Position numbers and translations under genes: made by a program. Positions 1 through 64,000 of a DNA stretch of 64,000 nucleotides are shown piece after piece. The notes under the pieces were generated by a model. The model was not told where the DNA came from, made no database searches, and saw nothing but the letters and a program-made list of their open reading frames with translations. Source of the DNA: an uncultured Verrucomicrobiae bacterium (GTDB lineage: Bacteria; Verrucomicrobiota; Verrucomicrobiia; Chthoniobacterales; JAFAMB01); assembly GCA_963762565.1 (NCBI GenBank), contig CAVXLD010000001.1:256001-320000 (forward strand), given 5' to 3'. Numbering within the stretch: the stretch's first letter is position 1; each line of letters starts with the position of its first letter.

Positions 1-518
1 GCCATTTCCGGATGGGCCGCGGCGAGCTTGAAACCTTAATTAGTACGTTATTTTTCACCGGCCAGATTCTGGTGTTAGACTCCGCCCAGTACTTCCAGAA
101 CCGGACGAAGGTGGTTTCCTCGATAATGTTCCTGACCACCGGACTGGTTTTTACTCTGGTCCTTATTCTATCAAACCATTCTTTCAGCAGTTACCAAGCA
201 GCCGCTCGCGTAGAAGGACAATTCTACCTCCTGGCGATTTTGATCTTCTTTTGCACTCTATTGGCTTTCAACCTGATGAATCGCTGCCAAAAATATATCC
301 CGGCGAGTGAGGCGGCTTTGATTTACACCATGGAACCGGTTTCCACTTCTGTGTTCGCGACCTTCCTACCCGCCTGGCTATCCCATCTGGTTGGTATTCG
401 GTATGAGAACGAACAAGTCTCAGTAAGCCTGCTGATTGGGGGTGGCCTGATTCTAGCCGCTAATTTAGTGATGCAAATCTGGGGGCATACTCGCATCGCC
501 CACGCTGGAGAAACTTGA
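1..518 (+). CDS. DMT/EamA-family permease, 5' end outside the window
   Basis: Multi-TM ORF open from the window edge; AALIYTMEPV and C-terminal GGGLILAA motifs typical of EamA. Confidence 0.8.
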   Translation, partial: HFRMGRGELETLISTLFFTGQILVLDSAQYFQNRTKVVSSIMFLTTGLVFTLVLILSNHSFSSYQAAARVEGQFYLLAILIFFCTLLAFNLMNRCQKYIPASEAALIYTMEPVSTSVFATFLPAWLSHLVGIRYENEQVSVSLLIGGGLILAANLVMQIWGHTRIAHAGET

Positions 519-549
519 CAGCCCGGTCCAGCCGAATCCAAACTGCACT

Positions 550-1590
550 ATGCGCCGCTGTTACCTTCTGCTCGCCTTAACCGGGTTCGCCATCAACTGC
601 CTTGGCCAAGACAGTTCCGATTGGTCGAAAGTGATGGAAGCCGAAAAACAACGCGAGGAAAAACCGGCGGTCGGGCAAAATGCTGTAGAATTTTACGCAG
701 GACGCGAGAAGGCACTTCACGATGCGGCGGCAGATTTTCTGGCGAAGCATCCAGACGATCCCAACGCAGCTAAGGCTCTGCTGTGGAAAATTGATAACAC
801 CGCTTTTTCCGGGCCCGCTGAGGAAAGAACGACTCTTCTAGCAAATCTCTCTAGCGAGACTGATGCTTTCTTTAAGGCTCATCCCCAACCGGCAGCTACC
901 GAAACGCAGATTCGAGAAACGTTGCTCTACTGTTATTTGGACAACGACGATCTGATTCACACCCCGCAACAGGCTGGGGATCTGGCAGCCAAGATCGCCC
1001 AGTTCCTGGCAACCTATCCTGAAGCCGAGAAGCGGGTAAAACTGCAAATTGTTGAGTCAAGCATGCTGCTAAAGGCAGATCAGGCCAAAGGGATAGAATT
1101 TCTGGAGCAATTGAGTAAAGACTCGAACCCTGAGCTGGCTGAGGCAGCGAACGCCGCTCTGGTGAAAGCTCGCCTAGTCGGGAGCAAGCTCGACCTTTCA
1201 TTTGTTGATACCAAGGGGCAAAATGTTGATTTGAGCCAGCTCTCCGGAAAGGTCGTACTCATCGATTTCTGGGCATCATGGTGCCCGGATTGCGCAAGGG
1301 AGATGCCCCAGGTACAACAGGTCTATCGGGATTTTGAGTCGAAAGGGTTTGCGATCCTGGGTGTTTCTTTGGACAAAGATCGGCGCGCGATGGACAACTA
1401 CATTGCTAAACATTTGATTCCCTGGCCTCAATATTTTGACGGAAAAGGTTGGAAGAACGATCTGGTGACGAAGTACTCCGTTCACGAGATTCCGGAGATG
1501 TGGATCATCAATAAAAAGGGTGTCGTGGAGACCACGGCCGCGGATGTCACCCAATTGGCCTCCACCGTGCAACGCCTGGTAGCGGAATAG
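550..1590 (+). CDS. Exported TlpA/redoxin-family thiol-disulfide oxidoreductase
   Basis: Signal peptide; C-terminal LIDFWASWCPDC (CxxC) domain. Confidence 0.85.
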   Translation: MRRCYLLLALTGFAINCLGQDSSDWSKVMEAEKQREEKPAVGQNAVEFYAGREKALHDAAADFLAKHPDDPNAAKALLWKIDNTAFSGPAEERTTLLANLSSETDAFFKAHPQPAATETQIRETLLYCYLDNDDLIHTPQQAGDLAAKIAQFLATYPEAEKRVKLQIVESSMLLKADQAKGIEFLEQLSKDSNPELAEAANAALVKARLVGSKLDLSFVDTKGQNVDLSQLSGKVVLIDFWASWCPDCAREMPQVQQVYRDFESKGFAILGVSLDKDRRAMDNYIAKHLIPWPQYFDGKGWKNDLVTKYSVHEIPEMWIINKKGVVETTAADVTQLASTVQRLVAE

Positions 1591-1602
1591 TACGGCGTGA
1601 AC

Positions 1603-2472
1603 ATGAGCGAGCGGCCTGCTGCCATCGGTGTCATTGGAGGAAGCGGTCTTTATCAGATGGGAGGCTTGGACTCGCCCACAGAGATAGAGGTCGATACTCC
1701 CTTTGGAAAACCCTCCGACTCGATCGTGGGCGGGATCTTAGGAGGCCGTCCGATCTATTTTTTACCCCGGCACGGAAGAGGCCATCGGATCTTGCCGAGC
1801 GAGTTGAATCATCGAGCAAACGTATTTGCGCTGCGGTCTCTGAACGTTCGGTGGCTCATCAGTTTCGGCGCCGTAGGCAGCCTTCAAGAGAACTACCATC
1901 CTCGTGACATTTTACTGCCGTCTCAATTCTTTGATCGAACCAGTCAAAGAGCCTCGTGGACCTTTTTCGGGGAAGGCATCGTTGCCCACGTTTCCTTCGC
2001 GGATCCAGTGAGCTCAAAGCTGAGGGCAATTACCGCAGAGGCAGCCCGGGCGGTGGGTTGCCGTGTTCATGATGGCGGCACCTACGTCAACATGGATGGC
2101 CCCGCTTTTTCAACTCGAGCCGAGTCTGAATTCCATCGAAAAATGGGATTCGATGTGATCGGTATGACGAACCTGCCCGAGGCAAAACTTGCCCGTGAAG
2201 CAGAAATGGCCTTTGTAGCAATCAGTCTAGTGACAGACTACGATTGCTGGAAAGTTGACGTTGAGCCGGTAACGGCGGAAACGATAATCGGCCATCTGCT
2301 GGCGAATGCTGATGCCGCTCGACAGATTACTTCGAAAGTGGTTGCACAGATTCCGGAAGAGCCAAATTGGCCGGAGCATCGGGCATTGGATTCCGCTCTA
2401 GTTACTGATCGGAAACTTTGGCCGCCCGCCACGGTTAGAAAGTTAGAAGTTATCTTGAAACGATTTTTGTGA
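1603..2472 (+). CDS. mtnP: S-methyl-5'-thioadenosine phosphorylase
   Basis: IGVIGGSG, PRHGRGH, GPAFSTRAES, GMTNLPEAKLARE, VTDYDCW. Confidence 0.93.
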   Translation: MSERPAAIGVIGGSGLYQMGGLDSPTEIEVDTPFGKPSDSIVGGILGGRPIYFLPRHGRGHRILPSELNHRANVFALRSLNVRWLISFGAVGSLQENYHPRDILLPSQFFDRTSQRASWTFFGEGIVAHVSFADPVSSKLRAITAEAARAVGCRVHDGGTYVNMDGPAFSTRAESEFHRKMGFDVIGMTNLPEAKLAREAEMAFVAISLVTDYDCWKVDVEPVTAETIIGHLLANADAARQITSKVVAQIPEEPNWPEHRALDSALVTDRKLWPPATVRKLEVILKRFL

Positions 2473-3311
2473 AAATGCGTTATCTCTTGGGTTGGTTTTT
2501 CGTGCTTTTTAGCATGGTCTCTTGGGCTGCGGCTGAAGACACGACGGTGGCGAGTCCAAGTCCGTCCCCGTCACCAGTATCAACACCTGAAGCTCCAGCC
2601 GCCGAGGTAAAACCGGCGACCTGGTTCAGCGTGCACGTCGACGGTCCTTACATCGCGATGACTTTCGATGATGGACCCAGTGCGGAAACCACTCCTCGAC
2701 TGCTGGACATTCTTAAACAACGAAATCTCAAAGTCACTTTCTTCGAGATCGGTCAAAACGCCGAACGCAATCCGGCGATCGTTAAACGAATTCTGGCGGA
2801 AGGGCATGAGATCGGGAATCACTCGTGGACGCACCCCCAGCTGTCGAAGTTGTCCGACGAGCGCGTCACTGAAGAGATCACCAAGACCCAAGACGCGATC
2901 AAAAACGCATCCGGTTCCGGCTATACCCCAACTCTGTTACGCCCGCCGTATGGCGCCATCACTGCCCGGCAGAAGGAGTGGATCGAAAAACAGTTTGGCT
3001 TGAGCATCATCATGTGGTCCGTGGATCCCTTCGACTGGAAACGGCCCGGAGAATCAGTGATCGAGCAACGGATTTTGGCCGGCGCACGACCCGGTGCGAT
3101 CATACTTTCCCACGATATCCACAAACAGACCGTTGATGCGATGCCAGCTACATTAGATGCGCTGATAGCCAAGGGATTCAAGTTCGTGACCGTCAGTCAA
3201 TTGATTGCGATGAACACACCCAAGAGCAGCGTCACCCCAAGTCCGCGGCCGTCAGCCAGTCCTCACGCAAGTCCGGTGAAAAAAAAGGCTAGACTGGCGG
3301 CGGGGAACTAG
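2469..3311 (+). CDS. Secreted polysaccharide deacetylase (CE4/NodB)
   Basis: TFDDGP, HSWTH, RPPYG, LSHD motifs; signal peptide. Confidence 0.92.
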   Translation: MKMRYLLGWFFVLFSMVSWAAAEDTTVASPSPSPSPVSTPEAPAAEVKPATWFSVHVDGPYIAMTFDDGPSAETTPRLLDILKQRNLKVTFFEIGQNAERNPAIVKRILAEGHEIGNHSWTHPQLSKLSDERVTEEITKTQDAIKNASGSGYTPTLLRPPYGAITARQKEWIEKQFGLSIIMWSVDPFDWKRPGESVIEQRILAGARPGAIILSHDIHKQTVDAMPATLDALIAKGFKFVTVSQLIAMNTPKSSVTPSPRPSASPHASPVKKKARLAAGN

Positions 3312-3320
3312 AGGGTTTTT

Positions 3321-3602
3321 GGTAGGGCGAGGCTCCCGAACATCCCGACATCTTCGCAACGCCGGGGATGATCTTCTACCAGTGTATTAACGTGGCCGAT
3401 CAGCGCGCCGAGCCGTTGGTCCCAGCGAGTTCCATGACCCACAAGAACGGATCGAAGGTTTTTAAAAGTTCTCGCACGTCGAAGCGGTTAAATCAGCGCT
3501 GGGTAAATCGGCTCGGCGGGCAGACCGGGGCTGGACGCGTTTAATCCAAAAAATCACGGGCCCTGCGAAAGTGCATTCGTAATTCGGGAGCCTCGCCCTA
3601 CC
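3321..3602. repeat. Family B REP/REPIN-like long imperfect palindrome
   Basis: GGTAGGGCGAGGCTCCCG..CGCCGAGCCG..CGGCTCGGCG..CGGGAGCCTCGCCCTACC. Confidence 0.9.
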
Positions 3603-3655
3603 CCCCTCGCAGAGTCCTAGCTAACCAGGACGATTCTGCTACCATAGCCGCATCA

Positions 3656-5377
3656 ATGGTAGTGGAGACATATCTCGAGGCTCGTGCTCGGCTCGCTGGT
3701 GTCGTAGGGAACTTGGTTTCTCTCGCCAGAGAGACCGATGAAAGCCAGGAGACGATCGAAACGCTCCAGACTCTCTCGCGCAGTCTGGCGGATCCGCTTC
3801 TTTTTGTTGTGGTAGGCGAAGTGAAGGCAGGCAAATCGTCTTTGCTGAACGCGGTTTTTGGACAGGAATTTTGCAAAGTCGACGTGCTGCCTGCCACCGA
3901 TAAGATCTACGTCTTCAAGTACGGAGAGAAAGACCATGATGTGCCGGTATCGGATCATCTGACCGAGCGTTACCGCCCAATCCCGTTTTTGAAGAATTTC
4001 AACATCGTCGACACGCCGGGCACGAATACCATCGTGGCCAGCCACCATGAAATCACGACCAGCTATGTTCCACTGGCGGACTTGATCGTGTTCGTTTTCT
4101 CCGTGGTGAATCCGTGGGCTGCCTCAGCTTGGGAATTTCTTCGGCTGCTTGGGAATCGATGGAAGAAAAACATCGTGTTTGTATTACAACAGGCGGATCT
4201 ACGTTCGCCGGAAGAAGTCCAGGTCATTATCAAACACCTTGACCAGACCGTTCTTCAGATATTGGGCTCGAGCCGGCCGATTTTCGCGGTTGCTGCAAAG
4301 AAGGCCCTTAAGGCTAAGCTCATCTCGAATCCGCCCGAAGAGCCACTTTGGCAGGAAAGCAACTTTGCTGTCCTGGAGAATTGGATTTCTGAGACGGTAA
4401 CTCAAAGCGAGGAACGAGGCGGCAAGCTGCGGTCGACAGCTCAAACCGCCCAGGTTGTCGCCAATTCGATCCAGGTCCGTCTGCAAAGCTCTTTGGACCT
4501 CCTGAAATCAGATCAGGAAAAGTTGGGGACGATTCGTCGATCACTGGAGGCGCGAAAAGGGCAAACCCTTCGCCAAGTGGGCGGTTTTATCCGGGAAATG
4601 GAAATGGCTTACGATAACTGCCGTGAGCGGGGTGAGAAGCTGCTCGAGGAACGCCTCAGCCTGACCCAAACGTTCAAAATGATTTTTTCCGGCGGCCGTT
4701 GGGAAAAGGACTTTCAGGACCAAGTGGAACGCGATGTCAGGACCAAGGTACAAGAACAGATCGAACACGCGCTCGGGCTGCTCGAGTCGGATCTGCGCGG
4801 TATTTGGCAGGACTTACAGGAACGAGTTCAAGTTCAATTCGATAGCGACAGCAAACGACAGGTACGTCCAGCGTTGCCCGGGTTCCTAAGCCAGCGGGGA
4901 ATCATATTGCAAAAACTCCAACTAACCCTCCTCGAGCAAACCTCGGACGCGAAGATCAAAGAGCAGCTGCAGAGCTGGTTTGGCGAGACCGCTCGTTGGC
5001 TCCGGGTTCCAGCCGGGGTCGCTGCTGCTGGCGGAGTCTTTACCGTCATTGCTGCCCTGGCGCACGCCGCGATTCTAGACGTAACCGGGACGGTCGCCGG
5101 CGTCGCAGCAGCAGCCGGAACATTGTATGCCGTCCTGAGGCGTCGCCATATTTTGAGGGAATACCGCTTACGGATGAATGAGAAACGAACCCAACTTTCG
5201 GAGGCCGTTGAGACACAACTGCGTAACGCCATCACGGCCTTCTACCATGAGATCGGTACTACGTTCGATCCGTTAGAGAGTTTCTGTATCGCCGAAGCGC
5301 ACCGCATTTTGCCGTTACGAGAACGGGTGGATGAGATTGAGCGCTCATTGGTGGAGCTCAAGCAAATGACCGGGTGA
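3656..5377 (+). CDS. Dynamin-like GTPase
   Basis: GEVKAGKS P-loop, DTPG, long helical stalk, hydrophobic paddle near aa 440-495. Confidence 0.85.
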   Translation: MVVETYLEARARLAGVVGNLVSLARETDESQETIETLQTLSRSLADPLLFVVVGEVKAGKSSLLNAVFGQEFCKVDVLPATDKIYVFKYGEKDHDVPVSDHLTERYRPIPFLKNFNIVDTPGTNTIVASHHEITTSYVPLADLIVFVFSVVNPWAASAWEFLRLLGNRWKKNIVFVLQQADLRSPEEVQVIIKHLDQTVLQILGSSRPIFAVAAKKALKAKLISNPPEEPLWQESNFAVLENWISETVTQSEERGGKLRSTAQTAQVVANSIQVRLQSSLDLLKSDQEKLGTIRRSLEARKGQTLRQVGGFIREMEMAYDNCRERGEKLLEERLSLTQTFKMIFSGGRWEKDFQDQVERDVRTKVQEQIEHALGLLESDLRGIWQDLQERVQVQFDSDSKRQVRPALPGFLSQRGIILQKLQLTLLEQTSDAKIKEQLQSWFGETARWLRVPAGVAAAGGVFTVIAALAHAAILDVTGTVAGVAAAAGTLYAVLRRRHILREYRLRMNEKRTQLSEAVETQLRNAITAFYHEIGTTFDPLESFCIAEAHRILPLRERVDEIERSLVELKQMTG

Positions 5378-5407
5378 TGTAGACATGGACCCGGAAGGGG
5401 GAGACAC

Positions 5408-5622
5408 CCGGAGGGGAGCCGCTTTGTCAGACGCTAGCTGTGTTCGGTCGGCAGCAGGCGGCTCCCGGGAATAGCCCAGCGCGTTCTATTTATCCAGCGC
5501 CTACTTCGTTGAAGCACCGACACGGACAGAGCCTATAGAGCTGGATTACCTGGCAGACGTTACCGGGAGCCGCCTGCAAGCAACCGATAGACCTGCCAAC
5601 TTACAAAGCGGCTCCCCTCCGG
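5408..5622. repeat. Family A double-hairpin element
   Basis: Terminal IR GGAGGGGAGCCGCTTT/AAAGCGGCTCCCCTCC with inner GCGGCTCCCGG/CCGGGAGCCGC IR. Confidence 0.9.
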
Positions 5623-5630
5623 CGCCGCGT

Positions 5631-5700
5631 CGCCGATACGCCCATTCGCCCTTTCGCCCGTTCGCCGATACGCCCACACGCCGACACGCCCATACCCCCC
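5631..5700. repeat. Octamer tandem repeat (CGCCnATw-like)
   Basis: cgccgata cgcccatt cgcccttt cgcccgtt cgccgata; related tracts at ~42270, 42615, 44431, 48776, 48930, 58230, 60385. Confidence 0.8.
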
Positions 5701-5756
5701 AGCTACCTCTGGACGCCACGTGCCCATTATGGCAGGCTCCGCCGCAACATTCCTTC

Positions 5757-6620
5757 ATGAGTCGCTTTTTGCGTAGACTGGTCAGCGCCGTCGCTATGTG
5801 GGCGATCGCCTTGGCAGTTGTTTCCACCGGAAACGAAGTCGTTTTCTTTCTCCTGATCGCCGGGCTGGGGCTGGCCGGGCTTTGGGAATACTTCGTAATG
5901 ATCGAGAAATCCGGGATGCGCTGCTTCAAAGCATTCGGCATCTGCTGCGGAGCAGCTTATTTCATCGGAAGTTTCCTATTCTTCCGATCGAATGGAGCTG
6001 ACGCTGACTATAACTTCGAGACCCTGGTGCTCTTGGTATTCTTGTTCGGCGTTTTTGCCCGGCAGATGTTTCGGCCGAGCACGAAGCAAGCACCGCTGGA
6101 AACGATGGCATACACCTTGTTCGGGTTGCTTTACGTCTCCTGGTTATTCAATTTTTTGACGAAGATCATTTACGTAGTTCCGCGAGACCCGAACGGCCAT
6201 ACGGTTGGCCAATTCTACGTCATTTATCTTGTAATCGTAACGAAGTTCAGTGATATGGGCGCGTATCTCGTCGGCAGCAAGATCGGACGTCATCTGATGG
6301 TTCCGCATATCAGCCCGGCCAAAACCTGGGAAGGGTTCATCGGCTCACTGGTATTTGCGGCGCTGGGAAGCTGTTTATCGCTTCTGGTGCTACCCCATGA
6401 GTTGCACGCGCTGAACTGGTTACACGCATTGCTCCTGGGCATGCTGATTGGCTTAGCTGCCGTGGTCGGCGATCTCGGTGAATCGATCTTGAAAAGAAGT
6501 ACCGGTGTGAAAGACTCCGGTTCTGTGTTGCCCGGAATCGGCGGTGTGCTAGACCTGATCGATAGCCTCTTGTTTACAGGTCCTTTGCTTTACTTTTATC
6601 TTAGGCTCTTAGCCCAATGA
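5757..6620 (+). CDS. cdsA: Phosphatidate cytidylyltransferase
   Basis: SPAKTWEG, GDLGESILKR, KDSGSVLPGIGGVLD. Confidence 0.95.
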   Translation: MSRFLRRLVSAVAMWAIALAVVSTGNEVVFFLLIAGLGLAGLWEYFVMIEKSGMRCFKAFGICCGAAYFIGSFLFFRSNGADADYNFETLVLLVFLFGVFARQMFRPSTKQAPLETMAYTLFGLLYVSWLFNFLTKIIYVVPRDPNGHTVGQFYVIYLVIVTKFSDMGAYLVGSKIGRHLMVPHISPAKTWEGFIGSLVFAALGSCLSLLVLPHELHALNWLHALLLGMLIGLAAVVGDLGESILKRSTGVKDSGSVLPGIGGVLDLIDSLLFTGPLLYFYLRLLAQ

Positions 6621-7771
6621 GAAAACGCCGAGTCATTCTCCTAGGCGCTACCGGGTCGATTGGGTCTAGTGCCATCAAAGTCGCGGAAACCATTCCCGAT
6701 CGAATGCAGATCGTCGGCATGGCGGCCAAGCGCAATGCCCGGCTGTTAGCTCAAGCCGCGAACCGCGCCCGCCCGGAGGCAATTTGTTTGGTCGACGAAG
6801 CTCACCTGGATGAACTACGATCCTGTTTGGATTATTCGCCGGAAATTCTTACCGGTGAGCTGGGCCTGGAAACGCTTGCGCGCAGCGGCGGTGCGGACCT
6901 GGTACTAGTCGCGATCGTCGGTACTACTGGATTAAAGCCCGCTCTGGCCGCGATTGAGACGGGAAAAGACCTCGCCGTCGCAAGCAAAGAGATTCTGGTC
7001 ATGGCTGGCGAGACTGTGATGACCCAGGCCGGCCAAAAAGGCATAAAAGTGCTGCCTGTGGATAGTGAGCACAACGCGATTTTCCAATGTTTGGAAGGTA
7101 AACCAAAGCATGAAATCAGAAGTCTTATTTTGACGGCCTCCGGCGGGCCATTCCGGACATTGAGCTCGGAACGCCTGGCATCCGTGACCGTCGCTGATGC
7201 TCTCAATCATCCAACCTGGAAGATGGGCCGTAAAATCAGTATCGATTCGGCGACCCTCTTCAACAAGGGACTCGAGATGATCGAGGCGCGTTGGCTTTTC
7301 GACATCCCCATGGCTCAAGTCCAAGTTCTGGTTCACCCGCAAAGTATCGTGCACTCGATGGTCGAGTTTGTAGACGGTTCATTGCTGGCACAATTGAGCC
7401 ATTCTGACATGTGTTTCCCGATCCAATACGCCGTTACCTGGCCTGACCGGGTTCCTAACGCCTTGAAACCGCTCCGACTGGCCGAGCTTGGACGCCTGGA
7501 GTTTGAAGAACCGCGCTATGACGATTTCCCAGCCTTGCGGCTTGCAAGACAGGCGGGCGAGAACGGAGGAACCATGCCCGCCGTTTTGAATGCCGCCAAT
7601 GAAATTGCCGTCGAAGCGTTTTTGGAAGGCCGGATTACTTTCCCGCGGATCTGGTCTTTGGTTGAGAACGCAATGAATCGATCGGACAATTTTGCCAGAC
7701 CAAGCCTGGATGATATAATCCAGGCTGACGGCAAGGCCCGCGATTCGGTTCGGGAGGCGTTGGCGCAATAG
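6617..7771 (+). CDS. dxr: 1-deoxy-D-xylulose-5-phosphate reductoisomerase
   Basis: LGATGSIG, LPVDSEH, HPTWKMG, NKGLE. Confidence 0.97.
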   Translation: MRKRRVILLGATGSIGSSAIKVAETIPDRMQIVGMAAKRNARLLAQAANRARPEAICLVDEAHLDELRSCLDYSPEILTGELGLETLARSGGADLVLVAIVGTTGLKPALAAIETGKDLAVASKEILVMAGETVMTQAGQKGIKVLPVDSEHNAIFQCLEGKPKHEIRSLILTASGGPFRTLSSERLASVTVADALNHPTWKMGRKISIDSATLFNKGLEMIEARWLFDIPMAQVQVLVHPQSIVHSMVEFVDGSLLAQLSHSDMCFPIQYAVTWPDRVPNALKPLRLAELGRLEFEEPRYDDFPALRLARQAGENGGTMPAVLNAANEIAVEAFLEGRITFPRIWSLVENAMNRSDNFARPSLDDIIQADGKARDSVREALAQ

Positions 7772-7774
7772 AAT

Positions 7775-9436
7775 ATGATCCTGAATATCTTAAGGGTAGG
7801 GTTGATCGTTTTCGAGGTCCTGCTCATCTTCAATCTGCTCATCATCGTCCACGAGCTTGGACACTTTCTCGCAGCTCGCTGGCGAGGCTTACATGTAGAC
7901 AAATTTGGCGTCTGGTTCGGCCGGCCAATTCTAAGGCGCACGATCGGAGGCGTTGAGTTCTGCCTGGGTTGGATTCCGGCCGGCGGATTTGTGTTGCTGC
8001 CTCAGATGGCCACCATGGAAGCCGTTGAAGGTAAGTCCGGGGTCAGCGGCTCAGATCTGCCACCCATCAAGCCGCTTGACAAAATCATTGTGGCGGCGGC
8101 GGGGCCGCTCTTCAGTTTTTTGTTAGCCTTGGTTTTCGCAACGATCGTCTGGATCGTCGGCCGGCCAATGGCTGAAGCGGATACTACCACGACCATTGGC
8201 TACGTGGCGCCGGACGCGCCGGCCGCCAAAGCCGGTTTCAAACCGGGCGACAAAGTTCTGGAAGTCGATGGTCATCCTGTAAATCGGTTCAATGGGATGG
8301 TCGACAGCATTACCTGGTACGTCGTCCGCAGCGAAGGAGCGACTATCCCATTTAAAATTCAGCGGGGCGATCAGATTCTGAGCATCAATTCTGGCTTCGA
8401 TAAGCCGGAGACCCCGGGTTGGGAACGAAAGTCATTGCGCCAAGTAGGGTTGCAACCGGCTATTACGCCGATTGTTGCCAAGGTAGCGCCAGATTCGGAA
8501 GGCGCGAAAGCCGGGCTGGAAGCAAACGACGAAGTCGTCGATATCGGTGGCCAGAAGATTTACTACCTCAAGCAAATATCCGAATGGGCTCAGAAACATT
8601 CCGGACAGCCTCTCCCACTTACGGTCATCCGCGACGGACGAACTTTGCACATCGATATGCAGCCGGGTCGTCTCGTGATTGCCGGCATTATCCAGAATAG
8701 CCCGGCGGATGTTGCCAAGTTGCAGAAAGGCGACGTAATCATCGCGCTGAACGATCAGCAGATCTATGACATCGATGCGATCAACCAGTATGTGGATGCC
8801 AATCCGGACAAAGTACTCACTCTGACGGTTCGACGCGAGGGCCAAACACTCTCCGTCCGGATCCGGCCCGCGGTACCGGATCGCCCCCTGTCGCAGGAAG
8901 GAAAAACGCATCCGATCATTGGTTTCTACACTGGCGAGAGTACGGACGGAATTACCTGGGATGCGGGCGGCAAATTGACGACTGCTCACATCTCCCCGAT
9001 TGAACAGGTCTCTGCCGGAGTAGAGACAATCACGAACACGATCGGTGCGCTGCTCTCACCACAGTCGGATATCAAGCTACAGCACATGAGTGGCCCGGTG
9101 ATGATCATGCGGACCTATTACCTGCTGTTTCAAAGCGAATTTGGTTGGCAGCTGGCCCTATGGTTCAGCGTCGTATTCAACATCAACCTGGCAATCATTA
9201 ACCTGCTGCCTATCCCGGTGCTTGACGGTGGGCATATTCTCTTGGCCATCCTGGAAGCAATCCGGCGGCGGCCGCTCAATATTCGGGTGCTCGAAGTGTT
9301 GCAGGGCGCCTGCGCGATCTTGCTGATTGGATTCATGCTCTACGTCTCCTTCTATGATGTGCAGGACTCCGTTGGCGGGAACCAGAAACCGGCGTTTAAT
9401 CATCCCGCCCAACCTGCGCCTTCCGACAACCAATGA
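7775..9436 (+). CDS. rseP: RIP (site-2) metalloprotease with PDZ domains
   Basis: HELGH, NLLPIPVLDGG, about three PDZ repeats; synteny with cdsA-dxr. Confidence 0.93.
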   Translation: MILNILRVGLIVFEVLLIFNLLIIVHELGHFLAARWRGLHVDKFGVWFGRPILRRTIGGVEFCLGWIPAGGFVLLPQMATMEAVEGKSGVSGSDLPPIKPLDKIIVAAAGPLFSFLLALVFATIVWIVGRPMAEADTTTTIGYVAPDAPAAKAGFKPGDKVLEVDGHPVNRFNGMVDSITWYVVRSEGATIPFKIQRGDQILSINSGFDKPETPGWERKSLRQVGLQPAITPIVAKVAPDSEGAKAGLEANDEVVDIGGQKIYYLKQISEWAQKHSGQPLPLTVIRDGRTLHIDMQPGRLVIAGIIQNSPADVAKLQKGDVIIALNDQQIYDIDAINQYVDANPDKVLTLTVRREGQTLSVRIRPAVPDRPLSQEGKTHPIIGFYTGESTDGITWDAGGKLTTAHISPIEQVSAGVETITNTIGALLSPQSDIKLQHMSGPVMIMRTYYLLFQSEFGWQLALWFSVVFNINLAIINLLPIPVLDGGHILLAILEAIRRRPLNIRVLEVLQGACAILLIGFMLYVSFYDVQDSVGGNQKPAFNHPAQPAPSDNQ

Positions 9437-11301
9437 AGAATCCAGCGTACTGTCCCGATCCTTGGGTTTATCAGCGCCGGCGTACGCGGGTGGTTAACGT
9501 CGGCAACGTCGGTGTTGGTGGCGACAACCCGATCCGAGTCCAATCCATGTTGACCTGTGACACCATGGACACAGAAACCAGCATTCAGCAGACTCTGGAT
9601 TTGGTGAAGGTCGGTTGCGAAATCGTCCGGATCACAGCCCCAACCGTAAAAGACGCCAAGAACCTAAGATTAATTAAACAAGGTTTGCTCGAGCGGGGTT
9701 GCGATGTGCCAATCGTGGCCGATATCCACTTCAAGCCGGAAGCCGCTCTTGAAGCCGCGCAATGGATCGAAAAGGTTCGGATTAATCCCGGGAACTACGC
9801 GGACTCGAAGAAGTTCGTCGTCAAAGAATATTCTGACGAACAATATCAAGACGAGCTGGCGCGGATCCGCGGGCGATTCACTCCGTTGGTCAAACTGTGC
9901 CAAGAGCGCGGCGTCAGCATGCGGATCGGCACCAATCACGGCTCCCTCAGCGACCGTATCATGAACCGATACGGTGATACGCCGCTTGGCATGGTGGAGA
10001 GCGCGCTAGAGTTTGCGCACATCGCTCGCGACCTCGGCTACCACGATTTCATCTTCTCCATGAAAGCAAGTAATCCGAAGGTGATGATCTGCGCCTATCG
10101 CTTGCTGGTTTCTCGGCTATACGCAGAAGGACCGGATTGGAATTATCCGCTGCATCTCGGCGTGACTGAGGCCGGCGATGGCGAAGACGGTCGGATTAAG
10201 AGCGCCATCGGGATTGGTTCGCTCTTGGCCGATGGCCTCGGCGACACCATCCGGGTTTCATTAACCGAGGACAGCGTACACGAGATTCCCGTCGCCCAGG
10301 CGCTAGTGGCCCCTTATAACGCCGTCAACGCCGCGAGCGCCGAAAACGGAACCAATCACGAATCACCAATCACCAATCACCTTACCCTTCTCACCTCTCA
10401 CGTCTCACCTCTCACTTCTCACTTCGATACGCTCCCTTTCGATCCATTTCACTTCGAGAAACGGGAGACCGAAAAAATCCAAGTGAACGGCGTGGATCTC
10501 GGGGGTGAGGAATTGATTCGAGTAGCCATATCTCAGGGCAACTTTGAAAAGATTGCGCATAAGGTCGACAAGATGGGCGATTTCAAACCCGAAATCGTCG
10601 TAGAAGAATCCGGGGTTGTAGCTGTCGATCCGAGAGATGAGGCCAAGATTGCTGAGATCAACAGCAACTCACAACCCTGTTTGGTGACGGTCTCCGATCA
10701 CATCGGTCTGCCCACCATAACGGCATTTCGACTCCTGGCAGCTCAGCTACAAGCGCGACATCCAATCCTGTTGAAGGACACCCTGGTCCCATCATCGGAC
10801 GGTCAAAAGGATTTTGTACAAACGTTGCTGGAATCGGCGACCAATCTTGGGGCACTGATCTGCGACGGTATCGGTGACGCGATCCTGGTGCAGGGAGAAC
10901 AAGCGCCCGGCCAATCATTGCGGCTGTCTTACAATATTCTCCAAGCTGCCGGCAGCCGGATCTTCAAAACCGATTACGTTGCCTGCCCTTCCTGTGGCCG
11001 GACGTTGTTTAACTTGCAAACCACCACGGCCAAGATCAAGGCCTCCACCACTCATCTGAAAGGAGTCAAGATCGCGATTATGGGGTGTATCGTAAATGGC
11101 CCTGGTGAAATGGCTGACGCCGATTTTGGCTACGTCGGCGGCGCTCCTGGCAAGGTGAATCTTTACGTCGGTAAAACCGCCGTGAAGTTTAATATCCCCG
11201 AAGCAGAAGCCGTCGATCGGTTAGTCGATCTAATCAAAGAGCACGGCCGCTGGGTGGAAAAACCGGTCGAGGCTGCTGAAGCAGCTGAAATGGTGGCATA
11301 G
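9433..11301 (+). CDS. ispG: HMBPP synthase, long form, with a repeat-derived insertion
   Basis: RINPGN, RIGTNHGSL, CPSCGR, GCIVNGPGE. Confidence 0.96.
   Translation: MKNPAYCPDPWVYQRRRTRVVNVGNVGVGGDNPIRVQSMLTCDTMDTETSIQQTLDLVKVGCEIVRITAPTVKDAKNLRLIKQGLLERGCDVPIVADIHFKPEAALEAAQWIEKVRINPGNYADSKKFVVKEYSDEQYQDELARIRGRFTPLVKLCQERGVSMRIGTNHGSLSDRIMNRYGDTPLGMVESALEFAHIARDLGYHDFIFSMKASNPKVMICAYRLLVSRLYAEGPDWNYPLHLGVTEAGDGEDGRIKSAIGIGSLLADGLGDTIRVSLTEDSVHEIPVAQALVAPYNAVNAASAENGTNHESPITNHLTLLTSHVSPLTSHFDTLPFDPFHFEKRETEKIQVNGVDLGGEELIRVAISQGNFEKIAHKVDKMGDFKPEIVVEESGVVAVDPRDEAKIAEINSNSQPCLVTVSDHIGLPTITAFRLLAAQLQARHPILLKDTLVPSSDGQKDFVQTLLESATNLGALICDGIGDAILVQGEQAPGQSLRLSYNILQAAGSRIFKTDYVACPSCGRTLFNLQTTTAKIKASTTHLKGVKIAIMGCIVNGPGEMADADFGYVGGAPGKVNLYVGKTAVKFNIPEAEAVDRLVDLIKEHGRWVEKPVEAAEAAEMVA
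10318..10424. repeat. In-frame compound nonamer + heptamer repeat inside ispG
   Basis: aacgccgtc aacgccgcg, then (aatcacc)n, then (tctcacY)n. Confidence 0.8.
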
Positions 11302-11319
11302 TCCGGGAGAGATTGTTCG

Positions 11320-11352
11320 CCACGGCCTCGCAAGCGAGGCACCGCTCCACGG
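11320..11352 (+). repeat. Family C short REP hairpin
   Basis: CCACGGCCTCGCAAGCGAGGCACCGCTCCACGG. Confidence 0.9.
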
Positions 11353-11450
11353 TTCCAACTGCATCTTGATGCCCGGCCCTAGTCCATCCATTTCGTGTCG
11401 ATTCGCGTCCATTCGTGGTTTAGTTTCACAAAGATCGGGATTCCGTTCTC

Positions 11451-12011
11451 ATGAGTGTTCGACCACATGCCCCACCGCTAACAGAGCAAGATTACTACAA
11501 TCTACCGGAAGGCAGCAGATACCAGCTAATCGAAGGTGATCTCTACATGGCTCCCGCCCCGAACCTTTACCACCAAACGATTCTCGGTAACCTAGCTTTC
11601 GCGCTCCGTTCCTATGTGGAACAGAATCCAATCGGTATCCTGTTCCAAGCTCCCACCGATGTTTTCTTCAGTCGGGAAAGCATCTGGCAGCCGGACCTTT
11701 TTATCGTGCTGAATTCTCGGCGACACATACTCACAATCAGGCGTTGCGAAGGAGCTCCCAATTTCATTGCCGAGATTCTATCTCCTAGCAGCCAAGACCT
11801 GGACTTACACACAAAAAAGGTAGTGTACGCTCGCGCAGGCGTCGACGAGTATTGGATTCTAGATCCAGAGAGCAACGAACTTTTGATTCATCGGTTTGAC
11901 GACAACCCAAACAATCCGATCGCTCGTCTCAAGCCGCCTGAGAAGGCCACTAGTTCTCTTTTCCCAGGATTAGCCATCGACTTAGACCACCTCTTCCGCC
12001 GGGTTATTTAG
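11451..12011 (+). CDS. Uma2-family PD-(D/E)xK putative endonuclease
   Basis: YQLIEG, QPDL, EILSPS, KKVVYARAGVDEYWILDP. Confidence 0.92.
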   Translation: MSVRPHAPPLTEQDYYNLPEGSRYQLIEGDLYMAPAPNLYHQTILGNLAFALRSYVEQNPIGILFQAPTDVFFSRESIWQPDLFIVLNSRRHILTIRRCEGAPNFIAEILSPSSQDLDLHTKKVVYARAGVDEYWILDPESNELLIHRFDDNPNNPIARLKPPEKATSSLFPGLAIDLDHLFRRVI

Positions 12012-12205
12012 GCTACGTCGTGAGTTGCAGATACTGTTTCCGGTTATCTCGTTGGTAGTCGGTTATGAAGAACCTTGAGGAGATTAAGCTGCACGACCGG
12101 AATGAATCGGCCTCTTTAGTCAAGCGCCCCGAGCCCTCTTTGAAATCGGCACACGACGCAGAGCGTAGATAACAACAGTGCACACAGCGAAAATCGCGTT
12201 GTTCA

Positions 12206-12238
12206 CCACGGCCTCGCAAGCGAGGCACCGCTCCACGG
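12206..12238 (+). repeat. Family C REP, identical to 11320-11352
   Basis: Exact 33-nt direct repeat. Confidence 0.9.
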
Positions 12239-12293
12239 GCTCCGACCGCAGGCGCCACTTGCATGAATCCGGAAACCGCTTTCGTTTCTCTGC

Positions 12294-13400
12294 ATGACTG
12301 GATCGCTACCGAATATTGGCTTTGTGGGCCTGGGCTGGCCCGGTGAACGTCACGCAGAAGGCGTTATCGCTTCCTCGCTCGGCGCCGTGCATGCCGCCTG
12401 TGACCTTAACCAGGAACGGCTCGAAAAATTTGTCACCACATTTCGCCCAGCTCGAGCGTTTACGGATTTCAAGGAGATGCTCAATGATTCCGCTCTCGAT
12501 GCGGTCGTGATCAGTCTGCCAAACGCCCTCCATTATCCGTTCTCACTGCAAGCATTGCAGGCTGGCAAACATGTCCTTTGCGAAAAGCCGCCTACGATGA
12601 ACGCGGGTCAGATGAAGACGCTGCACGAAGAAGCGCAGAAACGCGGGCTGGTTTATTATTTCGGCCGCCAGATGCGGTTTTCGCCAGCGATGCAAGCCGC
12701 CAAGACACTCGTCAAAGAGCGGCGTTTAGGTGAGATCTATTTCGCTGAGACCATGTGGGTGCGCTCACGAGGAACCCCGGATGGTGTTGACGGCTGGTTC
12801 ACCGAGCGATCTAAGGCCGGCGGCGGCGCCATCATCGACCTCGGTGTCCATGCGATTGACGCGGCTTGGTACCTGATGGGTACGCCTCAACCGCGAGCGA
12901 TATCCGCGCAGACCTACCAAAAGTTTCCCCAACTGGTTAAGAACAACGTATTCGACGTCGAGGACAACGGATTCGGCATGATCCGGTTCGAGAACGGCGC
13001 CACTCTTTCGTTCAAGGTCTCCTGGGCATCGAATGTGCAGGACGATATCCCGCTGAGTTCGAAACGCGGCCGTTCATTACTCTCGACCTTGGTTTACGGA
13101 CCTAAAGGGTCGATCAGGATCATCGACGCGTTTGAGGCGGATGCAGACAATTTCCCTTCTCCGATCGTTTTCTTTGAAGACCAAGACGGAACACCTGAAA
13201 AAGTGGACGTCCCGGTGCAGGACGTTCGAGGAAGTGCTCTCCGCGCGCACGAGTTTCGCGGACAGGCAACTAACTTCCTCCGCTGCATCCGCGGCGAAGA
13301 GGCCGCCGTTAACAGCTCAAGCCAAGCCGTTCAAATCATGGAAATGCTCGACGCTATTTATCGCTCGAGCCAGTTAGGGAAAGAAGTCACGATCGACTGA
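12294..13400 (+). CDS. Gfo/Idh/MocA-family oxidoreductase
   Basis: IGFVGLG, HVLCEKP, GGGAIIDLGVHAID. Confidence 0.93.
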   Translation: MTGSLPNIGFVGLGWPGERHAEGVIASSLGAVHAACDLNQERLEKFVTTFRPARAFTDFKEMLNDSALDAVVISLPNALHYPFSLQALQAGKHVLCEKPPTMNAGQMKTLHEEAQKRGLVYYFGRQMRFSPAMQAAKTLVKERRLGEIYFAETMWVRSRGTPDGVDGWFTERSKAGGGAIIDLGVHAIDAAWYLMGTPQPRAISAQTYQKFPQLVKNNVFDVEDNGFGMIRFENGATLSFKVSWASNVQDDIPLSSKRGRSLLSTLVYGPKGSIRIIDAFEADADNFPSPIVFFEDQDGTPEKVDVPVQDVRGSALRAHEFRGQATNFLRCIRGEEAAVNSSSQAVQIMEMLDAIYRSSQLGKEVTID

Positions 13401-13424
13401 TATCGTTGAGTGATAAGCGCCAGT

Positions 13425-13670
13425 TCACCACGATTCGACGGTGACATCGCCGACTACATCCTCTCCGACGGCCAACAGCTGGCCAAAGAAATCTGAGGGA
13501 TCGAGCTTCCGAATGCTAAGAAGAGCTTGTAGCTGGGGGCCTTCCGGCAGCAATCCATCAAAGAAAGGCGGGAAGCGATCAAAGTGCCATTGGCGCCGCC
13601 TTGTCGACCTCGTCAGAGAGACTGGCGGCCCTTGGTAGTCAGGCAGTATCAGATGACGATGCCCTCTGGT
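13425..13670 (-). pseudogene. 5'-truncated HipA N-terminal (Couple_hipA/HipS-like) gene
   Basis: DYQGPPVSLT, FPPFFDGLLPEG, LLAVGEDVVGDVTV; N-terminus replaced by a family C REP; no kinase gene follows. Confidence 0.75.
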
Positions 13671-13672
13671 CA

Positions 13673-13704
13673 CCACGGCCTCGCAAGCGAGGCACGCTCC
13701 ACGG
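13673..13704 (+). repeat. Family C REP
   Basis: CCACGGCCTCGCAAGCGAGGCACGCTCCACGG. Confidence 0.9.
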
Positions 13705-13709
13705 TCCGC

Positions 13710-15332
13710 CTACCAGACCTGCCCGCTCGTCCCGGTCGGAAACGGCAGATACTGATAAACCCAAGTCTCGGACAGAACCTTATCGCCGTTCTTCAAGTAA
13801 AGCCGCATATCGACCGGATCATTACCGCTAGCAGTCAGATCGAATTGAGCGCGCCAATGTCCGGGTACGCCGTCTGGAACTGCTTCCGCAAAGATATAGG
13901 AAAAGGTACCTCGCGACGCCCACAGAACGGGCTCCGGTTTAACTCCAAACGGGAGATCAACCAACGGTCCTCCCAAGAACTCAACCATGAATTTCCGCAC
14001 CCCTTGCGGACGTGGTTGACCTGGGACACCCCCATTACCCAGCCGGGTAGCGACGCAACGGGCGAGAGGTGACGGAAATGGCTCGTCGGCTAACCAGTGG
14101 AGCCGGTAACGCAGACGATAAGAATTCCCTGCTTTAGCGGGATCCGCCGGAACCCACATCGCACCGATGTTATCGTGAGTCTCATCATCGGTCGGGATCT
14201 CGACTAATTGAACCGTTCCCTTTCCGAAAGGATTCAGGGGCTCGATCCATAAACTCGGGCGCCGATCGTAAAAGACGCCGTCCAGATAATGATCAAAATC
14301 CCGGTCCCGTTGCAGCAAGCCATATCCCCGAGGGTCAGTATCACTGAAAGACGAGACCTCGACGTGCTGTGGATCATTCAATGGCCTCCAGATATGTTCG
14401 CCGGCAGAGGTCCAGATGGCCAAGCCATCCGAATCATGCACCTCGGGCCGCCAATCTATCGCAGTCGGCTTTTTGGTTTCTGAAAACCAATACATCGAAG
14501 TCGCCGGCGCAATTCCGAGTCGCTCCACGTCTTTGCGCAAGAAAAGAGCAGGCTCCACTTCCATGATGACGCCTTTAGCGCGGTGTAGATCGAACCGATA
14601 TGCGCCCGCTATACTCGGCCCGTCCAGCATGGCATAGACCGTCATGACGTCCGCATCGGATTTCGGTGTCTCGAAATAAAATTCGGTAAAATTAGGAAAC
14701 TCCTCCGGCCGATCCGGCTCGGTTATGTTAATCGCAATACCCCGGGCCGATATGCCGTACTGATAAAGCTCTCCGATCGTCCGAAAATAGGAAGCGCCAA
14801 GAAAGGCCGCCCAGTCATTTTTACGCCAGTCCAGTTTCGCTTGGTCCCCCAGCCGGCTCTCTTGTATTCTGAACCCGGCGAACCCTGTCCCCTTCGAAAG
14901 AAGTCGCGCCGGACTATCCGCCGGCATATCAAAGTAGGTGCCATCATAAATGATTTCATGAGCCGACGAGGCCGACGGACCATTGTCAATCACATACATC
15001 CGAACCGGCGTCCGATCGTAGAGGCCCAGATGGAAAAACGTTATCGGATAGCGCCCAGGACCGTTTGCAAAGAGCGCGTATTCCGGCTTGAAATGGATTT
15101 TACTGAGCGCGTCGTAATTGATCTTATCGAGAATGTCGCTGGGCGGAGCCGGCGGCTCTACGTACGGCCGGCTAGCGGCGTCTTTAGCCCGGGCGATTAG
15201 CCCATCAAAGGAGAACGGACTACCGTCACCAAATTTCAGGCTGGGTGCAGAATCAGCCGAAGATCTGATACCCAACGCTGCTAGGGTAGCCGTGGCTCCG
15301 GCCGACACAATAAAAGTACGGCGGTCCATCAT
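13710..15332 (-). CDS. opgD: Periplasmic glucan protein, OpgD/OpgG family, Tat-exported
   Basis: DRRTF Tat motif; FLGASYFR, YGISARG, RPEVHDSDGL, PTDDETHDNI. Confidence 0.85.
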   Translation of the reverse strand: MMDRRTFIVSAGATATLAALGIRSSADSAPSLKFGDGSPFSFDGLIARAKDAASRPYVEPPAPPSDILDKINYDALSKIHFKPEYALFANGPGRYPITFFHLGLYDRTPVRMYVIDNGPSASSAHEIIYDGTYFDMPADSPARLLSKGTGFAGFRIQESRLGDQAKLDWRKNDWAAFLGASYFRTIGELYQYGISARGIAINITEPDRPEEFPNFTEFYFETPKSDADVMTVYAMLDGPSIAGAYRFDLHRAKGVIMEVEPALFLRKDVERLGIAPATSMYWFSETKKPTAIDWRPEVHDSDGLAIWTSAGEHIWRPLNDPQHVEVSSFSDTDPRGYGLLQRDRDFDHYLDGVFYDRRPSLWIEPLNPFGKGTVQLVEIPTDDETHDNIGAMWVPADPAKAGNSYRLRYRLHWLADEPFPSPLARCVATRLGNGGVPGQPRPQGVRKFMVEFLGGPLVDLPFGVKPEPVLWASRGTFSYIFAEAVPDGVPGHWRAQFDLTASGNDPVDMRLYLKNGDKVLSETWVYQYLPFPTGTSGQVW

Positions 15333-15537
15333 GAACTCGATTCCTTCGAAGACAAAGCCTCATCCGAGAAGGAACGAGGAACGATAAAAAGGCCAACAAT
15401 TCTTCGCATCTTTTGAAAACGTACCGCCGGAAAAGCCTAGTGTTAATGGCGATCCGTCAGATTTTCAAGTGATGCTGGATTGCTGAATGTTGATGATAGC
15501 CGACCGGGATGGGTGCCGGGAAGCACGGTTTGGGACC

Positions 15538-15692
15538 GGGAGGTATCGCGTCCTCGCGATCCGTCGTTCCCGAAGCCGAGGACCTGTTGCCAATCGTGGA
15601 CGAAAATGGACCTCCAAATGGTGGCACGTCCTCGCGGCGCGCGGGGATCCTCCGTCGCTAAAGCTATGGCGGACAGGCAGCGCGCCCTCCCC
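15538..15692. repeat. Family G REP doublet; right REP interrupted by a ~32-nt hairpin insert
   Basis: GGGAGGTATCGCGTCCTCGCGATCCG ... CGGCGCGCGGGGA[TCCTCCGTCGCTAAAGCTATGGCGGACAGGCA]GCGCGCCCTCCC. Confidence 0.65.
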
Positions 15693-15720
15693 GGACCGGC
15701 CTCGTAATCGTTTGGTTTTT

Positions 15721-15738
15721 CGGGAGTCTCGCCCTACC
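15721..15738. repeat. Family B right end overlapping the smc stop codon
   Basis: CGGGAGTCTCGCCCTACC. Confidence 0.75.
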
Positions 15739-18700
15739 CGGCTTCCTCTGTGCCCGCCGTTACCGGCACCTCTTCGGAGGTATTGGAAGTATTGGAAGCA
15801 GCAGTCCCTTCCAGTTCCGGCTCTTCTTCTCGTTTGGTCAAACGAACGCCGACCAATTTACTAATCCCGTGCTCTTCCATGGTAACACCATAGAGCACAT
15901 CGGCTTTGGCGATCGTCCGTTTGTTGTGAGTGATCACTACAAACTGACTTTGATGCACAAACCGGTCCAGGATCTTGATGAACCGATTAATATTCGACTC
16001 GTCCAACGGCGCATCCATCTCGTCCAGCACACAGAACGGGCTCGGTTTAACCATGTAGACGGAAAATAGCAAAGCAACCGCAGTCATGGTCTTCTCGCCA
16101 CCGGATAACAAGGTAATCGATTGCAGCTGTTTACCGGGCGGTTTGGCAATGATCTCAATTCCGCTTTCCAGGGGATCGGCATCGTCAATCAGCAACAAGT
16201 TTGCTTTACCGCCGCCAAACAGTTCGCTGAACATCTCTTGGAAATTCTTGCGAACCTCTTCAAAAGTCTCTGCAAACAACTTTTGGGTAGTGGCATTGAT
16301 CTGGTTGATAATGTCTAGGAGTTCCCCTTTGGCTTTAACCAAATCGTTATGTTGGTTTTCTAGAAAGCGCTGCCGTTCTTCGAGCTCGTCGTATTCCTGG
16401 ATTGATTCCAGATTGACCGGACCCATTCCATCCAGGCGTTCGGTCATCTCGCTCACGATTGCCCTGGTTGACTCCCAATCTTCCTCTCGCAGGTTCGCGA
16501 TGTCGGCCACGCCGTCTGCCAACTCGGTGTCCATTGCCGCCTTCAAACGACTGCGTTGTTCTTTTAGCGACTTAAGGAACGCTTCCCATTCCGGTTGAAA
16601 CGTATTGAGATCGATTTGATAACGTCGCTGAACCTGCTCCAGCAAACTATCCAACCGCAAACGAAACTGGGTCGATCTTACCTCTTGTTCTCCGCGTTGT
16701 TCCTGATGGTCAATTAATTGTTTACGGAGCTGTCTCAGGTTCAACTCTACTGCCTCCACCGATGCGACCCGGGTCGATTTCTCACCGGTTAACCGTTCGA
16801 CCTCGAGCTCAGCAGCTTCCTGTTCCTGCTGGAGCGATGCATTCTTCTGTTGGAGGGCATCGTTTTCCTGTTCCAGTTGTTCAATGCGCGCTAGATAGTT
16901 CCGAACATCGCCCTGCCGGCTGGAAATCAACTCTTGTAGTTCCACAATCCGGTTCGCTAACGGCTGTCTTTGCCGGTTCAAGTCTTCCCTCCGCTGTCGC
17001 TCAGTGGCAACTCGGACTTTTAGCTCATTGAGCGAGTCGACCAGCGATTCTTCAGTGCCTCTCAACGCCTCGACCTGCGCTAACGCCGCGCCCAGTCTTT
17101 CTTGGAAATTAGCGGCCTCCTCCCCCAGCTTCGTCAGCTCGCTCTCAAGCAGCCCAGTTTTGGCGGTGGCGCTTCTCAAGCGCTCCTCAGTATTCTGTTT
17201 CTCCCAAGTAAGACTTTTTACTTTGCCTTCAACGTCACGCAGCTCGCGGTCCAGTAAAGCAATCTGACCCTGAACCGTCGATTCGAGAACCTGAGCTTGT
17301 TGAAGCGCCTCTCGATTTTCGCTGATCTTTTGGTGGGTGTCGGCTAATCGGGTTTCAACTTCGGCTTGGCTCTGTTGAGCGGCATCCAGCTCGGCTTGGA
17401 GTTGAGTGCAAGCATCAGCCAGCTCCCGCATCTGCACTTTGCGTCTCAGAACAGAACTGCCGTCATTCCCCCGTATACCGGCAAAGACCACACCGCGTTC
17501 CGAAATAAATTCCCCGCTTGGAGTAGCGACCGCTACGTCCGCATTTTGCCGGGTGATTCGTAAAGCGGTGTCGAAATCCGGCGCTAAGGCAACGTTGCCC
17601 AGCAACTTATTTACCAAAGGCGCAATTTCAGGGCGGGTTTTAACCCGATCCAGGGCCCAGCCCATCGCTTCTGCCGGAAGAGTCTGGATTTGAACCGGGG
17701 CCAGCCGGGAAACGGCATCGATTGAGACTAACCCGGCTCTTCCTTCTTTAACGTCCATTAATTGACGGCTGATTGCTTCCGCCACGTCACGATCCGCCAC
17801 CAAAACAACTTGGAGATGATGATCGAGAGCAGCCTCGATCGCCGGAACGAATTCGCTACTCACCTCAAGGGAATTAGCCAGTACCCCAAGAACGCTGGAT
17901 CGAAACAGCGATGGATCGTTCAACCCTCTCAGCACCGCTTGGGTTCCAGAGTCCAACCCTTCGCCTTCGCGATTCAGTTGAGAGAGCACCTCGAGCTTCG
18001 ATTCGCGTTCTGCCAAGCTACGTTGCTTGCGCGCGATTGCCGCAACCATCTCCTGTAGCATCCGCTGTTGATTGACCCCATCATGTTCGCTATCCCGAAG
18101 CGCGTCGCGGCAACTTTGCACCTGCCCACCCGCCTGTGCCATCTCTGTTCGACTCTGTTCCAGTTGGGATCGGACTTGGTCGCGCCCGCTCTCTGCCTGG
18201 CGAAGCTCTTGTTCCACCAACGTCAAACGAGTCTGACTGCCTTCTCGCTGGTTCAAGACGTTTGCCAGTTCACCGCGAATGCTCGCGGTTCGATTTTCTC
18301 TTAGCTGGACTTCCTGTTGAAACCGTTGAGCCTCGCGCTCCTGATCCAAACGCCTCGCTCGCGAGTCGCTGACTTCCCGCTGGTGTTCCTCTAAGCGTTC
18401 CTCCTCCGCTCTCAAACTTTCAAACAACTCCGCGAGTTGATGATCAGTCTCTTCTAGCTGGCCCTCTTGAATCAGCAGTTTTTCCTGAGCAGCAGACACA
18501 TCAGATTCATACCTGCCGATCAACCCCGAAGCTTCGCGCGCCCGTTCTTCGTTGAAGGAGATCCGGTTGATAGCAACGTCGATCCGATTCTTGATGTCTT
18601 GGCCCGTCTGGCGCACCACCAGAATCTCTTCTTCCAAAGCTTCAAGCTCGTGGCGTTGATCAGCCAGACCAAACTCTTGAGACTCGATCTGTTCCTCCAG

Positions 18701-19471
18701 AGAAACCTGTATCGACCGAAGTTTCTCCACTTGTTCATTCGCCAGCACGATGTCGGCCTTTAGCTGCTCTGAATTCCGAAACGAGAGATGCAGGTCGAGT
18801 ACCCGTAACTCATCGAACAGCGCCCGGTAGCGGCGTGCTTTGCCGGCCTGGCGTTGGAGCGAACCGATCTGGCGCTTCACTTCCTTCATGATGTCCGTCA
18901 ACCGAAGGAGATTGGCGTCGGTGTACTCCAGTTTTCTGAGGGCCTCTTTCTTCTGAGCCTTATATTTCGTAACCCCAGCTGCCTCTTCGAAAATTGCCCG
19001 CCGGTCTTCCGGCCTGGAGCTTAAGATCTGGTCGATCCTGCCTTGCTCCATGATCGAATAGGCTGCTCGGCCGACCCCGGTGTCCATGAAGAGCATCTGA
19101 ATGTCTTTCAGCCGGCAGGGAACCCGATTGAGGAGATAGTCTGAACGGCCGTCCCGATAAACTCGCCGGGTGATATTGACCTCGTTAAATTCGACCCCCA
19201 GATCTTTTTCACACTCCGCGAAGGTCAGCGAGACCTCGGCCATACCAACCGCCTGTTTCGTATCGGTCCCGCTAAAGATAACGTCCGCCATTTCCCCACC
19301 GCGAAGGGCCTTGGCCGACTGCTCGCCCAAAGCCCAGCGGATAGCGTCCAGCACATTCGATTTTCCACACCCGTTCGGCCCGACGATTGCCGATACCCCG
19401 CGGTGAAGATTCAGCGTAGTTCGCTGAGCAAAGGATTTAAATCCAGTTAATTCGATCGACTTTAGATACAT
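15734..19471 (-). CDS. smc: Chromosome segregation protein SMC
   Basis: GFKSF, GPNGCGKSN, coiled coils and hinge, LSGGE, LDEMDAPLD; ATG start chosen at MYLK. Confidence 0.97.
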   Translation of the reverse strand: MYLKSIELTGFKSFAQRTTLNLHRGVSAIVGPNGCGKSNVLDAIRWALGEQSAKALRGGEMADVIFSGTDTKQAVGMAEVSLTFAECEKDLGVEFNEVNITRRVYRDGRSDYLLNRVPCRLKDIQMLFMDTGVGRAAYSIMEQGRIDQILSSRPEDRRAIFEEAAGVTKYKAQKKEALRKLEYTDANLLRLTDIMKEVKRQIGSLQRQAGKARRYRALFDELRVLDLHLSFRNSEQLKADIVLANEQVEKLRSIQVSLEEQIESQEFGLADQRHELEALEEEILVVRQTGQDIKNRIDVAINRISFNEERAREASGLIGRYESDVSAAQEKLLIQEGQLEETDHQLAELFESLRAEEERLEEHQREVSDSRARRLDQEREAQRFQQEVQLRENRTASIRGELANVLNQREGSQTRLTLVEQELRQAESGRDQVRSQLEQSRTEMAQAGGQVQSCRDALRDSEHDGVNQQRMLQEMVAAIARKQRSLAERESKLEVLSQLNREGEGLDSGTQAVLRGLNDPSLFRSSVLGVLANSLEVSSEFVPAIEAALDHHLQVVLVADRDVAEAISRQLMDVKEGRAGLVSIDAVSRLAPVQIQTLPAEAMGWALDRVKTRPEIAPLVNKLLGNVALAPDFDTALRITRQNADVAVATPSGEFISERGVVFAGIRGNDGSSVLRRKVQMRELADACTQLQAELDAAQQSQAEVETRLADTHQKISENREALQQAQVLESTVQGQIALLDRELRDVEGKVKSLTWEKQNTEERLRSATAKTGLLESELTKLGEEAANFQERLGAALAQVEALRGTEESLVDSLNELKVRVATERQRREDLNRQRQPLANRIVELQELISSRQGDVRNYLARIEQLEQENDALQQKNASLQQEQEAAELEVERLTGEKSTRVASVEAVELNLRQLRKQLIDHQEQRGEQEVRSTQFRLRLDSLLEQVQRRYQIDLNTFQPEWEAFLKSLKEQRSRLKAAMDTELADGVADIANLREEDWESTRAIVSEMTERLDGMGPVNLESIQEYDELEERQRFLENQHNDLVKAKGELLDIINQINATTQKLFAETFEEVRKNFQEMFSELFGGGKANLLLIDDADPLESGIEIIAKPPGKQLQSITLLSGGEKTMTAVALLFSVYMVKPSPFCVLDEMDAPLDESNINRFIKILDRFVHQSQFVVITHNKRTIAKADVLYGVTMEEHGISKLVGVRLTKREEEPELEGTAASNTSNTSEEVPVTAGTEEAG

Positions 19472-19524
19472 GGGTCTGAACGATCGAACGCTAGACAACT
19501 ATGGGTTCCCTGACAAGACGAAAA

Positions 19525-19571
19525 ATACAATCTTTAGGACTCTGTTGAGGAGTAACCACAAGATATTGGGG
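19525..19571. promoter_or_regulatory. Tandem NrdR-box-like sites upstream of smc
   Basis: atacaatctttaggac (19525) and ccacaagatattgggg (19556), 31 bp apart, versus consensus acaCwAtATaTwGtgt. Confidence 0.6.
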
Positions 19572-19593
19572 TCAGGTCGGTCGACCGCATATT

Positions 19594-19840
19594 GGTAGGG
19601 CGAGGCTCCCGAAAGGCCTAAAGCTATGGTACCAGAGGTTTTTAGATGATGCGACGCTCCGGCAAGCGAATTGGGTCGGAAAACGCGCCGAGCCGTGGTC
19701 TATGAGGTGGCAGTGGATGAAACGTGGCAGATCAGGGGAGAGCGGCTCGGCACGTTTCCTGGCCTAACATTGCTCCGGGCATCGAATGATTCCTCTCCCT
19801 CCGATGACGTCCGCCGGTCTTTCGGGAGCCTCGCCCTACC
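19594..19840. repeat. Family B element
   Basis: Perfect 18-nt terminal IR plus inner CGCCGAGCCG/CGGCTCGGC blocks. Confidence 0.9.
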
Positions 19841-19842
19841 AA

Positions 19843-20997
19843 TCAATCGCCGTTCGTTAGCAGCTTGACAGGGGTCGGCGAGGGCTGCGGGGCCTTACCA
19901 TGAAGAAACGGATTCTGCTCCGGCTGCGGCGCCTTCCGAATTACTGCTACCGGTGTCGATACAGGGGTTGCACCGTCCACAGTGTAAACCTGGTCGCGCA
20001 GGCCCGGGAGTGGAGAGTACCCTTCAAAACGGGCCACCAGATCCGGGTCACTCTTATTCGGGGTTCCATTCGGGAGCTTGAAATCAAACACGCTGACTCC
20101 GAACCTTCTCTCACCATTGTATGATCGGCCATCGCTCGCGCCGACCATCACCCGCTTATTAGTCCCTTTTTCTTTGCCCAGGTAGATCATGACATGAGTG
20201 ACTGGGACATCGCGGTCTACCTTGTAAGTGCCGGACCAGAACATCAGGTCGCCTGGCCGGAGTTCTTCGAGCTCGAACGTGTCAGCGTTCCGGCTGAGCA
20301 CCGAACGAAAGTTTCCATTTTTTCGAACCCAGAGATACTGGTCGCTCGACTGGCGGGGAACGTCTTTGTATCCGGCGTTGCTCAAAACATAGTAGATAAA
20401 CCCGGAGCAATCCATACCACCGCTGGCAGGATCGTCTGACCCGTAGGTGTAGGCCAAATTCCTTTTCGTTAACTCAAGCGCAGAGCGGATCAAATCCTGA
20501 ACCCGTTGAGGTTGGCTATCGAAATCCTTGAGTTGGCTTGGATCGAGCGAGGCAACTGCAACCGGCTGGTTCTGCGGGCTCGGCTTTGGAGTCTCTTCAG
20601 GCGTTGGCGTGGGCTTGCTGTCTTCCGACTTTTCCCGGTGCTTCGCATGTTTTGGAGGAGATGAGTCCTCGTCGTCATCCACCGAGTTTTTCTTCGCTTT
20701 CGGTTTCTCCGCGCTCTCATCCTCCCTGTCAGAACTGCTGCGGGCGGACTCTTCCGTCGTCAGTTTAGACTTCGGCGAAGGAGACGGGGAAGCGTGACGT
20801 TGCAGAGTAGATGAATGATGATGGATCCGCTTTTTTGCTGGAGTAGGGGTCGCCTCCTCTTGCAGCTGCTGTCTTACAGTCCGACCCCATTTATCCAATG
20901 AGCGATAAACGGCGTCCAAAGGGTTATCATCGCCCCTTACCTCGGAGGCCGCAAAAGCCAGCAACGAATAAGCTGGCGCTAAAACCAGATATCTCAT
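19843..20997 (-). CDS. Secreted NlpC/P60 (C40) peptidase with low-complexity linker
   Basis: YTYGSDD, MDCSGF, THVMIY. Confidence 0.88.
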   Translation of the reverse strand: MRYLVLAPAYSLLAFAASEVRGDDNPLDAVYRSLDKWGRTVRQQLQEEATPTPAKKRIHHHSSTLQRHASPSPSPKSKLTTEESARSSSDREDESAEKPKAKKNSVDDDEDSSPPKHAKHREKSEDSKPTPTPEETPKPSPQNQPVAVASLDPSQLKDFDSQPQRVQDLIRSALELTKRNLAYTYGSDDPASGGMDCSGFIYYVLSNAGYKDVPRQSSDQYLWVRKNGNFRSVLSRNADTFELEELRPGDLMFWSGTYKVDRDVPVTHVMIYLGKEKGTNKRVMVGASDGRSYNGERRFGVSVFDFKLPNGTPNKSDPDLVARFEGYSPLPGLRDQVYTVDGATPVSTPVAVIRKAPQPEQNPFLHGKAPQPSPTPVKLLTNGD

Positions 20998-22319
20998 GTC
21001 CCTTTCGCAATCTCCTCGAGGAGATTCCTATTTAGACGGATGCCGGCCGTGAAATTATCAACTGGGAAATTTTCATTGGGCGAATGAACTCTGGCATCCG
21101 GCAGGGCTAAACCGAGTAAGAGCGAATCTAAGCCAAGAACATCTTTGAAGCTCTGGATAATCGGCAAGGTGCCACCCTCTCTGACAAAAGCGATAGGTTG
21201 GTCGAACGTTTGCTTCAACGCCCGTTGGGCCACCTTCCCGTAGCCGGAATCCGGGCTTACCAAGTATGGTCTTCCTTGATGTTGATAAAGTATTTCAATC
21301 TCGACGGATTGCGGGCAGATCTTGGTTAGGAATTTTGTGATCGTCGTTCGCAGCTCAGTCGGATCCTGGTCCGGCACCAGACGGAATGAGAGCTTAGCGA
21401 ATGCTTTACTGGGAACGATGGTCTTGGGTCCTTCTCCTTGATATCCGCCTCCGATACCGTTGACTTCAGCGGTAGGCCGCGCCCAAACCCGTTCCAGCGT
21501 GCTGAATCCGACCTCGCCCGCTAACACGGGGGATCCTGTCTGGGCCAACCATTGGCTGTCGTTGTAAGGAAGTTTGGGCCAAAGTTCCCGTTCCCAATCG
21601 GCAATCGGCTGGACGCGATCATAAAAACCTGGCACAGCCACTCTGCCGTCCGAGTCGTGCAACTGGGCGATCATCTCAGTGAGAACAGTGGCTGGGTTAG
21701 CAACGGATCCTCCAAAGATTCCGGAATGGAGGTCGGCCGCCGGCCCGCGAAGGCGAACCTCAAGACAAAGAATCCCCCGCAGACCATAGCTGAATGTCGG
21801 TATTCCCGGACCTACCATCCCAGTATCCGAAATCGCTATGATGTCCGCCGCTAACTCCTTGGCGTAAGTTTTCAGGAATTCCTCTAGAGTCGGACTCCCA
21901 GTCTCTTCTTCTCCCTCGATAATAAAGGTGACATTAACAGGAAGCTCCCCTTTCTCTTTTAATGCCTGTTCTACGCCCAGGATGTGCGCCAGAATTTGCC
22001 CCTTATTATCAGTAGCGCCCCTGGCGAAAATTCTGCCGTCGCGCACAGTCGGCTCAAACGGCGGCGTTTCCCATAGATCCAACGGATCAGCAGGTTGGAC
22101 ATCGTAATGACCATAAATCAGCACGGTCTTTTTCCCGGGAGAATGAGGGGTCTTGGCCAAGATCACCGGTTGCCCCGCCGTAGCGATCTTGCTCGCTTCC
22201 AGCCCTGCTTTCCGCAGACGGTTGGTTAACCAATCCGCGCACGCATCAACATCGGGTTTGTACTTGCTATCCGCCGAGACAGAGGGGAATCGGAGAAACT
22301 CGAGAAGGTCATCGATCAT
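20994..22319 (-). CDS. M20-family dipeptidase
   Basis: YGHYDVQP, RGATDNKG, EGEEE, HSPNE. Confidence 0.92.
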   Translation of the reverse strand: MIDDLLEFLRFPSVSADSKYKPDVDACADWLTNRLRKAGLEASKIATAGQPVILAKTPHSPGKKTVLIYGHYDVQPADPLDLWETPPFEPTVRDGRIFARGATDNKGQILAHILGVEQALKEKGELPVNVTFIIEGEEETGSPTLEEFLKTYAKELAADIIAISDTGMVGPGIPTFSYGLRGILCLEVRLRGPAADLHSGIFGGSVANPATVLTEMIAQLHDSDGRVAVPGFYDRVQPIADWERELWPKLPYNDSQWLAQTGSPVLAGEVGFSTLERVWARPTAEVNGIGGGYQGEGPKTIVPSKAFAKLSFRLVPDQDPTELRTTITKFLTKICPQSVEIEILYQHQGRPYLVSPDSGYGKVAQRALKQTFDQPIAFVREGGTLPIIQSFKDVLGLDSLLLGLALPDARVHSPNENFPVDNFTAGIRLNRNLLEEIAKGT

Positions 22320-22340
22320 TCGTTACTGATACACCTTAGA

Positions 22341-22397
22341 ACAACGCCGACAACGAGCGACAACGAGCGACAACGAGCGACAACGAGCGACAACGCC
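22341..22397. repeat. 9-10-mer tandem repeat (acaacgccg/acaacgagcg x4); inverted partner at ~22723-22748
   Basis: Directly visible tandem units. Confidence 0.85.
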
Positions 22398-22417
22398 GGG
22401 AACGTTCGGACCGCGTG

Positions 22418-22691
22418 TGGAGGGGAGCCGCTTTGGCGCGTGCCCTAACGCCGGCCGAAATTTGTTCATATCATTAGCCTGACCTGAAAATGTGAAGGCA
22501 AGCGGCTCCCGGGAACTACCCAGCGCATGTTTCGCCCGACGGCTTCGTTGTTCTGTTTTCTACGCGGCGGATAGAACTTCGGACCACTGGGTTATTCCCG
22601 GGAGCCGCCTGTTTAACACACATCTCAGCGACGCTCGTGGCATAGCAAAGTTGCGAGACTCTGGCACACGCGCCAAAGCGGCTCCCCTCCA
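22418..22691. repeat. Family A element
   Basis: TGGAGGGGAGCCGCTTTGGCGCG ... CGCGCCAAAGCGGCTCCCCTCCA with inner IR. Confidence 0.9.
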
Positions 22692-22771
22692 GGCGCTGGA
22701 ACCTTCGCCGACCTCGCTCATTCCGGCGTTGTCGGCGTTGACGGCGTTACCACCGTCGGTAGGCTCAGGTC

Positions 22772-24046
22772 ATGCTCGACATTCGTCTCCTAAGGGAAAA
22801 ACCGGACTTTGTTCGTGAACGCCTGGCCACCCGCGGAGGAGACCTGTCTTCCCAAGTCGATGCGATACTGATGCAAGACGCGGAAAGGCGCCGAGCCGAG
22901 ACCGAGCTGCAGAAACGCAATGCGGAACGAAACCGGATAAGTAAAGAGATCGGCCAGCTTCGGGCCAAAAAAAAACCTAGCGCTGAGTTGGAAGCGCAGG
23001 TCCGCAAAATCGCTGAGGAGATTGCGGTGTTAACAGACGAGGTAAATCAGGCAGATGAGCGGCAGAAACTGCTTCTGCTGAATCTGCCAAATTTGCCGCA
23101 TGCAACTGTGCCGGTGGGAGCAAACGCCGACGCGAACCCGGTGGTGCGCACTTGGGGTGAAGCACCGGTCTATTCTTTTCCGTTGCGCGATCATGTTGAT
23201 CTCGCCACCGATCTTCGCTTAATCGACTTCGAGCGCGCGGCCAAAATCAGTGGCAGCGGCTTTATCTGTTTTACACACCTGGGTGCGCGCCTCCAGCGGG
23301 CTCTAATTCAATTCCTGCTTGACCTACATACAGAAAAACACGGGTACATCGAGACCGCGCCGCCGTTCTTAGTTCGGCGTGAAGCGATGGTCGGAACGGG
23401 ACAACTTCCGAAATTCGAACAGGAGATGTGTTACGGAGTCGAAGATAACTCGCTCTATTTGATCCCAACGGCGGAAGTCCCTGTGACCAACCTTTATCGG
23501 GAAGAGATCCTTCCCGAAACAGATCTTCCAAAACGCTTCGTTGCGTACACTCCTTGTTTTAGAAGAGAGGCAGGAGCGGCCGGTAAGGAGACCCGTGGCC
23601 TGATCCGCGTGCACCAGTTCGACAAGGTCGAACTCGTAAAGATCACAACTCCGGAAACTGCGTACCAGGAGCTCGAGTTGTTGACAGCTGATGCCGAAAA
23701 AGTGCTCCAGTTACTCGGGTTGCATTATAGGACCATCGAGCTTTGCACCGGAGACATCGGCTTCAGCGCAGCGAAGACTTACGATATCGAGGTTTGGGCG
23801 CCCGGGACGGGACGGTATCTTGAAGTATCGAGTTGTTCGAATTGCGAGGATTTCCAAGCTCGCAGGATGAACCTTAAGTTCAAAGACACCGAAGGGAAGA
23901 ACCGATTATGCCACACGCTCAACGGATCGGGGACCGCGTTACCCCGGCTGTTTGTGGCTTTGATTGAAACCTATCAGCAGGCCGACGGCACGATTCAGGT
24001 TCCGGAACCGCTCTGGGAATATGTTAAGGTGAAGGTTATTAAATAG
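22772..24046 (+). CDS. serS: Serine-tRNA ligase
   Basis: MLDI, PTAEVP, FRREAG, RVHQFDKVE, HTLNGSG. Confidence 0.97.
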   Translation: MLDIRLLREKPDFVRERLATRGGDLSSQVDAILMQDAERRRAETELQKRNAERNRISKEIGQLRAKKKPSAELEAQVRKIAEEIAVLTDEVNQADERQKLLLLNLPNLPHATVPVGANADANPVVRTWGEAPVYSFPLRDHVDLATDLRLIDFERAAKISGSGFICFTHLGARLQRALIQFLLDLHTEKHGYIETAPPFLVRREAMVGTGQLPKFEQEMCYGVEDNSLYLIPTAEVPVTNLYREEILPETDLPKRFVAYTPCFRREAGAAGKETRGLIRVHQFDKVELVKITTPETAYQELELLTADAEKVLQLLGLHYRTIELCTGDIGFSAAKTYDIEVWAPGTGRYLEVSSCSNCEDFQARRMNLKFKDTEGKNRLCHTLNGSGTALPRLFVALIETYQQADGTIQVPEPLWEYVKVKVIK

Positions 24047-24581
24047 GACTGGAAGCCCCGCGCCCGGAACGTCTGCCCGTCGATCTGAGCGAGGGATTTC
24101 ATATTCGCTGCGATAAGTTTTCACACTCAGCCGGAAAGCCTTGGCGCAGATCGGCCTCGGTCAACATTTTTCCGCTTAGCGGTGAACGGCAAAGATGGTA
24201 AGATTGCTCCGGCCACGTGCCCACAGGACTTGACCAGTTCCGCGGAGATTTCTTCCATCTGCGTGCGGTAGATGGGCTAGGCCGGTAGGCTGCCCAGGCG
24301 TTGCCGACGATATGGCACCACCCTTGATGGATAAAGAACTTCCACTGGATGCCCGAGCGTTTTAGCAACCGTAGGAACCGAATCAAACCCTGAGCCGCGG
24401 TTCGGCGCCGTTCAGGCGTAGCCCATGGTGGGAGGCGGAAAATTCACACCGTTCGCAGACGCCATTAGCAAGGTCCAGAGCCTCCCGAACCCAAAGTGAG
24501 CCCTCGCCCATTCTGCCTTCCGGTTTAAGGAAACGAGCCGCGTTAAGGGCATGCTGTGTTCCCACTATCCCTCTCAAAAAA

Positions 24582-26564
24582 ATGAAACTTGCTGGAATTA
24601 AATGGTTTGCCTTAGTGGCAATCCTACTAGCAGTTTTCCCGGCTCTCGCGGCCGATGTTCTTACATTTCATAATGACCCAGGCCGGACCGGACTCAACGA
24701 TCACGAAACGATATTGAATCCGACTAACGTCAACGCAGACAATTTCGGTCTACTGTTCAACCTTCCGGTTGATGGCTGGGTTGATGCGCAACCCCTCTAT
24801 ATCTCAAGCGTCTCCATGCGAGGAGCGGGACGCAAGAATGTAGTGCTCGTAGCTACCGAGCACGATTCGGTTTACGCTTTTGATGCCGACACAGGCACAC
24901 TTTGCTGGCAGGTCAGTCTGCTGGCAGGGAATGAAGTTCCGTCCGACAAGCGGGGTTGCGGAGAGATAACCCCGGAGATCGGCATCACCGCGACACCGGT
25001 GATTACACGGGAATCCGACAATCCGGGAACGGTTTACCTGGAAGCAATGAGCAAAACCGCCGGCAAAAAGTCGGCCGTTTATCACCAGCGTTTGCATGCG
25101 TTATCCCTAGCCGATGGCTCGGAACTAGCCGGTAGCCCGATAGAGATCCGAGCTTCGTTTCCTGGAAAAGGTCCGGGAAATGACGACGAAGGGCATGTCA
25201 TTTTTGATCCGGCCGATTACAAGGAAAGGGCCGCTCTCCTGCTGCACAACAATGTTATCTATACCGCCTGGGCCTCACATTGCGATATCGCCCCGTATAC
25301 TGGGTGGATAATCGGCTATCGCGTGAACGGTTTGGGCCGCGTAGTGGTTCTCAACGTCGACCCAAATGGCCATCCCACGAGTAAATTTCTTCCCGACGGA
25401 TCCGGCAGCTCCTTCTCGGGCAGCGGCGCCGGATTATCTGCTGATAATAATGGATTTATATACGGTCTGACTGGGAGCGGGCCGTTCGGGGAGCCATCGC
25501 CCAATGGCTTCCCTAAAAACGACGACTACGGAGATACCTTTGTAAAACTATCAGACTGGCGCCTAAAGGTGATCGACTATTTCACGCCTTACAACCAAGC
25601 CGAGCAAGTGGCCGGTGACACCGCGTTGGGTTCGGGCGGCACGTTAATCTTACCGGACATGGTCACAGCATCGGGCGAGATTGTCCGTCTAGCGGTCGGT
25701 GCGGGAGGAGACGGGAATATCTATGTGGTCAACCGAGATCGCATGGGAAAGATCAATCTCAAAACCTATGATAACAGCAATGTTTACCAAGAGATCCAGC
25801 ACGCTTTAGGAGGCAGCGTATTTGGAAGTCCTGCCTACTTTAACGGTTATCTCTTTTATGGAGCGGTTAACGCAACCCTCAGACAGTTCACTTTTCATGC
25901 CGGACTATTGAGCATCAACGCCACTTCGGCCACCGCCAACACCTTCAATTATCGCGGAACTACTCCCAGCGTCTCGTCAGCCGGCAACGAATCTGGAATC
26001 GTCTGGGCTTACGAGAACGCTTCTTCCGGGGATGCGGTATTGCACGCCTACAACGCGCTGGATCTAACTCAAGAGTTGTATAACAGCGCCCAGGCGCCTA
26101 ATAAGCGGGACGCATTGGGCGCAGCTAACAAATTCATCGTGCCGACGATTTGCAACGGAAAGGTGTTTGTTGCCACCACAAATTCGGTAGGAGTGTTTGG
26201 CTTGTTAGCCGCGAAAGGGCCTCACGATGTTACCCAGTGGATGAAGGTCGACCGTGAAGAGGACCCTGCTGATCGGGAAGACGACAATATTCCTGTAAAG
26301 ATTTCGGTGACTAACATCGGGACTGAGACAATAACGGGCCCGGTCTCGCTAGTGTTCGACGACCTAAATCCAGAATCATATGTTTTGGACCCGGATGGTT
26401 CCACCACCGTGGCGGCGCCAACTGGAAGTTTTTACATCAACTTCACTCCTTCGAGCGGCGAGCTCGTGAAAGACCAAACCGAAACCAGAATCGTTAGGTT
26501 CCGTTCCGGAACCGAAACCGTTCGGTACCGCCCGCGTGTTCTGGCGGGAGTGGGAATCCGGTGA
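24582..26564 (+). CDS. Secreted PQQ-propeller-like protein with C-terminal beta domain, paralog 1
   Basis: Signal peptide; DVLTFHNDPGRTG, VATEHDSVYAFDAD, GITATPVI; colinear with the next gene. Confidence 0.75.
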   Translation: MKLAGIKWFALVAILLAVFPALAADVLTFHNDPGRTGLNDHETILNPTNVNADNFGLLFNLPVDGWVDAQPLYISSVSMRGAGRKNVVLVATEHDSVYAFDADTGTLCWQVSLLAGNEVPSDKRGCGEITPEIGITATPVITRESDNPGTVYLEAMSKTAGKKSAVYHQRLHALSLADGSELAGSPIEIRASFPGKGPGNDDEGHVIFDPADYKERAALLLHNNVIYTAWASHCDIAPYTGWIIGYRVNGLGRVVVLNVDPNGHPTSKFLPDGSGSSFSGSGAGLSADNNGFIYGLTGSGPFGEPSPNGFPKNDDYGDTFVKLSDWRLKVIDYFTPYNQAEQVAGDTALGSGGTLILPDMVTASGEIVRLAVGAGGDGNIYVVNRDRMGKINLKTYDNSNVYQEIQHALGGSVFGSPAYFNGYLFYGAVNATLRQFTFHAGLLSINATSATANTFNYRGTTPSVSSAGNESGIVWAYENASSGDAVLHAYNALDLTQELYNSAQAPNKRDALGAANKFIVPTICNGKVFVATTNSVGVFGLLAAKGPHDVTQWMKVDREEDPADREDDNIPVKISVTNIGTETITGPVSLVFDDLNPESYVLDPDGSTTVAAPTGSFYINFTPSSGELVKDQTETRIVRFRSGTETVRYRPRVLAGVGIR

Positions 26565-26768
26565 GGGCTACATAGGTCACAGAGAAAACAGACAATTTAA
26601 CAGGAAGGCCACTAAGGCCGCAAAGACGGACTGCCTCAATCCGGCACTCCCCTTTGCGGCCTTTCTGTTTATTTTTCCTTTCTTTCAGTCAGATCAATGT
26701 CCTCGACCGAAGTAGCTAAAAGGGGCGAAGTCTGTTCTCTAGGCAAAATCTGGAAGGATCGCAAGATT

Positions 26769-27009
26769 GGTGAGGCGAGGCTCCCGGAGACACGACTTGG
26801 TCCAGGGATGAACTCCGCCAGCCGCGAGGATAGCTGAGCACCGCCGAAAACTGCCAAGCTAGCTTGCCGACGGCGTGCCCCCCAACTCTGATATGCAAAA
26901 GAAAGTCCGCTCCAGCCCGATCGTTTGGTGAGCACGCCAGACCGGCTCAAACCCTGATACACATGCTCGCCGGCATTGCGGCGCAACGCGCCTTAGGGTC
27001 TCGTCCCAT
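26769..27009. repeat. Degenerate family B element
   Basis: GGTGAGGCGAGGCTCCCG left end; right end decayed. Confidence 0.5.
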
Positions 27010-27136
27010 AAGTAACATGCGCTGCGCTGCGATCAAAGTGGGCAGCAATTGCCTTTTTTGTGTTCGATTTTGGAGAACGAACTGCGGTAAAACTTGGTTT
27101 ACCTTCCCACCTCAGAAATCTCACAGGACGAACTCC

Positions 27137-29110
27137 ATGAACTCCAAGTGCCTTGCCTTGGCAGCGGTCCTACTGGCCGCTTCTCCGGTTCTCGCGACCG
27201 ATGTTCTTACGTTCCACAATAACCCGGCCCGGACCGGACTTAACAATCAAGAGACCATCTTGAACCTTAGCAATGTCAACCAAGACGATTTCGGTTTGCT
27301 GTTCAACTTGCCTGTCGATGGAAAGGTTGATGCTCAGCCGCTTTACGTGTCGAGCATCCAGGTCAAGGGTGTTGGACGCAAGAATGTCGTGATCGTCGCT
27401 ACCGAACATGATTCGGTTTATGCATTCGACGCCGATTCCGGCACTCTTTATTGGCAGGTGAGTCTGCTGGTGGGGAGTGAGGTCCCATCAGATAACCGAG
27501 GATGTAATCAAGTAACCCCGGAAATCGGAATCACGGCCACGCCGGTGATCATCCGCGAAGCCGGTAATCCCGGGACGATCTATCTCGTGGCGATGAGCAA
27601 GGCCACCGGCAAGAAAACCACCGTTTATCATCAACGGTTGCATGCACTATTTCTGACGGACGGCTCGGAGATCGCAGGCAGCCCGGTAGAGGTCGAGGCA
27701 TCGTTCCCGGGAAAAGGTCCGGGCAACGACGGCGCCGGGCACGTAATTTTTAACCCGGCGGATTACAAAGAGAGAGCTGCTTTACTACTGCATAACAACG
27801 TCATTTACACGGGCTGGGCATCACACTGCGACAATCCGCCCTACACCGGGTGGATTATCGGTTACCACGTTAGTTCGCTAGCGCGGGTACAGGTTCTCAA
27901 CGTTGATCCGAATGGCCGACCTACCAGCAAGTTTCTTCCTGACGGATCCGGCAACTCTTTCTGGGGCAGCGGCGCCGGATTATCTGCCGACAATAACGGC
28001 TTTTTGTACGCGCTCACCGCAAACGGTCCCTTCGGAGAGCCGTCAACCGACGGGTTCCCCAAGAATGGCGATTATGGCGATACCTTTCTCAAACTTTCCT
28101 CCAGCGAACTGAAAGTTGAGGATTATTTCACCCCCTACAACCAAGCCACGGAAGCAGTCAACGATGACGACCTGGGTTCCGGCGGCACTCTAATCCTGCC
28201 AAACATGACCACCGCAGGAGGCGAGACCGTGCATCTGGCGGTCGGCGCAGGAAAGGACGGGAATATCTATATCGTTAACCGAAATGAAATGGGGAAGATT
28301 AATCTAAAGACTTCTGATAACAGCAATGTTTACCAAGAGGTTCAGAGCCCGTTAGGTGGCGCTGTCTTTGGGAGTCCAGCCTATTTTCACGGTTACCTCT
28401 TTTTCGGAGCGGTCAGCGCGAGCCTCAGACAATTTACTTTTAATAACGGGTTGTTAAGCACCAACCCTACATCGGCTACCCTGGGCACCTTTGGATATCC
28501 CGGAACCACACCAAGCGTCTCATCGTCCGGTAGCGAGTCTGGAATCGTCTGGGCTTACGAAAATGCGTCCTCCGGGGACGCTGTACTACATGCCTACAAT
28601 GCGGTTGATCTAACTCAAGAGCTGTATAATACCACGCAGGCTCCTAATAAACGCGACGCGTTCGGCGCTGGGAACAAGTTCATCGTTCCGACCATTTGCA
28701 ACGGAAAGGTATTCGCTGCGACGACAAATTCGGTCGGGGTGTTCGGCCTGTTAGTCGTCAAAGCGGCTCAGAATGTGACTCAATGGGTGAAGGTGGATCG
28801 ACAAGAGGATCCTGCCGATAGAGAAGACGACAATATTGCGATAAAAATTTCGCTGACCAACACGGGGACCGAGACAATAACCGGCCCTATCTCGCTCGTG
28901 TTTGATGATCTAAATCCAGAGTCCTACGTTTTGGGCCCGGATGGTTCGACCACCACGGTAGCGCCGACTGGAAGTTTTTATGTGAATTTCACTCCCTCAA
29001 CTGGTGAGCTCGTGAAGGACCAAACCGAAACCCGTGTTGTCAGGTTCCGTTCGGCAACGGAAACGGTCCAGTACCGCCCGCGTATTCTGGCAGGAGCGGG
29101 AATTCGATAA
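27137..29110 (+). CDS. Secreted PQQ-propeller-like protein, paralog 2
   Basis: Start MNSKCL signal peptide; FWGSGAG, DDDLGSGG, GAGKDG. Confidence 0.78.
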   Translation: MNSKCLALAAVLLAASPVLATDVLTFHNNPARTGLNNQETILNLSNVNQDDFGLLFNLPVDGKVDAQPLYVSSIQVKGVGRKNVVIVATEHDSVYAFDADSGTLYWQVSLLVGSEVPSDNRGCNQVTPEIGITATPVIIREAGNPGTIYLVAMSKATGKKTTVYHQRLHALFLTDGSEIAGSPVEVEASFPGKGPGNDGAGHVIFNPADYKERAALLLHNNVIYTGWASHCDNPPYTGWIIGYHVSSLARVQVLNVDPNGRPTSKFLPDGSGNSFWGSGAGLSADNNGFLYALTANGPFGEPSTDGFPKNGDYGDTFLKLSSSELKVEDYFTPYNQATEAVNDDDLGSGGTLILPNMTTAGGETVHLAVGAGKDGNIYIVNRNEMGKINLKTSDNSNVYQEVQSPLGGAVFGSPAYFHGYLFFGAVSASLRQFTFNNGLLSTNPTSATLGTFGYPGTTPSVSSSGSESGIVWAYENASSGDAVLHAYNAVDLTQELYNTTQAPNKRDAFGAGNKFIVPTICNGKVFAATTNSVGVFGLLVVKAAQNVTQWVKVDRQEDPADREDDNIAIKISLTNTGTETITGPISLVFDDLNPESYVLGPDGSTTTVAPTGSFYVNFTPSTGELVKDQTETRVVRFRSATETVQYRPRILAGAGIR

Positions 29111-29122
29111 AACAGATGGATT

Positions 29123-29356
29123 TCACCACAAAGGCACAAAGGACACGAAGATTGGGACTACAAGACAGATTTTGGTTTCAAACTTGTGAAGTTTGTACTC
29201 TTTCTTCGCTAATCTTTTGCCCACACCTGCGACGCGCGGATTCTTTGGACAGGCCCTGAGCAATCCAACCCGTGCGATTGAGGAGCGGCTTTGCTTTCAA
29301 AGCTTCGTGCTCTTTGTGCCTTGTGGTGAAATTCCTCTGTGTCTCTGTGGTGAAAA
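29123..29356. repeat. Inverted micro-repeat pair (caccacaaaggcacaaag ... ctttgtgccttgtggtgaaa)
   Basis: Visible inverted tandem tracts between convergent genes. Confidence 0.7.
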
Positions 29357-29360
29357 TCCG

Positions 29361-29765
29361 CTAATAAGAGACTACGCGCGGCAACTTCTTTGCTTCGCCG
29401 ACCCAATTAGTGATGCTGGTTAAATTGGGGACAATATGGACCTGGCGTTTTGTTTCGTTCGAGGTCTTGAGTGTCTCATGCAGATGGTCCGGCTTACGCT
29501 GCGCCAATTCCTTAACCGAATCGACTCCGGATGCCTGTAGCAGCTCGGCGTATTGTCGCCCCACTCCTTTGATCCGAAACAGATCGGCCTGGTTTACCCA
29601 CTTTAACAAGTGGTGCTCGTGAAAACCGGTCTTGGTGCAGAGTTCCTTCCTTCCTTTCGGAGTCGCTCCTGCCTTCAATAGGTGCTCGACGGTGGTAACT
29701 CCGACTTCAGCGAATTTCTTCGCATGCGATGGGCCAATGCCTTCGATTGTGTTGATGTGACTCAT
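29361..29765 (-). CDS. DUF4332 helix-hairpin-helix protein
   Basis: IEGIGP, WVNQADLFRIKGVG, ELAQR, LPRVVSY. Confidence 0.88.
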   Translation of the reverse strand: MSHINTIEGIGPSHAKKFAEVGVTTVEHLLKAGATPKGRKELCTKTGFHEHHLLKWVNQADLFRIKGVGRQYAELLQASGVDSVKELAQRKPDHLHETLKTSNETKRQVHIVPNLTSITNWVGEAKKLPRVVSY

Positions 29766-29872
29766 GTTCCAGGGATAGGTTACGATTTTGCCACATTTGC
29801 CTCGTCGAATTCCAGCCCAATTTTTTGAGACGTTGGGAACCTTGATAAAGCCGGCAGCGCCGGGAACGTGTC

Positions 29873-30159
29873 TGGAGGGGAGCCGCTTTGGGGTGTGGTG
29901 TAGAGATCTCCCGACTTTCTTTCCAGCGTCGTTGCGACCAAAACACATCTTAAAGAGGCGGCTCCCGGGAATTACCCAGCGTATTGCTTTTATCCGGCGC
30001 TTCTACTGGCCAAGCGGATTGAATTCATATTCTTACGGTAGAGCTACAAAGCGCTGGGCGATTCGCGGGAGCCGCCTGTTTAAAAAGCGTTTTGGTCCCA
30101 CTCGCGCCGGGAAGAATCTCGGCAGGTTTTCGGGGACGCACCAAAGCGGCTCCCCTCCA
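29873..30159. repeat. Family A element
   Basis: Same terminal and inner IRs; followed by a cggcgttgt tract. Confidence 0.9.
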
Positions 30160-30242
30160 AGGGCATTCCCCATCGTTTCCGGCGTTGTCGGCGATCCCGG
30201 CGTTGTCGGCGTTGATTTTCAGGCTAGCTTAACCCACGATTC

Positions 30243-31772
30243 ATGAAGATTAAGCGCGCCCTCTTATCCGTTTCAGACAAGACAGGGATCGCAGAGTTCG
30301 CCAGACACCTAAACGAACTAGGGGTAGAAATCATTTCGACCGGCGGCACCGCAGCCCTACTTAAAAGCGAATCGATCCCCGTTATGGAAATCGAGAAGTT
30401 TACCGGGTTCCCGGAGATCCTCGGCGGCCGAGTCAAGACGTTGCATCCGAAGGTTCACGGCGGTCTGCTTTACGTTCGCACAGATCCAGTCCATCAAGAG
30501 CAACTGTCAAAGAATGCCATTCAGCCGATCGATTTGGTCGCTGTGAATCTCTATCCATTCGAGCAGACGATCAGAAAACCCGACATCAAGCTGGAAGATG
30601 CTATCGAGCAGATCGACATTGGCGGCCCCTCGATGCTGCGCAGCGCGGCAAAGAATTATCGATTCGTAACCACCATCAGCGATCCGCAGGATTATGAAAC
30701 CGTTCTAAAAGAGCTCGAGGAACACGGAGGGGAAACGACGCTCGCATTGAGAGAGCAACTCGCGATCAAGGTATTCCTACTCACAGCTCGTTACGATAGT
30801 TCGATCGCCACCTACCTTAACCAGGAACAGGCTACGTCCGGTTCTTATGCAGTCTCGCTACCACTAGAGATGCGGCTACGTTACGGAGAGAACCCGCATC
30901 AAAGCGCCTCCCTTTATGGCCGGTTCAGCGATTTCTTCCAAAAACTTCACGGTAAGGAGCTCTCGTTTAACAATATCCTAGACATCAACGCCGCGGCTAA
31001 TCTCATCCGCGAATTCTCTGAGCCTACGGTTGCCATCTTGAAACACACCAATCCGTGTGGTGTGGGCAGCGATCCCGATTTGCGCGAGGCATGGGTCAAG
31101 GCTTTTGCGACGGACAAACAGGCGCCATTTGGCGGGATCATCATCTGCAACCGGCCGATGACGGAACCATTAGCCAGAGCCATAGCTGAAATCTTTAGCG
31201 AAGTCATCATTGCTCCTGACTTTGAGCCGGAGGCAAGAGCGCTCTTACAGAAAAAGAAGAACCTGCGGCTGATGAAATCGCTCGAGTGGTTCAACTCAAC
31301 TCGGCAAGAACCGGATGTCCGTTCGGTCATTGGCGGCGTGTTGGTGCAACAGAAGGATTTTACTGCTTTACCGCGTCCCGAGGACCACGTGGTCACGAAA
31401 CGACCGCCCACCGCCGATGAAATGGCAGCGATGCTCTTCGGATGGAAAGTCGTAAAACATGTTAAATCGAATGCCATCGTTTACGCGCGCAAGGATCGGA
31501 CGCTCGGGATCGGAGCGGGGCAGATGGCTCGGGTTGACTCCTCTCGGATCGCGGCTTGGAAAGCGGGCGAAGCCGGCCTGTCGCTTGCAGGAAGCGCCGT
31601 TGCCAGTGATGCTTTCTTTCCGTTTCCGGACGGCCTGGTTGCGGCTGCGGATGCCGGGGCTACGGCTGCCATCCAGCCGGGAGGTTCCGTCCGCGACGAA
31701 GCTGTGATTCAAGCAGCCGACGAACATAATCTGGCTATGGTCTTCACCGGAATTCGAAATTTCCGACACTAA
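30243..31772 (+). CDS. purH: Bifunctional AICAR transformylase/IMP cyclohydrolase
   Basis: [32 protein letters not shown]. Confidence 0.97.
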
Positions 31773-31773
31773 C

Positions 31774-31925
31774 CAACGCCGTGATCGCCGACATCGCCGT
31801 CAACGCCGTGAACGGAATCTGGAGACACTGGGTTAACAGACTGCGCTTGGTTCCTGCATGCGCCGGCGGGTAGCGCTATCGGATACTTCTCACCTCTCAC
31901 GAATCACTTCTCACTTCTCACGTCT
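31774..31925. repeat. Compound nonamer + heptamer repeat spacer
   Basis: aacgccgtg atcgccgac ... (tctcact)n; same composition as the ispG insert. Confidence 0.75.
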
Positions 31926-31933
31926 AAGTCAGT

Positions 31934-32677
31934 ATGCCAAAACTTGGTGTTAATATTGATCACGTCGCCACCCTGAGACAGGCTCGTTACTTGGGGTTGC
32001 TTGATTCTCCCAATTGTGAGCCCAACACGCTGGAGGCGGCTTCTGCATGTGAACGAGCTGGCGCTGATGGCATCACCATCCATTTGCGGGCGGATCGGCG
32101 GCATATCCAAGATCAGGACGTGTTCCGGCTCAGAAACAGCATCATGACCAAGCTCAACTTGGAACTGGGTAATACATCTGAGATTCTTGAAACCGCCCTT
32201 CAAGTCCTGCCGGACGAAGTTTGTCTGGTACCGGAGAACCGGCAGGAAGTCACTACTGAAGGCGGTCTCGACGTGGTCAAGAACGCGAAAACATTACGCA
32301 AAACCATTGAGCGTTTACAGTCCGCCGGCATTCGGGTCAGCATGTTCATTGAGCCAATGGGAGAACAGATCGTGGCGGCAGCTGACCTTGGGGCTGAAGT
32401 GGTCGAGCTCCACACCGGAGCCTATGCGAACGCCGTTCACGAATTTCGCGAAGATGAGCTCGAGCGACTACGAGCCGCCCAAAAATTGGCGGCTGAGAAA
32501 AAGCTGATCGTTAACGCCGGTCACGGAATCAACTATGAAAATGTGCGCCCATTGCTGGGTATTGAAGGTTGGAACGAGTTTAATATCGGCCACTCAATTA
32601 TTTCACGCGCGCTTTTCGTAGGTCTGGAAACCGCCGTCAGAGACATGGCCAGGCTCCTAAAGGAGCATGACCAATAG
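31934..32677 (+). CDS. pdxJ: Pyridoxine 5'-phosphate synthase
   Basis: LGVNIDHVATLRQAR, TTEGGL, NAGHG, NIGHSI. Confidence 0.97.
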   Translation: MPKLGVNIDHVATLRQARYLGLLDSPNCEPNTLEAASACERAGADGITIHLRADRRHIQDQDVFRLRNSIMTKLNLELGNTSEILETALQVLPDEVCLVPENRQEVTTEGGLDVVKNAKTLRKTIERLQSAGIRVSMFIEPMGEQIVAAADLGAEVVELHTGAYANAVHEFREDELERLRAAQKLAAEKKLIVNAGHGINYENVRPLLGIEGWNEFNIGHSIISRALFVGLETAVRDMARLLKEHDQ

Positions 32678-32868
32678 CCGATAGCCGATAGCCAACAATA
32701 ATCCATGACGTCTCGGAGCCAGTCGCTTTCAAGATTGGCTATTGGCTATGGGCTATTGGTAATGCCTGAATATCTCACACTCTCTCTCCCAGATGCGAAC
32801 AGGGCGTTGCGTCCTCTAAACCCCAGTATTGACAATACCCAATTAAGAGAGTGTGAGATATTCAGGTC

Positions 32869-33276
32869 ATGGTGTTCGGTATCGGCATCGATGTTGTAGA
32901 AAATGAGCGAATCTCGGATTCGATCCGACGCCACGGCCAGCGGTTTGTCGATCGTGTGTTTCACACTAGTGAAATCGACTACTGTCGTTCCATGAAAAAC
33001 CCGGCGCCTCATTTCGCGGCGAGATTTGCCGCCAAAGAGGCGGTCTCGAAGGCCTTTGGGACCGGCTTTTCCCAGGAAGTGAGCTGGCGTGATATCGAGA
33101 TCGGTCGCAAACCGAGTGGGGAACCGTTTGTGATCCTGCACGGAGGCGCTGCCGCTTTGGCTGATCGCCTTCGAATTCGCTCCATCCTCGTTAGTTTGAG
33201 TCACACGGAGAACTACGCGGTAGCGAATGCGCTGCTAATGACCGAAGAATCCGGACGAGAAGAAGATAAAACGTGA
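32869..33276 (+). CDS. acpS: Holo-ACP synthase
   Basis: GIGIDVV, ARFAAKEAVSKAFGTG, SLSH. Confidence 0.95.
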   Translation: MVFGIGIDVVENERISDSIRRHGQRFVDRVFHTSEIDYCRSMKNPAPHFAARFAAKEAVSKAFGTGFSQEVSWRDIEIGRKPSGEPFVILHGGAAALADRLRIRSILVSLSHTENYAVANALLMTEESGREEDKT

Positions 33277-33300
33277 ATGGGTTATGGCTGTCTTTCGTCC

Positions 33301-33376
33301 GAATGACAAATGACAAATCACAGATGACAAACAAGACAATCGACAATCTGTCATTTGTCATCTGTCATCTGTCATT
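33301..33376. repeat. Inverted heptamer tracts (aatgaca)n/(tgtcatY)n
   Basis: Directly visible. Confidence 0.8.
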
Positions 33377-33381
33377 GGGCT

Positions 33382-34113
33382 ATGGATGCCGACTACAAAG
33401 TTAAGATCGAAGTCTTCGAGGGACCGCTGGACCTGCTTCTCTACCTCATTAAGAAAGAAGAGGTCGACATCTACTCCGTATCGATCGAGCGCATCACGAA
33501 TCAATACCTGGAATACCTCAACACTTTCCGGATGCTGGATCTCGATATTGCCGGCGAGTTCGTAGTGATGGCTGCAAATCTAATCTACATCAAAAGCCGG
33601 AGCCTATTACCGGCCGATCAGCAAGCGGCGGACGAGGAAGCCGACGAAGAAGATCCTAGATGGGACCTCATCCGGCAATTGATCGAATATAAGAAATTCA
33701 AGGATGTCGCGCTTCATTTGCACCGGTGCGAAGTTCTCCAGGAAGGAATTATCCCGCGGGTCGCGGGAAAGCCGGCAGTGACTGACGCGGAAACGCTGCT
33801 GAAAGACGAAGTCGGGATTTTCGACCTGATCACCGCATTTCAGAAGGTTCTTAAGAGACTTGAAAACCGGCGAGAAGATCTGCGCGAGATTTTCGAAGAA
33901 AACTTCACCGTCTCCGAAAAAATCGATTATATCCTGGAAACCATTCTTTCCGGCGCAAGGGTCGCATTTTCCAGCCTTTTCGCGACGGCGGCTAGCCGTA
34001 CTGAAATTGTCGTAACTTTCCTCGCCCTGCTCGAATTGATCCGTTTAAAGCAACTTCGAGTGACCCAACAAGCGGCGTTTTCCGATATCGAGATCGAGCG
34101 TATTGGGGTGTAG
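33382..34113 (+). CDS. scpA: Segregation/condensation protein A
   Basis: FEGPLDLLLYLI, FLALLEL. Confidence 0.96.
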   Translation: MDADYKVKIEVFEGPLDLLLYLIKKEEVDIYSVSIERITNQYLEYLNTFRMLDLDIAGEFVVMAANLIYIKSRSLLPADQQAADEEADEEDPRWDLIRQLIEYKKFKDVALHLHRCEVLQEGIIPRVAGKPAVTDAETLLKDEVGIFDLITAFQKVLKRLENRREDLREIFEENFTVSEKIDYILETILSGARVAFSSLFATAASRTEIVVTFLALLELIRLKQLRVTQQAAFSDIEIERIGV

Positions 34114-34158
34114 CCTTCGTCGATATCGACGCGAGGCGATTGATGCCGCGAAGCGGCT

Positions 34159-34427
34159 GTGTCCCGAAGGGACTCAATGGGAGGTAGCCAGGAGGGGCAC
34201 GGTGTGGCTCTATAGCAGTCGTTCTCGTCCTCGTCCTCGGAAGCGCGGCAGCCCCTTGGTTCCGTTAGGCCCTGCATCGGTCTCTCGGGAGTCGAAAGTC
34301 CAGAGGCTCCACGAACCCAGGCAGAAATCGCCCTCGAGGACGAGGACGACGACGAGGACGAGAACGATTACGATCGACCAGCGGCGCGTCCTCCTGGCGC
34401 TACCTTCATTCAGTCCCTCCGGGACAC
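34159..34427. repeat. Nested element: outer GTCCCGAAGGGACT IR around inverted (tcgtcc)n/(gacgag)n tracts
   Basis: Outer IR 34159-34195/34390-34427; inner 34219-34239/34335-34367. Confidence 0.75.
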
Positions 34428-34497
34428 ACGCTTCACCGCCTCCAGCGATGCGGGCTTTTCTCACGCGAAAACTGCGCTAATCTGGCAATTCCGGATC

Positions 34498-35247
34498 ATG
34501 GTTACTTTGAAGGCCGTTGTCGAAGCGTTGTTGTTTAGTTCTCAGAGACCCCTCACTGCGAAAGAGATTTTGCAAGTGGTCCGCCTGGGAACAGAATACG
34601 CTTCCGAGGAGGAACAAGAGATCTTCAAGGGAATGACAGAGGCAACGATCCAACACACCCTGGCTGAGCTAAGCAACGAATATCAGCAGCTTGAACGAGC
34701 TTTCCAGCTGGTTGAACAGATCAACGGCTGGCAATTAACCACCAAACCGGAACATCAAACCTGGGTCCGGCAGTTATTTCCGGATTTGCGGCCCACGCGG
34801 CTGAGCCCACCAGCCCTGGAGACGCTAGCGATCGTGGCTTATCGCCAACCAGTGACTAAAGCAGATATCGAGGCAATCCGAGGGGTCGCGGTGGACGGGG
34901 TTATGCAACGGCTTCTCGATGTCGGTATGCTAAAAATTGCCGGACGAGCCGAGATCCCAGGACGCCCCCTCTTATACGAGACCACCCAACATTTCATGGA
35001 ACATTTCGGCATAAAGACTCTGGATGAACTGCCGAATGCCTCCGAGCTCCGGTTCGTGCCATTACCAGACGGGAACACAGGCCCAACCAACGGACCTGAG
35101 CCAGCAGGACTATTTACGGAATCGGGCCAGGAACAACCTCCGGAACCGTCGCCGGACAATGCGACACCAGACAAAGTGTCAGAGAATCTGCCTGAAGTAG
35201 TGGCTGAATCGGAAGCCCCCATCGATCAAGGCATCAACAAGGAATAA
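34498..35247 (+). CDS. scpB: Segregation/condensation protein B
   Basis: EALLF, LETLAIVAYRQPVT, GRPLLY. Confidence 0.96.
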   Translation: MVTLKAVVEALLFSSQRPLTAKEILQVVRLGTEYASEEEQEIFKGMTEATIQHTLAELSNEYQQLERAFQLVEQINGWQLTTKPEHQTWVRQLFPDLRPTRLSPPALETLAIVAYRQPVTKADIEAIRGVAVDGVMQRLLDVGMLKIAGRAEIPGRPLLYETTQHFMEHFGIKTLDELPNASELRFVPLPDGNTGPTNGPEPAGLFTESGQEQPPEPSPDNATPDKVSENLPEVVAESEAPIDQGINKE

Positions 35248-35248
35248 G

Positions 35249-36331
35249 ATGGAAGCTAAACTTTCGCTCGAGGAAATTCGTACCCACATAGATCAGCTCG
35301 ACACCGAGCTTTTGCGCCTCCTCAATGAGCGGGCAGATCTGGTTCATGAGATCGGCACGATCAAGAGAACCGCCGGACTCCCGATCTACGCGCCGGAACG
35401 AGAAGAATCTCTCCTCCAGGCTTTGACCCAGAAAAACAAGGGTCGCCTCCCCACTGAAGCCATTAGAGCAATTTATCGGGAAATCATGTCTGCCTCTTTG
35501 GCTCTGGAGAAAGACCTGACTATCGCTTTTCTCGGTCCGGAAGCCACCTGGACCCACCAAGCGGCGCGATCAAAATTCGGTCTTTCCGTCAAGTATGCCC
35601 CTGAGTCCGGCATTGGCGACGTCTTCGCTCGAGTCACTCGCGGGACCGCCGATTACGGGGTTGTACCGATCGAAAACTCGTTAGAGGGGGCTGTGAATCA
35701 CACGCTCGACGTGTTCATGGACTCAGAACTTAAAATCTGCGCACAGATTCTTCTCCGGATCCGGAATGACTTTTTATCGAAGTGGCCTCGTGAGCAGATC
35801 AAGAAAATCTATTCGCATCCGCAGGTCTTCGGCCAGTGCCGTCTATGGCTTCAGGAAAACGCGCGAGACCTTGAGCTAGTTGAAGTCTCTAGTACGACTC
35901 GGGCGGCTCAAATTGCAGCCGCCGAACCAGAGGCAGCAGCTTTGGCCAGTTCAATGGCAGCAGAAGTCTACGGCTTGCAAATTCTGGAACCGTCGGTTCA
36001 AGACAGCCCAAACAACACAACTCGATTCCTGGTCATCTCGCCTTCAGGTTGCCCGGTAACCGGCAACGACAAAACCTCGCTCATGTTCTCGATTCAAGAC
36101 CAGGTGGGAGCCCTCTACTCTGCCCTAGAGCCATTTAGCCGCCTGAAGCTGAGCATGAGCAAGATCGAAAGCCGGCCCTCAAAGCGAAAGAACTGGGAAT
36201 ACTTCTTTTTTGTCGACGTTGAAGGTCACATCGATGATCCAGTCGTCGCGGATGCCGTCAAAGAGCTCGGCGAACACTGCACCTTCGTAAAAGTCCTCGG
36301 CAGCTACCCGAGAACGGAGCTCCCGAGCTAG
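35249..36331 (+). CDS. pheA: Chorismate mutase/prephenate dehydratase
   Basis: N-terminal CM domain; LGPEATW, NTTRF, ESRP. Confidence 0.96.
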   Translation: MEAKLSLEEIRTHIDQLDTELLRLLNERADLVHEIGTIKRTAGLPIYAPEREESLLQALTQKNKGRLPTEAIRAIYREIMSASLALEKDLTIAFLGPEATWTHQAARSKFGLSVKYAPESGIGDVFARVTRGTADYGVVPIENSLEGAVNHTLDVFMDSELKICAQILLRIRNDFLSKWPREQIKKIYSHPQVFGQCRLWLQENARDLELVEVSSTTRAAQIAAAEPEAAALASSMAAEVYGLQILEPSVQDSPNNTTRFLVISPSGCPVTGNDKTSLMFSIQDQVGALYSALEPFSRLKLSMSKIESRPSKRKNWEYFFFVDVEGHIDDPVVADAVKELGEHCTFVKVLGSYPRTELPS

Positions 36332-36523
36332 GTCAGAAGTTGGGGGTTGCTGGTTACGAGTTACGGGTTACGGGTTACGAGTTACGAGTTGGGGGTTGTC
36401 AGTCGGATCGGCGAGCATCGCCGAGGACGGCAAACATATAAGTCCTATAGGTCATATAGGTCCTATTTAGGCCACCACCCAGCGGTCGCCTTACCTCAAA
36501 CCCGCAACGCGCCACACTCAAAC

Positions 36524-37102
36524 TCATTTGCCGACGTAGATCGCGTCATTCGGCCATTCGGACTGGATATAGCCTTTGCACATGTTCACAATCGGGATGT
36601 AGTTCCGCATCACCCGAACCGGTGACAATAGGCGGATCGTCGAAATCGACTCGATCGAGTCGCTTCCGTGATTCTTCAGTAGCCCAGGAATCAGCTCTTC
36701 GTGCGTTCTCTGCACGATGTCCAAGTCGCTATTTCCGTCCACGAACAACAGCAAGGCCACTTTTCCATCGATCTCCGCGATATGGCTTTCGAAGATGGTT
36801 TCCGTGAATACCTGCTGCTGATTCGATTCTCGGCGAATATCCTGAATCAACTGGTTGTAGGTGATTCCTACCCTGAATTTGATAATGTAAAGGTGACGCG
36901 CGTTGTACTGCTTCGTGCCATCGCCAGAGAGATCGACATTCGTGTAATAGGACAGAATTCCTTCCTGTTCGAGACGGTCTCGTTTTCGGCTAACGGTCCG
37001 AACATTCACTCCGGTTACCTCACCGACTCCGTTGTCTGACTCTCTCGGATCTCGGATTAATTGACGAACTATTGCCTTTTCTTGCTCATCCAGGATTCTC
37101 AT
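36524..37102 (-). CDS. Lrp/AsnC-like transcriptional regulator
   Basis: N-terminal LDEQEK..DPR..HTH..LEQEGI; divergent from gltB. Confidence 0.7.
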   Translation of the reverse strand: MRILDEQEKAIVRQLIRDPRESDNGVGEVTGVNVRTVSRKRDRLEQEGILSYYTNVDLSGDGTKQYNARHLYIIKFRVGITYNQLIQDIRRESNQQQVFTETIFESHIAEIDGKVALLLFVDGNSDLDIVQRTHEELIPGLLKNHGSDSIESISTIRLLSPVRVMRNYIPIVNMCKGYIQSEWPNDAIYVGK

Positions 37103-37295
37103 GCAAAGGTCGATAAACGGGTTAAGTGCGCGCACTGGCATGTTCCCTCTGCATGCCCGCTGCGCCGTCTATGTCGCTCTCGTAAGAAATAATCTAGTTT
37201 TTCCGCGTCCGCGACTAGAAATTGCCGTATTACGCCCCAGTTTAGTCTTGAAACATGCAGTTTTACCCTTAGGTTCACCGGTTTTTGCGTAAAAA

Positions 37296-40200
37296 ATGAA
37301 GGATGGGATTACACAAGCGTTGCGGAATGCTCCGGCCTCGCTTTACGACCCGAGCGAAGAGCATGACTCCTGTGGAGTCGGTTTTGTCGCTTCGGTCAAA
37401 GGGGAGCGTTCGAATCGAGTACTACACCTTGGGCTGACTTCGGTCTGCAACATGGTTCATAGAGGGGCCGTCGACGCCGATGCTAAAACCGGCGACGGAT
37501 CCGGGATCTTAACTCAGATTCCGTACAAGATTTTTCGCCGCGAAGTCACGCGTCTGGGACATACGCTTTATAATGATTCCGATCTGGCAATTGGCTCGGT
37601 CTTCTTGCCGCACGACAATGCTTACGCTCAGGCCAGAGCCAAGTCGGTAATAGAAGACGTTCTTACGGCCCGGCAGCTTTTCCAATTCGGCTGGCGAGAG
37701 GTACCGCTTCATATCGGTGTACTCGGCGAAAAAGCGCAGCTAACGATGCCCCGCATCGAGCAGGTCTTGATCGGTCGACCGGCCGACATGGATGACGATG
37801 TATACGAGAGGCAGCTCTTTCTGGCGCGTAACGAGATCGAAAAGCGGGCCCAGTTAGATAACATCCGCCATTTCTACATCAATTCGTTCTCCCATCGAGT
37901 CGTGATCTATAAAGGGCTGCTGACTGCGGTTTCTCTGGAGAAATTTTATCGTGACCTCACCGATCCCGACTATGAGACCGCAATCTGCCTGTTTCACGAA
38001 CGGTACAGCACCAACACCTTCCCTACCTGGGCGCTGAGCCAACCGTTCCGGTTTCTGGCTCACAACGGCGAGATCAATACGATTCGCGGAAACCGCAACT
38101 GGATGCGCGCTCGCGAGTCCGAGTTGATGGCGGACTTCTGGAAGCAGGACATAGACCTGTTAAAGCCGATCATCCAACCTGGCGGCTCAGACTCTGCCAG
38201 TCTGGATAACGCGCTCGAAGTATTAACTATGTCGGGCCGGGATCTGCTCCACGCGATGACGATGCTCGTTCCGCCAGCTTGGCGAGCAGATGACCTCATG
38301 TCACCAGAGGTGAAGGCATTCTACGAATATCAATCCTGCTTTAACGAGCCCTGGGACGGTCCCGCTGGTCTTGTTTTCAGCAACGGCTTAGTGGCAGCAG
38401 CTTGCCTAGACCGCAACGGACTTCGGCCAGCTCGCTATAAGCTGACCGAGGACGGCATTTTCCTTCTCGCGTCCGAGGTCGGCTGCGTTGAGCTCGACGA
38501 AGCGGACGTAATTGAAAAGGGGCGGCTAGCTCCTGGAACAATGGTCGCGGTCGACACTCAGGCCGGAGTGCTCCTGCGCGATACCGAAATCAAAGAGAGG
38601 TTAGCGCGACGCAAACCTTACAGTGACTGGGTCAAAGCCAACCTACTCCGGTTGCAAGAGGTCGCTGGACGCACCATCCCTGAGCCGGCGAACGATTTAG
38701 ACATTCTCGGGTTAAGCCAACGCCAGGTTGCTTTCGGCTACACCACCGAAGAACTGGAAATGGTATTCAAGCCGATGGCAAAGGACGGCCAAGAAGCCCT
38801 GGGATCCATGGGCGATGATACCCCTCTGGCAGTGCTTTCGTTGCAGCCACGCTTGCTCTACACCTATTTCTGTCAGTTGTTCGCCCAGGTCACCAATCCT
38901 CCGATCGATCCGATCAGGGAGCGATTGGTGATGTCGCTGGCCACTCCTATGGGTTGGCGGCGCAATTTGTTTGGCGAGACGCCGGAGCATGCAAAGCTCG
39001 TCTTTTCCGAGTCGCCAGTCTTGTTCCCACATGAACTCGAGGCACTGAAACACCTCGCCGACCCCGAACATAAAGCCGTCACTATTCCGGTCTGCTGGCT
39101 CGAAAGCGAGGGTCCGGGAGGACTCGAGGCAGCGGTGAACCGAATTTCGATCGAAGCTGAGCACGCTGTTGACGCAGGCTGCCGGCTAATCGTTCTCTCC
39201 GATCAATGCGTCGAGCACGATAAAGTTGCGGTTCCCATGCTTCTCGCGGTCGGCGCGGTACATCACCACTTGATCCGGGTTGGCAAAAGAATGAAGTGCA
39301 GCCTGATCGCCGAGACCGGAGAAGCGCGCGATGTTCATCAGATCGCTAGCGTGATTGCCTACGGAGCCAGCGCCGTATGTCCCTATCTAGCGTTCGAAAC
39401 GATCCGGGAACTCCTCTTCCGAAAAGAGCTCGGTGAGGATGCGACCTTCGACAAAGCGGCCAGAAAATATCGATCGGCTATTGAAAAAGGGCTTCTGAAA
39501 ATCATGTCGAAGATGGGTATCTCGGTGATCGGGAGTTATCGGGGAGCCCAGATTTTTGAGGCGATCGGTCTTAGCTCTGACCTGATCGACAAATGTTTCG
39601 CCGGAACTCCGTCGAAGATCGATGGAATTGGTTTGACGGAGATCGCAATTGAGACCCTCACTCGCCACCAAAAAGCTTATGCCAAGGCAGTGCCCGAAGA
39701 GGGAACAGCCAGCGTGGCCTTGGAGGACCCGGGGTTCTATCGCTTCCGGCGTCAGGGTGAAGCACACGCGATCACGCCTCCGGTCATTAAGAATTTCCAT
39801 ACCTTCGTAAAATCGAATAAGCCGGAGGACTACAGAGCTTACGTCGACGCCATCAGAGCGGGGCGCCCAAATGCTCTTCGAGACCTACTGGAGCTGGCGC
39901 CGAGCGGCCGGGGACCCATTCCGATTGACGAAGTCGAACCGATCGAAGAGATCCGGCGGCGATTCACGACCGCCGGTATGTCGCTCGGAGCGTTGAGCCC
40001 GGAAGCACACGAATGTCTCGCTATCGCCATGAATCGAATCGGCGGTAAATCCAATTCGGGCGAGGGCGGTGAGGATCCGGAGCGCGTACACCGGCGACCG
40101 AACGGTGATTGGCCGAATAGCGCGATTAAGCAAGTCGCAGCCGGACGGTTCGGCGTAACCGCCACCTATCTAGCAGCCGCCAAAGAGATCGAGATTAAGA

Positions 40201-41873
40201 TGGCGCAAGGAGCCAAGCCGGGAGAAGGCGGTCAATTACCGGGACACAAAGTCAGCGAGCTGATTGCCAGGCTGCGAAAGAGTACTCCGGGTGTCGCTTT
40301 GATTTCACCGCCACCGCACCATGACATTTACTCGATTGAGGACCTGGCTCAGCTGATTTACGACCTCAAACAAGTCAATCCGCGGGCAAAGGTTTGCGTT
40401 AAGCTGGTGGCTGAGGCGGGGGTTGGCACGATCGCCGCCGGCGTTGCCAAGGCACACGCAGACATTATCCTGATCAGCGGGCACGAAGGCGGGACCGGAG
40501 CGTCGCCGTTGAGCTCCATCAAACATGCGGGCAGCGCCTGGGAACTCGGTGTTTCTGAAGCGCATCAAGTGCTACTGCTGAACGGTCTGCGGAATCGGAT
40601 TGTTCTTCGCGCCGACGGAGGTTTGCGCACCGGTGAAGATATTGTCTTTGCCGCGCTGTTGGGAGCTGAGGAATTCAACTTCGGCACTACGGCTTTGATT
40701 GCGTCCGGCTGCGTTTATGTCCGGCAATGCCATCTGAATACTTGCCCGGTCGGCGTCGCCACCCAGGACGAACGGCTGCGAGCGAAGTTCAAGGGTAAGC
40801 CGGAGAACGTGGTTAACTTTTTCAACGCGGTCGCCCAGGAGGTTCGTGAGATCATGGCGCAGCTCGGTCTAGCGACATTCAACGAGTTAGTCGGCCGGGT
40901 TGAGTGGCTGAGGCAGCGGGAGATCGAGGATCATCCCAAAGCCAACAAGCTAAACCTGACACGTTTACTCGCGAACGTTGCCAAAGACGACGAAACCTTA
41001 GCTCGGCACAACACCTGGGATCGAAATGACCCGCCTTGGGGCCGTCGCTTAGATGACGTCATCTTGCAGGATGCTCGCGAGGCCGTTAACGATCAGTTGC
41101 CAGTTTCGCTCAGCTATCGGATCAAGAATACGAACCGGACGGTCGGCGGTAAACTCTCCGGCGAGATCGCTTACCTCTGGGGCGAACAAGGTCTTCCGGA
41201 AGGAACGATTGAACTGAAGCTATCTGGCAGCGCCGGCCAAAGTTTCGGCGCCTTTCTTACGCGAGGCGTCAAGTTGATCCTGACCGGCGAGGCGAACGAC
41301 TACGTCGGTAAAGGGATGAGCGGCGGCGAGATCATTATCAGACCGTTCAGCGAACGCAAATACCTGGCCCGGGAAAACTCGATCATTGGCAATACCTGTC
41401 TGTATGGCGGTACCGGGGGAGAGTTTTTTGCAGCCGGCCGCGCCGGAGAGCGTTTTGCGGTTAGAAACTCGGGTGTTACTGCGGTGATCGAGGGCGTGGG
41501 AGACCACGGCTGCGAATACATGACCCGCGGTATTGCGGTCATCCTCGGGCCGACTGGAAAGAATTTCGGGGCCGGTATGACCGGTGGTGTAGCCTACATT
41601 CTTGACCAGGACTCGGCCTTGAAGCGGAACCTGAACCCGGAATTGGTGCTGATGGAGGCGCTAACCGATGAGACAGACGTAGTCCTGGTGAAGGAGCTCG
41701 TTTATAAACATTTGGAACGGACCGAGAGCGAGCTAGCTAAAGAGATCCTCGCGGATTGGGCGTCTTTTCAACAGAAGTTCTGGAAGGTTCGGCCAATTTA
41801 CGTACCATCTGTTCAACCGGTTGCTCCAGCCCCCGGCCAGTTAATCGAAAAAGCAACCAGCGTCGACAAATAG
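37296..41873 (+). CDS. gltB: Glutamate synthase large subunit
   Basis: CGVGF, HNGEINT, QGAKPGEGG, CHLNTCPVG. Confidence 0.97.
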   Translation: MKDGITQALRNAPASLYDPSEEHDSCGVGFVASVKGERSNRVLHLGLTSVCNMVHRGAVDADAKTGDGSGILTQIPYKIFRREVTRLGHTLYNDSDLAIGSVFLPHDNAYAQARAKSVIEDVLTARQLFQFGWREVPLHIGVLGEKAQLTMPRIEQVLIGRPADMDDDVYERQLFLARNEIEKRAQLDNIRHFYINSFSHRVVIYKGLLTAVSLEKFYRDLTDPDYETAICLFHERYSTNTFPTWALSQPFRFLAHNGEINTIRGNRNWMRARESELMADFWKQDIDLLKPIIQPGGSDSASLDNALEVLTMSGRDLLHAMTMLVPPAWRADDLMSPEVKAFYEYQSCFNEPWDGPAGLVFSNGLVAAACLDRNGLRPARYKLTEDGIFLLASEVGCVELDEADVIEKGRLAPGTMVAVDTQAGVLLRDTEIKERLARRKPYSDWVKANLLRLQEVAGRTIPEPANDLDILGLSQRQVAFGYTTEELEMVFKPMAKDGQEALGSMGDDTPLAVLSLQPRLLYTYFCQLFAQVTNPPIDPIRERLVMSLATPMGWRRNLFGETPEHAKLVFSESPVLFPHELEALKHLADPEHKAVTIPVCWLESEGPGGLEAAVNRISIEAEHAVDAGCRLIVLSDQCVEHDKVAVPMLLAVGAVHHHLIRVGKRMKCSLIAETGEARDVHQIASVIAYGASAVCPYLAFETIRELLFRKELGEDATFDKAARKYRSAIEKGLLKIMSKMGISVIGSYRGAQIFEAIGLSSDLIDKCFAGTPSKIDGIGLTEIAIETLTRHQKAYAKAVPEEGTASVALEDPGFYRFRRQGEAHAITPPVIKNFHTFVKSNKPEDYRAYVDAIRAGRPNALRDLLELAPSGRGPIPIDEVEPIEEIRRRFTTAGMSLGALSPEAHECLAIAMNRIGGKSNSGEGGEDPERVHRRPNGDWPNSAIKQVAAGRFGVTATYLAAAKEIEIKMAQGAKPGEGGQLPGHKVSELIARLRKSTPGVALISPPPHHDIYSIEDLAQLIYDLKQVNPRAKVCVKLVAEAGVGTIAAGVAKAHADIILISGHEGGTGASPLSSIKHAGSAWELGVSEAHQVLLLNGLRNRIVLRADGGLRTGEDIVFAALLGAEEFNFGTTALIASGCVYVRQCHLNTCPVGVATQDERLRAKFKGKPENVVNFFNAVAQEVREIMAQLGLATFNELVGRVEWLRQREIEDHPKANKLNLTRLLANVAKDDETLARHNTWDRNDPPWGRRLDDVILQDAREAVNDQLPVSLSYRIKNTNRTVGGKLSGEIAYLWGEQGLPEGTIELKLSGSAGQSFGAFLTRGVKLILTGEANDYVGKGMSGGEIIIRPFSERKYLARENSIIGNTCLYGGTGGEFFAAGRAGERFAVRNSGVTAVIEGVGDHGCEYMTRGIAVILGPTGKNFGAGMTGGVAYILDQDSALKRNLNPELVLMEALTDETDVVLVKELVYKHLERTESELAKEILADWASFQQKFWKVRPIYVPSVQPVAPAPGQLIEKATSVDK

Positions 41874-41876
41874 CCT

Positions 41877-42269
41877 ATGGAGATCGTCACTCAACTCGCG
41901 CTGTTTCTCGAAAATCGTCCCGGAACGCTAGCTGCAGTCTGTGACGCTTTGGCTGCTGCAAAAATTAATATCTTCGCGCTGACCATTTCCGACACGGTCG
42001 ATCACTCGGTCGTTCGCATGGTGGTCAGCGATACCAGGAGGGCTCTCTCCATCTTTGAAGAACACGGTACCTTGGTCGTCGAGAACGAGGTGCTCATGAT
42101 CGAGCACGACAACCATCCGGGATCGTTGTCTGAAATTGCCAAGAAGCTCGCCTCCAAAAAAGTGAATATCGAGTACGCCTACCTGAGTGGGTCGCCCCGA
42201 GCAAAACGAGGACTGCTGATTCTACGCCCGAATAACGTCAAGAAGGCGTTTGAAGTGCTGACCGCGTAG
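41877..42269 (+). CDS. Tandem ACT-domain protein
   Basis: ENRPGTLA and DNHPGSL repeats; NIEYAY. Confidence 0.88.
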   Translation: MEIVTQLALFLENRPGTLAAVCDALAAAKINIFALTISDTVDHSVVRMVVSDTRRALSIFEEHGTLVVENEVLMIEHDNHPGSLSEIAKKLASKKVNIEYAYLSGSPRAKRGLLILRPNNVKKAFEVLTA

Positions 42270-42315
42270 AGGCGACGCGGCGAATGGGCGCACCGGCGAA
42301 TGCGCGAATGGCGTT

Positions 42316-42607
42316 GGTGGGGCGAGGCTCCCGAACAGTCGAATGTCGTTTCGCAGGGTTATTGATCCTTAAGGTTTGGCCTGACCGCGCCGGTTGTAGC
42401 CGAGACGGGCGCCGAGCCAGTCCCAGGGCTCGACAAGACCGATGAGGTCGATTCTTTCCCAACCCGGGTTTCGGTGCGCTTTCGCCTGTTAACGGCACTA
42501 CAAACCTTGACCCGGCTCGGCGAGCGTGTTGGCCTAGCCCAGCCGGCGTCGCAAACACTCTCAATACTCCGCGAACTCCTTTAGGCCGTTCGGAGCTTCG
42601 CCCCACC
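42316..42607. repeat. Family B element nested in an inverted octamer pair
   Basis: GGTGGGGCGAGGCTCCCG ... CGGAGCTTCGCCCCACC. Confidence 0.85.
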
Positions 42608-42693
42608 AAAATTTTTCGCCCACTCGCCTATTCGCCCACAAGCGCGCGCTAACAGATGCAATTCCCGCATAACAACATTACGTTTCACCACAC

Positions 42694-44418
42694 ATGACCT
42701 CCACCCCCTCTCCATCGCTGCGTTCCCAGAATTGGTTCAGCGGCATTAGCCGCGATGTGGTGATTCACCGAAGCTGGATGCGCGGCTTCACCGAGGACGC
42801 GTTTGACGGCCGGCCAATCATTGGAATTTGTAACACTTTTTCCGAGCTGACTCCCTGTAACGCGCATTTCAGGGAACTCGCTCAGAAGGTAAAGGACGGG
42901 GTATGGCAGGCCGGCGGAGTGCCGTTGGAATTTCCCGTGATGTCATTGGGAGAAACTAATCTTCGACCAACGGCAATGTTGTTTCGCAACCTCGCGAGCA
43001 TGGATGTTGAGGAATCAATTCGCGGCAACCCTATCGATGGCGTTGTTCTGATGACCGGTTGTGACAAGACAACACCCGCCCTGCTGATGGGTGCGGCCAG
43101 TTGTGATGTCCCGGCAATCGTTCTTTCCGGCGGTCCCATGTTGAACGGGCGCTTCCGCGGGCAAACCGTCGGATCAGGTACCGCGGTTTGGCAGTTTTCT
43201 GAGGCGATCGCTGCCGGCAAAATGTCGATGAGTGACTTGCTTGAGGCCGAGAGTTGCATGGCCCGGAGCGCTGGCCATTGCATGACGATGGGAACCGCAT
43301 CAACCATGGCATCGATGGTGGAAGCCCTGGGCGTCGCTTTACCGACCAACGCTGCCATCCCCGCAGTCGACACTCGCCGAGACGTGCTCGCCCAGATCGC
43401 GGGGCGCCGAATTGTCGACATGGTCAGAGAAGACATGAGGCTCTCCAAGATTCTTACCAGAGAAGCATTTGAAAACGCTATCCGAGTCAATGGCGCCGTC
43501 GGAGGTTCTACCAATGCGGTTATCCATCTCTTGGCCATCGCCGGAAGAATCGGGATTGATGTGCGCCTGGACGACTGGGATCGGCTTGGCCGCGACATAC
43601 CCACCATCGTCGATCTTCAGCCGTCGGGCCGGTTCTTGATGGAGGAATTCTACTACGCCGGCGGGTTGCCGGTCGTGATGAAGCGATTGGCCGAAGCAGG
43701 TCTCTTGAATCGCGACTTACTCACAGTGAGCGGCGCCACGGTCTGGGAGAATATCCAAAACGCTCAATGTTATAACGACGAAGTGATTCGGCCGCTCTCA
43801 AAACCGTTGGTGCGTTCCGGTGGCATCGCCGTGTTGCGAGGTAATTTGGCGCCGGATGGCGCAGTCCTAAAGCCTTCTGCTGCTACTCCGCGTCTGCTCC
43901 AACACACCGGGAAGGCAGTCGTTTTCGAGAATATCGAACATTATCATGAGCGCATTAACGATCCGAAGCTCGATGTCGATGAAAACTCGGTCCTGGTTTT
44001 GAAGAACTGTGGTCCTCGCGGCTACCCCGGTATGGCCGAGGTCGGCAATATGGGCTTGCCACCAAAGCTCCTGAAAGCGGGCATAACCGATATGGTCCGC
44101 ATCTCCGATGCCCGGATGAGCGGCACTGCCTATGGCACGGTGGTGCTTCACTGCTGTCCAGAGGCAGCCGTAGGAGGCCCCTTAGCCCTGGTACAAGATG
44201 GTGATTTAATCGAGCTGGACGTAGAGAATCGTAAATTACACTTGGCCGTTGATGACGCAGAACTGGAGCGACGCCGTAAATCCTGGCAACCAGCAAAACT
44301 GCCTTCAGGCGGTTACGTGCGTCTCTATCACGATCATGTGATGCAAGCCAACCTAGGAGCTGACTTAGATTTCTTGCAGGGCTGCCGCGGAAACGCCGTC
44401 GGCCGGCCATCGCATTGA
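42694..44418 (+). CDS. IlvD/Edd-family sugar-acid dehydratase (L-arabonate dehydratase-like)
   Basis: TPCNAH, GCDKTTP, GGSTNA, SDARMSGTAYG. Confidence 0.9.
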   Translation: MTSTPSPSLRSQNWFSGISRDVVIHRSWMRGFTEDAFDGRPIIGICNTFSELTPCNAHFRELAQKVKDGVWQAGGVPLEFPVMSLGETNLRPTAMLFRNLASMDVEESIRGNPIDGVVLMTGCDKTTPALLMGAASCDVPAIVLSGGPMLNGRFRGQTVGSGTAVWQFSEAIAAGKMSMSDLLEAESCMARSAGHCMTMGTASTMASMVEALGVALPTNAAIPAVDTRRDVLAQIAGRRIVDMVREDMRLSKILTREAFENAIRVNGAVGGSTNAVIHLLAIAGRIGIDVRLDDWDRLGRDIPTIVDLQPSGRFLMEEFYYAGGLPVVMKRLAEAGLLNRDLLTVSGATVWENIQNAQCYNDEVIRPLSKPLVRSGGIAVLRGNLAPDGAVLKPSAATPRLLQHTGKAVVFENIEHYHERINDPKLDVDENSVLVLKNCGPRGYPGMAEVGNMGLPPKLLKAGITDMVRISDARMSGTAYGTVVLHCCPEAAVGGPLALVQDGDLIELDVENRKLHLAVDDAELERRRKSWQPAKLPSGGYVRLYHDHVMQANLGADLDFLQGCRGNAVGRPSH

Positions 44419-44541
44419 TGGGAGACCCGTCGGCGCAAAGGCGTGTGGGCATGTGGGCATGTGGCTTCGCGCCTCGCTTTCGCCGGTGCGCCGTTTCGCC
44501 CATTCGCCGTTTCGCCTCGTCACCGCACCCCTGGCGGCCTA

Positions 44542-45123
44542 CTACGGCAGCACTCGAACAAAGTCCTGGATCGGCCGTCGTTTCGGCGCCTCCGGGACTT
44601 GAGCCGGATAACCGAGATACAGGAATCCAACAAGCTGCTCACCGCGCTCGGATAGCTCTAACAAAGCCTCTGTCTCAGGCAAGCGGGTAACCCGCCCGGT
44701 ATTCCAATGGGTTCCAATTCCCTCACCCAAGGCCGCCAATTGCAGGTTCTGGATGGCGGCGCAGACCGCAGCCAGGTCTTCGACTTGTTGAGCTGGGTTA
44801 CTCGCAACGCGGCAGGTGACCGCCAATAACACAGGAGAGGCCATGACTTTCCGTCGAGCGTCGTTGTTCGCTTTGGCCACCACCGCTGGATCTTGACTAG
44901 ATGCCGTTTGGTTGGCCAATCCATCTGCCAACGCTTCTCGGCTCCGCGTTCCAATGATGGCAATGCGCCAGGGCTCAGTGAGACGATGATTAGGAGCCCA
45001 ACGCGCCGCATCCAGAATTCGCCAAAGCGTCTCTTCAGGGATCGGGTCAGAACGGAATTCCTTAATGGTCCGCCGGCTTTGAATGGCGGTGATTATCGCA
45101 GGGTCAGGAATGATTGAGTCCAT
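44542..45123 (-). CDS. Nitroreductase-family protein (YdjA-like)
   Basis: SRRTIK, WAPNHRLTEPW, GFLYLG. Confidence 0.88.
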   Translation of the reverse strand: MDSIIPDPAIITAIQSRRTIKEFRSDPIPEETLWRILDAARWAPNHRLTEPWRIAIIGTRSREALADGLANQTASSQDPAVVAKANNDARRKVMASPVLLAVTCRVASNPAQQVEDLAAVCAAIQNLQLAALGEGIGTHWNTGRVTRLPETEALLELSERGEQLVGFLYLGYPAQVPEAPKRRPIQDFVRVLP

Positions 45124-45169
45124 AAAATGTTCATAGGCCTAGTCGCATATCGTACTCGTCCTCGTCTTT

Positions 45170-45667
45170 GGTGGGGCGAGGCTCCCGAATAGCCCGACGA
45201 ATGACCAAGGCGCAACGCACGAACGCCCAGATGAATGAGCAAGGCCAAAAGACGCGCCGAGCCGTGGCCAACGATAGAGCACGGCTCGGCGCGATTTAGG
45301 GCCTAACACCTGGTGCTGTTTTGCGTTACCAATCGCTTCGGTCAATCGCTGGGGTTTTCGGGAGGGTCCGTGGTCAAGACATAGGTAACAAATCATGGTC
45401 AAGACATGGGTAACAGGTACATACAAAAAATGACTGGGGTGACTCGGAGATCCGCCCAGCTGGCCGACGGAGGTCAGCTGATAAAAATCGCATGCCGATC
45501 GTTCGCGAGAATGGTCGCTTCTGCCCTCTCACACATTTCACCCTCAAAAAGGACAACCAGAGGGAACCATACATTTTTTGATTGCCCAAGAATAGGTATA
45601 TAAAAAGCACATTTTCTCGACAAAGTGATACCTATGTCTTGACCACGTTCAGGAGCCTCGCCCCACC
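45170..45667. repeat. Family B element whose right end is split by a MITE
   Basis: CGGGAG[287 bp]GGAGCCTCGCCCCACC. Confidence 0.85.
45365..45651. mobile_element. Non-autonomous IS481-like MITE
   Basis: 22-nt IR with 1 mismatch (cgtggtcaagacataggtaaca / tgatacctatgtcttgaccacg), left motif tandemly repeated, GGAG target duplication. Confidence 0.7.
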
Positions 45668-45689
45668 AAAGTCGAGCACGAAAGACAGC

Positions 45690-47171
45690 TCATCCCGCTT
45701 CCCCTTCTATCGCGTTCGTCTGTTCCAAGATCGACGAGGTTGCCGATTCGCTAACTTTTCTTGGCCCGCGACTCACTTCTAAACCATCGGTAGGCAAAAG
45801 ACGCCAGTACGCGGGGAAAGCGGCTAGTCCAAAAATCGCGCTGAGAGCAAAAGCGATACGAAAATCCGATATCGCGTACAAACCATGATTACCGCTGAAG
45901 AGCGCCGCCAGGTGCAAGGCTACGGCTCCAAATGCGATCCCCATTCCGAAGCCCAACTGCTGCATGGTGCTCTGCATCATACTGGCCGTGCTCATGTCGG
46001 CGGCTGGCACCTCTGAGAACGCTAAGGTGTTAAGACTCGTAAACTGCATTGAACGGACCAGACCGGCCCCCAACAGCAGGGTCAACGTGATGACGATCGG
46101 CGTACTGACTGAAAGCAGGCCCAGTCCTGCAGCAAACAGAGCGATGAGTGGCGTATTCACTACGAGCACCGACCGAAAGCCGAACTTCTTCAACACCCAG
46201 GTAGTGCTAGTTTTCATTAGCAAATTACCAGTCGCATAGACCAACACCAACAACCCGGATGTAAGTGGGCTCAGTCCAAACCCGCTCTGAAACATCAAGG
46301 GGAGCAGCAATGGAGCAGCACTGATCGAGATGCAACTGGCGTTCCCAGCAATGAGACAAGTCGCAAAGGTTCGAATTCTTAACAGTGAAAGATTGATAAG
46401 CGGAAACCGGCTCTTGCGTTCCCAGTAGATAGTAACAACCCCCAAGATAACGCTTAGCAATAAGACCCAACTTGCCGTCAACCAATCCGAGTTTTCTCGA
46501 CCTAACAAATCGACACCGTACATCAAACAACTCAGCGCCCCTGCACTCAAAAGGAACCCGGGCAAATCGAGAGGGCGCCGCTCATCCGAACGAAAGTTCC
46601 TGACAAAGCGATAAACCAGGAAGATCGCGATTAAGCCGATTGGGATGTTGATCAGGAAAATCCAGCGCCAGGTCGTGAAATTGGCGATAAAACCGCCCAC
46701 AGGCGGGCCGATCACAGTCGCGATCAAACCCGGCCAGACGATGGTCGCGATCGCGTGTACCAGAGAACTTTTTGGCGTGCTGCGAAGAACAACTAATCGC
46801 CCAACCGGCACCATCATCGCGCCGCCGATTCCTTGGACAACCCGCGCTGAAATAAACTCACCGAGATGATTGGCGAGCCCGCAGCCCACCGAAGCCAGAG
46901 TGAAAATGGCGATAGCAGTACTGAAGATGGTCCGGGCGCCGAAGCGATCGGCCATCCAACCGCTGATTGGGATAAAGACAGCTAAGGTGACGAGGTAGGC
47001 GGTCATCCCGATGCTGACATCGGTGGGCCTAACCGCAAATGAACGGGCGATCTGAGGTAAAGCGGTGGCGATCGCCGTACCGTCCAGGTTCTCCATGAAA
47101 AACGTAACCGCAACGACAAGAGCTACTAAGCGAAACCGATCGTCTGTTGCTGGTGTAGTTGTTCTATCCAT
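45690..47171 (-). CDS. DHA2 (EmrB/HsrA-like) MFS transporter
   Basis: FMENLDGT, GWMADRFG, QGIGGAMMVPVGR; about 14 TM. Confidence 0.92.
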   Translation of the reverse strand: MDRTTTPATDDRFRLVALVVAVTFFMENLDGTAIATALPQIARSFAVRPTDVSIGMTAYLVTLAVFIPISGWMADRFGARTIFSTAIAIFTLASVGCGLANHLGEFISARVVQGIGGAMMVPVGRLVVLRSTPKSSLVHAIATIVWPGLIATVIGPPVGGFIANFTTWRWIFLINIPIGLIAIFLVYRFVRNFRSDERRPLDLPGFLLSAGALSCLMYGVDLLGRENSDWLTASWVLLLSVILGVVTIYWERKSRFPLINLSLLRIRTFATCLIAGNASCISISAAPLLLPLMFQSGFGLSPLTSGLLVLVYATGNLLMKTSTTWVLKKFGFRSVLVVNTPLIALFAAGLGLLSVSTPIVITLTLLLGAGLVRSMQFTSLNTLAFSEVPAADMSTASMMQSTMQQLGFGMGIAFGAVALHLAALFSGNHGLYAISDFRIAFALSAIFGLAAFPAYWRLLPTDGLEVSRGPRKVSESATSSILEQTNAIEGEAG

Positions 47172-47436
47172 CACTTTCTCTACCGAGCAGCAGGAAAGCA
47201 ACAAACCACGCGCTTTCGCCACCGGCTCGATTTTCTAACAAAATCAAGTCAAGGGTTACTTAGCGCGTTGGTTTACGTTAACGCTTACGACCGATCAGGC
47301 TTTCGCGGGATCGATAACGACAGCCGAAAGAGAGCAACGATCCGGGAAAATAGCAAATGGTAAATAGCGAGGAACAAGGCCGATTAAAATGAGGGCCGCG
47401 CGCGGTTTGGATGGCCTCACCCGCGGCCGCACTCGA

Positions 47437-47491
47437 ATAGGACCTATACGACCTATATGACATATAGGTCCCATCGGTCATATAAGTCCTA
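47437..47491. repeat. Quasi-palindromic nonamer tract (ataggacct/ataggtcct); also ~36435, 53199, 60277
   Basis: Directly visible at four loci. Confidence 0.8.
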
Positions 47492-47513
47492 TTCGTTCCA
47501 CGCCCAACGTGCC

Positions 47514-47984
47514 CTATTGGCTCTTAGCGCGTTCCGCTTCGCCGATGGCCTTGTAATCGTACGTCGGATAGAACTCAGTGTGGTATCCGCCCCAGGCTGT
47601 CTTTTCGATGGCAACATTAACTTCCCGTAGCCGGTCGGCCGGCACCCGCAATGTGATCACCTGACCAATTCCCATCATCACGTACCAGGAAACAACTTCT
47701 ATCCCGGCCGGCGGGAATGCTTTGTAATAGCCTTGCCGGCGCAGTTCGCTGTTGATCTCATCCAAAGGTTTAGATTGGTCATGGCGAAGGAAGATCGTTA
47801 ACAGGATCGATCCTTTATCGGTTTCGGCGGTAACCGAAGGCGAAGTTGAGGGCGGCTGTTGCGCTCCCGCTGGCCCGACCACGATCAACACCGCTGCGAC
47901 CAATAAATTCCTCGTATTTTTCCACACGGAGTGACCACTAACCACTGAATCGAAAGACCTGCTGATGATAGGAAATAGATTCAT
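47514..47984 (-). CDS. Exported hypothetical protein
   Basis: Signal-like segment; LLTIFLRHDQSK..WYVMMGIGQ..FYPTYD; start uncertain. Confidence 0.7.
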   Translation of the reverse strand: MNLFPIISRSFDSVVSGHSVWKNTRNLLVAAVLIVVGPAGAQQPPSTSPSVTAETDKGSILLTIFLRHDQSKPLDEINSELRRQGYYKAFPPAGIEVVSWYVMMGIGQVITLRVPADRLREVNVAIEKTAWGGYHTEFYPTYDYKAIGEAERAKSQ

Positions 47985-48264
47985 AGGACGTATAGGTAGA
48001 CGTCCTGCAGCGCCTTGTCACCGGAGGGGGCCCAATCGTTCTCCTCCTCGTCCTCGAGAACGCGGCTTTGTCGGAGAGCCGGCGAATACCTCGCCGGGCA
48101 ATTTCGGGGTTCATCACGGTCGGTGACCGCGCGACCCTTTCGAGGACGAGGGCGACGACGAGAACGAGTACGAACCGCTCTAGAGCGCTCAGGGACGCTA
48201 CAAATCCTGCCTGTTCACGGAGTCATTTCCGCGAACTCTCAACAACATTGGATTCTATGCGCCT

Positions 48265-48714
48265 TTACGATGGGTACCCGCCGGCAATGTATTGCTCAAG
48301 ATGCTCGATCGTTGCGGTCTGTGCCGAGATCACCCATTTGAGCGAGTCGCCGATCGATAGGATGCCAATCAGCTTTCCGTTTTCTAAGACGGGAAGATGA
48401 CGAACACGTTTTTCTGTCATCATCCGCATACATCCGGTCAGGCTCTCATTCGGATGCGTCACGACGAGGTCGGTCGACATGATTTCGCTAACCCGGGTCT
48501 CTTTCGAGGCTCTTCCCCTTAGAATGACCTTACGCGTGTAGTCGCGTTCAGAGATAATTCCAAGGAGTGGTCCATCGTCCACCACAGGTAGCGCACCCAC
48601 GTTTTTGTCGGCCATCATTTTGATGGCGTCGTAGACCGTCGTGTCAGAACGAACAGTCCAAACCGTCGAACCCTTATGCGCCAGGATCCAGCTAACTGTA
48701 CCGGCAACTTCCAT
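48265..48714 (-). CDS. CBS-domain pair protein
   Basis: GIISERDY, RVRHLPV, LSIGD. Confidence 0.92.
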   Translation of the reverse strand: MEVAGTVSWILAHKGSTVWTVRSDTTVYDAIKMMADKNVGALPVVDDGPLLGIISERDYTRKVILRGRASKETRVSEIMSTDLVVTHPNESLTGCMRMMTEKRVRHLPVLENGKLIGILSIGDSLKWVISAQTATIEHLEQYIAGGYPS

Positions 48715-49015
48715 AAGATTGGGGAACTAAACCTGCCGCAGATTCTGGAGAGGTTCAAAGGAAATCTGGAGGAGGGACGAAACGGCGAATGGGCGCACCG
48801 GCGAAAGGGCGAAAGGGCGAGCCGACGCATCGGCCAAATTTAGGCCAGAAGCTACCTTAGCAGCGAAGCCGCGCCTCATGAAAGCCTGGGCGAAACCCTA
48901 GGTAGGCACAAACACGGCGGCAAGCGCAGCTTCGCCCTTTCGCCGGCGCGCCCGCTCGCCGTTTCGCCCTCCTGGCTCCTTTACCTCACGGCCTCCCATC
49001 CATTATCCTGCCCAG

Positions 49016-50401
49016 ATGGCCACTCCTACTCCCCCCGTGCAAAGTGAGAGCCCAAGCGCACGTAACCCGTTAAACCGGATCACTGCCTTCTTCGTCTATT
49101 TGTTCGAGCGGATCACTCCCGATCCCTATATCTTCGCAGTTACTTTAACCATCATCACGGGCGTGCTGGCTGCTCTGTTGGCGCCGAAAGGGTCTCTCCC
49201 GGACATTCTGAATGGTTGGTACGCCGGTATCTTCCAGATCCTGGCTTTCGCGTTTCAGATGGTCCTGATCCTGGTCACCGGATATGCTTTATCCAATTCG
49301 CGACCGATACGCTTCGTCCTGGATTGGCTCGCTTCTCGACCGAAGACGCCCCGCGCAGCCGTCGTTCTCACAATCCTGGTGGTCATGGTCACCTCCTTCA
49401 TTAATTGGGGATGCGGCTTAGTTGTAGCCGGGCTTCTCGCTCGAGAAATTGCCAAACGAATTCGGATCGATTTTGGCTGGCTAGTCGCCGGTGCGTATTC
49501 TGGGTGGATCATCTGGGCGAGCGGATTCTCCAGCTCAATTGCACTTTCCCAGGCGACGCCCGGATCGTCCCTAAACCTGGTGCAGAAACTGACCGGACAA
49601 GTGCTCCCTTTGAGCGACATGTTGTTCTCGCCGTTTAATCTCGTGCCGGTCATCGCGGTTGTGATCCTGATTCCGGTTCTTTACTGCGCCATCATGCCAA
49701 GCGCTGAAGACACCGTTGCAGCGGATCCGGCACGATTAGGGGCCGAAGAGACCCATACTAAACACAGCCGTCCCTGGACGATCGCAGATCGTCTGGAGCA
49801 CGCCTGGATCTTGACCTTGATCCTGGTAATCGCTGGAGCAGCTGCCCTGTTCTTGAGCTGGTCGAAAACGGGGATCTCGCTTGACCTGAACTCGATTATT
49901 TTCCTCTTCCTCCTAGCCGGTCTCTTACTGCATTGGACCCCAATCAATTATGTACGGGCGGTGAACCAGGCAGCCCGGGTCACCGGGCCACTGATTCTGC
50001 AATACCCTCTGTACGGTGGGATAATGGGGATCATGAGCGCAACCGGGCTGGCAAACGTGATTGCGAAAGCCTTCGTTTCATTCTCGAACGCGCACACTTT
50101 GCCGTTCTGGAACTATATCGCCTCGCTGATCATCAGCCTTTTTATCCCTAGTGGCGGCGGCCACTGGGCAGTTCAAGGACAGTTCACAGTTTCGGCGGCA
50201 GCCCAACTGCACGCTTCTCAAGCCGCAACCGCGATGGGCGTCGCCATGGGTGAACAGGTTGCGAATATGATTCAGCCGTTTTGGGCGTTACCAGTTTTAG
50301 CCATCGCCGGCATCAGCCTCCGCCGCGTAATGGGCTTTACCGTCATGTCGTTCTTCGTCGGGGTCGTTGTGTTTGGTCTGGCGCTGCTATTTTTAGTGTG
50401 A
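49016..50401 (+). CDS. Short-chain fatty acid transporter, AtoE family
   Basis: FAFQMVLILVTG, QYPLYGGIMG, PSGGGHWAVQG, NMIQPFWALP. Confidence 0.9.
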   Translation: MATPTPPVQSESPSARNPLNRITAFFVYLFERITPDPYIFAVTLTIITGVLAALLAPKGSLPDILNGWYAGIFQILAFAFQMVLILVTGYALSNSRPIRFVLDWLASRPKTPRAAVVLTILVVMVTSFINWGCGLVVAGLLAREIAKRIRIDFGWLVAGAYSGWIIWASGFSSSIALSQATPGSSLNLVQKLTGQVLPLSDMLFSPFNLVPVIAVVILIPVLYCAIMPSAEDTVAADPARLGAEETHTKHSRPWTIADRLEHAWILTLILVIAGAAALFLSWSKTGISLDLNSIIFLFLLAGLLLHWTPINYVRAVNQAARVTGPLILQYPLYGGIMGIMSATGLANVIAKAFVSFSNAHTLPFWNYIASLIISLFIPSGGGHWAVQGQFTVSAAAQLHASQAATAMGVAMGEQVANMIQPFWALPVLAIAGISLRRVMGFTVMSFFVGVVVFGLALLFLV

Positions 50402-50699
50402 AGACGTTCGGCGCAAACCGACGTTTGCTGGTAAGGCGTTCGATAAGATGCGATCGGCCTCCGCAAAGCCTGCGGCGCGACAGGCGCCTCGGAACCCAAC
50501 GCACGCTCAACACGCTGAACTTTAGAACGTCTCTTAGATCGTTCCACGCGCACAGGGAGCCGCAGCAGTCCACGCGGTTCGGCCTGCCTCGTAATAATTC
50601 CTATTCTCGCTTCAAGGACGGAACCTTTCTAATGCGGCTCCCCTCCGTCATGGGTGGTGCGTGCAGCGCCACCTGCTGCTACGTCGTTGCCCAGCCCTT

Positions 50700-51341
50700 T
50701 CAAATCCGAAACGACAACATAAGCAGCCCCGCTAAAATGAGACTGCAAGACCAAACCAGGTCAACGTTGAACCACGACTTACGGAGGATCGTGAGACCGG
50801 CGATATCATAAACCAGCCAGGCTACTATTCCGGCAACGACGAACTGCGAGACTGAGTGTAGACAGACACCCGGGATCGAATTGTAGAATCCTGCTAACGA
50901 GGTGGCGGACTGAGGCGAGGACGAGAGCGCGCACCAGGCGCCGCCGCCGGAAAGAAACACCGGTAGCAACATGAGGCCGGCGCCGTGCGCGCTGGCCATC
51001 AGGCAGGACCACCAGGTCAAGTCGCGAAAGTTTACCCGCATCCCGACCCAACGCGGATGGCGGCCCCGGATCAGTCGCCAACTCCCCAGGCCGGCCAAGG
51101 CTAAAGCCGCAGCCAAAGCAAACCAGGTGGTGGAGATGTAATGTCCCACCAGGAAGGCTAGTCCGATGATTGCGAATACGGAGACCGTGTGTCCAAGCGC
51201 AATCGCGCACATCGCTTGGAAAATGGCTGTCCTGGAGCGGTTCTGAAGCCCAAGACTGACCGCGAACAGCCAGCCCATGCCGGGATTCAAACCGTGCCAA
51301 GCCCCTAACCCGGCCAATGCGATCCAAGGCCAAGTATTCAC
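50700..51341 (-). CDS. Membrane protein with His motifs, downstream of the SBP56 gene
   Basis: GAWHGLNPGMGWLFAV, MASAHGAGLML; multi-TM. Confidence 0.8.
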   Translation of the reverse strand: MNTWPWIALAGLGAWHGLNPGMGWLFAVSLGLQNRSRTAIFQAMCAIALGHTVSVFAIIGLAFLVGHYISTTWFALAAALALAGLGSWRLIRGRHPRWVGMRVNFRDLTWWSCLMASAHGAGLMLLPVFLSGGGAWCALSSSPQSATSLAGFYNSIPGVCLHSVSQFVVAGIVAWLVYDIAGLTILRKSWFNVDLVWSCSLILAGLLMLSFRI

Positions 51342-51378
51342 GAGCTGTTACCTCCGTTGAGCGTCAAAAGCCAATTAA

Positions 51379-51522
51379 GATCCGCAGATTTCACAGATTA
51401 CGCAGATTTCGGTTTTAGGCTTGGGCAACTCTTCAGATAAAAACCTATTTCTGGCTCGGTGGATTTTCGGAGCCCCACGGCAGCATCTGAACCCCAAATC
51501 GAAATCTGCGTAATCTGCGGAT
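51379..51522. repeat. Inverted (cgcagat..)n/(atctgcg..)n pair; also 57626-57719
   Basis: Directly visible. Confidence 0.75.
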
Positions 51523-51543
51523 TTTTCATCTTTTGAATCTGGG

Positions 51544-52968
51544 TTAAGAGGGAAAACAGTACGAATCCGAAGAGGTATCGCCGCCTTCTAACCGAACCTG
51601 GTGGAGACGATGGTCGCTAGTCTGGACGAAAAACCGAGGATCAAAGCGCAACGAGCCGTCTTCGCCGGCCTCCGCTTTGACCATCCAGGTCCGGACCCCA
51701 TCCGGATAAAACTGTTCATCCCATGATTGGTAAAGCGAGTTGGTCAGATAGACGCGTTTTCCGTCGCGGCTCAATTCCACCATTTGGGGACCCCCATTAA
51801 GGGCCTCAGCCGGGCGCGAAGGATGCGGCGCTCGCTTGACGATCCCTCCAATTGGCAACACCGCGGTCAGCTTTGGCTGGTCCGGGGTCGAGACGTCATA
51901 CCGATGGAGTTCACCCGTGCCCCAGCAGGAAACGTAAAGCCAGCGATCGTCCAGCGACAGATTCAAGTCTGTCACCAGGGGAGGTACGGCGCCGAACCCT
52001 TGGAGCAAGGGCGGCAGAGCGGCGGCATCGGCGGGTTGAGCCGGGATCTCAATCACCTTTTTGATTTCCCAATCGCCTGCCCGCTGGCGCCAGAGCCAGA
52101 TTGATGCCGACAAATCCTTCAATGAAACCACCACTCCGACATACCCAAATGTCTTGGTCGGATCATGAGAGGGGCGCAGTTCCAAGACCATCTGATGTTC
52201 GCTCCCCAAATCGAGAACCTTTGAATGCTTGCGTTTCCGAAGATCCCAGAAATGGAGCTGGTGTCCGTATTTTGCGCCCAACAGAGTCTCAGGCTGTAGG
52301 CCTCCCTCGATCATCTGCGGTGTCCCCCATTCGCTGCTCATGAGGACGTCCTGGCCGAGATGCCAGGAAAAATCATACGCCAGCTCCTGAGGTCCTCGAT
52401 CCACTTCCCACCGGCCGAGGACGTTAAAGTCGTAATGATCGAGGATAAAAATTCCTCCCGGTCCAGCGCCGTCCGGGGCGCCCAGCGCACTTAAATAAAT
52501 GCCGTCCGGCCCACAATGTACCGTATGCGGCCGCGAATAACCCGCCCGTTTGAACACTTCTTCCGGTTCAATTGTTTTAACGATCCGCAGATTGGTTGGA
52601 TCCGGTTTCGTATCGATTACATGAATCCGAGAAGAACGAAGCCCCGGAACGATCAGGTATCGCCGTTCCACATGAGGATGCGGCGCGTAAGGACAAAGCG
52701 TTGCACTACAGGCATTCCATCCGAAGTGATGGAGCTCGTCCCCGATATCGGGGAAATCGACCCGGCTCAGGATCTGGCCATACCTAGAAGAAGACGGATC
52801 AACATCGATGACATAGAGCGCATCCGCTCGCGACCTCTGGTCGGGTGCTAAACCGGCCACGTAAGCATAGCGTTCAGCCGGCGCTTCCATCGCGAGCCGT
52901 GCTGTTGGATAAAACGTAGGATCAACAGTCCAGCGGAGCGGACTGGTAGAAAGACCGAGGTTTGCCAT
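51544..52968 (-). CDS. SBP56 selenium-binding/methanethiol oxidase-family protein
   Basis: DELHHFGWNACS, RPHTVHC, GGPQM, GGDTSSD. Confidence 0.93.
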   Translation of the reverse strand: MANLGLSTSPLRWTVDPTFYPTARLAMEAPAERYAYVAGLAPDQRSRADALYVIDVDPSSSRYGQILSRVDFPDIGDELHHFGWNACSATLCPYAPHPHVERRYLIVPGLRSSRIHVIDTKPDPTNLRIVKTIEPEEVFKRAGYSRPHTVHCGPDGIYLSALGAPDGAGPGGIFILDHYDFNVLGRWEVDRGPQELAYDFSWHLGQDVLMSSEWGTPQMIEGGLQPETLLGAKYGHQLHFWDLRKRKHSKVLDLGSEHQMVLELRPSHDPTKTFGYVGVVVSLKDLSASIWLWRQRAGDWEIKKVIEIPAQPADAAALPPLLQGFGAVPPLVTDLNLSLDDRWLYVSCWGTGELHRYDVSTPDQPKLTAVLPIGGIVKRAPHPSRPAEALNGGPQMVELSRDGKRVYLTNSLYQSWDEQFYPDGVRTWMVKAEAGEDGSLRFDPRFFVQTSDHRLHQVRLEGGDTSSDSYCFPS

Positions 52969-53267
52969 AAACAGTTTGTCCTATGGTGAACATGAAACTG
53001 GGGGTTAAAAAACGGGAGCTAGTCAGTCCCCCCGGCGAAGGAAAAAACCACCGTTACCCGACTGTATCACCAGGGTATCGATTGGCTACGCGTTTTGCAA
53101 TCGCGAATTTAGACCCCGAATGCCCGAAAATCTATAAGGGGCACGCAGTGGCGTAGAACGGCCCTTTCTGCAGACCACGCCAGCGGCGCTGCGAACGGAT
53201 AGGACCTATGCGACCTATAGGACTTATAGGTGATATCTGTCCTATAGGTCCTATTTGTTCGCAGGGT

Positions 53268-54254
53268 TCAGCGCGCAGCGTGCCCATCTGCGGTTCCTTT
53301 CCTGGATTGCGACGGAGGCTGCCCAAAGGCGCCGGTCCAGAGACGACGGAAATGCCGAACATCCGCAAAACCGCAGCGTTCCGCGACCACCTCAAGCGTG
53401 AGGCGATGATCGCGCATCAGGGAAGCCGCCATTTCCAGGCGAACCCTTTGTTGATACTGTAACGGCGTCAGGCCGGTATTCGCTCTAAAAGCGCGTGTGA
53501 GAGTCGATTCACTCATAGCGGCAAGAGAAGCCAAGCGAGCCAGAGGGGCGGGCTCAGCCGGATGTTCATTTAACCAATCCTGTACTCGGTGCACACCAAC
53601 ATGCAGGTGAGCCCGGTAATCGAGGAACACATTCAACTGATGATGCGCTCCGGTACGACGAAAATAAACAACCAGGTCGCGGGCAACCCGCGCTGTCATT
53701 TGCGGACCATAATCTTGTTCGACAAAGGAAAGCGCCAGATCGATCCCGGACGCTATGCCAGCGCTCGTCGTCACACCTCTGTCATGAACGAACAGAACGT
53801 TATCCACAACATCCGCCTTGGGATATCGCCGTTGCAGTTCCTTTACACAAGACCAATGGGTGGTGCAGCGACGCCCATCTAGAAGTCCGGCTTCTCCCAA
53901 ACCGAACGCGCCGGAGCAGACTGAGCCGACGGTAGCCCCGGAACGATGCGCGACTCGCAAATAATCGCGTAAAAATTCCTCTAGCACCTCCCGCCGGGTA
54001 CGGCCATGCCAGCGAACCCCCGAAACAATCACCAGATCATTTCCGTCCAACCCACTAGCCGGAATCATCGGACCGAAACCGGTCAATGCGAGCCCCACCG
54101 CGCTCGGGACCTGTGGCGTTGAACCTGTGAAATGAAGCCGATAGTTACACCCGCAGCCATTGGCCGAATCAAACGCCTGAACCGGACCGGCCAAATCGAG
54201 CAAATGAACCCCCGGCGCAACAATGAAAATGACGCGTCGTTCAGGATGCTTCAC
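53268..54254 (-). CDS. GlxA-family AraC regulator with DJ-1 domain
   Basis: SVCSGAF, TTHW, TSAGIASGID, C-terminal AraC HTH; GTG start after AGGAGA. Confidence 0.9.
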   Translation of the reverse strand: MKHPERRVIFIVAPGVHLLDLAGPVQAFDSANGCGCNYRLHFTGSTPQVPSAVGLALTGFGPMIPASGLDGNDLVIVSGVRWHGRTRREVLEEFLRDYLRVAHRSGATVGSVCSGAFGLGEAGLLDGRRCTTHWSCVKELQRRYPKADVVDNVLFVHDRGVTTSAGIASGIDLALSFVEQDYGPQMTARVARDLVVYFRRTGAHHQLNVFLDYRAHLHVGVHRVQDWLNEHPAEPAPLARLASLAAMSESTLTRAFRANTGLTPLQYQQRVRLEMAASLMRDHRLTLEVVAERCGFADVRHFRRLWTGAFGQPPSQSRKGTADGHAAR

Positions 54255-54296
54255 AACAACTCTCCTAACCACGGACTTCGTTCTCGAATCGAGCGC

Positions 54297-54534
54297 TTTT
54301 GTGGAGCGCTGCCTTGCTTGCGAGGCCGTAGGGGTCGCCACCCGTGGAGCGCTGCCTTGCTTGCAAGGCCGTGGTGAGCAGAGGTTGACGGTCCGGATAT
54401 GTCGCATGATTTGACGGCGCTTTCTCGTGCGTGCCGAGGCAAAAGTCGCGACATAGAGCGCAGACAGACATTGGGTATTCATCGTTATGCTCCGTTGTTA
54501 ACAACGGCCTCGCAAGCGAGGCGCGCTCCACAAA
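54297..54534. repeat. Cluster of three family C REPs (two minus, one plus)
   Basis: Copies at 54301-54329, 54342-54374, 54504-54531. Confidence 0.85.
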
Positions 54535-55134
54535 TCACGTCAACGATTCCAAAACCTCCTTTGTAGAAACGATATTCGCGAATCGACCGGCTAGCGCATA
54601 TTCGGTCCTTCGTACCACTTCGTCGGTCGACAACTCCGGCCCACCGGCCCAATGAGGGATAGCAAAGGTTAAAGTGGCATCCGTCACAAAATCGACTTGA
54701 TAACCCCGGTCGGAGGCGTCTCGAGTCGTGGTTTCGCAACACTGCTCCGTTTGGATACCCGTCACCCGGAGACGCTTGATTTCCCATTGGGTAAGTCGCC
54801 GGGCTAAATCAGTACTGGCAAAGGCGCTAATGGTTGTCTTCTGAAGCACAACTTCGCCCGGCCTGGGAACCACGAAATCCATGAACCGATAGAAAGGAGA
54901 TTTCGGATTGAAATGGCTCTCCGGTTTTAAATTCTGGTGTAACAAGAAAACGATGGGCAAGGCCGCAGTTCGATAAACTTCAATCAATTTGGTTACGTTC
55001 GATTCGAAGGCAGAATTGTTGCGTGTGGCCCAGGTAATAGAATCAGCCTTAAACGATTCTTGCACGTCAATCACCAATAGGACTGATCCAGGCAAACCGC
55101 TAGTTGTATTAGTTTTATAGTTTGAGCTACTCAT
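54535..55134 (-). CDS. Isochorismatase/cysteine hydrolase
   Basis: LLVIDVQ, KTTISAF, GIQTEQCCETT. Confidence 0.92.
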   Translation of the reverse strand: MSSSNYKTNTTSGLPGSVLLVIDVQESFKADSITWATRNNSAFESNVTKLIEVYRTAALPIVFLLHQNLKPESHFNPKSPFYRFMDFVVPRPGEVVLQKTTISAFASTDLARRLTQWEIKRLRVTGIQTEQCCETTTRDASDRGYQVDFVTDATLTFAIPHWAGGPELSTDEVVRRTEYALAGRFANIVSTKEVLESLT

Positions 55135-55206
55135 TCCTGCAATCTATGCGACACAACCCTTCACGACGAGGGTCGATCCAGTCAAAAATAGGACGGATCT
55201 GGGCAC

Positions 55207-55418
55207 CTGGAGGGGAGCCGCTTTATAGGACGGCAGTTCTACTGGATGCTAGCAAGCGGCTCCCGCGAACGACCCAGCGTTACCCATCCTACCTGTCGGC
55301 CTGAACTAACACCTGCCCATTAGAAGAGCCCTGGGGAATATGGCGCGTGGAACCGTTCCCGGGAGCCGCTTGCTACCAAATTACAGAACTGCCATTCTAT
55401 AAAGCGGCTCCCCTCCAG
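55207..55418. repeat. Family A element with well-paired arms
   Basis: CTGGAGGGGAGCCGCTTTATAG ... CTATAAAGCGGCTCCCCTCCAG. Confidence 0.9.
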
Positions 55419-55446
55419 ACGCTTTCCGCCGTCGCTTACCACACCC

Positions 55447-56076
55447 CTACTGGCTCGACCCCGGACACTGGTCGCTCAAGTGGTTGAGGTTTTCGTGATC
55501 CTGGGCAAACACGATTTTATCGTTTCCAGCGGGAACGCGTAGGATATCAATCCGATCATATTCATCGCCCGGCCAGTCGGGCACTTGCTTGGGATCGCCG
55601 CCCTTCATCTGCACCAAGTCTTTGACCATCTGATTGAGATAATGATGTTCCCAAACAATCAAAATAACCTGACCGGCGCGTTCCGGGCTCAACAACTCGT
55701 TTTCCAGATCTTTGATCTGGTCATAGTGATGATCGCAACTTACCGGCATCCCTAACCGAATCGCAGTCGGCTCGATCGTGGCTAACGGACGCAGATAATC
55801 GAAAGTACCAGCAGGGTCGTGTACTTTCCCGGTCGGATCGGGCGCATAAATTTGGTCCGGTTTACCAAACTTCGATAAGAGTACCGCGGGAAGCGCCAGG
55901 GCCCGGTTCAATCCTTGACAGTTGATTTGCCCTAGGCCGGCCACCGGCTTTTCCGCGTGCCGGATGAAAACAATGGTTTCAACCTTAGCATCCAGAGCAT
56001 TGGCCGGCTGTTGGGCCTGCCCCTGCAGATGTGTCGCTAAAGCCAGGATCAGTGAGAGTGCGCACAGTGTTCGCAT
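55447..56076 (-). CDS. Secreted histidine-phosphatase-like protein
   Basis: Signal peptide; IRHAEKP, RPLATI, VWEH. Confidence 0.75.
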   Translation of the reverse strand: MRTLCALSLILALATHLQGQAQQPANALDAKVETIVFIRHAEKPVAGLGQINCQGLNRALALPAVLLSKFGKPDQIYAPDPTGKVHDPAGTFDYLRPLATIEPTAIRLGMPVSCDHHYDQIKDLENELLSPERAGQVILIVWEHHYLNQMVKDLVQMKGGDPKQVPDWPGDEYDRIDILRVPAGNDKIVFAQDHENLNHLSDQCPGSSQ

Positions 56077-56160
56077 AGCGAAAAGTAATCAGTAATCAGT
56101 GTATACAGTATCAGTATCCGAACTAGGCGACGCCCAGCGTCCACTGATTACTGATTTACT

Positions 56161-56228
56161 GCCTCGCTTGCGAGACCGTGGCGAGCAGAGGGTGACGGTC
56201 CGGATATGTCGCATGATTTGGCAGCGCT
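56161..56228. repeat. Family C hairpin plus a flank duplicated from 54354-54421
   Basis: 61/68 identical by manual alignment. Confidence 0.8.
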
Positions 56229-56249
56229 CCACCGGTTCCTACCGCCCCT

Positions 56250-56284
56250 AAACAGAACCGCCAGGTCCCTGTGGACCTGGCGGT
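56250..56284 (-). terminator. Possible intrinsic terminator
   Basis: Perfect 12-bp stem accgccaggtcc/ggacctggcggt, 4-nt loop, weak U tail (tctgttt) on the minus strand. Confidence 0.45.
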
Positions 56285-56389
56285 AACTACACCTTCGCTC
56301 TGTTGAAGTTCCTAGATTGAACTACGGGGAAGATCTCGAATCCGGGCGTAAACCTCGATCAGTTTATGACCAGAGGCCAAAATCCTATG

Positions 56390-56790
56390 TGAGAGGTGAG
56401 AAGTGAGACGCGAGCAGTGAGAGGCGCCTTGGGACGGCAGAGGTTGGGAGCTAAGGGATTTTGAGAACCAGAGAGGCTTATCGTCCGCGACTTCACTCCG
56501 GCCACTGGCGTCCAAGCACCCTTCACCATTCACTTCTCACATCTCACTTCTCACGTAGGAGCGAGCGGGCCAGCAGAAGGAGCTAGGAGCTAGAATCTAG
56601 GAGCTAGGAGAGTGCGCAGCGGCAGGTGCTCGTTCTCGTCGTCGTTCCTCCTCCTCGATTCTAGGCGTGTGGAGAATCCTGGAACGCAAACCTTACGTCA
56701 AAAACCGTGGGCTAAAACCGAGCTGCAGAATCAAAGTCGAGGACGATTACCGTCGAGCTGGTGCGCCTCTCCTAGCTCCTAGCTCCTCCG
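56390..56790. repeat. Stack of inverted micro-repeat pairs: (gtgagaa)/(ttctcac), then (aggagct)/(agctcct) enclosing (tcgtc)/(gacga)
   Basis: Directly visible. Confidence 0.7.
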
Positions 56791-56793
56791 CCC

Positions 56794-57555
56794 TCACCTG
56801 GTCCAATGGCCCCCGACCGAGCTTAGAACCGGTACAATCCCGTTCAGCGCTTCTTGGCGATTGGAATAGTCGACCTTTCCGACGGCTCCGATCATTGGGA
56901 CACCGGTCGCAGCGTGGAATTTTTGACTCATGCTTTCGCCGGTATAGCAACCCCAGCTCTTGACATATGCGCCAGGAGCAAACAGCCCGCGATGCAGCTC
57001 TGCCAGCTGATTCTGATGGAGCCATGACTTCGAGCTGCTCCCCACCTGGTTCGAATAGTCGAACATGAACGCGTCTTGATTCGAATGACCAAAATATTCG
57101 AAGTCGGCGATTTTTATCTGTTGCCTTGGTTTTCCCGCGTTCAGGTATTGAATCACGGCCTCGCCGTTTTCGATCGGGACCAAGTTCAGTCCGTAAGCAT
57201 CCCGAACGGAGTAAACCAACGGGATTAGATCGCGTTTCTCTTGAGCGGAACGAGACCGATACCCATCGAGATAGATCAATAGGGTCACGATCGCGGCAGG
57301 ATTATTTTTAACCACCGGTTGTAGTTCCTGGATCCGGGTTCGCGCGGCACGTACGAAACACCCCCAATAGTTGTCATGCGGCTCGTCCTTATATTGTTCC
57401 CAGAGGTGCAATGACGGGCCGCCGCAGAGGAAGATGTATTCGTACGGATGCCTGGCGTCAGCAACCGGAACGGCCGGGGGAGGCGCTTCAGTCTGGCCGC
57501 GAGCTGTCCCCGCCGCCAAAACAAGGAATAGGGCGAGACAACGAACGAGATTCAT
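56794..57555 (-). CDS. Secreted hypothetical protein
   Basis: Signal peptide MNLVRCLALF; FEYFGHSN and KSWGCYTG (possible His/Cys dyad). Confidence 0.75.
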   Translation of the reverse strand: MNLVRCLALFLVLAAGTARGQTEAPPPAVPVADARHPYEYIFLCGGPSLHLWEQYKDEPHDNYWGCFVRAARTRIQELQPVVKNNPAAIVTLLIYLDGYRSRSAQEKRDLIPLVYSVRDAYGLNLVPIENGEAVIQYLNAGKPRQQIKIADFEYFGHSNQDAFMFDYSNQVGSSSKSWLHQNQLAELHRGLFAPGAYVKSWGCYTGESMSQKFHAATGVPMIGAVGKVDYSNRQEALNGIVPVLSSVGGHWTR

Positions 57556-57766
57556 CTCAAACGCACAACTCAAGACCCTCAGATTAACCACGAATGGGCA
57601 CGAATTGATACGAATAAAAAAGAACAACCGCAGATGTACGCAGATTAAGCCCGGCAAAATCGTGGGCTGAGTTTCTCCCTAGGAAATCATCTGCGTAAAT
57701 CTGCGTTCATCTGCGGTTAAGTTCTTCGCCTTACATTCTTGTCGATTCGCGGTTCAAATTCCGGCT

Positions 57767-58339
57767 TCATTGGTAGGTCGGCTGGGAACCGCCCCTGGGC
57801 CACCCTTGGAACATCTGGCGATCGCGAATGAAAAAAGGAGACCAAATCGGATCCGGATTCGGCGCGATCAACTCAGCCCGCTTCAGCACGAATTCTGAGC
57901 AGAACCGGCCGGCGGAGGCATCATAAATTTGATCTCCTGAAAAATAGCCGTAAAGCCGGTATTCACTTCCGTTGTCGGACCCGATCTGACTGCGAACGCG
58001 ATCAGGTGCGAATTGAAATTTTTCGTTCAGGATAACGAGCTTGGCTGTCTTCCAGTTCTGCCGTGGCGAACGGACGTATCCCCAGATAGCGAAAGGCGGA
58101 GAATAAACTCGCCGTCCGATATAGAAATCCCCAACTGGTTCAGCGGCAATCTGTTGAGCGATAGCGGCAGACTGCAAGAATGGCGAAGCTTGGGGAGTAT
58201 TAGTCGCGCATCCGGCCAGGAGGAGGAAGAGCGAAACGGCGTATGGGCGTGTCGGCGTATCGGCGTATCGGCGTAGGAACGTGCGCAGGCCGTGGAGCGT
58301 GCCTCGCTTGCGAGGCCGTGGCAAGCAAGGAGGAATCAC
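57767..58339 (-). CDS. Hypothetical lipoprotein
   Basis: LLLAGC lipobox; globular IGRR..WGYVR..LNEK..YGYFSGD domain; start uncertain. Confidence 0.7.
   Translation of the reverse strand: MIPPCLPRPRKRGTLHGLRTFLRRYADTPTRPYAVSLFLLLAGCATNTPQASPFLQSAAIAQQIAAEPVGDFYIGRRVYSPPFAIWGYVRSPRQNWKTAKLVILNEKFQFAPDRVRSQIGSDNGSEYRLYGYFSGDQIYDASAGRFCSEFVLKRAELIAPNPDPIWSPFFIRDRQMFQGWPRGGSQPTYQ
58290..58321 (-). repeat. Family C REP
   Basis: Reverse complement of the 13673 copy. Confidence 0.88.
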
Positions 58340-58458
58340 TTAGAAGCTCCCTCCGTCATCTGCACTCTGTACCGATGAGAAAAGAAGCGAGTAGGTTCTA
58401 GCACGGGCGTCACCAAGCCGGAATACATGGCAAACACCGGAGAATTCCGCAATCGAAA

Positions 58459-58625
58459 TCCCCGCGCGCCGGGAACAGGTCTGAATTGTGGATATAGCCG
58501 AACGCTTGATTGGGTCCATGCTGGGCTTCGAAACAAACGGATCGCGAGGATCCGCCGGCGCCAAGTCGGGCTCGCACGGCTAGCTTATTCAAGAGGGCTA
58601 TGGCGGACAGGCAGCGATCCCTCCC
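58459..58625. repeat. Family G REP remnants with interrupted right REP
   Basis: CGGATCGCGAGGA[TCCGCC...GCTATGGCGGACAGGCA]GCGATCCCTCCC. Confidence 0.6.
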
Positions 58626-58737
58626 CTATCCCCATCAAAAATTGCCTGCTCATTTTTTATCGATACAGGCTTTTGAGTTGCAAACCCCCAAGGCGCAGCT
58701 ATCTATTCGATCCACCAAAACCGGGAGTATCCGCGCT

Positions 58738-59139
58738 ATGAACATAATCCAGAAGATTGAGAAAGAGCAGCTTAAGCCCGAAATCACCCCATTCCGGGTG
58801 GGCGACACCGTTAAGGTCCATACGAGGGTGGTTGAAGGAGACAAGGAGAGAATTCAGCTTTTCAGCGGGATCGTGATCGGCAAGCGCGGAAGCGGATTAA
58901 ATGCTTTCTTTACCGTGCGCCGAATTTCATACGGCGAAGGCGTTGAACGAATGTTCCCGCTCCATTCTCCACGAATCGCCAAAATCGAAGTTGAACGCCA
59001 AGGCAACGTCCGGCGCGCAAAACTCAATTATCTCCGCTCCCGGAAAGGCAAACAAGCCGTCACGGTAAAAGAGAGAGTGCAGACGTCTTCGGTGAAAGAG
59101 ACGGCGCAGGCCTCGAAAGAGACGGCGCAGGCTTCTTAA
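58738..59139 (+). CDS. rplS: 50S ribosomal protein L19
   Basis: [33 protein letters not shown]. Confidence 0.97.
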
Positions 59140-59145
59140 GGAGCC

Positions 59146-59381
59146 GGTAGGGCCAGGCTCCGGGACGGCCGAGAGAAGTCCAACAAAGCGACTCGGTTTC
59201 ATTACAGACGCTGCACGCAGCCCCGACTCGCTGCCGAGCCGATTCCAGCGTCTGGTACTGTCGAGCACGGGGTAAACCCTGGGTCCGGCTCGGCGGCTTT
59301 TTCGACTACTACTACCCTTGGTCTGGGCAAGCGAAGCCGCGTTGCGAAATTTTGACGGCCTTTCCGGAGCCTCGCCCCACC
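59146..59381. repeat. Family B element
   Basis: GGTAGGGCCAGGCTCC..TGCCGAGCCG..CGGCTCGGCG..CCGGAGCCTCGCCCCACC. Confidence 0.85.
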
Positions 59382-59400
59382 AACTTTTCGCCGTTTCGCC

Positions 59401-60174
59401 TCACTCAAATCCCCCTCGAGAACGCAGCACTTGACCCGTAATCCAGCCTCCTTCCGGCCCAGCTAGAAAGCCAATCAAACGAGCCGCATCTTCCGGTTGG
59501 CCGATGCGCCCGAGCGCAAAGCGACTCAAAAACTGCCGTTGAAGCTCTGGAGTGATCCAACCGGAATCCGTCGGGCCAGGATCGACCGCATTTACGGTGA
59601 TGCCCAGATGTCCGACTTCGGCTGCAAAGGTGATGGTGAACGCGTCGAGACCGGCCTTCGTCACCGCATAGGCGAGCGTTCCCCGCATCGGGCCGAACAT
59701 CTGGCCTGAAGTCATTGAAATAACCCGGCTCGCACCTTTCCCGCCGAATCGCCGGACAAATTCCATACTCAACAGAACCGGGGCCCTGGTATTCAGAACG
59801 TAATGACGATCCAGTGTCTCGGCGTCCAAGGTGTCAATTGAGTCACGGGCCCAGAAACAAGCGTTGTTCACCAGAATCTGAGCAACGCCGAATCTGGCTT
59901 GGACGGCGTCCCATAGCTTTCGAGGAGCCTCAGTGAGCGACAGATCGACTGGATTCCATTCGGCTTCGACACCTAGCTTTCGCAGTTCCTCAGCCAAAAG
60001 CAGCGGCTCATTCGGCCGAGTTTCCCCCGGTTGCTGGTCGTCATATTCCAGCCACCCGGTCATGAACAAATGAGCGCCGCGTTTTGCGAGCTCCCGGGCA
60101 ATCGCCGCCCCAATGCCTCTTTCCCGGCTGACTCCGGTAACCACTGCCACTTGTCCTGCTAGGGGAACATTCAT
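59401..60174 (-). CDS. SDR-family oxidoreductase
   Basis: TGVSRERGIG, LVNNA, YAVTK, VDPGPTD. Confidence 0.92.
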   Translation of the reverse strand: MNVPLAGQVAVVTGVSRERGIGAAIARELAKRGAHLFMTGWLEYDDQQPGETRPNEPLLLAEELRKLGVEAEWNPVDLSLTEAPRKLWDAVQARFGVAQILVNNACFWARDSIDTLDAETLDRHYVLNTRAPVLLSMEFVRRFGGKGASRVISMTSGQMFGPMRGTLAYAVTKAGLDAFTITFAAEVGHLGITVNAVDPGPTDSGWITPELQRQFLSRFALGRIGQPEDAARLIGFLAGPEGGWITGQVLRSRGGFE

Positions 60175-60425
60175 TGCCACGGTACTTACACGCTCGACGT
60201 TCGTGGTCAAAGAGGTGCGCACCAGAGCAATGGCTCGGTTCTCGCACCTGAGATGACGCTGGGAGGGTAGCCCGGATATGACTTATATGACTTATACAAC
60301 TTATAAGCATATACGTCCTATAGGTCATATAAGTCCTATTCGGGCGCCTGTCCTTCCGCACCTTTCTAACACTGACGCGGCACCTCCTTCGCCCTTTCGC
60401 CGATACGCCCATCCGCCCCACGCCC

Positions 60426-61214
60426 CTACGCCACCACAACCTGCACGCCGGCCTCTTTCAGCGCTGCCGCCAGCTCCTCCGACGGCTCAGCGTCGGTCAC
60501 CAGAATTTGCATCGCGCTCAGCCCGGCAATCTGGGCAAACGAGTGTTTGCCCAACTTGGATGAATCCGCCAGAACGATCGTGCGCTGGGCAGCGCCCATC
60601 ATGGCAGCGATCATGGACGCCTCTTCCAGGACGGTGGTGGTGAGCCCTTCCTGGGCGGTGATTCCGCCAACGCCGATTATAGCGGTATCAACGGAGATCT
60701 GGATTCCAGACGCCAACACCGGACCGATCGTTACCTGTGCCTCCGGCCGGAATTGGCCGCCCATGACGTATACGTCTCGGATCAGCTCGGTCGAGAGCAC
60801 ACCTGGTACGCTGAGATTGTTCGTCACCACCGTGAGATATTGCTGGTTTAGCTCCGCCGCGAACAACCGCGTGGTGGACCCACCATTGATTAAGAGGGTC
60901 TCGCCGTCGCTAATCAGAGCCGCCGCCGCCTTAGCGATCCGTTGCTTTTCCGGCGTGCGAGTATTCAGCCTCTGCAGGAACGGCGAATCCCGATGAACCA
61001 AGGTTGTGATGGTTACAGCGCCGCCGTGAGTTCGGGTTAATGCTCCTTTTTCCGCCAATGCGTCCAGGTCGCGCCGGACCGTGTCCTCCGAGACATTAAA
61101 GTATTCCGAAATATCGGCGACGGACATCTGGCCCTTTATTTCGAGAAGCTTCAACACCTCGTTTTGACGTTGCGCCGGTAATGCGGGTTTCCGCGGCAAA
61201 TCGACCTCATCCAT
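60426..61214 (-). CDS. DeoR/GlpR transcriptional regulator
   Basis: VSEDTVRRDL, RTHGGA, LADSSK. Confidence 0.94.
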   Translation of the reverse strand: MDEVDLPRKPALPAQRQNEVLKLLEIKGQMSVADISEYFNVSEDTVRRDLDALAEKGALTRTHGGAVTITTLVHRDSPFLQRLNTRTPEKQRIAKAAAALISDGETLLINGGSTTRLFAAELNQQYLTVVTNNLSVPGVLSTELIRDVYVMGGQFRPEAQVTIGPVLASGIQISVDTAIIGVGGITAQEGLTTTVLEEASMIAAMMGAAQRTIVLADSSKLGKHSFAQIAGLSAMQILVTDAEPSEELAAALKEAGVQVVVA

Positions 61215-61308
61215 TGGAGAATCCGGCACATTCTGCCACAAAACTGCGTTAATCCAAGGCAAATACGCATTGACTATGCATTTTTATGCGCCTATCTATC
61301 TTATAAAC

Positions 61309-62694
61309 ATGCATAAAAACGCGTTCCCCCATGACGAATCTGATCCCGGTCCGTCCTGCCGGTCAGATATAAACTCTGATAATTCAGAGGCGGCCGACCT
61401 TTCGCCTGCATTGCGCGATGGATTGAATCGGCGCGATTTTATCAGGCGGAGCGGACTGGCTTTAGCCGGCGCAGCCGCAGCCTCCACCTTTGTCGGCCCA
61501 CGCCGCGTGTATGCAGCCGGCCCGGTCGAACTCACCTTTGCCAGCGCTAAGTTTTTCGGGAAAGAGACGATCGCCGAGGTCGTGAAATCGTTTAACGACT
61601 CTCAAAGCAAAATCCACGTCACCTACAAAGAGCTGCCACCACCCAGTTCCTCTACCGAAGTGCATCAATCCCTGGTGCAACAACTGGCGAGGCGAAATGG
61701 CGACCCGGACGTATTCACGTTGGACATTATCTGGATCGCGGAGTTCGCGGCAGCGAAATGGGCCGCCCAGCTGGATCAGTATTTCAAGGATAGCACCAGC
61801 GAATATTTCCCGGGCATGGTTCAAGGCTGCACCTGGCAAAACAAGCTGGTGGCGTTGCCCTGGTTTGTCGACTCGGGCATGCTCTACTACCGAAAGGATC
61901 TTGTGACATCAGCGCCCGCGACTTGGGATGACCTGATTGCGAGCGCCAAAGAGGCGACTGGGTCTGGCAAAGCAAAGTTCGGTTTCCTTTGGCAAGCGAA
62001 ACAAGCGGAGGTGCTGGTCTGCGATTTGGTTTCGTTCATCGGATCAAACGGAGGCTCTATTCTGGAGCCGGACGGCAAAACCGTGTCGATTGCGGACGAA
62101 CCGGCCGTTCAGGCGGTGCAATTGATGTATGACCTGATCAACAAAGAAAAAATAACCCCGGCCGACGTCTTGAGCTGGGATGAAGAACCTTCACGCCGCC
62201 CGTTCACCGGGGGTGAAGCCGCTTTCTTACGGAACTGGTCCTATGTTTGGAAGATCGCTCAAAGCGAGGCCGAATCGAAGGTGGTCGGTCAAGTGGCGGT
62301 GGTGCCGCTCCCTCACTTTTCGGACAAGAAAAGCGCTGCCTGTTTGGGCGGTTACCAGTACGGGATCAACGCATCGAGCAAAAAACTAGAGGCCGCAGTT
62401 GAGTTTGCGCGGTGGATGTCTTCTCCGGAGACACAGCTTCGATTCGCGACCCAGCTTGGTCTTTGCCCCACCAGAGCCGCGGTCTTTGAGCAACCGGAGA
62501 TCGGGACGGAACAACCTTTTATGCAACAACTCAAGGACGTCTTCCTGGGCGCGATTCCGCGGCCGGTGACACCAAAATACCCGCAAGTCACCTTGGCCTT
62601 GCAGTCAGCGGTATCGACCGCGTTAACCAACGGCAAAGTCGAGGAGTCACTCAAGGCCGCCAAACAAAAGATCGAAGCGATCGTTAAGGCGTAG
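61309..62694 (+). CDS. Tat-exported sugar ABC transporter substrate-binding protein
   Basis: NRRDFI Tat motif; DIIWIAEFA, LYYRKDL, FLRNW; start uncertain. Confidence 0.9.
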   Translation: MHKNAFPHDESDPGPSCRSDINSDNSEAADLSPALRDGLNRRDFIRRSGLALAGAAAASTFVGPRRVYAAGPVELTFASAKFFGKETIAEVVKSFNDSQSKIHVTYKELPPPSSSTEVHQSLVQQLARRNGDPDVFTLDIIWIAEFAAAKWAAQLDQYFKDSTSEYFPGMVQGCTWQNKLVALPWFVDSGMLYYRKDLVTSAPATWDDLIASAKEATGSGKAKFGFLWQAKQAEVLVCDLVSFIGSNGGSILEPDGKTVSIADEPAVQAVQLMYDLINKEKITPADVLSWDEEPSRRPFTGGEAAFLRNWSYVWKIAQSEAESKVVGQVAVVPLPHFSDKKSAACLGGYQYGINASSKKLEAAVEFARWMSSPETQLRFATQLGLCPTRAAVFEQPEIGTEQPFMQQLKDVFLGAIPRPVTPKYPQVTLALQSAVSTALTNGKVEESLKAAKQKIEAIVKA

Positions 62695-62708
62695 GAACGA
62701 GAAAACTT

Positions 62709-62802
62709 GGTAGGGCGAGGCTCCGGAAAGACCTCATCACTTCTGAATGGCGATGGCTTTGAACCAGAATCCGATCTCCCGCCTCGATGCGCCGCTGAGC
62801 CG
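62709..62802. repeat. Left half of a family B element
   Basis: GGTAGGGCGAGGCTCCG, 67 nt, CGCTGAGCCG. Confidence 0.75.
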
Positions 62803-62814
62803 CATGGCCCAGGA

Positions 62815-63011
62815 CCTGGAGGGGAGCCGCTTTGTAAGTCGGCAGCTCTGCAGGTCGTCAGCGGCTCCGAGAAGGCCCAGCGGTGTGCAGTTCTATGGGA
62901 GTCGTCTGGACCGATCGCGCTTGAACGGAGCCGTTGGGTGAAAGTATCACGCTGGGTTATTCCGGGAGCCGTGCTGCCAACCGATAGACGGCAAAGCGGC
63001 TCCCCTCCAGG
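62815..63011. repeat. Family A element
   Basis: CCTGGAGGGGAGCCGCTTTG ... CAAAGCGGCTCCCCTCCAGG. Confidence 0.88.
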
Positions 63012-63076
63012 CGCTGGGCTGGAGAAGATACGTGTTCATCAGGAAGACGAACGGAAATCATGTTGAGTTAACATCT

Positions 63077-64000
63077 ATGCCAGTGGCGAGAACCATCACC
63101 CATGTAGACCTCGGCCCAGGGATCAAGGCGCCGCGATGGCGGCTGCCCGGTCCCTGGCTGCTATTGGTTCCTGCATTAGGAGCTATCGGAGCGGTGTCGG
63201 TCTATCCGGTGCTCCTAGGACTGTGGCTCTCGTTTCGAAACACGACCTTATCGTCTCCGGACGATGCGTTTATTGGAGTCAGCAATTATCTCCAATTGTT
63301 TTCCGACGGCCAATTCTGGAATGCCTGGACGCACACGGTTGAGTTCACCGGGGTATCAACCCTTCTGGAGACAGTCATCGGGCTGGGTATGGCGTTGCTG
63401 CTCACCGAACGCTTCTTAGGCCGCGGGATCGTCAGAGCGGCCATGCTGATTCCCTGGGCGATTCCAACCGTGGTCACATCGAAAATGTTCGGCTGGTTAT
63501 TCGACGGTCAAAATGGATTGGTGAACTATCTGGCTCGTTGTATCGGGCTGATCCATACCAACATCAACTGGTATGGATCAACCGAGTTCGCTTTGCCCAC
63601 CATCGTGATGGCGGACGTATGGAAAACCACGCCCTTCATGGCGTTGTTGCTCCTAGCTGGTCTGCAAACCATTCCCCGCTCCTTGACCGAGGCTGCCAGC
63701 ATCGATGGAGCAAATCCCTGGCAACAGTTTTGGCTGGTCCGATTCCCCTTGCTGACTCCGAGTCTCCTGATTGCCGCTATGTTCAGAGCGTTGGATGCTT
63801 TCCGGATTTTTGATCTGGTCTACGTCCTGACCGGCGGGGGACCGGCGGACTCGACGGAGGTCCTGTCCACATTGACTTATAAGAACCTCTTCTCCGCCCT
63901 CCAGTTCGGATACGGATCCGCGCTCTCGACCATCATGTTTTTGACGGAAATCGTCATCGCGATCGGCTTTGGCGTCTTTCTGTTAAAAAGGTTCCGGGAG
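63077..64000 (+). CDS. Sugar ABC transporter permease, runs off the window
   Basis: Manual translation MPVART..FIGVSNY..LIPWAIP..EAASIDGA (EAA loop); absent from the ORF track because it has no stop in the window. Confidence 0.9.
   Translation, partial: MPVARTITHVDLGPGIKAPRWRLPGPWLLLVPALGAIGAVSVYPVLLGLWLSFRNTTLSSPDDAFIGVSNYLQLFSDGQFWNAWTHTVEFTGVSTLLETVIGLGMALLLTERFLGRGIVRAAMLIPWAIPTVVTSKMFGWLFDGQNGLVNYLARCIGLIHTNINWYGSTEFALPTIVMADVWKTTPFMALLLLAGLQTIPRSLTEAASIDGANPWQQFWLVRFPLLTPSLLIAAMFRALDAFRIFDLVYVLTGGGPADSTEVLSTLTYKNLFSALQFGYGSALSTIMFLTEIVIAIGFGVFLLKRFRE

Follow-up and report, generated by a model that had tools for sequence, protein, structure and literature searches.

REPINs have been described as pairs of inverted REPs that form a hairpin and occur in hundreds of extragenic copies, together with a single-copy RAYT gene flanked by REPs (Bertels & Rainey 2011, PMC3116915; bioRxiv 10.1101/2021.07.10.451892), and the same two sources report vertical inheritance, long persistence and a 'highly variable' spacer beside the conserved REP parts. 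Those treated in 'Ancient Darwinian replicators' (bioRxiv 10.1101/2021.07.10.451892) are about 100 bp long, with a REP palindrome of about 14 bp, and are detected by requiring REPs within 130 bp of each other. For the GTAG REP families, Di Nocera et al. (2013, PMC3733652) describe stems of 6-13 bp with compensatory variants, head-to-head and tail-to-tail dimers, and heterodimers. The loops given there measure 2-3 bp in many families and 9-15 bp in GTAG-15, the inner loop regions of Bradyrhizobium GTAG REPs, up to 27 bp long, are self-complementary, and most GTAG-20 units of the Verrucomicrobium O. terrae carry GTGG; units with unusual loops were discarded from that survey. For the enzyme, Messing et al. 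(2012, PMC3479197) give a structure of E. coli TnpArep together with a compact REP hairpin (PDB 4er8).

The repeats considered here were noticed in a 64-kb window, the whole stretch of DNA that was analysed, of a 6.1-Mb Chthoniobacterales genome (G000). Block A (GGTRGGGCGAGGCTCCCG) has 561 matches in this genome at up to three mismatches (232, 212, 72 and 45 with zero, one, two and three mismatches, compared with 0, 0, 0 and 11 in the reversed-genome control), and block B (CGCCGAGCCG) was found 57-80 nt after block A in 455 of these 561 units. In order, each unit carries TT, a GGTRG tag, GGCGAGGC as the 5' half-stem, TCCCG, about 67 nt of arm, a C and GCCGAGCC as the 3' half-stem; the stem halves are about 73 nt apart, which is atypical for a REP. 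Two units tail to tail make up a REPIN, which ends in perfect 20-22-bp terminal inverted repeats (TTGGTRGGGCGAGGCTCCCGAA), measures 207-292 bp in three main length classes and encloses an inter-REP centre of variable length (16-144 nt). Genome-wide there are 199 inverted block-A pairs of 150-360 bp, and single REP units lacking a partner end are frequent, given 561 ends against 199 such pairs. The window contains 12 block-A matches at up to two mismatches (0.01 expected) and eight exact block-B matches (0.40 expected). An earlier note on this DNA had listed eight copies, five full and three partial, and matches to blocks A and B confirm every one of them at the claimed position:

3321..3602: full REPIN of 282 bp; A 3321-3338, left arm 3339-3405 (67 nt), B 3406-3415, centre 3416-3508 (93 nt), B' 3509-3518, right arm 3519-3584 (66 nt), A' 3585-3602
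15640..15738, minus strand: single REP unit; block A 15721-15738 with one mismatch, arm degraded, no clear B remaining
19594..19840: full REPIN of 247 bp; A 19594-19611, left arm 19612-19685 (74 nt, the sole 74-nt arm of the genome), B 19686-19695, centre 19696-19742 (47 nt), B' 19743-19752 (one mismatch), right arm 19753-19822 (70 nt), A' 19823-19840
26769..26786, plus strand: lone block A, GGTGAGGCGAGGCTCCCG, with one mismatch; block B not recognisable downstream
42316..42607: full REPIN of 292 bp; A 42316-42333, left arm 42334-42409 (76 nt, the sole 76-nt arm of the genome), B 42410-42419 (one mismatch), centre 42420-42512 (93 nt), B' 42513-42522, right arm 42523-42589 (67 nt), A' 42590-42607 (degenerate)
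45170..45667: short-class REPIN; A 45170-45187, left arm 45188-45254 (67 nt), B 45255-45264, centre hairpin loop 45265-45281 (17 nt), B' 45282-45291, right arm 45292-45358 (67 nt), A' split, with its start at 45359-45365 and its remainder ending at 45667
45366..45649 (limits approximate): another kind of small element, bounded by terminal inverted repeats of its own (GTGGTCAAGACATAGGTA... / ...TACCTATGTCTTGACCAC) and inserted in A' of the preceding REPIN
59146..59381: full REPIN of 236 bp; A 59146-59163 (two mismatches), left arm 59164-59231 (68 nt), B 59232-59241 (one mismatch), centre 59242-59285 (44 nt), B' 59286-59295, right arm 59296-59363 (68 nt), A' 59364-59381
62707..62802, plus strand: single giant-loop REP unit; TT followed by A 62709-62726, arm 62727-62792 (66 nt), B-like CGCTGAGCCG 62793-62802

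The spacer lengths that had been counted by hand agree within 1 nt with the measured values (67/66, 74/70, 76/67, 67/67, 68/68 and 66 nt). The REPIN at 45170 is 498 bp long because the other inverted-repeat element sits within its right terminal block; contigs of three runs show a joint that omits 45392-45622, inside this element. All eight window copies are intergenic, and REPIN interiors lie within open frames of at least 200 codons in 15% of their extent, against 76% genome-wide. The copy at 3321 is located between two plus-strand open frames, the one at 42316 has inverted GGGCGAAN-type tandem words on its flanks, and the unit at 62707-62802 is followed by a repeat of another family. Inverted REPs that can fold into a long hairpin, at high copy number and in extragenic positions, place these elements among REPINs. 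They fall outside the usual size limits (about 100 bp, REPs within 130 bp), which are a convention of the search method and not a mechanistic criterion.

By their sequence, blocks A and B make up a single REP stem with a GTAG tag, each contributing one half (GGCGAGGC / GCCGAGCC). Positions 6-13 of block A pair with positions 9-2 of block B, six Watson-Crick positions being kept in 98-100% of the 455 units around an invariant tandem G.A/A.G in the middle of the stem, and the tag next to GGCGAGGC is GGTAG or GGTGG. The suggestion that A and B, once joined, give a compact REP hairpin is borne out in sister genera, where the same stem closes a loop of 2-5 nt and shows compensatory changes. In genus g6 the half-stems are only 4-5 nt apart in 31 of the 33 units read and take the forms GGCGAGCC/GGCGAGCC and GGCGAAGC/GCTGAGCC; set against GGCGAGGC/GCCGAGCC, these forms imply that at two stem positions both partners have changed in a compensatory way. 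When the DNA is taken single-stranded and in isolation, pairing within the A:B stem is predicted with a mean probability of only 0.04 (a sample of 120 among the 455 units), hence a classical REP hairpin would, by this prediction, not form unaided. Instead, the two full REPINs folded as single-stranded DNA are predicted to pair A with A' and B with B' (z = -5.1 for the copy at 3321 and z = -3.1 for that at 59146).

The same folding results bear on the proposal that the units are transcribed and resemble guide-carrying RNAs, the conserved blocks framing a variable region of set size; conserved ends around a variable middle of constant length do recall such RNAs. Full elements indeed fold better than shuffles, though the inverted blocks alone suffice for this, and the arms by themselves fold like shuffled sequence (-15.6 vs -15.1 kcal/mol, z = -0.16; 150 of the 455 arms sampled). 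Moreover, the strongest mutual-information pairs trace back to register shifts and subfamilies and not to helices within the arms, the window has no Rfam match at the gathering score, no targets of the arms were found in the genome, and the halves occur in both orientations by construction. We therefore consider the RNA scaffold put forward in the earlier note highly improbable.

The REP/RAYT reading of these repeats had implied a transposase gene flanked by the same blocks, and such a gene was located outside the window, on contig C10 (17378-17833). It encodes a protein of 152 aa with an intact HUH motif and catalytic Tyr, and is the one gene inside a 756-bp inverted block-A pair (C10, 17254-18009; A at 17254 on the plus strand, A' at 18009 on the minus strand, with B and B' within), in which it takes the centre position of one giant-loop REPIN with flanking arms of 66 and 65 nt. 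The protein scores 84.5 bits against NCBIfam NF047646 (REP_Tyr_transpos, REP-associated tyrosine transposase; cut-off 80, E = 6.4e-24), and its sole PDB match is E. coli TnpArep (4er8_A, E = 6.2e-7), which spans the HUH and Tyr motifs and to which PDHLHL and Y-MFMNPVRAGLV align. Pfam gave no family for it at E values up to 1, and it is absent from the 12 Y1_Tnp matches of a six-frame genome search (E up to 0.001). H65, H67 and Y122 are invariant in 10 homologs, and comparison with these 10 revealed no clade-specific insertion or extra domain fit for a ruler role.

This RAYT is the only copy of its lineage in G000, the next homolog being 48% identical and flanked by another REP family. Orthologs with 80-87% identity and giant-loop REPs alongside are present in the sister species G002, G004 and G003, with only one flank visible before the contig end in G004 and G003. 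With this query, no ortholog of at least 80% identity was found in G001 (89% complete) or G005 (81% complete), both of which have the repeats. A more distant homolog in G010 (50% identical) has a compact REP on its flank, GGTAG GGCGAGGC TT GCCGAGCC, with the same stem as in G000. The orthologs in G002, G004 and G003, with the same giant-loop REPs and alignable arms, show that RAYT and REPs are vertically co-inherited.

Collectively, we regard it as probable that the repeats are a REPIN population with its own RAYT transposase, in which the loop of the REP hairpin has been hugely expanded in this genus. RAYT would cut and move the units as single-stranded DNA, as other HUH Y1 enzymes do, blocks A and B would persist because units that lose either are no longer moved or kept, and the arm would have arisen once, as DNA inserted in the REP loop in the ancestor of the genus. 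Block conservation could equally stem from a host function. The signs of mobility are indirect and come from sequence comparison: target duplications are lacking, the occupancy of orthologous spacers varies from species to species, and 45 of the 445 arms have a close relative elsewhere. At the REPIN at 19594, for instance, other repeat families occupy the orthologous spacer in four sister species. In G004 a REP unit with a normal B adjoins the same gene as the unit at 15640-15738.

With perfect terminal inverted repeats of 20-22 bp, a length of 200-300 bp and a high copy number, the elements would also suit the description of an ordinary MITE, mobilised by a DDE transposase specific for these repeats. 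However, no target-site duplication was found for k = 2-9 in 199 elements, identical direct flanks being at chance level (1/199 at k = 4 vs 0.94 in permutations), the sole gene seen between inverted ends is the RAYT, the ends bear the GTAG-type tag of REPs, and the partnerless single units are common. We give such a MITE hardly any credence.

The arms are almost saturated with change. Those of 68 nt (n = 111) average 35% ungapped identity, and a left arm is 58.6% identical to the reverse complement of its own right arm, in line with the earlier description of arms as about half complementary, compared with 56.3% between different elements. Beside orthologous RAYTs the arms share 36-57 of 68 positions between species with one 1-nt gap, while in the same units 18-20 of 20 positions of block A and 10 of 10 of block B are identical. 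Between G000 and G002, the RAYT-side arm has 53% identity and the third codon positions of RAYT 52%; since these arms diverge about as third codon positions do, a diversifying mechanism is not needed. A weak consensus shared by the arms extends over their full length, and nearest-neighbour scores form a continuum above the control (median 0.62, at least 0.8 in only 45/445). Both arms are related in only one pair among 89 long-centre REPINs, which, together with the few close arm relatives, indicates that whole-REPIN copying has recently been rare. Block decay is the same in every nearest-neighbour class (per site, roughly 0.04 for block A and roughly 0.055 for block B), blocks A and B being about 95% intact in each age class. 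Hence, contrary to the claim that the pattern reflects something other than neutral decay, the arm variation is, on these comparisons, what neutral drift would be expected to give in a very old, vertically kept repeat population with selected blocks.

A diversification mechanism was among the possibilities raised in the earlier note. In an active form, arms would be rewritten or swapped by targeted mutagenesis, by templated replacement between copies or by CRISPR-like ruler capture of foreign DNA, and their variability would be generated anew and not inherited. That only one REPIN pair among 89 shares both arms could mean that halves are reshuffled, and a contig of run X1, near-identical over 2.2 kb of flank, has 10 substitutions and seven small deletions inside the REPIN at 42316, the deletions taking its left arm from 76 to 69 nt; the element is about 6% different between strains and its flanks are about 99.9% alike. 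This case is, however, one locus compared between short-read contigs and a metagenome-assembled genome, for which a recombined-in allele or a consensus error is an equally good explanation, and the REPIN at 59146 is identical in a contig of the same run. Furthermore, the alignability of RAYT-side arms across four species with codon-like divergence, the consensus spanning the whole arm and the continuous scores all speak against such a mechanism, as does the search of arms against the rest of the genome, in which the only matches were degenerate family copies and one arm carrying another repeat. We therefore judge diversification as the general source of arm variation to be very unlikely.

The claim that arm length is constrained stands. 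The arms measure 66-70 nt in 414 of the 455 units (91%; full range 57-80 nt), with a standard deviation of 1.3-1.5 nt in every arm-divergence class, and five sister species show the same range. Exact matches with 55-85 nt between the blocks numbered 23, 254, 57, 100 and 140 in G001-G005, compared with none for a control pattern; among the 150 matches listed for these species, all arms were 61-71 nt long and 139 of 150, by hand tally, 66-70 nt. The constraint is thus real and genus-wide, six species having arms of 66-70 nt. It may stem from a low rate of neutral indels, for which there was one control attempt (n = 1). Tentatively, the arm of about 67 nt may act as a molecular ruler, and possibly arms are at times rewritten or exchanged between copies, as the allele pair at 42316 hints. 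RAYT or a host partner would then need a set distance between half-sites, reading two of them about 85 nt apart and no longer a compact REP hairpin; alternatively, the substrate would be a long hairpin in which a balanced 67 x 67-nt bubble separates the A:A' and B:B' stems. Copies of other lengths would be lost. If true, a ruler or arm rewriting would be a mode of HUH-transposase substrate recognition or repeat evolution undescribed for REPINs.

Spacing could also be set by the geometry of a host complex, if a nucleoid protein, gyrase or an IHF-like bender bound A and B about 85 bp apart on double-stranded DNA and the link to RAYT were historical. E. coli REP/BIME elements bind gyrase and IHF, and such a platform would agree with blocks equally intact across arm age classes, with the rarity of copies that have close relatives (and thus of recent spread), with a length kept within plus or minus 2 nt and with the predicted instability of the A:B hairpin alone. 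Orthologous spacers of sister species, however, are mostly without the element or hold other repeat families, which fits a mobile repeat better than fixed regulatory sites, the A/T content of the arms has a period near 9 nt and not 10.5 nt, and the cognate RAYT has kept an intact sequence as well as catalytic residues that are conserved between species. Hence, we think a host-recruited platform unlikely.

IS200/IS605-derived palindrome-associated elements rely on HUH Y1 chemistry on single-stranded hairpins without target duplication, and enterobacterial BIMEs are mosaics of REPs in alternating orientation that bind host proteins. The Chthoniobacterales family may be likened to them by analogy in its proposed hairpin-based HUH Y1 chemistry, lack of target duplication and mosaic REPs, and we know of no such element or BIME with a fixed-length, sequence-free insert inside its recognition hairpin. 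E. coli TnpArep is the only solved relative found of the G000 RAYT, with aligned HUH and Tyr-NPV motifs and low sequence similarity. Inverted REPs, hundreds of extragenic copies and a single-copy, REP-flanked RAYT are common to this family and the REPIN-RAYT systems as described in the sources cited above. Unlike the REPINs described there, those found here are 207-292 bp long, their variable part lies inside each REP, between the stem halves, at fixed length, and variation in length falls in the inter-REP spacer (16-144 nt). The GTAG/GTGG tag, stem, compensatory variants and dimers are shared with the GTAG REP families, whose reported heterodimers resemble the compact g6 form, in which two stem variants are paired (PMC3733652). 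In contrast to the loops reported for those families, the loop here is about 73 nt long, lacks self-complementarity and is kept to within 2 nt either way. A match to an already described MITE or REPIN, named earlier as grounds for refutation, thus exists at the level of the kind, a REPIN, and not for this variant: the RAYT/REPIN kind is already known, and new here is a filler of about 67 nt, of fixed length and drifting sequence, inside the REP recognition hairpin.

The repeats read in the window form a real family, found far above chance. Block A (GGTRGGGCGAGGCTCCCG) has 12 matches there at no more than 2 mismatches against 0.01 expected, and block B (CGCCGAGCCG) has eight exact matches against 0.40 expected. 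The five full and three single copies claimed in the earlier note were all found at their positions by direct reading of the sequence, and our re-measurement of the arms (the filler of about 67 nt between A and B) agreed with the earlier hand counts to within 1 nt. None of these eight copies overlaps an open frame of at least 150 aa.

Repeat features within the window (window coordinates; A' and B' are the inverted blocks of the partner unit; doublets and single units from direct sequence reading)
3321, 19594, 42316, 45170 and 59146: full inverted doublets
15721, 26769 and 62709: single units
45366-45649: nested element of another type, ~284 bp, inside block A' of the 45170 doublet, with terminal inverted repeats GTGGTCAAGACATAGGTA / TACCTATGTCTTGACCAC

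The excess length of the 45170 copy is explained by this different small inverted-repeat element, inserted in its right terminal block. Contigs from three metagenome runs carry a joint that skips 45392-45622, hence a shorter form of the nested element may exist in other strains.

Across the genome that holds the window at C1:256001-320000 (G000; 6.1 Mb, 15 contigs, 54% G+C), an exact Hamming scan gave 561 block-A matches at no more than 3 mismatches (232, 212, 72 and 45 at 0, 1, 2 and 3 mismatches), against 0, 0, 0 and 11 in the reversed-genome control. MAFFT of all 561 units produced an inflated alignment of 758 columns, in place of which block-anchored alignments were used. Block B lies at the expected place in 455 of the 561 units, with arms of 57-80 nt; lengths of 66, 67, 68, 69 and 70 nt occur in 64, 110, 111, 84 and 45 units, so that 91% of the 455 fall within 66-70 nt. 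Adjacent +/- block-A pairs spanning 150-360 bp number 199, their lengths clustering at ~207-213, 236-250 and 260-292 bp, and the centre (the stretch between B and B') is variable, being 16-18 nt long in 79 and 41-144 nt long in 89 of the 180 parsed elements. Information content in mid-arm is about zero and the 68-nt arms share a mean ungapped identity of 35%; a faint pattern, AAYGRCC.AAA...TTTCSCARRG...GCC, is common to the left arm and the reverse complement of the right arm. Left and right arms are 58.6% complementary within an element and 56.3% between different elements, which we take as no higher within than between; hence, each element consists of two independent units of ~100 nt placed tail to tail.

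Blocks A and B each supply half of a single REP stem. Within G000, GGCGAGGC of block A can pair with GCCGAGCC of block B, six Watson-Crick pairs flanking an invariant tandem G.A/A.G. The second half-stem comes directly after block A in g6 and g10, two other genera from this bacterial family, and after a loop of 4-5 nt in 31 of the 33 units read in the genomes G010 and G018. Compact units in these two genomes take the forms GGCGAGCC TCCC GGCGAGCC and GGCGAAGC TCCC GCTGAGCC, often paired in inverted orientation to give compact REPINs (two inverted REPs) of ~55 nt. Moreover, when the three stems are compared, both partners differ at positions 6:3' and 7:2' and pairing is preserved. The compact blocks of g6 and g10 suggest that the TCCC ending block A is the old loop, and that the arm is an insertion into it, giving what we call a giant-loop REP. 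The earlier guess that A joined to B makes a compact REP hairpin was right, since this compact form is present in the g6 and g10 relatives.

The repeats are a REPIN population together with its RAYT (REP-associated tyrosine transposase). The gene was located by inspecting the interiors of unusually long inverted block-A pairs, and the RAYT-type gene that the earlier note advised looking for between such blocks is indeed present, outside the window.

Transposase genes considered in G000 (contig coordinates; L numbers are extracted loci)
C10:17254-18009: inverted block-A pair of 756 bp around one gene on the minus strand, in the order A, 66-nt arm, B, gene, B', 65-nt arm, A'
C7:542253-542699: RAYT paralog, 48% identical, with GGTAGGGCGAAAATCTCGGCGCGCC, ~30 nt, GCGCCGGATTTGAGCCG in its flanks (L090 1353-1425 and 2060-2132)
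C7:408772, C3:712536 and C3:55497 (L011-L013), L014 and L015: five short Y1/RAYT-like genes, each with 40-70-nt inverted repeats of other REP families around it
C1:531701, C5:482843 and C12:565110 (L016-L018), and C3:501577: four proteins of ~350 aa whose N-terminal domain resembles a Y1 transposase and is followed by a long C-terminal extension

The 152-aa product of the C10 gene reaches 84.5 bits against the NCBIfam model for REP-associated tyrosine transposases (NF047646, cut-off 80), matches no Pfam family at E up to 1, and has E. coli TnpArep (4er8_A, E = 6.2e-7) as its sole PDB relative, with the alignment extending over the HUH and Tyr motifs. Its lineage is single-copy in G000, the next homolog being 48% identical. 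Orthologs (80-87% identity) in the sister species G002, G004 and G003 have giant-loop REPs alongside, a 50%-identical homolog in G010 is bracketed by compact GGTAG GGCGAGGC TT GCCGAGCC, which is the same stem as in G000, and homologs in the genome G009 are associated with different 8-bp stems, which pair along their full length and have TCCY loops. Alignment of 10 homologs showed H65, H67 and Y122 to be invariant and revealed no clade-specific indel.

Other candidates for the cognate enzyme were rejected. The Pfam Y1_Tnp genes (12 in G000, plus 22 matches in five relatives) include none within 1.5 kb of block A, and the cognate RAYT itself is missed by this model. The five short Y1 genes are RAYT-like but bracketed by other REP families (for example, GTCCCGNAGGGAC then GGTAGCCTGGCATGAAATGCCAGG), and the ends of the ~350-aa fusion proteins are unrelated; one of their genes is bounded by 15-nt inverted repeats ending TTAA (AGGGTCACGTCTTAA). 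Several REP-RAYT systems coexist in the G000 genome. The REP half-stems of the C7 paralog, AAATC-T-CGGCGC / GCGCCGGATTT, enclose a loop of ~33 nt, and this second family suggests that loop expansion may be recurrent in the genus.

The giant-loop family occurs in all five sampled sister species, with 34-320 block-A matches each at no more than 1 mismatch, and compact variants occur in three genomes from two other genera; among 400 sampled genomes of the wider phylum, six had single matches, as did six with the reversed control pattern. Repeat occupancy of a spacer turns over between species at ~80-85% DNA identity. The G004 spacer orthologous to 19594 is occupied by the REP family of the C7 paralog, and the G002, G003 and G005 spacers orthologous to window 19572-19842 (L046, L044 and L051) share another palindromic repeat, GGGAGCCGCTTTGGC ... 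GCCAAAGCGGCTCCC, which recurs at window 62820 after the single REP. The 199 elements showed no target-site duplication at any k from 2 to 9. Their flanks are mutually complementary at no fewer than 9 of 12 positions in 8.5% of cases against 0.4% in permutations, and long open frames cover 15% of REPIN interior sequence against 76% of the genome. Many REPINs are surrounded by tandem words of 7-9 nt in inverted arrays (GTGATTG, GGGCGAAN, GGAGTTCAA, CTAGGAG, GTGAAAG), the type of word being identical on both sides of a given REPIN, as at window 42280-42315 and 42608-42650.

The claim that arm length is constrained is borne out genome-wide and in the sister species. Arm lengths in G000 have a standard deviation of 1.3-1.5 nt whichever class is taken; exact blocks separated by 55-85 nt were counted 23, 254, 57, 100 and 140 times in G001-G005 (control 0), and in the 150 matches listed for these five species all arms measure 61-71 nt, 139 of them 66-70 nt by hand tally. 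We read this narrow spread as stabilising selection on length, and the fixed length as a genuine constraint. The control comparing indels to substitutions between arms and centres had one usable related REPIN pair (n = 1) and was without power. The strongest periodicity of A/T content along the arms is at 9 nt (z = 17.8), not at 10.5 nt (z = 5.6), and it mostly mirrors the residual consensus. In the blocks, mismatch per site is ~0.04 (A) and ~0.055 (B) in every arm age class, conditional on the detection thresholds, and decayed copies are few (roughly 34 with 3 mismatches and 51 with 4 in G000, control subtracted), suggesting that blocks are kept by selection or correction while arms saturate.

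The sequence hypervariability of the arms is neutral drift in an old population. Beside orthologous RAYTs, blocks are nearly unchanged between species (A 18-20/20 identical, B 10/10), and arms are identical at 36-57 of 68 positions with a single 1-nt gap; there is 1 indel in these arms to roughly 40-60 substitutions. Identity between G000 and G002 is 53% for the arm and 52% for third codon positions of the RAYT; thus, arms change at about the neutral rate and special mutagenesis is not needed. Within G000, nearest-neighbour scores of arms are continuous (median 0.62 against 0.51 in a column-shuffled control), with 257 of 445 arms exceeding every control value and 45 reaching at least 0.8, a continuum compatible with a very old birth-death population. 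Arms matched nothing elsewhere in G000 beyond degenerate family copies and one arm carrying another repeat. Among 89 REPINs with a centre of at least 40 nt, both arms are related (score at least 0.62) in one pair only, and single arms often have relatives; copying or exchange of single halves, separate from the REPIN as a whole, is possible. Comparison at orthologous loci is limited, since at the spacers corresponding to those of the 3321 and 19594 copies the sister species have either other families or no element; the 15721 site is common to G000 and G004 only, and is degraded in G000.

Active diversification of the arms, as had been proposed, finds no support in this neutral-like rate beside the RAYTs, the one contrary sign being at 42316. 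We compared contigs from four soil metagenome runs over window 41000-60500 (X5, X6 and X8 only where contig-covered). A 2,480-nt contig of run X1 matches the flanks of the 42316 REPIN near-perfectly, with two listed differences outside the element, and carries 10 substitutions and 7 small deletions inside it; these changes shorten the 76-nt left arm to 69 nt, and one consensus base is restored in A'. Two variant letters of this allele reappear in runs of other studies, and X1 shows no difference at the 59146 REPIN. The difference at 42316 may be due to exchange of alleles, to short-patch recombination, to local rewriting or to an error in the consensus of the assembled genome, and this allele pair, a single locus, is the sole evidence favouring active change over neutral drift.

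The other earlier proposal, that of a structured RNA scaffold, found no support: arms fold no better than their shuffles (z = -0.16), Rfam gave no match in the window, and mutual information revealed no helices inside the arms, the top pairs being register shifts and CCCG/CCGG subfamilies. Block A position 17 and the last arm base covary (C-G/G-C), with about one event behind it. The A:B stem of an isolated unit has a mean predicted pairing probability of 0.04, whereas whole REPINs are predicted to pair A with A' and B with B', with the two arms forming a bubble between these stems (z = -3.1 and -5.1). Hence, we infer that the substrate is likely to be either the long REPIN hairpin or an A:B stem held by protein.

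REPIN-RAYT systems are the best-studied mobile DNA persisting vertically in bacterial lineages and, to our knowledge, work on recognition of the REP by the RAYT has dealt with compact hairpins alone. In the present case, the putative REP substrates of one RAYT clade are compact in some genera and are divided by a 73-nt loop in another, and each genome offers several hundred natural filler 'mutants'. This opens to direct test which parts of the REP are read by the enzyme, whether it acts on a single hairpin or the whole REPIN, and what role distance plays. Neutral arms also give each copy an age, something not available from ordinary REPINs; by this measure most copies are older than sequence saturation with blocks still intact, which bears on the debate whether REPINs are selfish, domesticated or both.

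We found no description of the giant-loop family in the literature on Chthoniobacter/Verrucomicrobia and REP/REPIN/RAYT, searched with few wordings and outside subscription journals; among the matches listed for REPIN/RAYT/Verrucomicrobia, only Di Nocera 2013 mentions Verrucomicrobia. According to 10.1101/2021.07.10.451892, REPINs are ~100 bp long, with REP palindromes of ~14 bp and conserved REPs on either side of a 'highly variable' spacer, and their detection is restricted to pairs within 130 bp. In the GTAG-REP survey (PMC3733652) most loops measure 2-3 bp, those of one family 9-15 bp, and Bradyrhizobium has self-complementary inner loop regions reaching 27 bp; the survey reports GTGG tags in the Verrucomicrobium O. 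terrae and discarded units with unusual loops. The giant-loop family would be missed or misdescribed by the usual REPIN finders, which work from 21-mer seeds and pairs within 130 bp, and by REP surveys that leave out odd loops. Compared with REPIN-RAYT systems, the family shows the defining features tested, size convention apart, and may be mobile; its ~73-nt loop is not self-complementary and is fixed in length.
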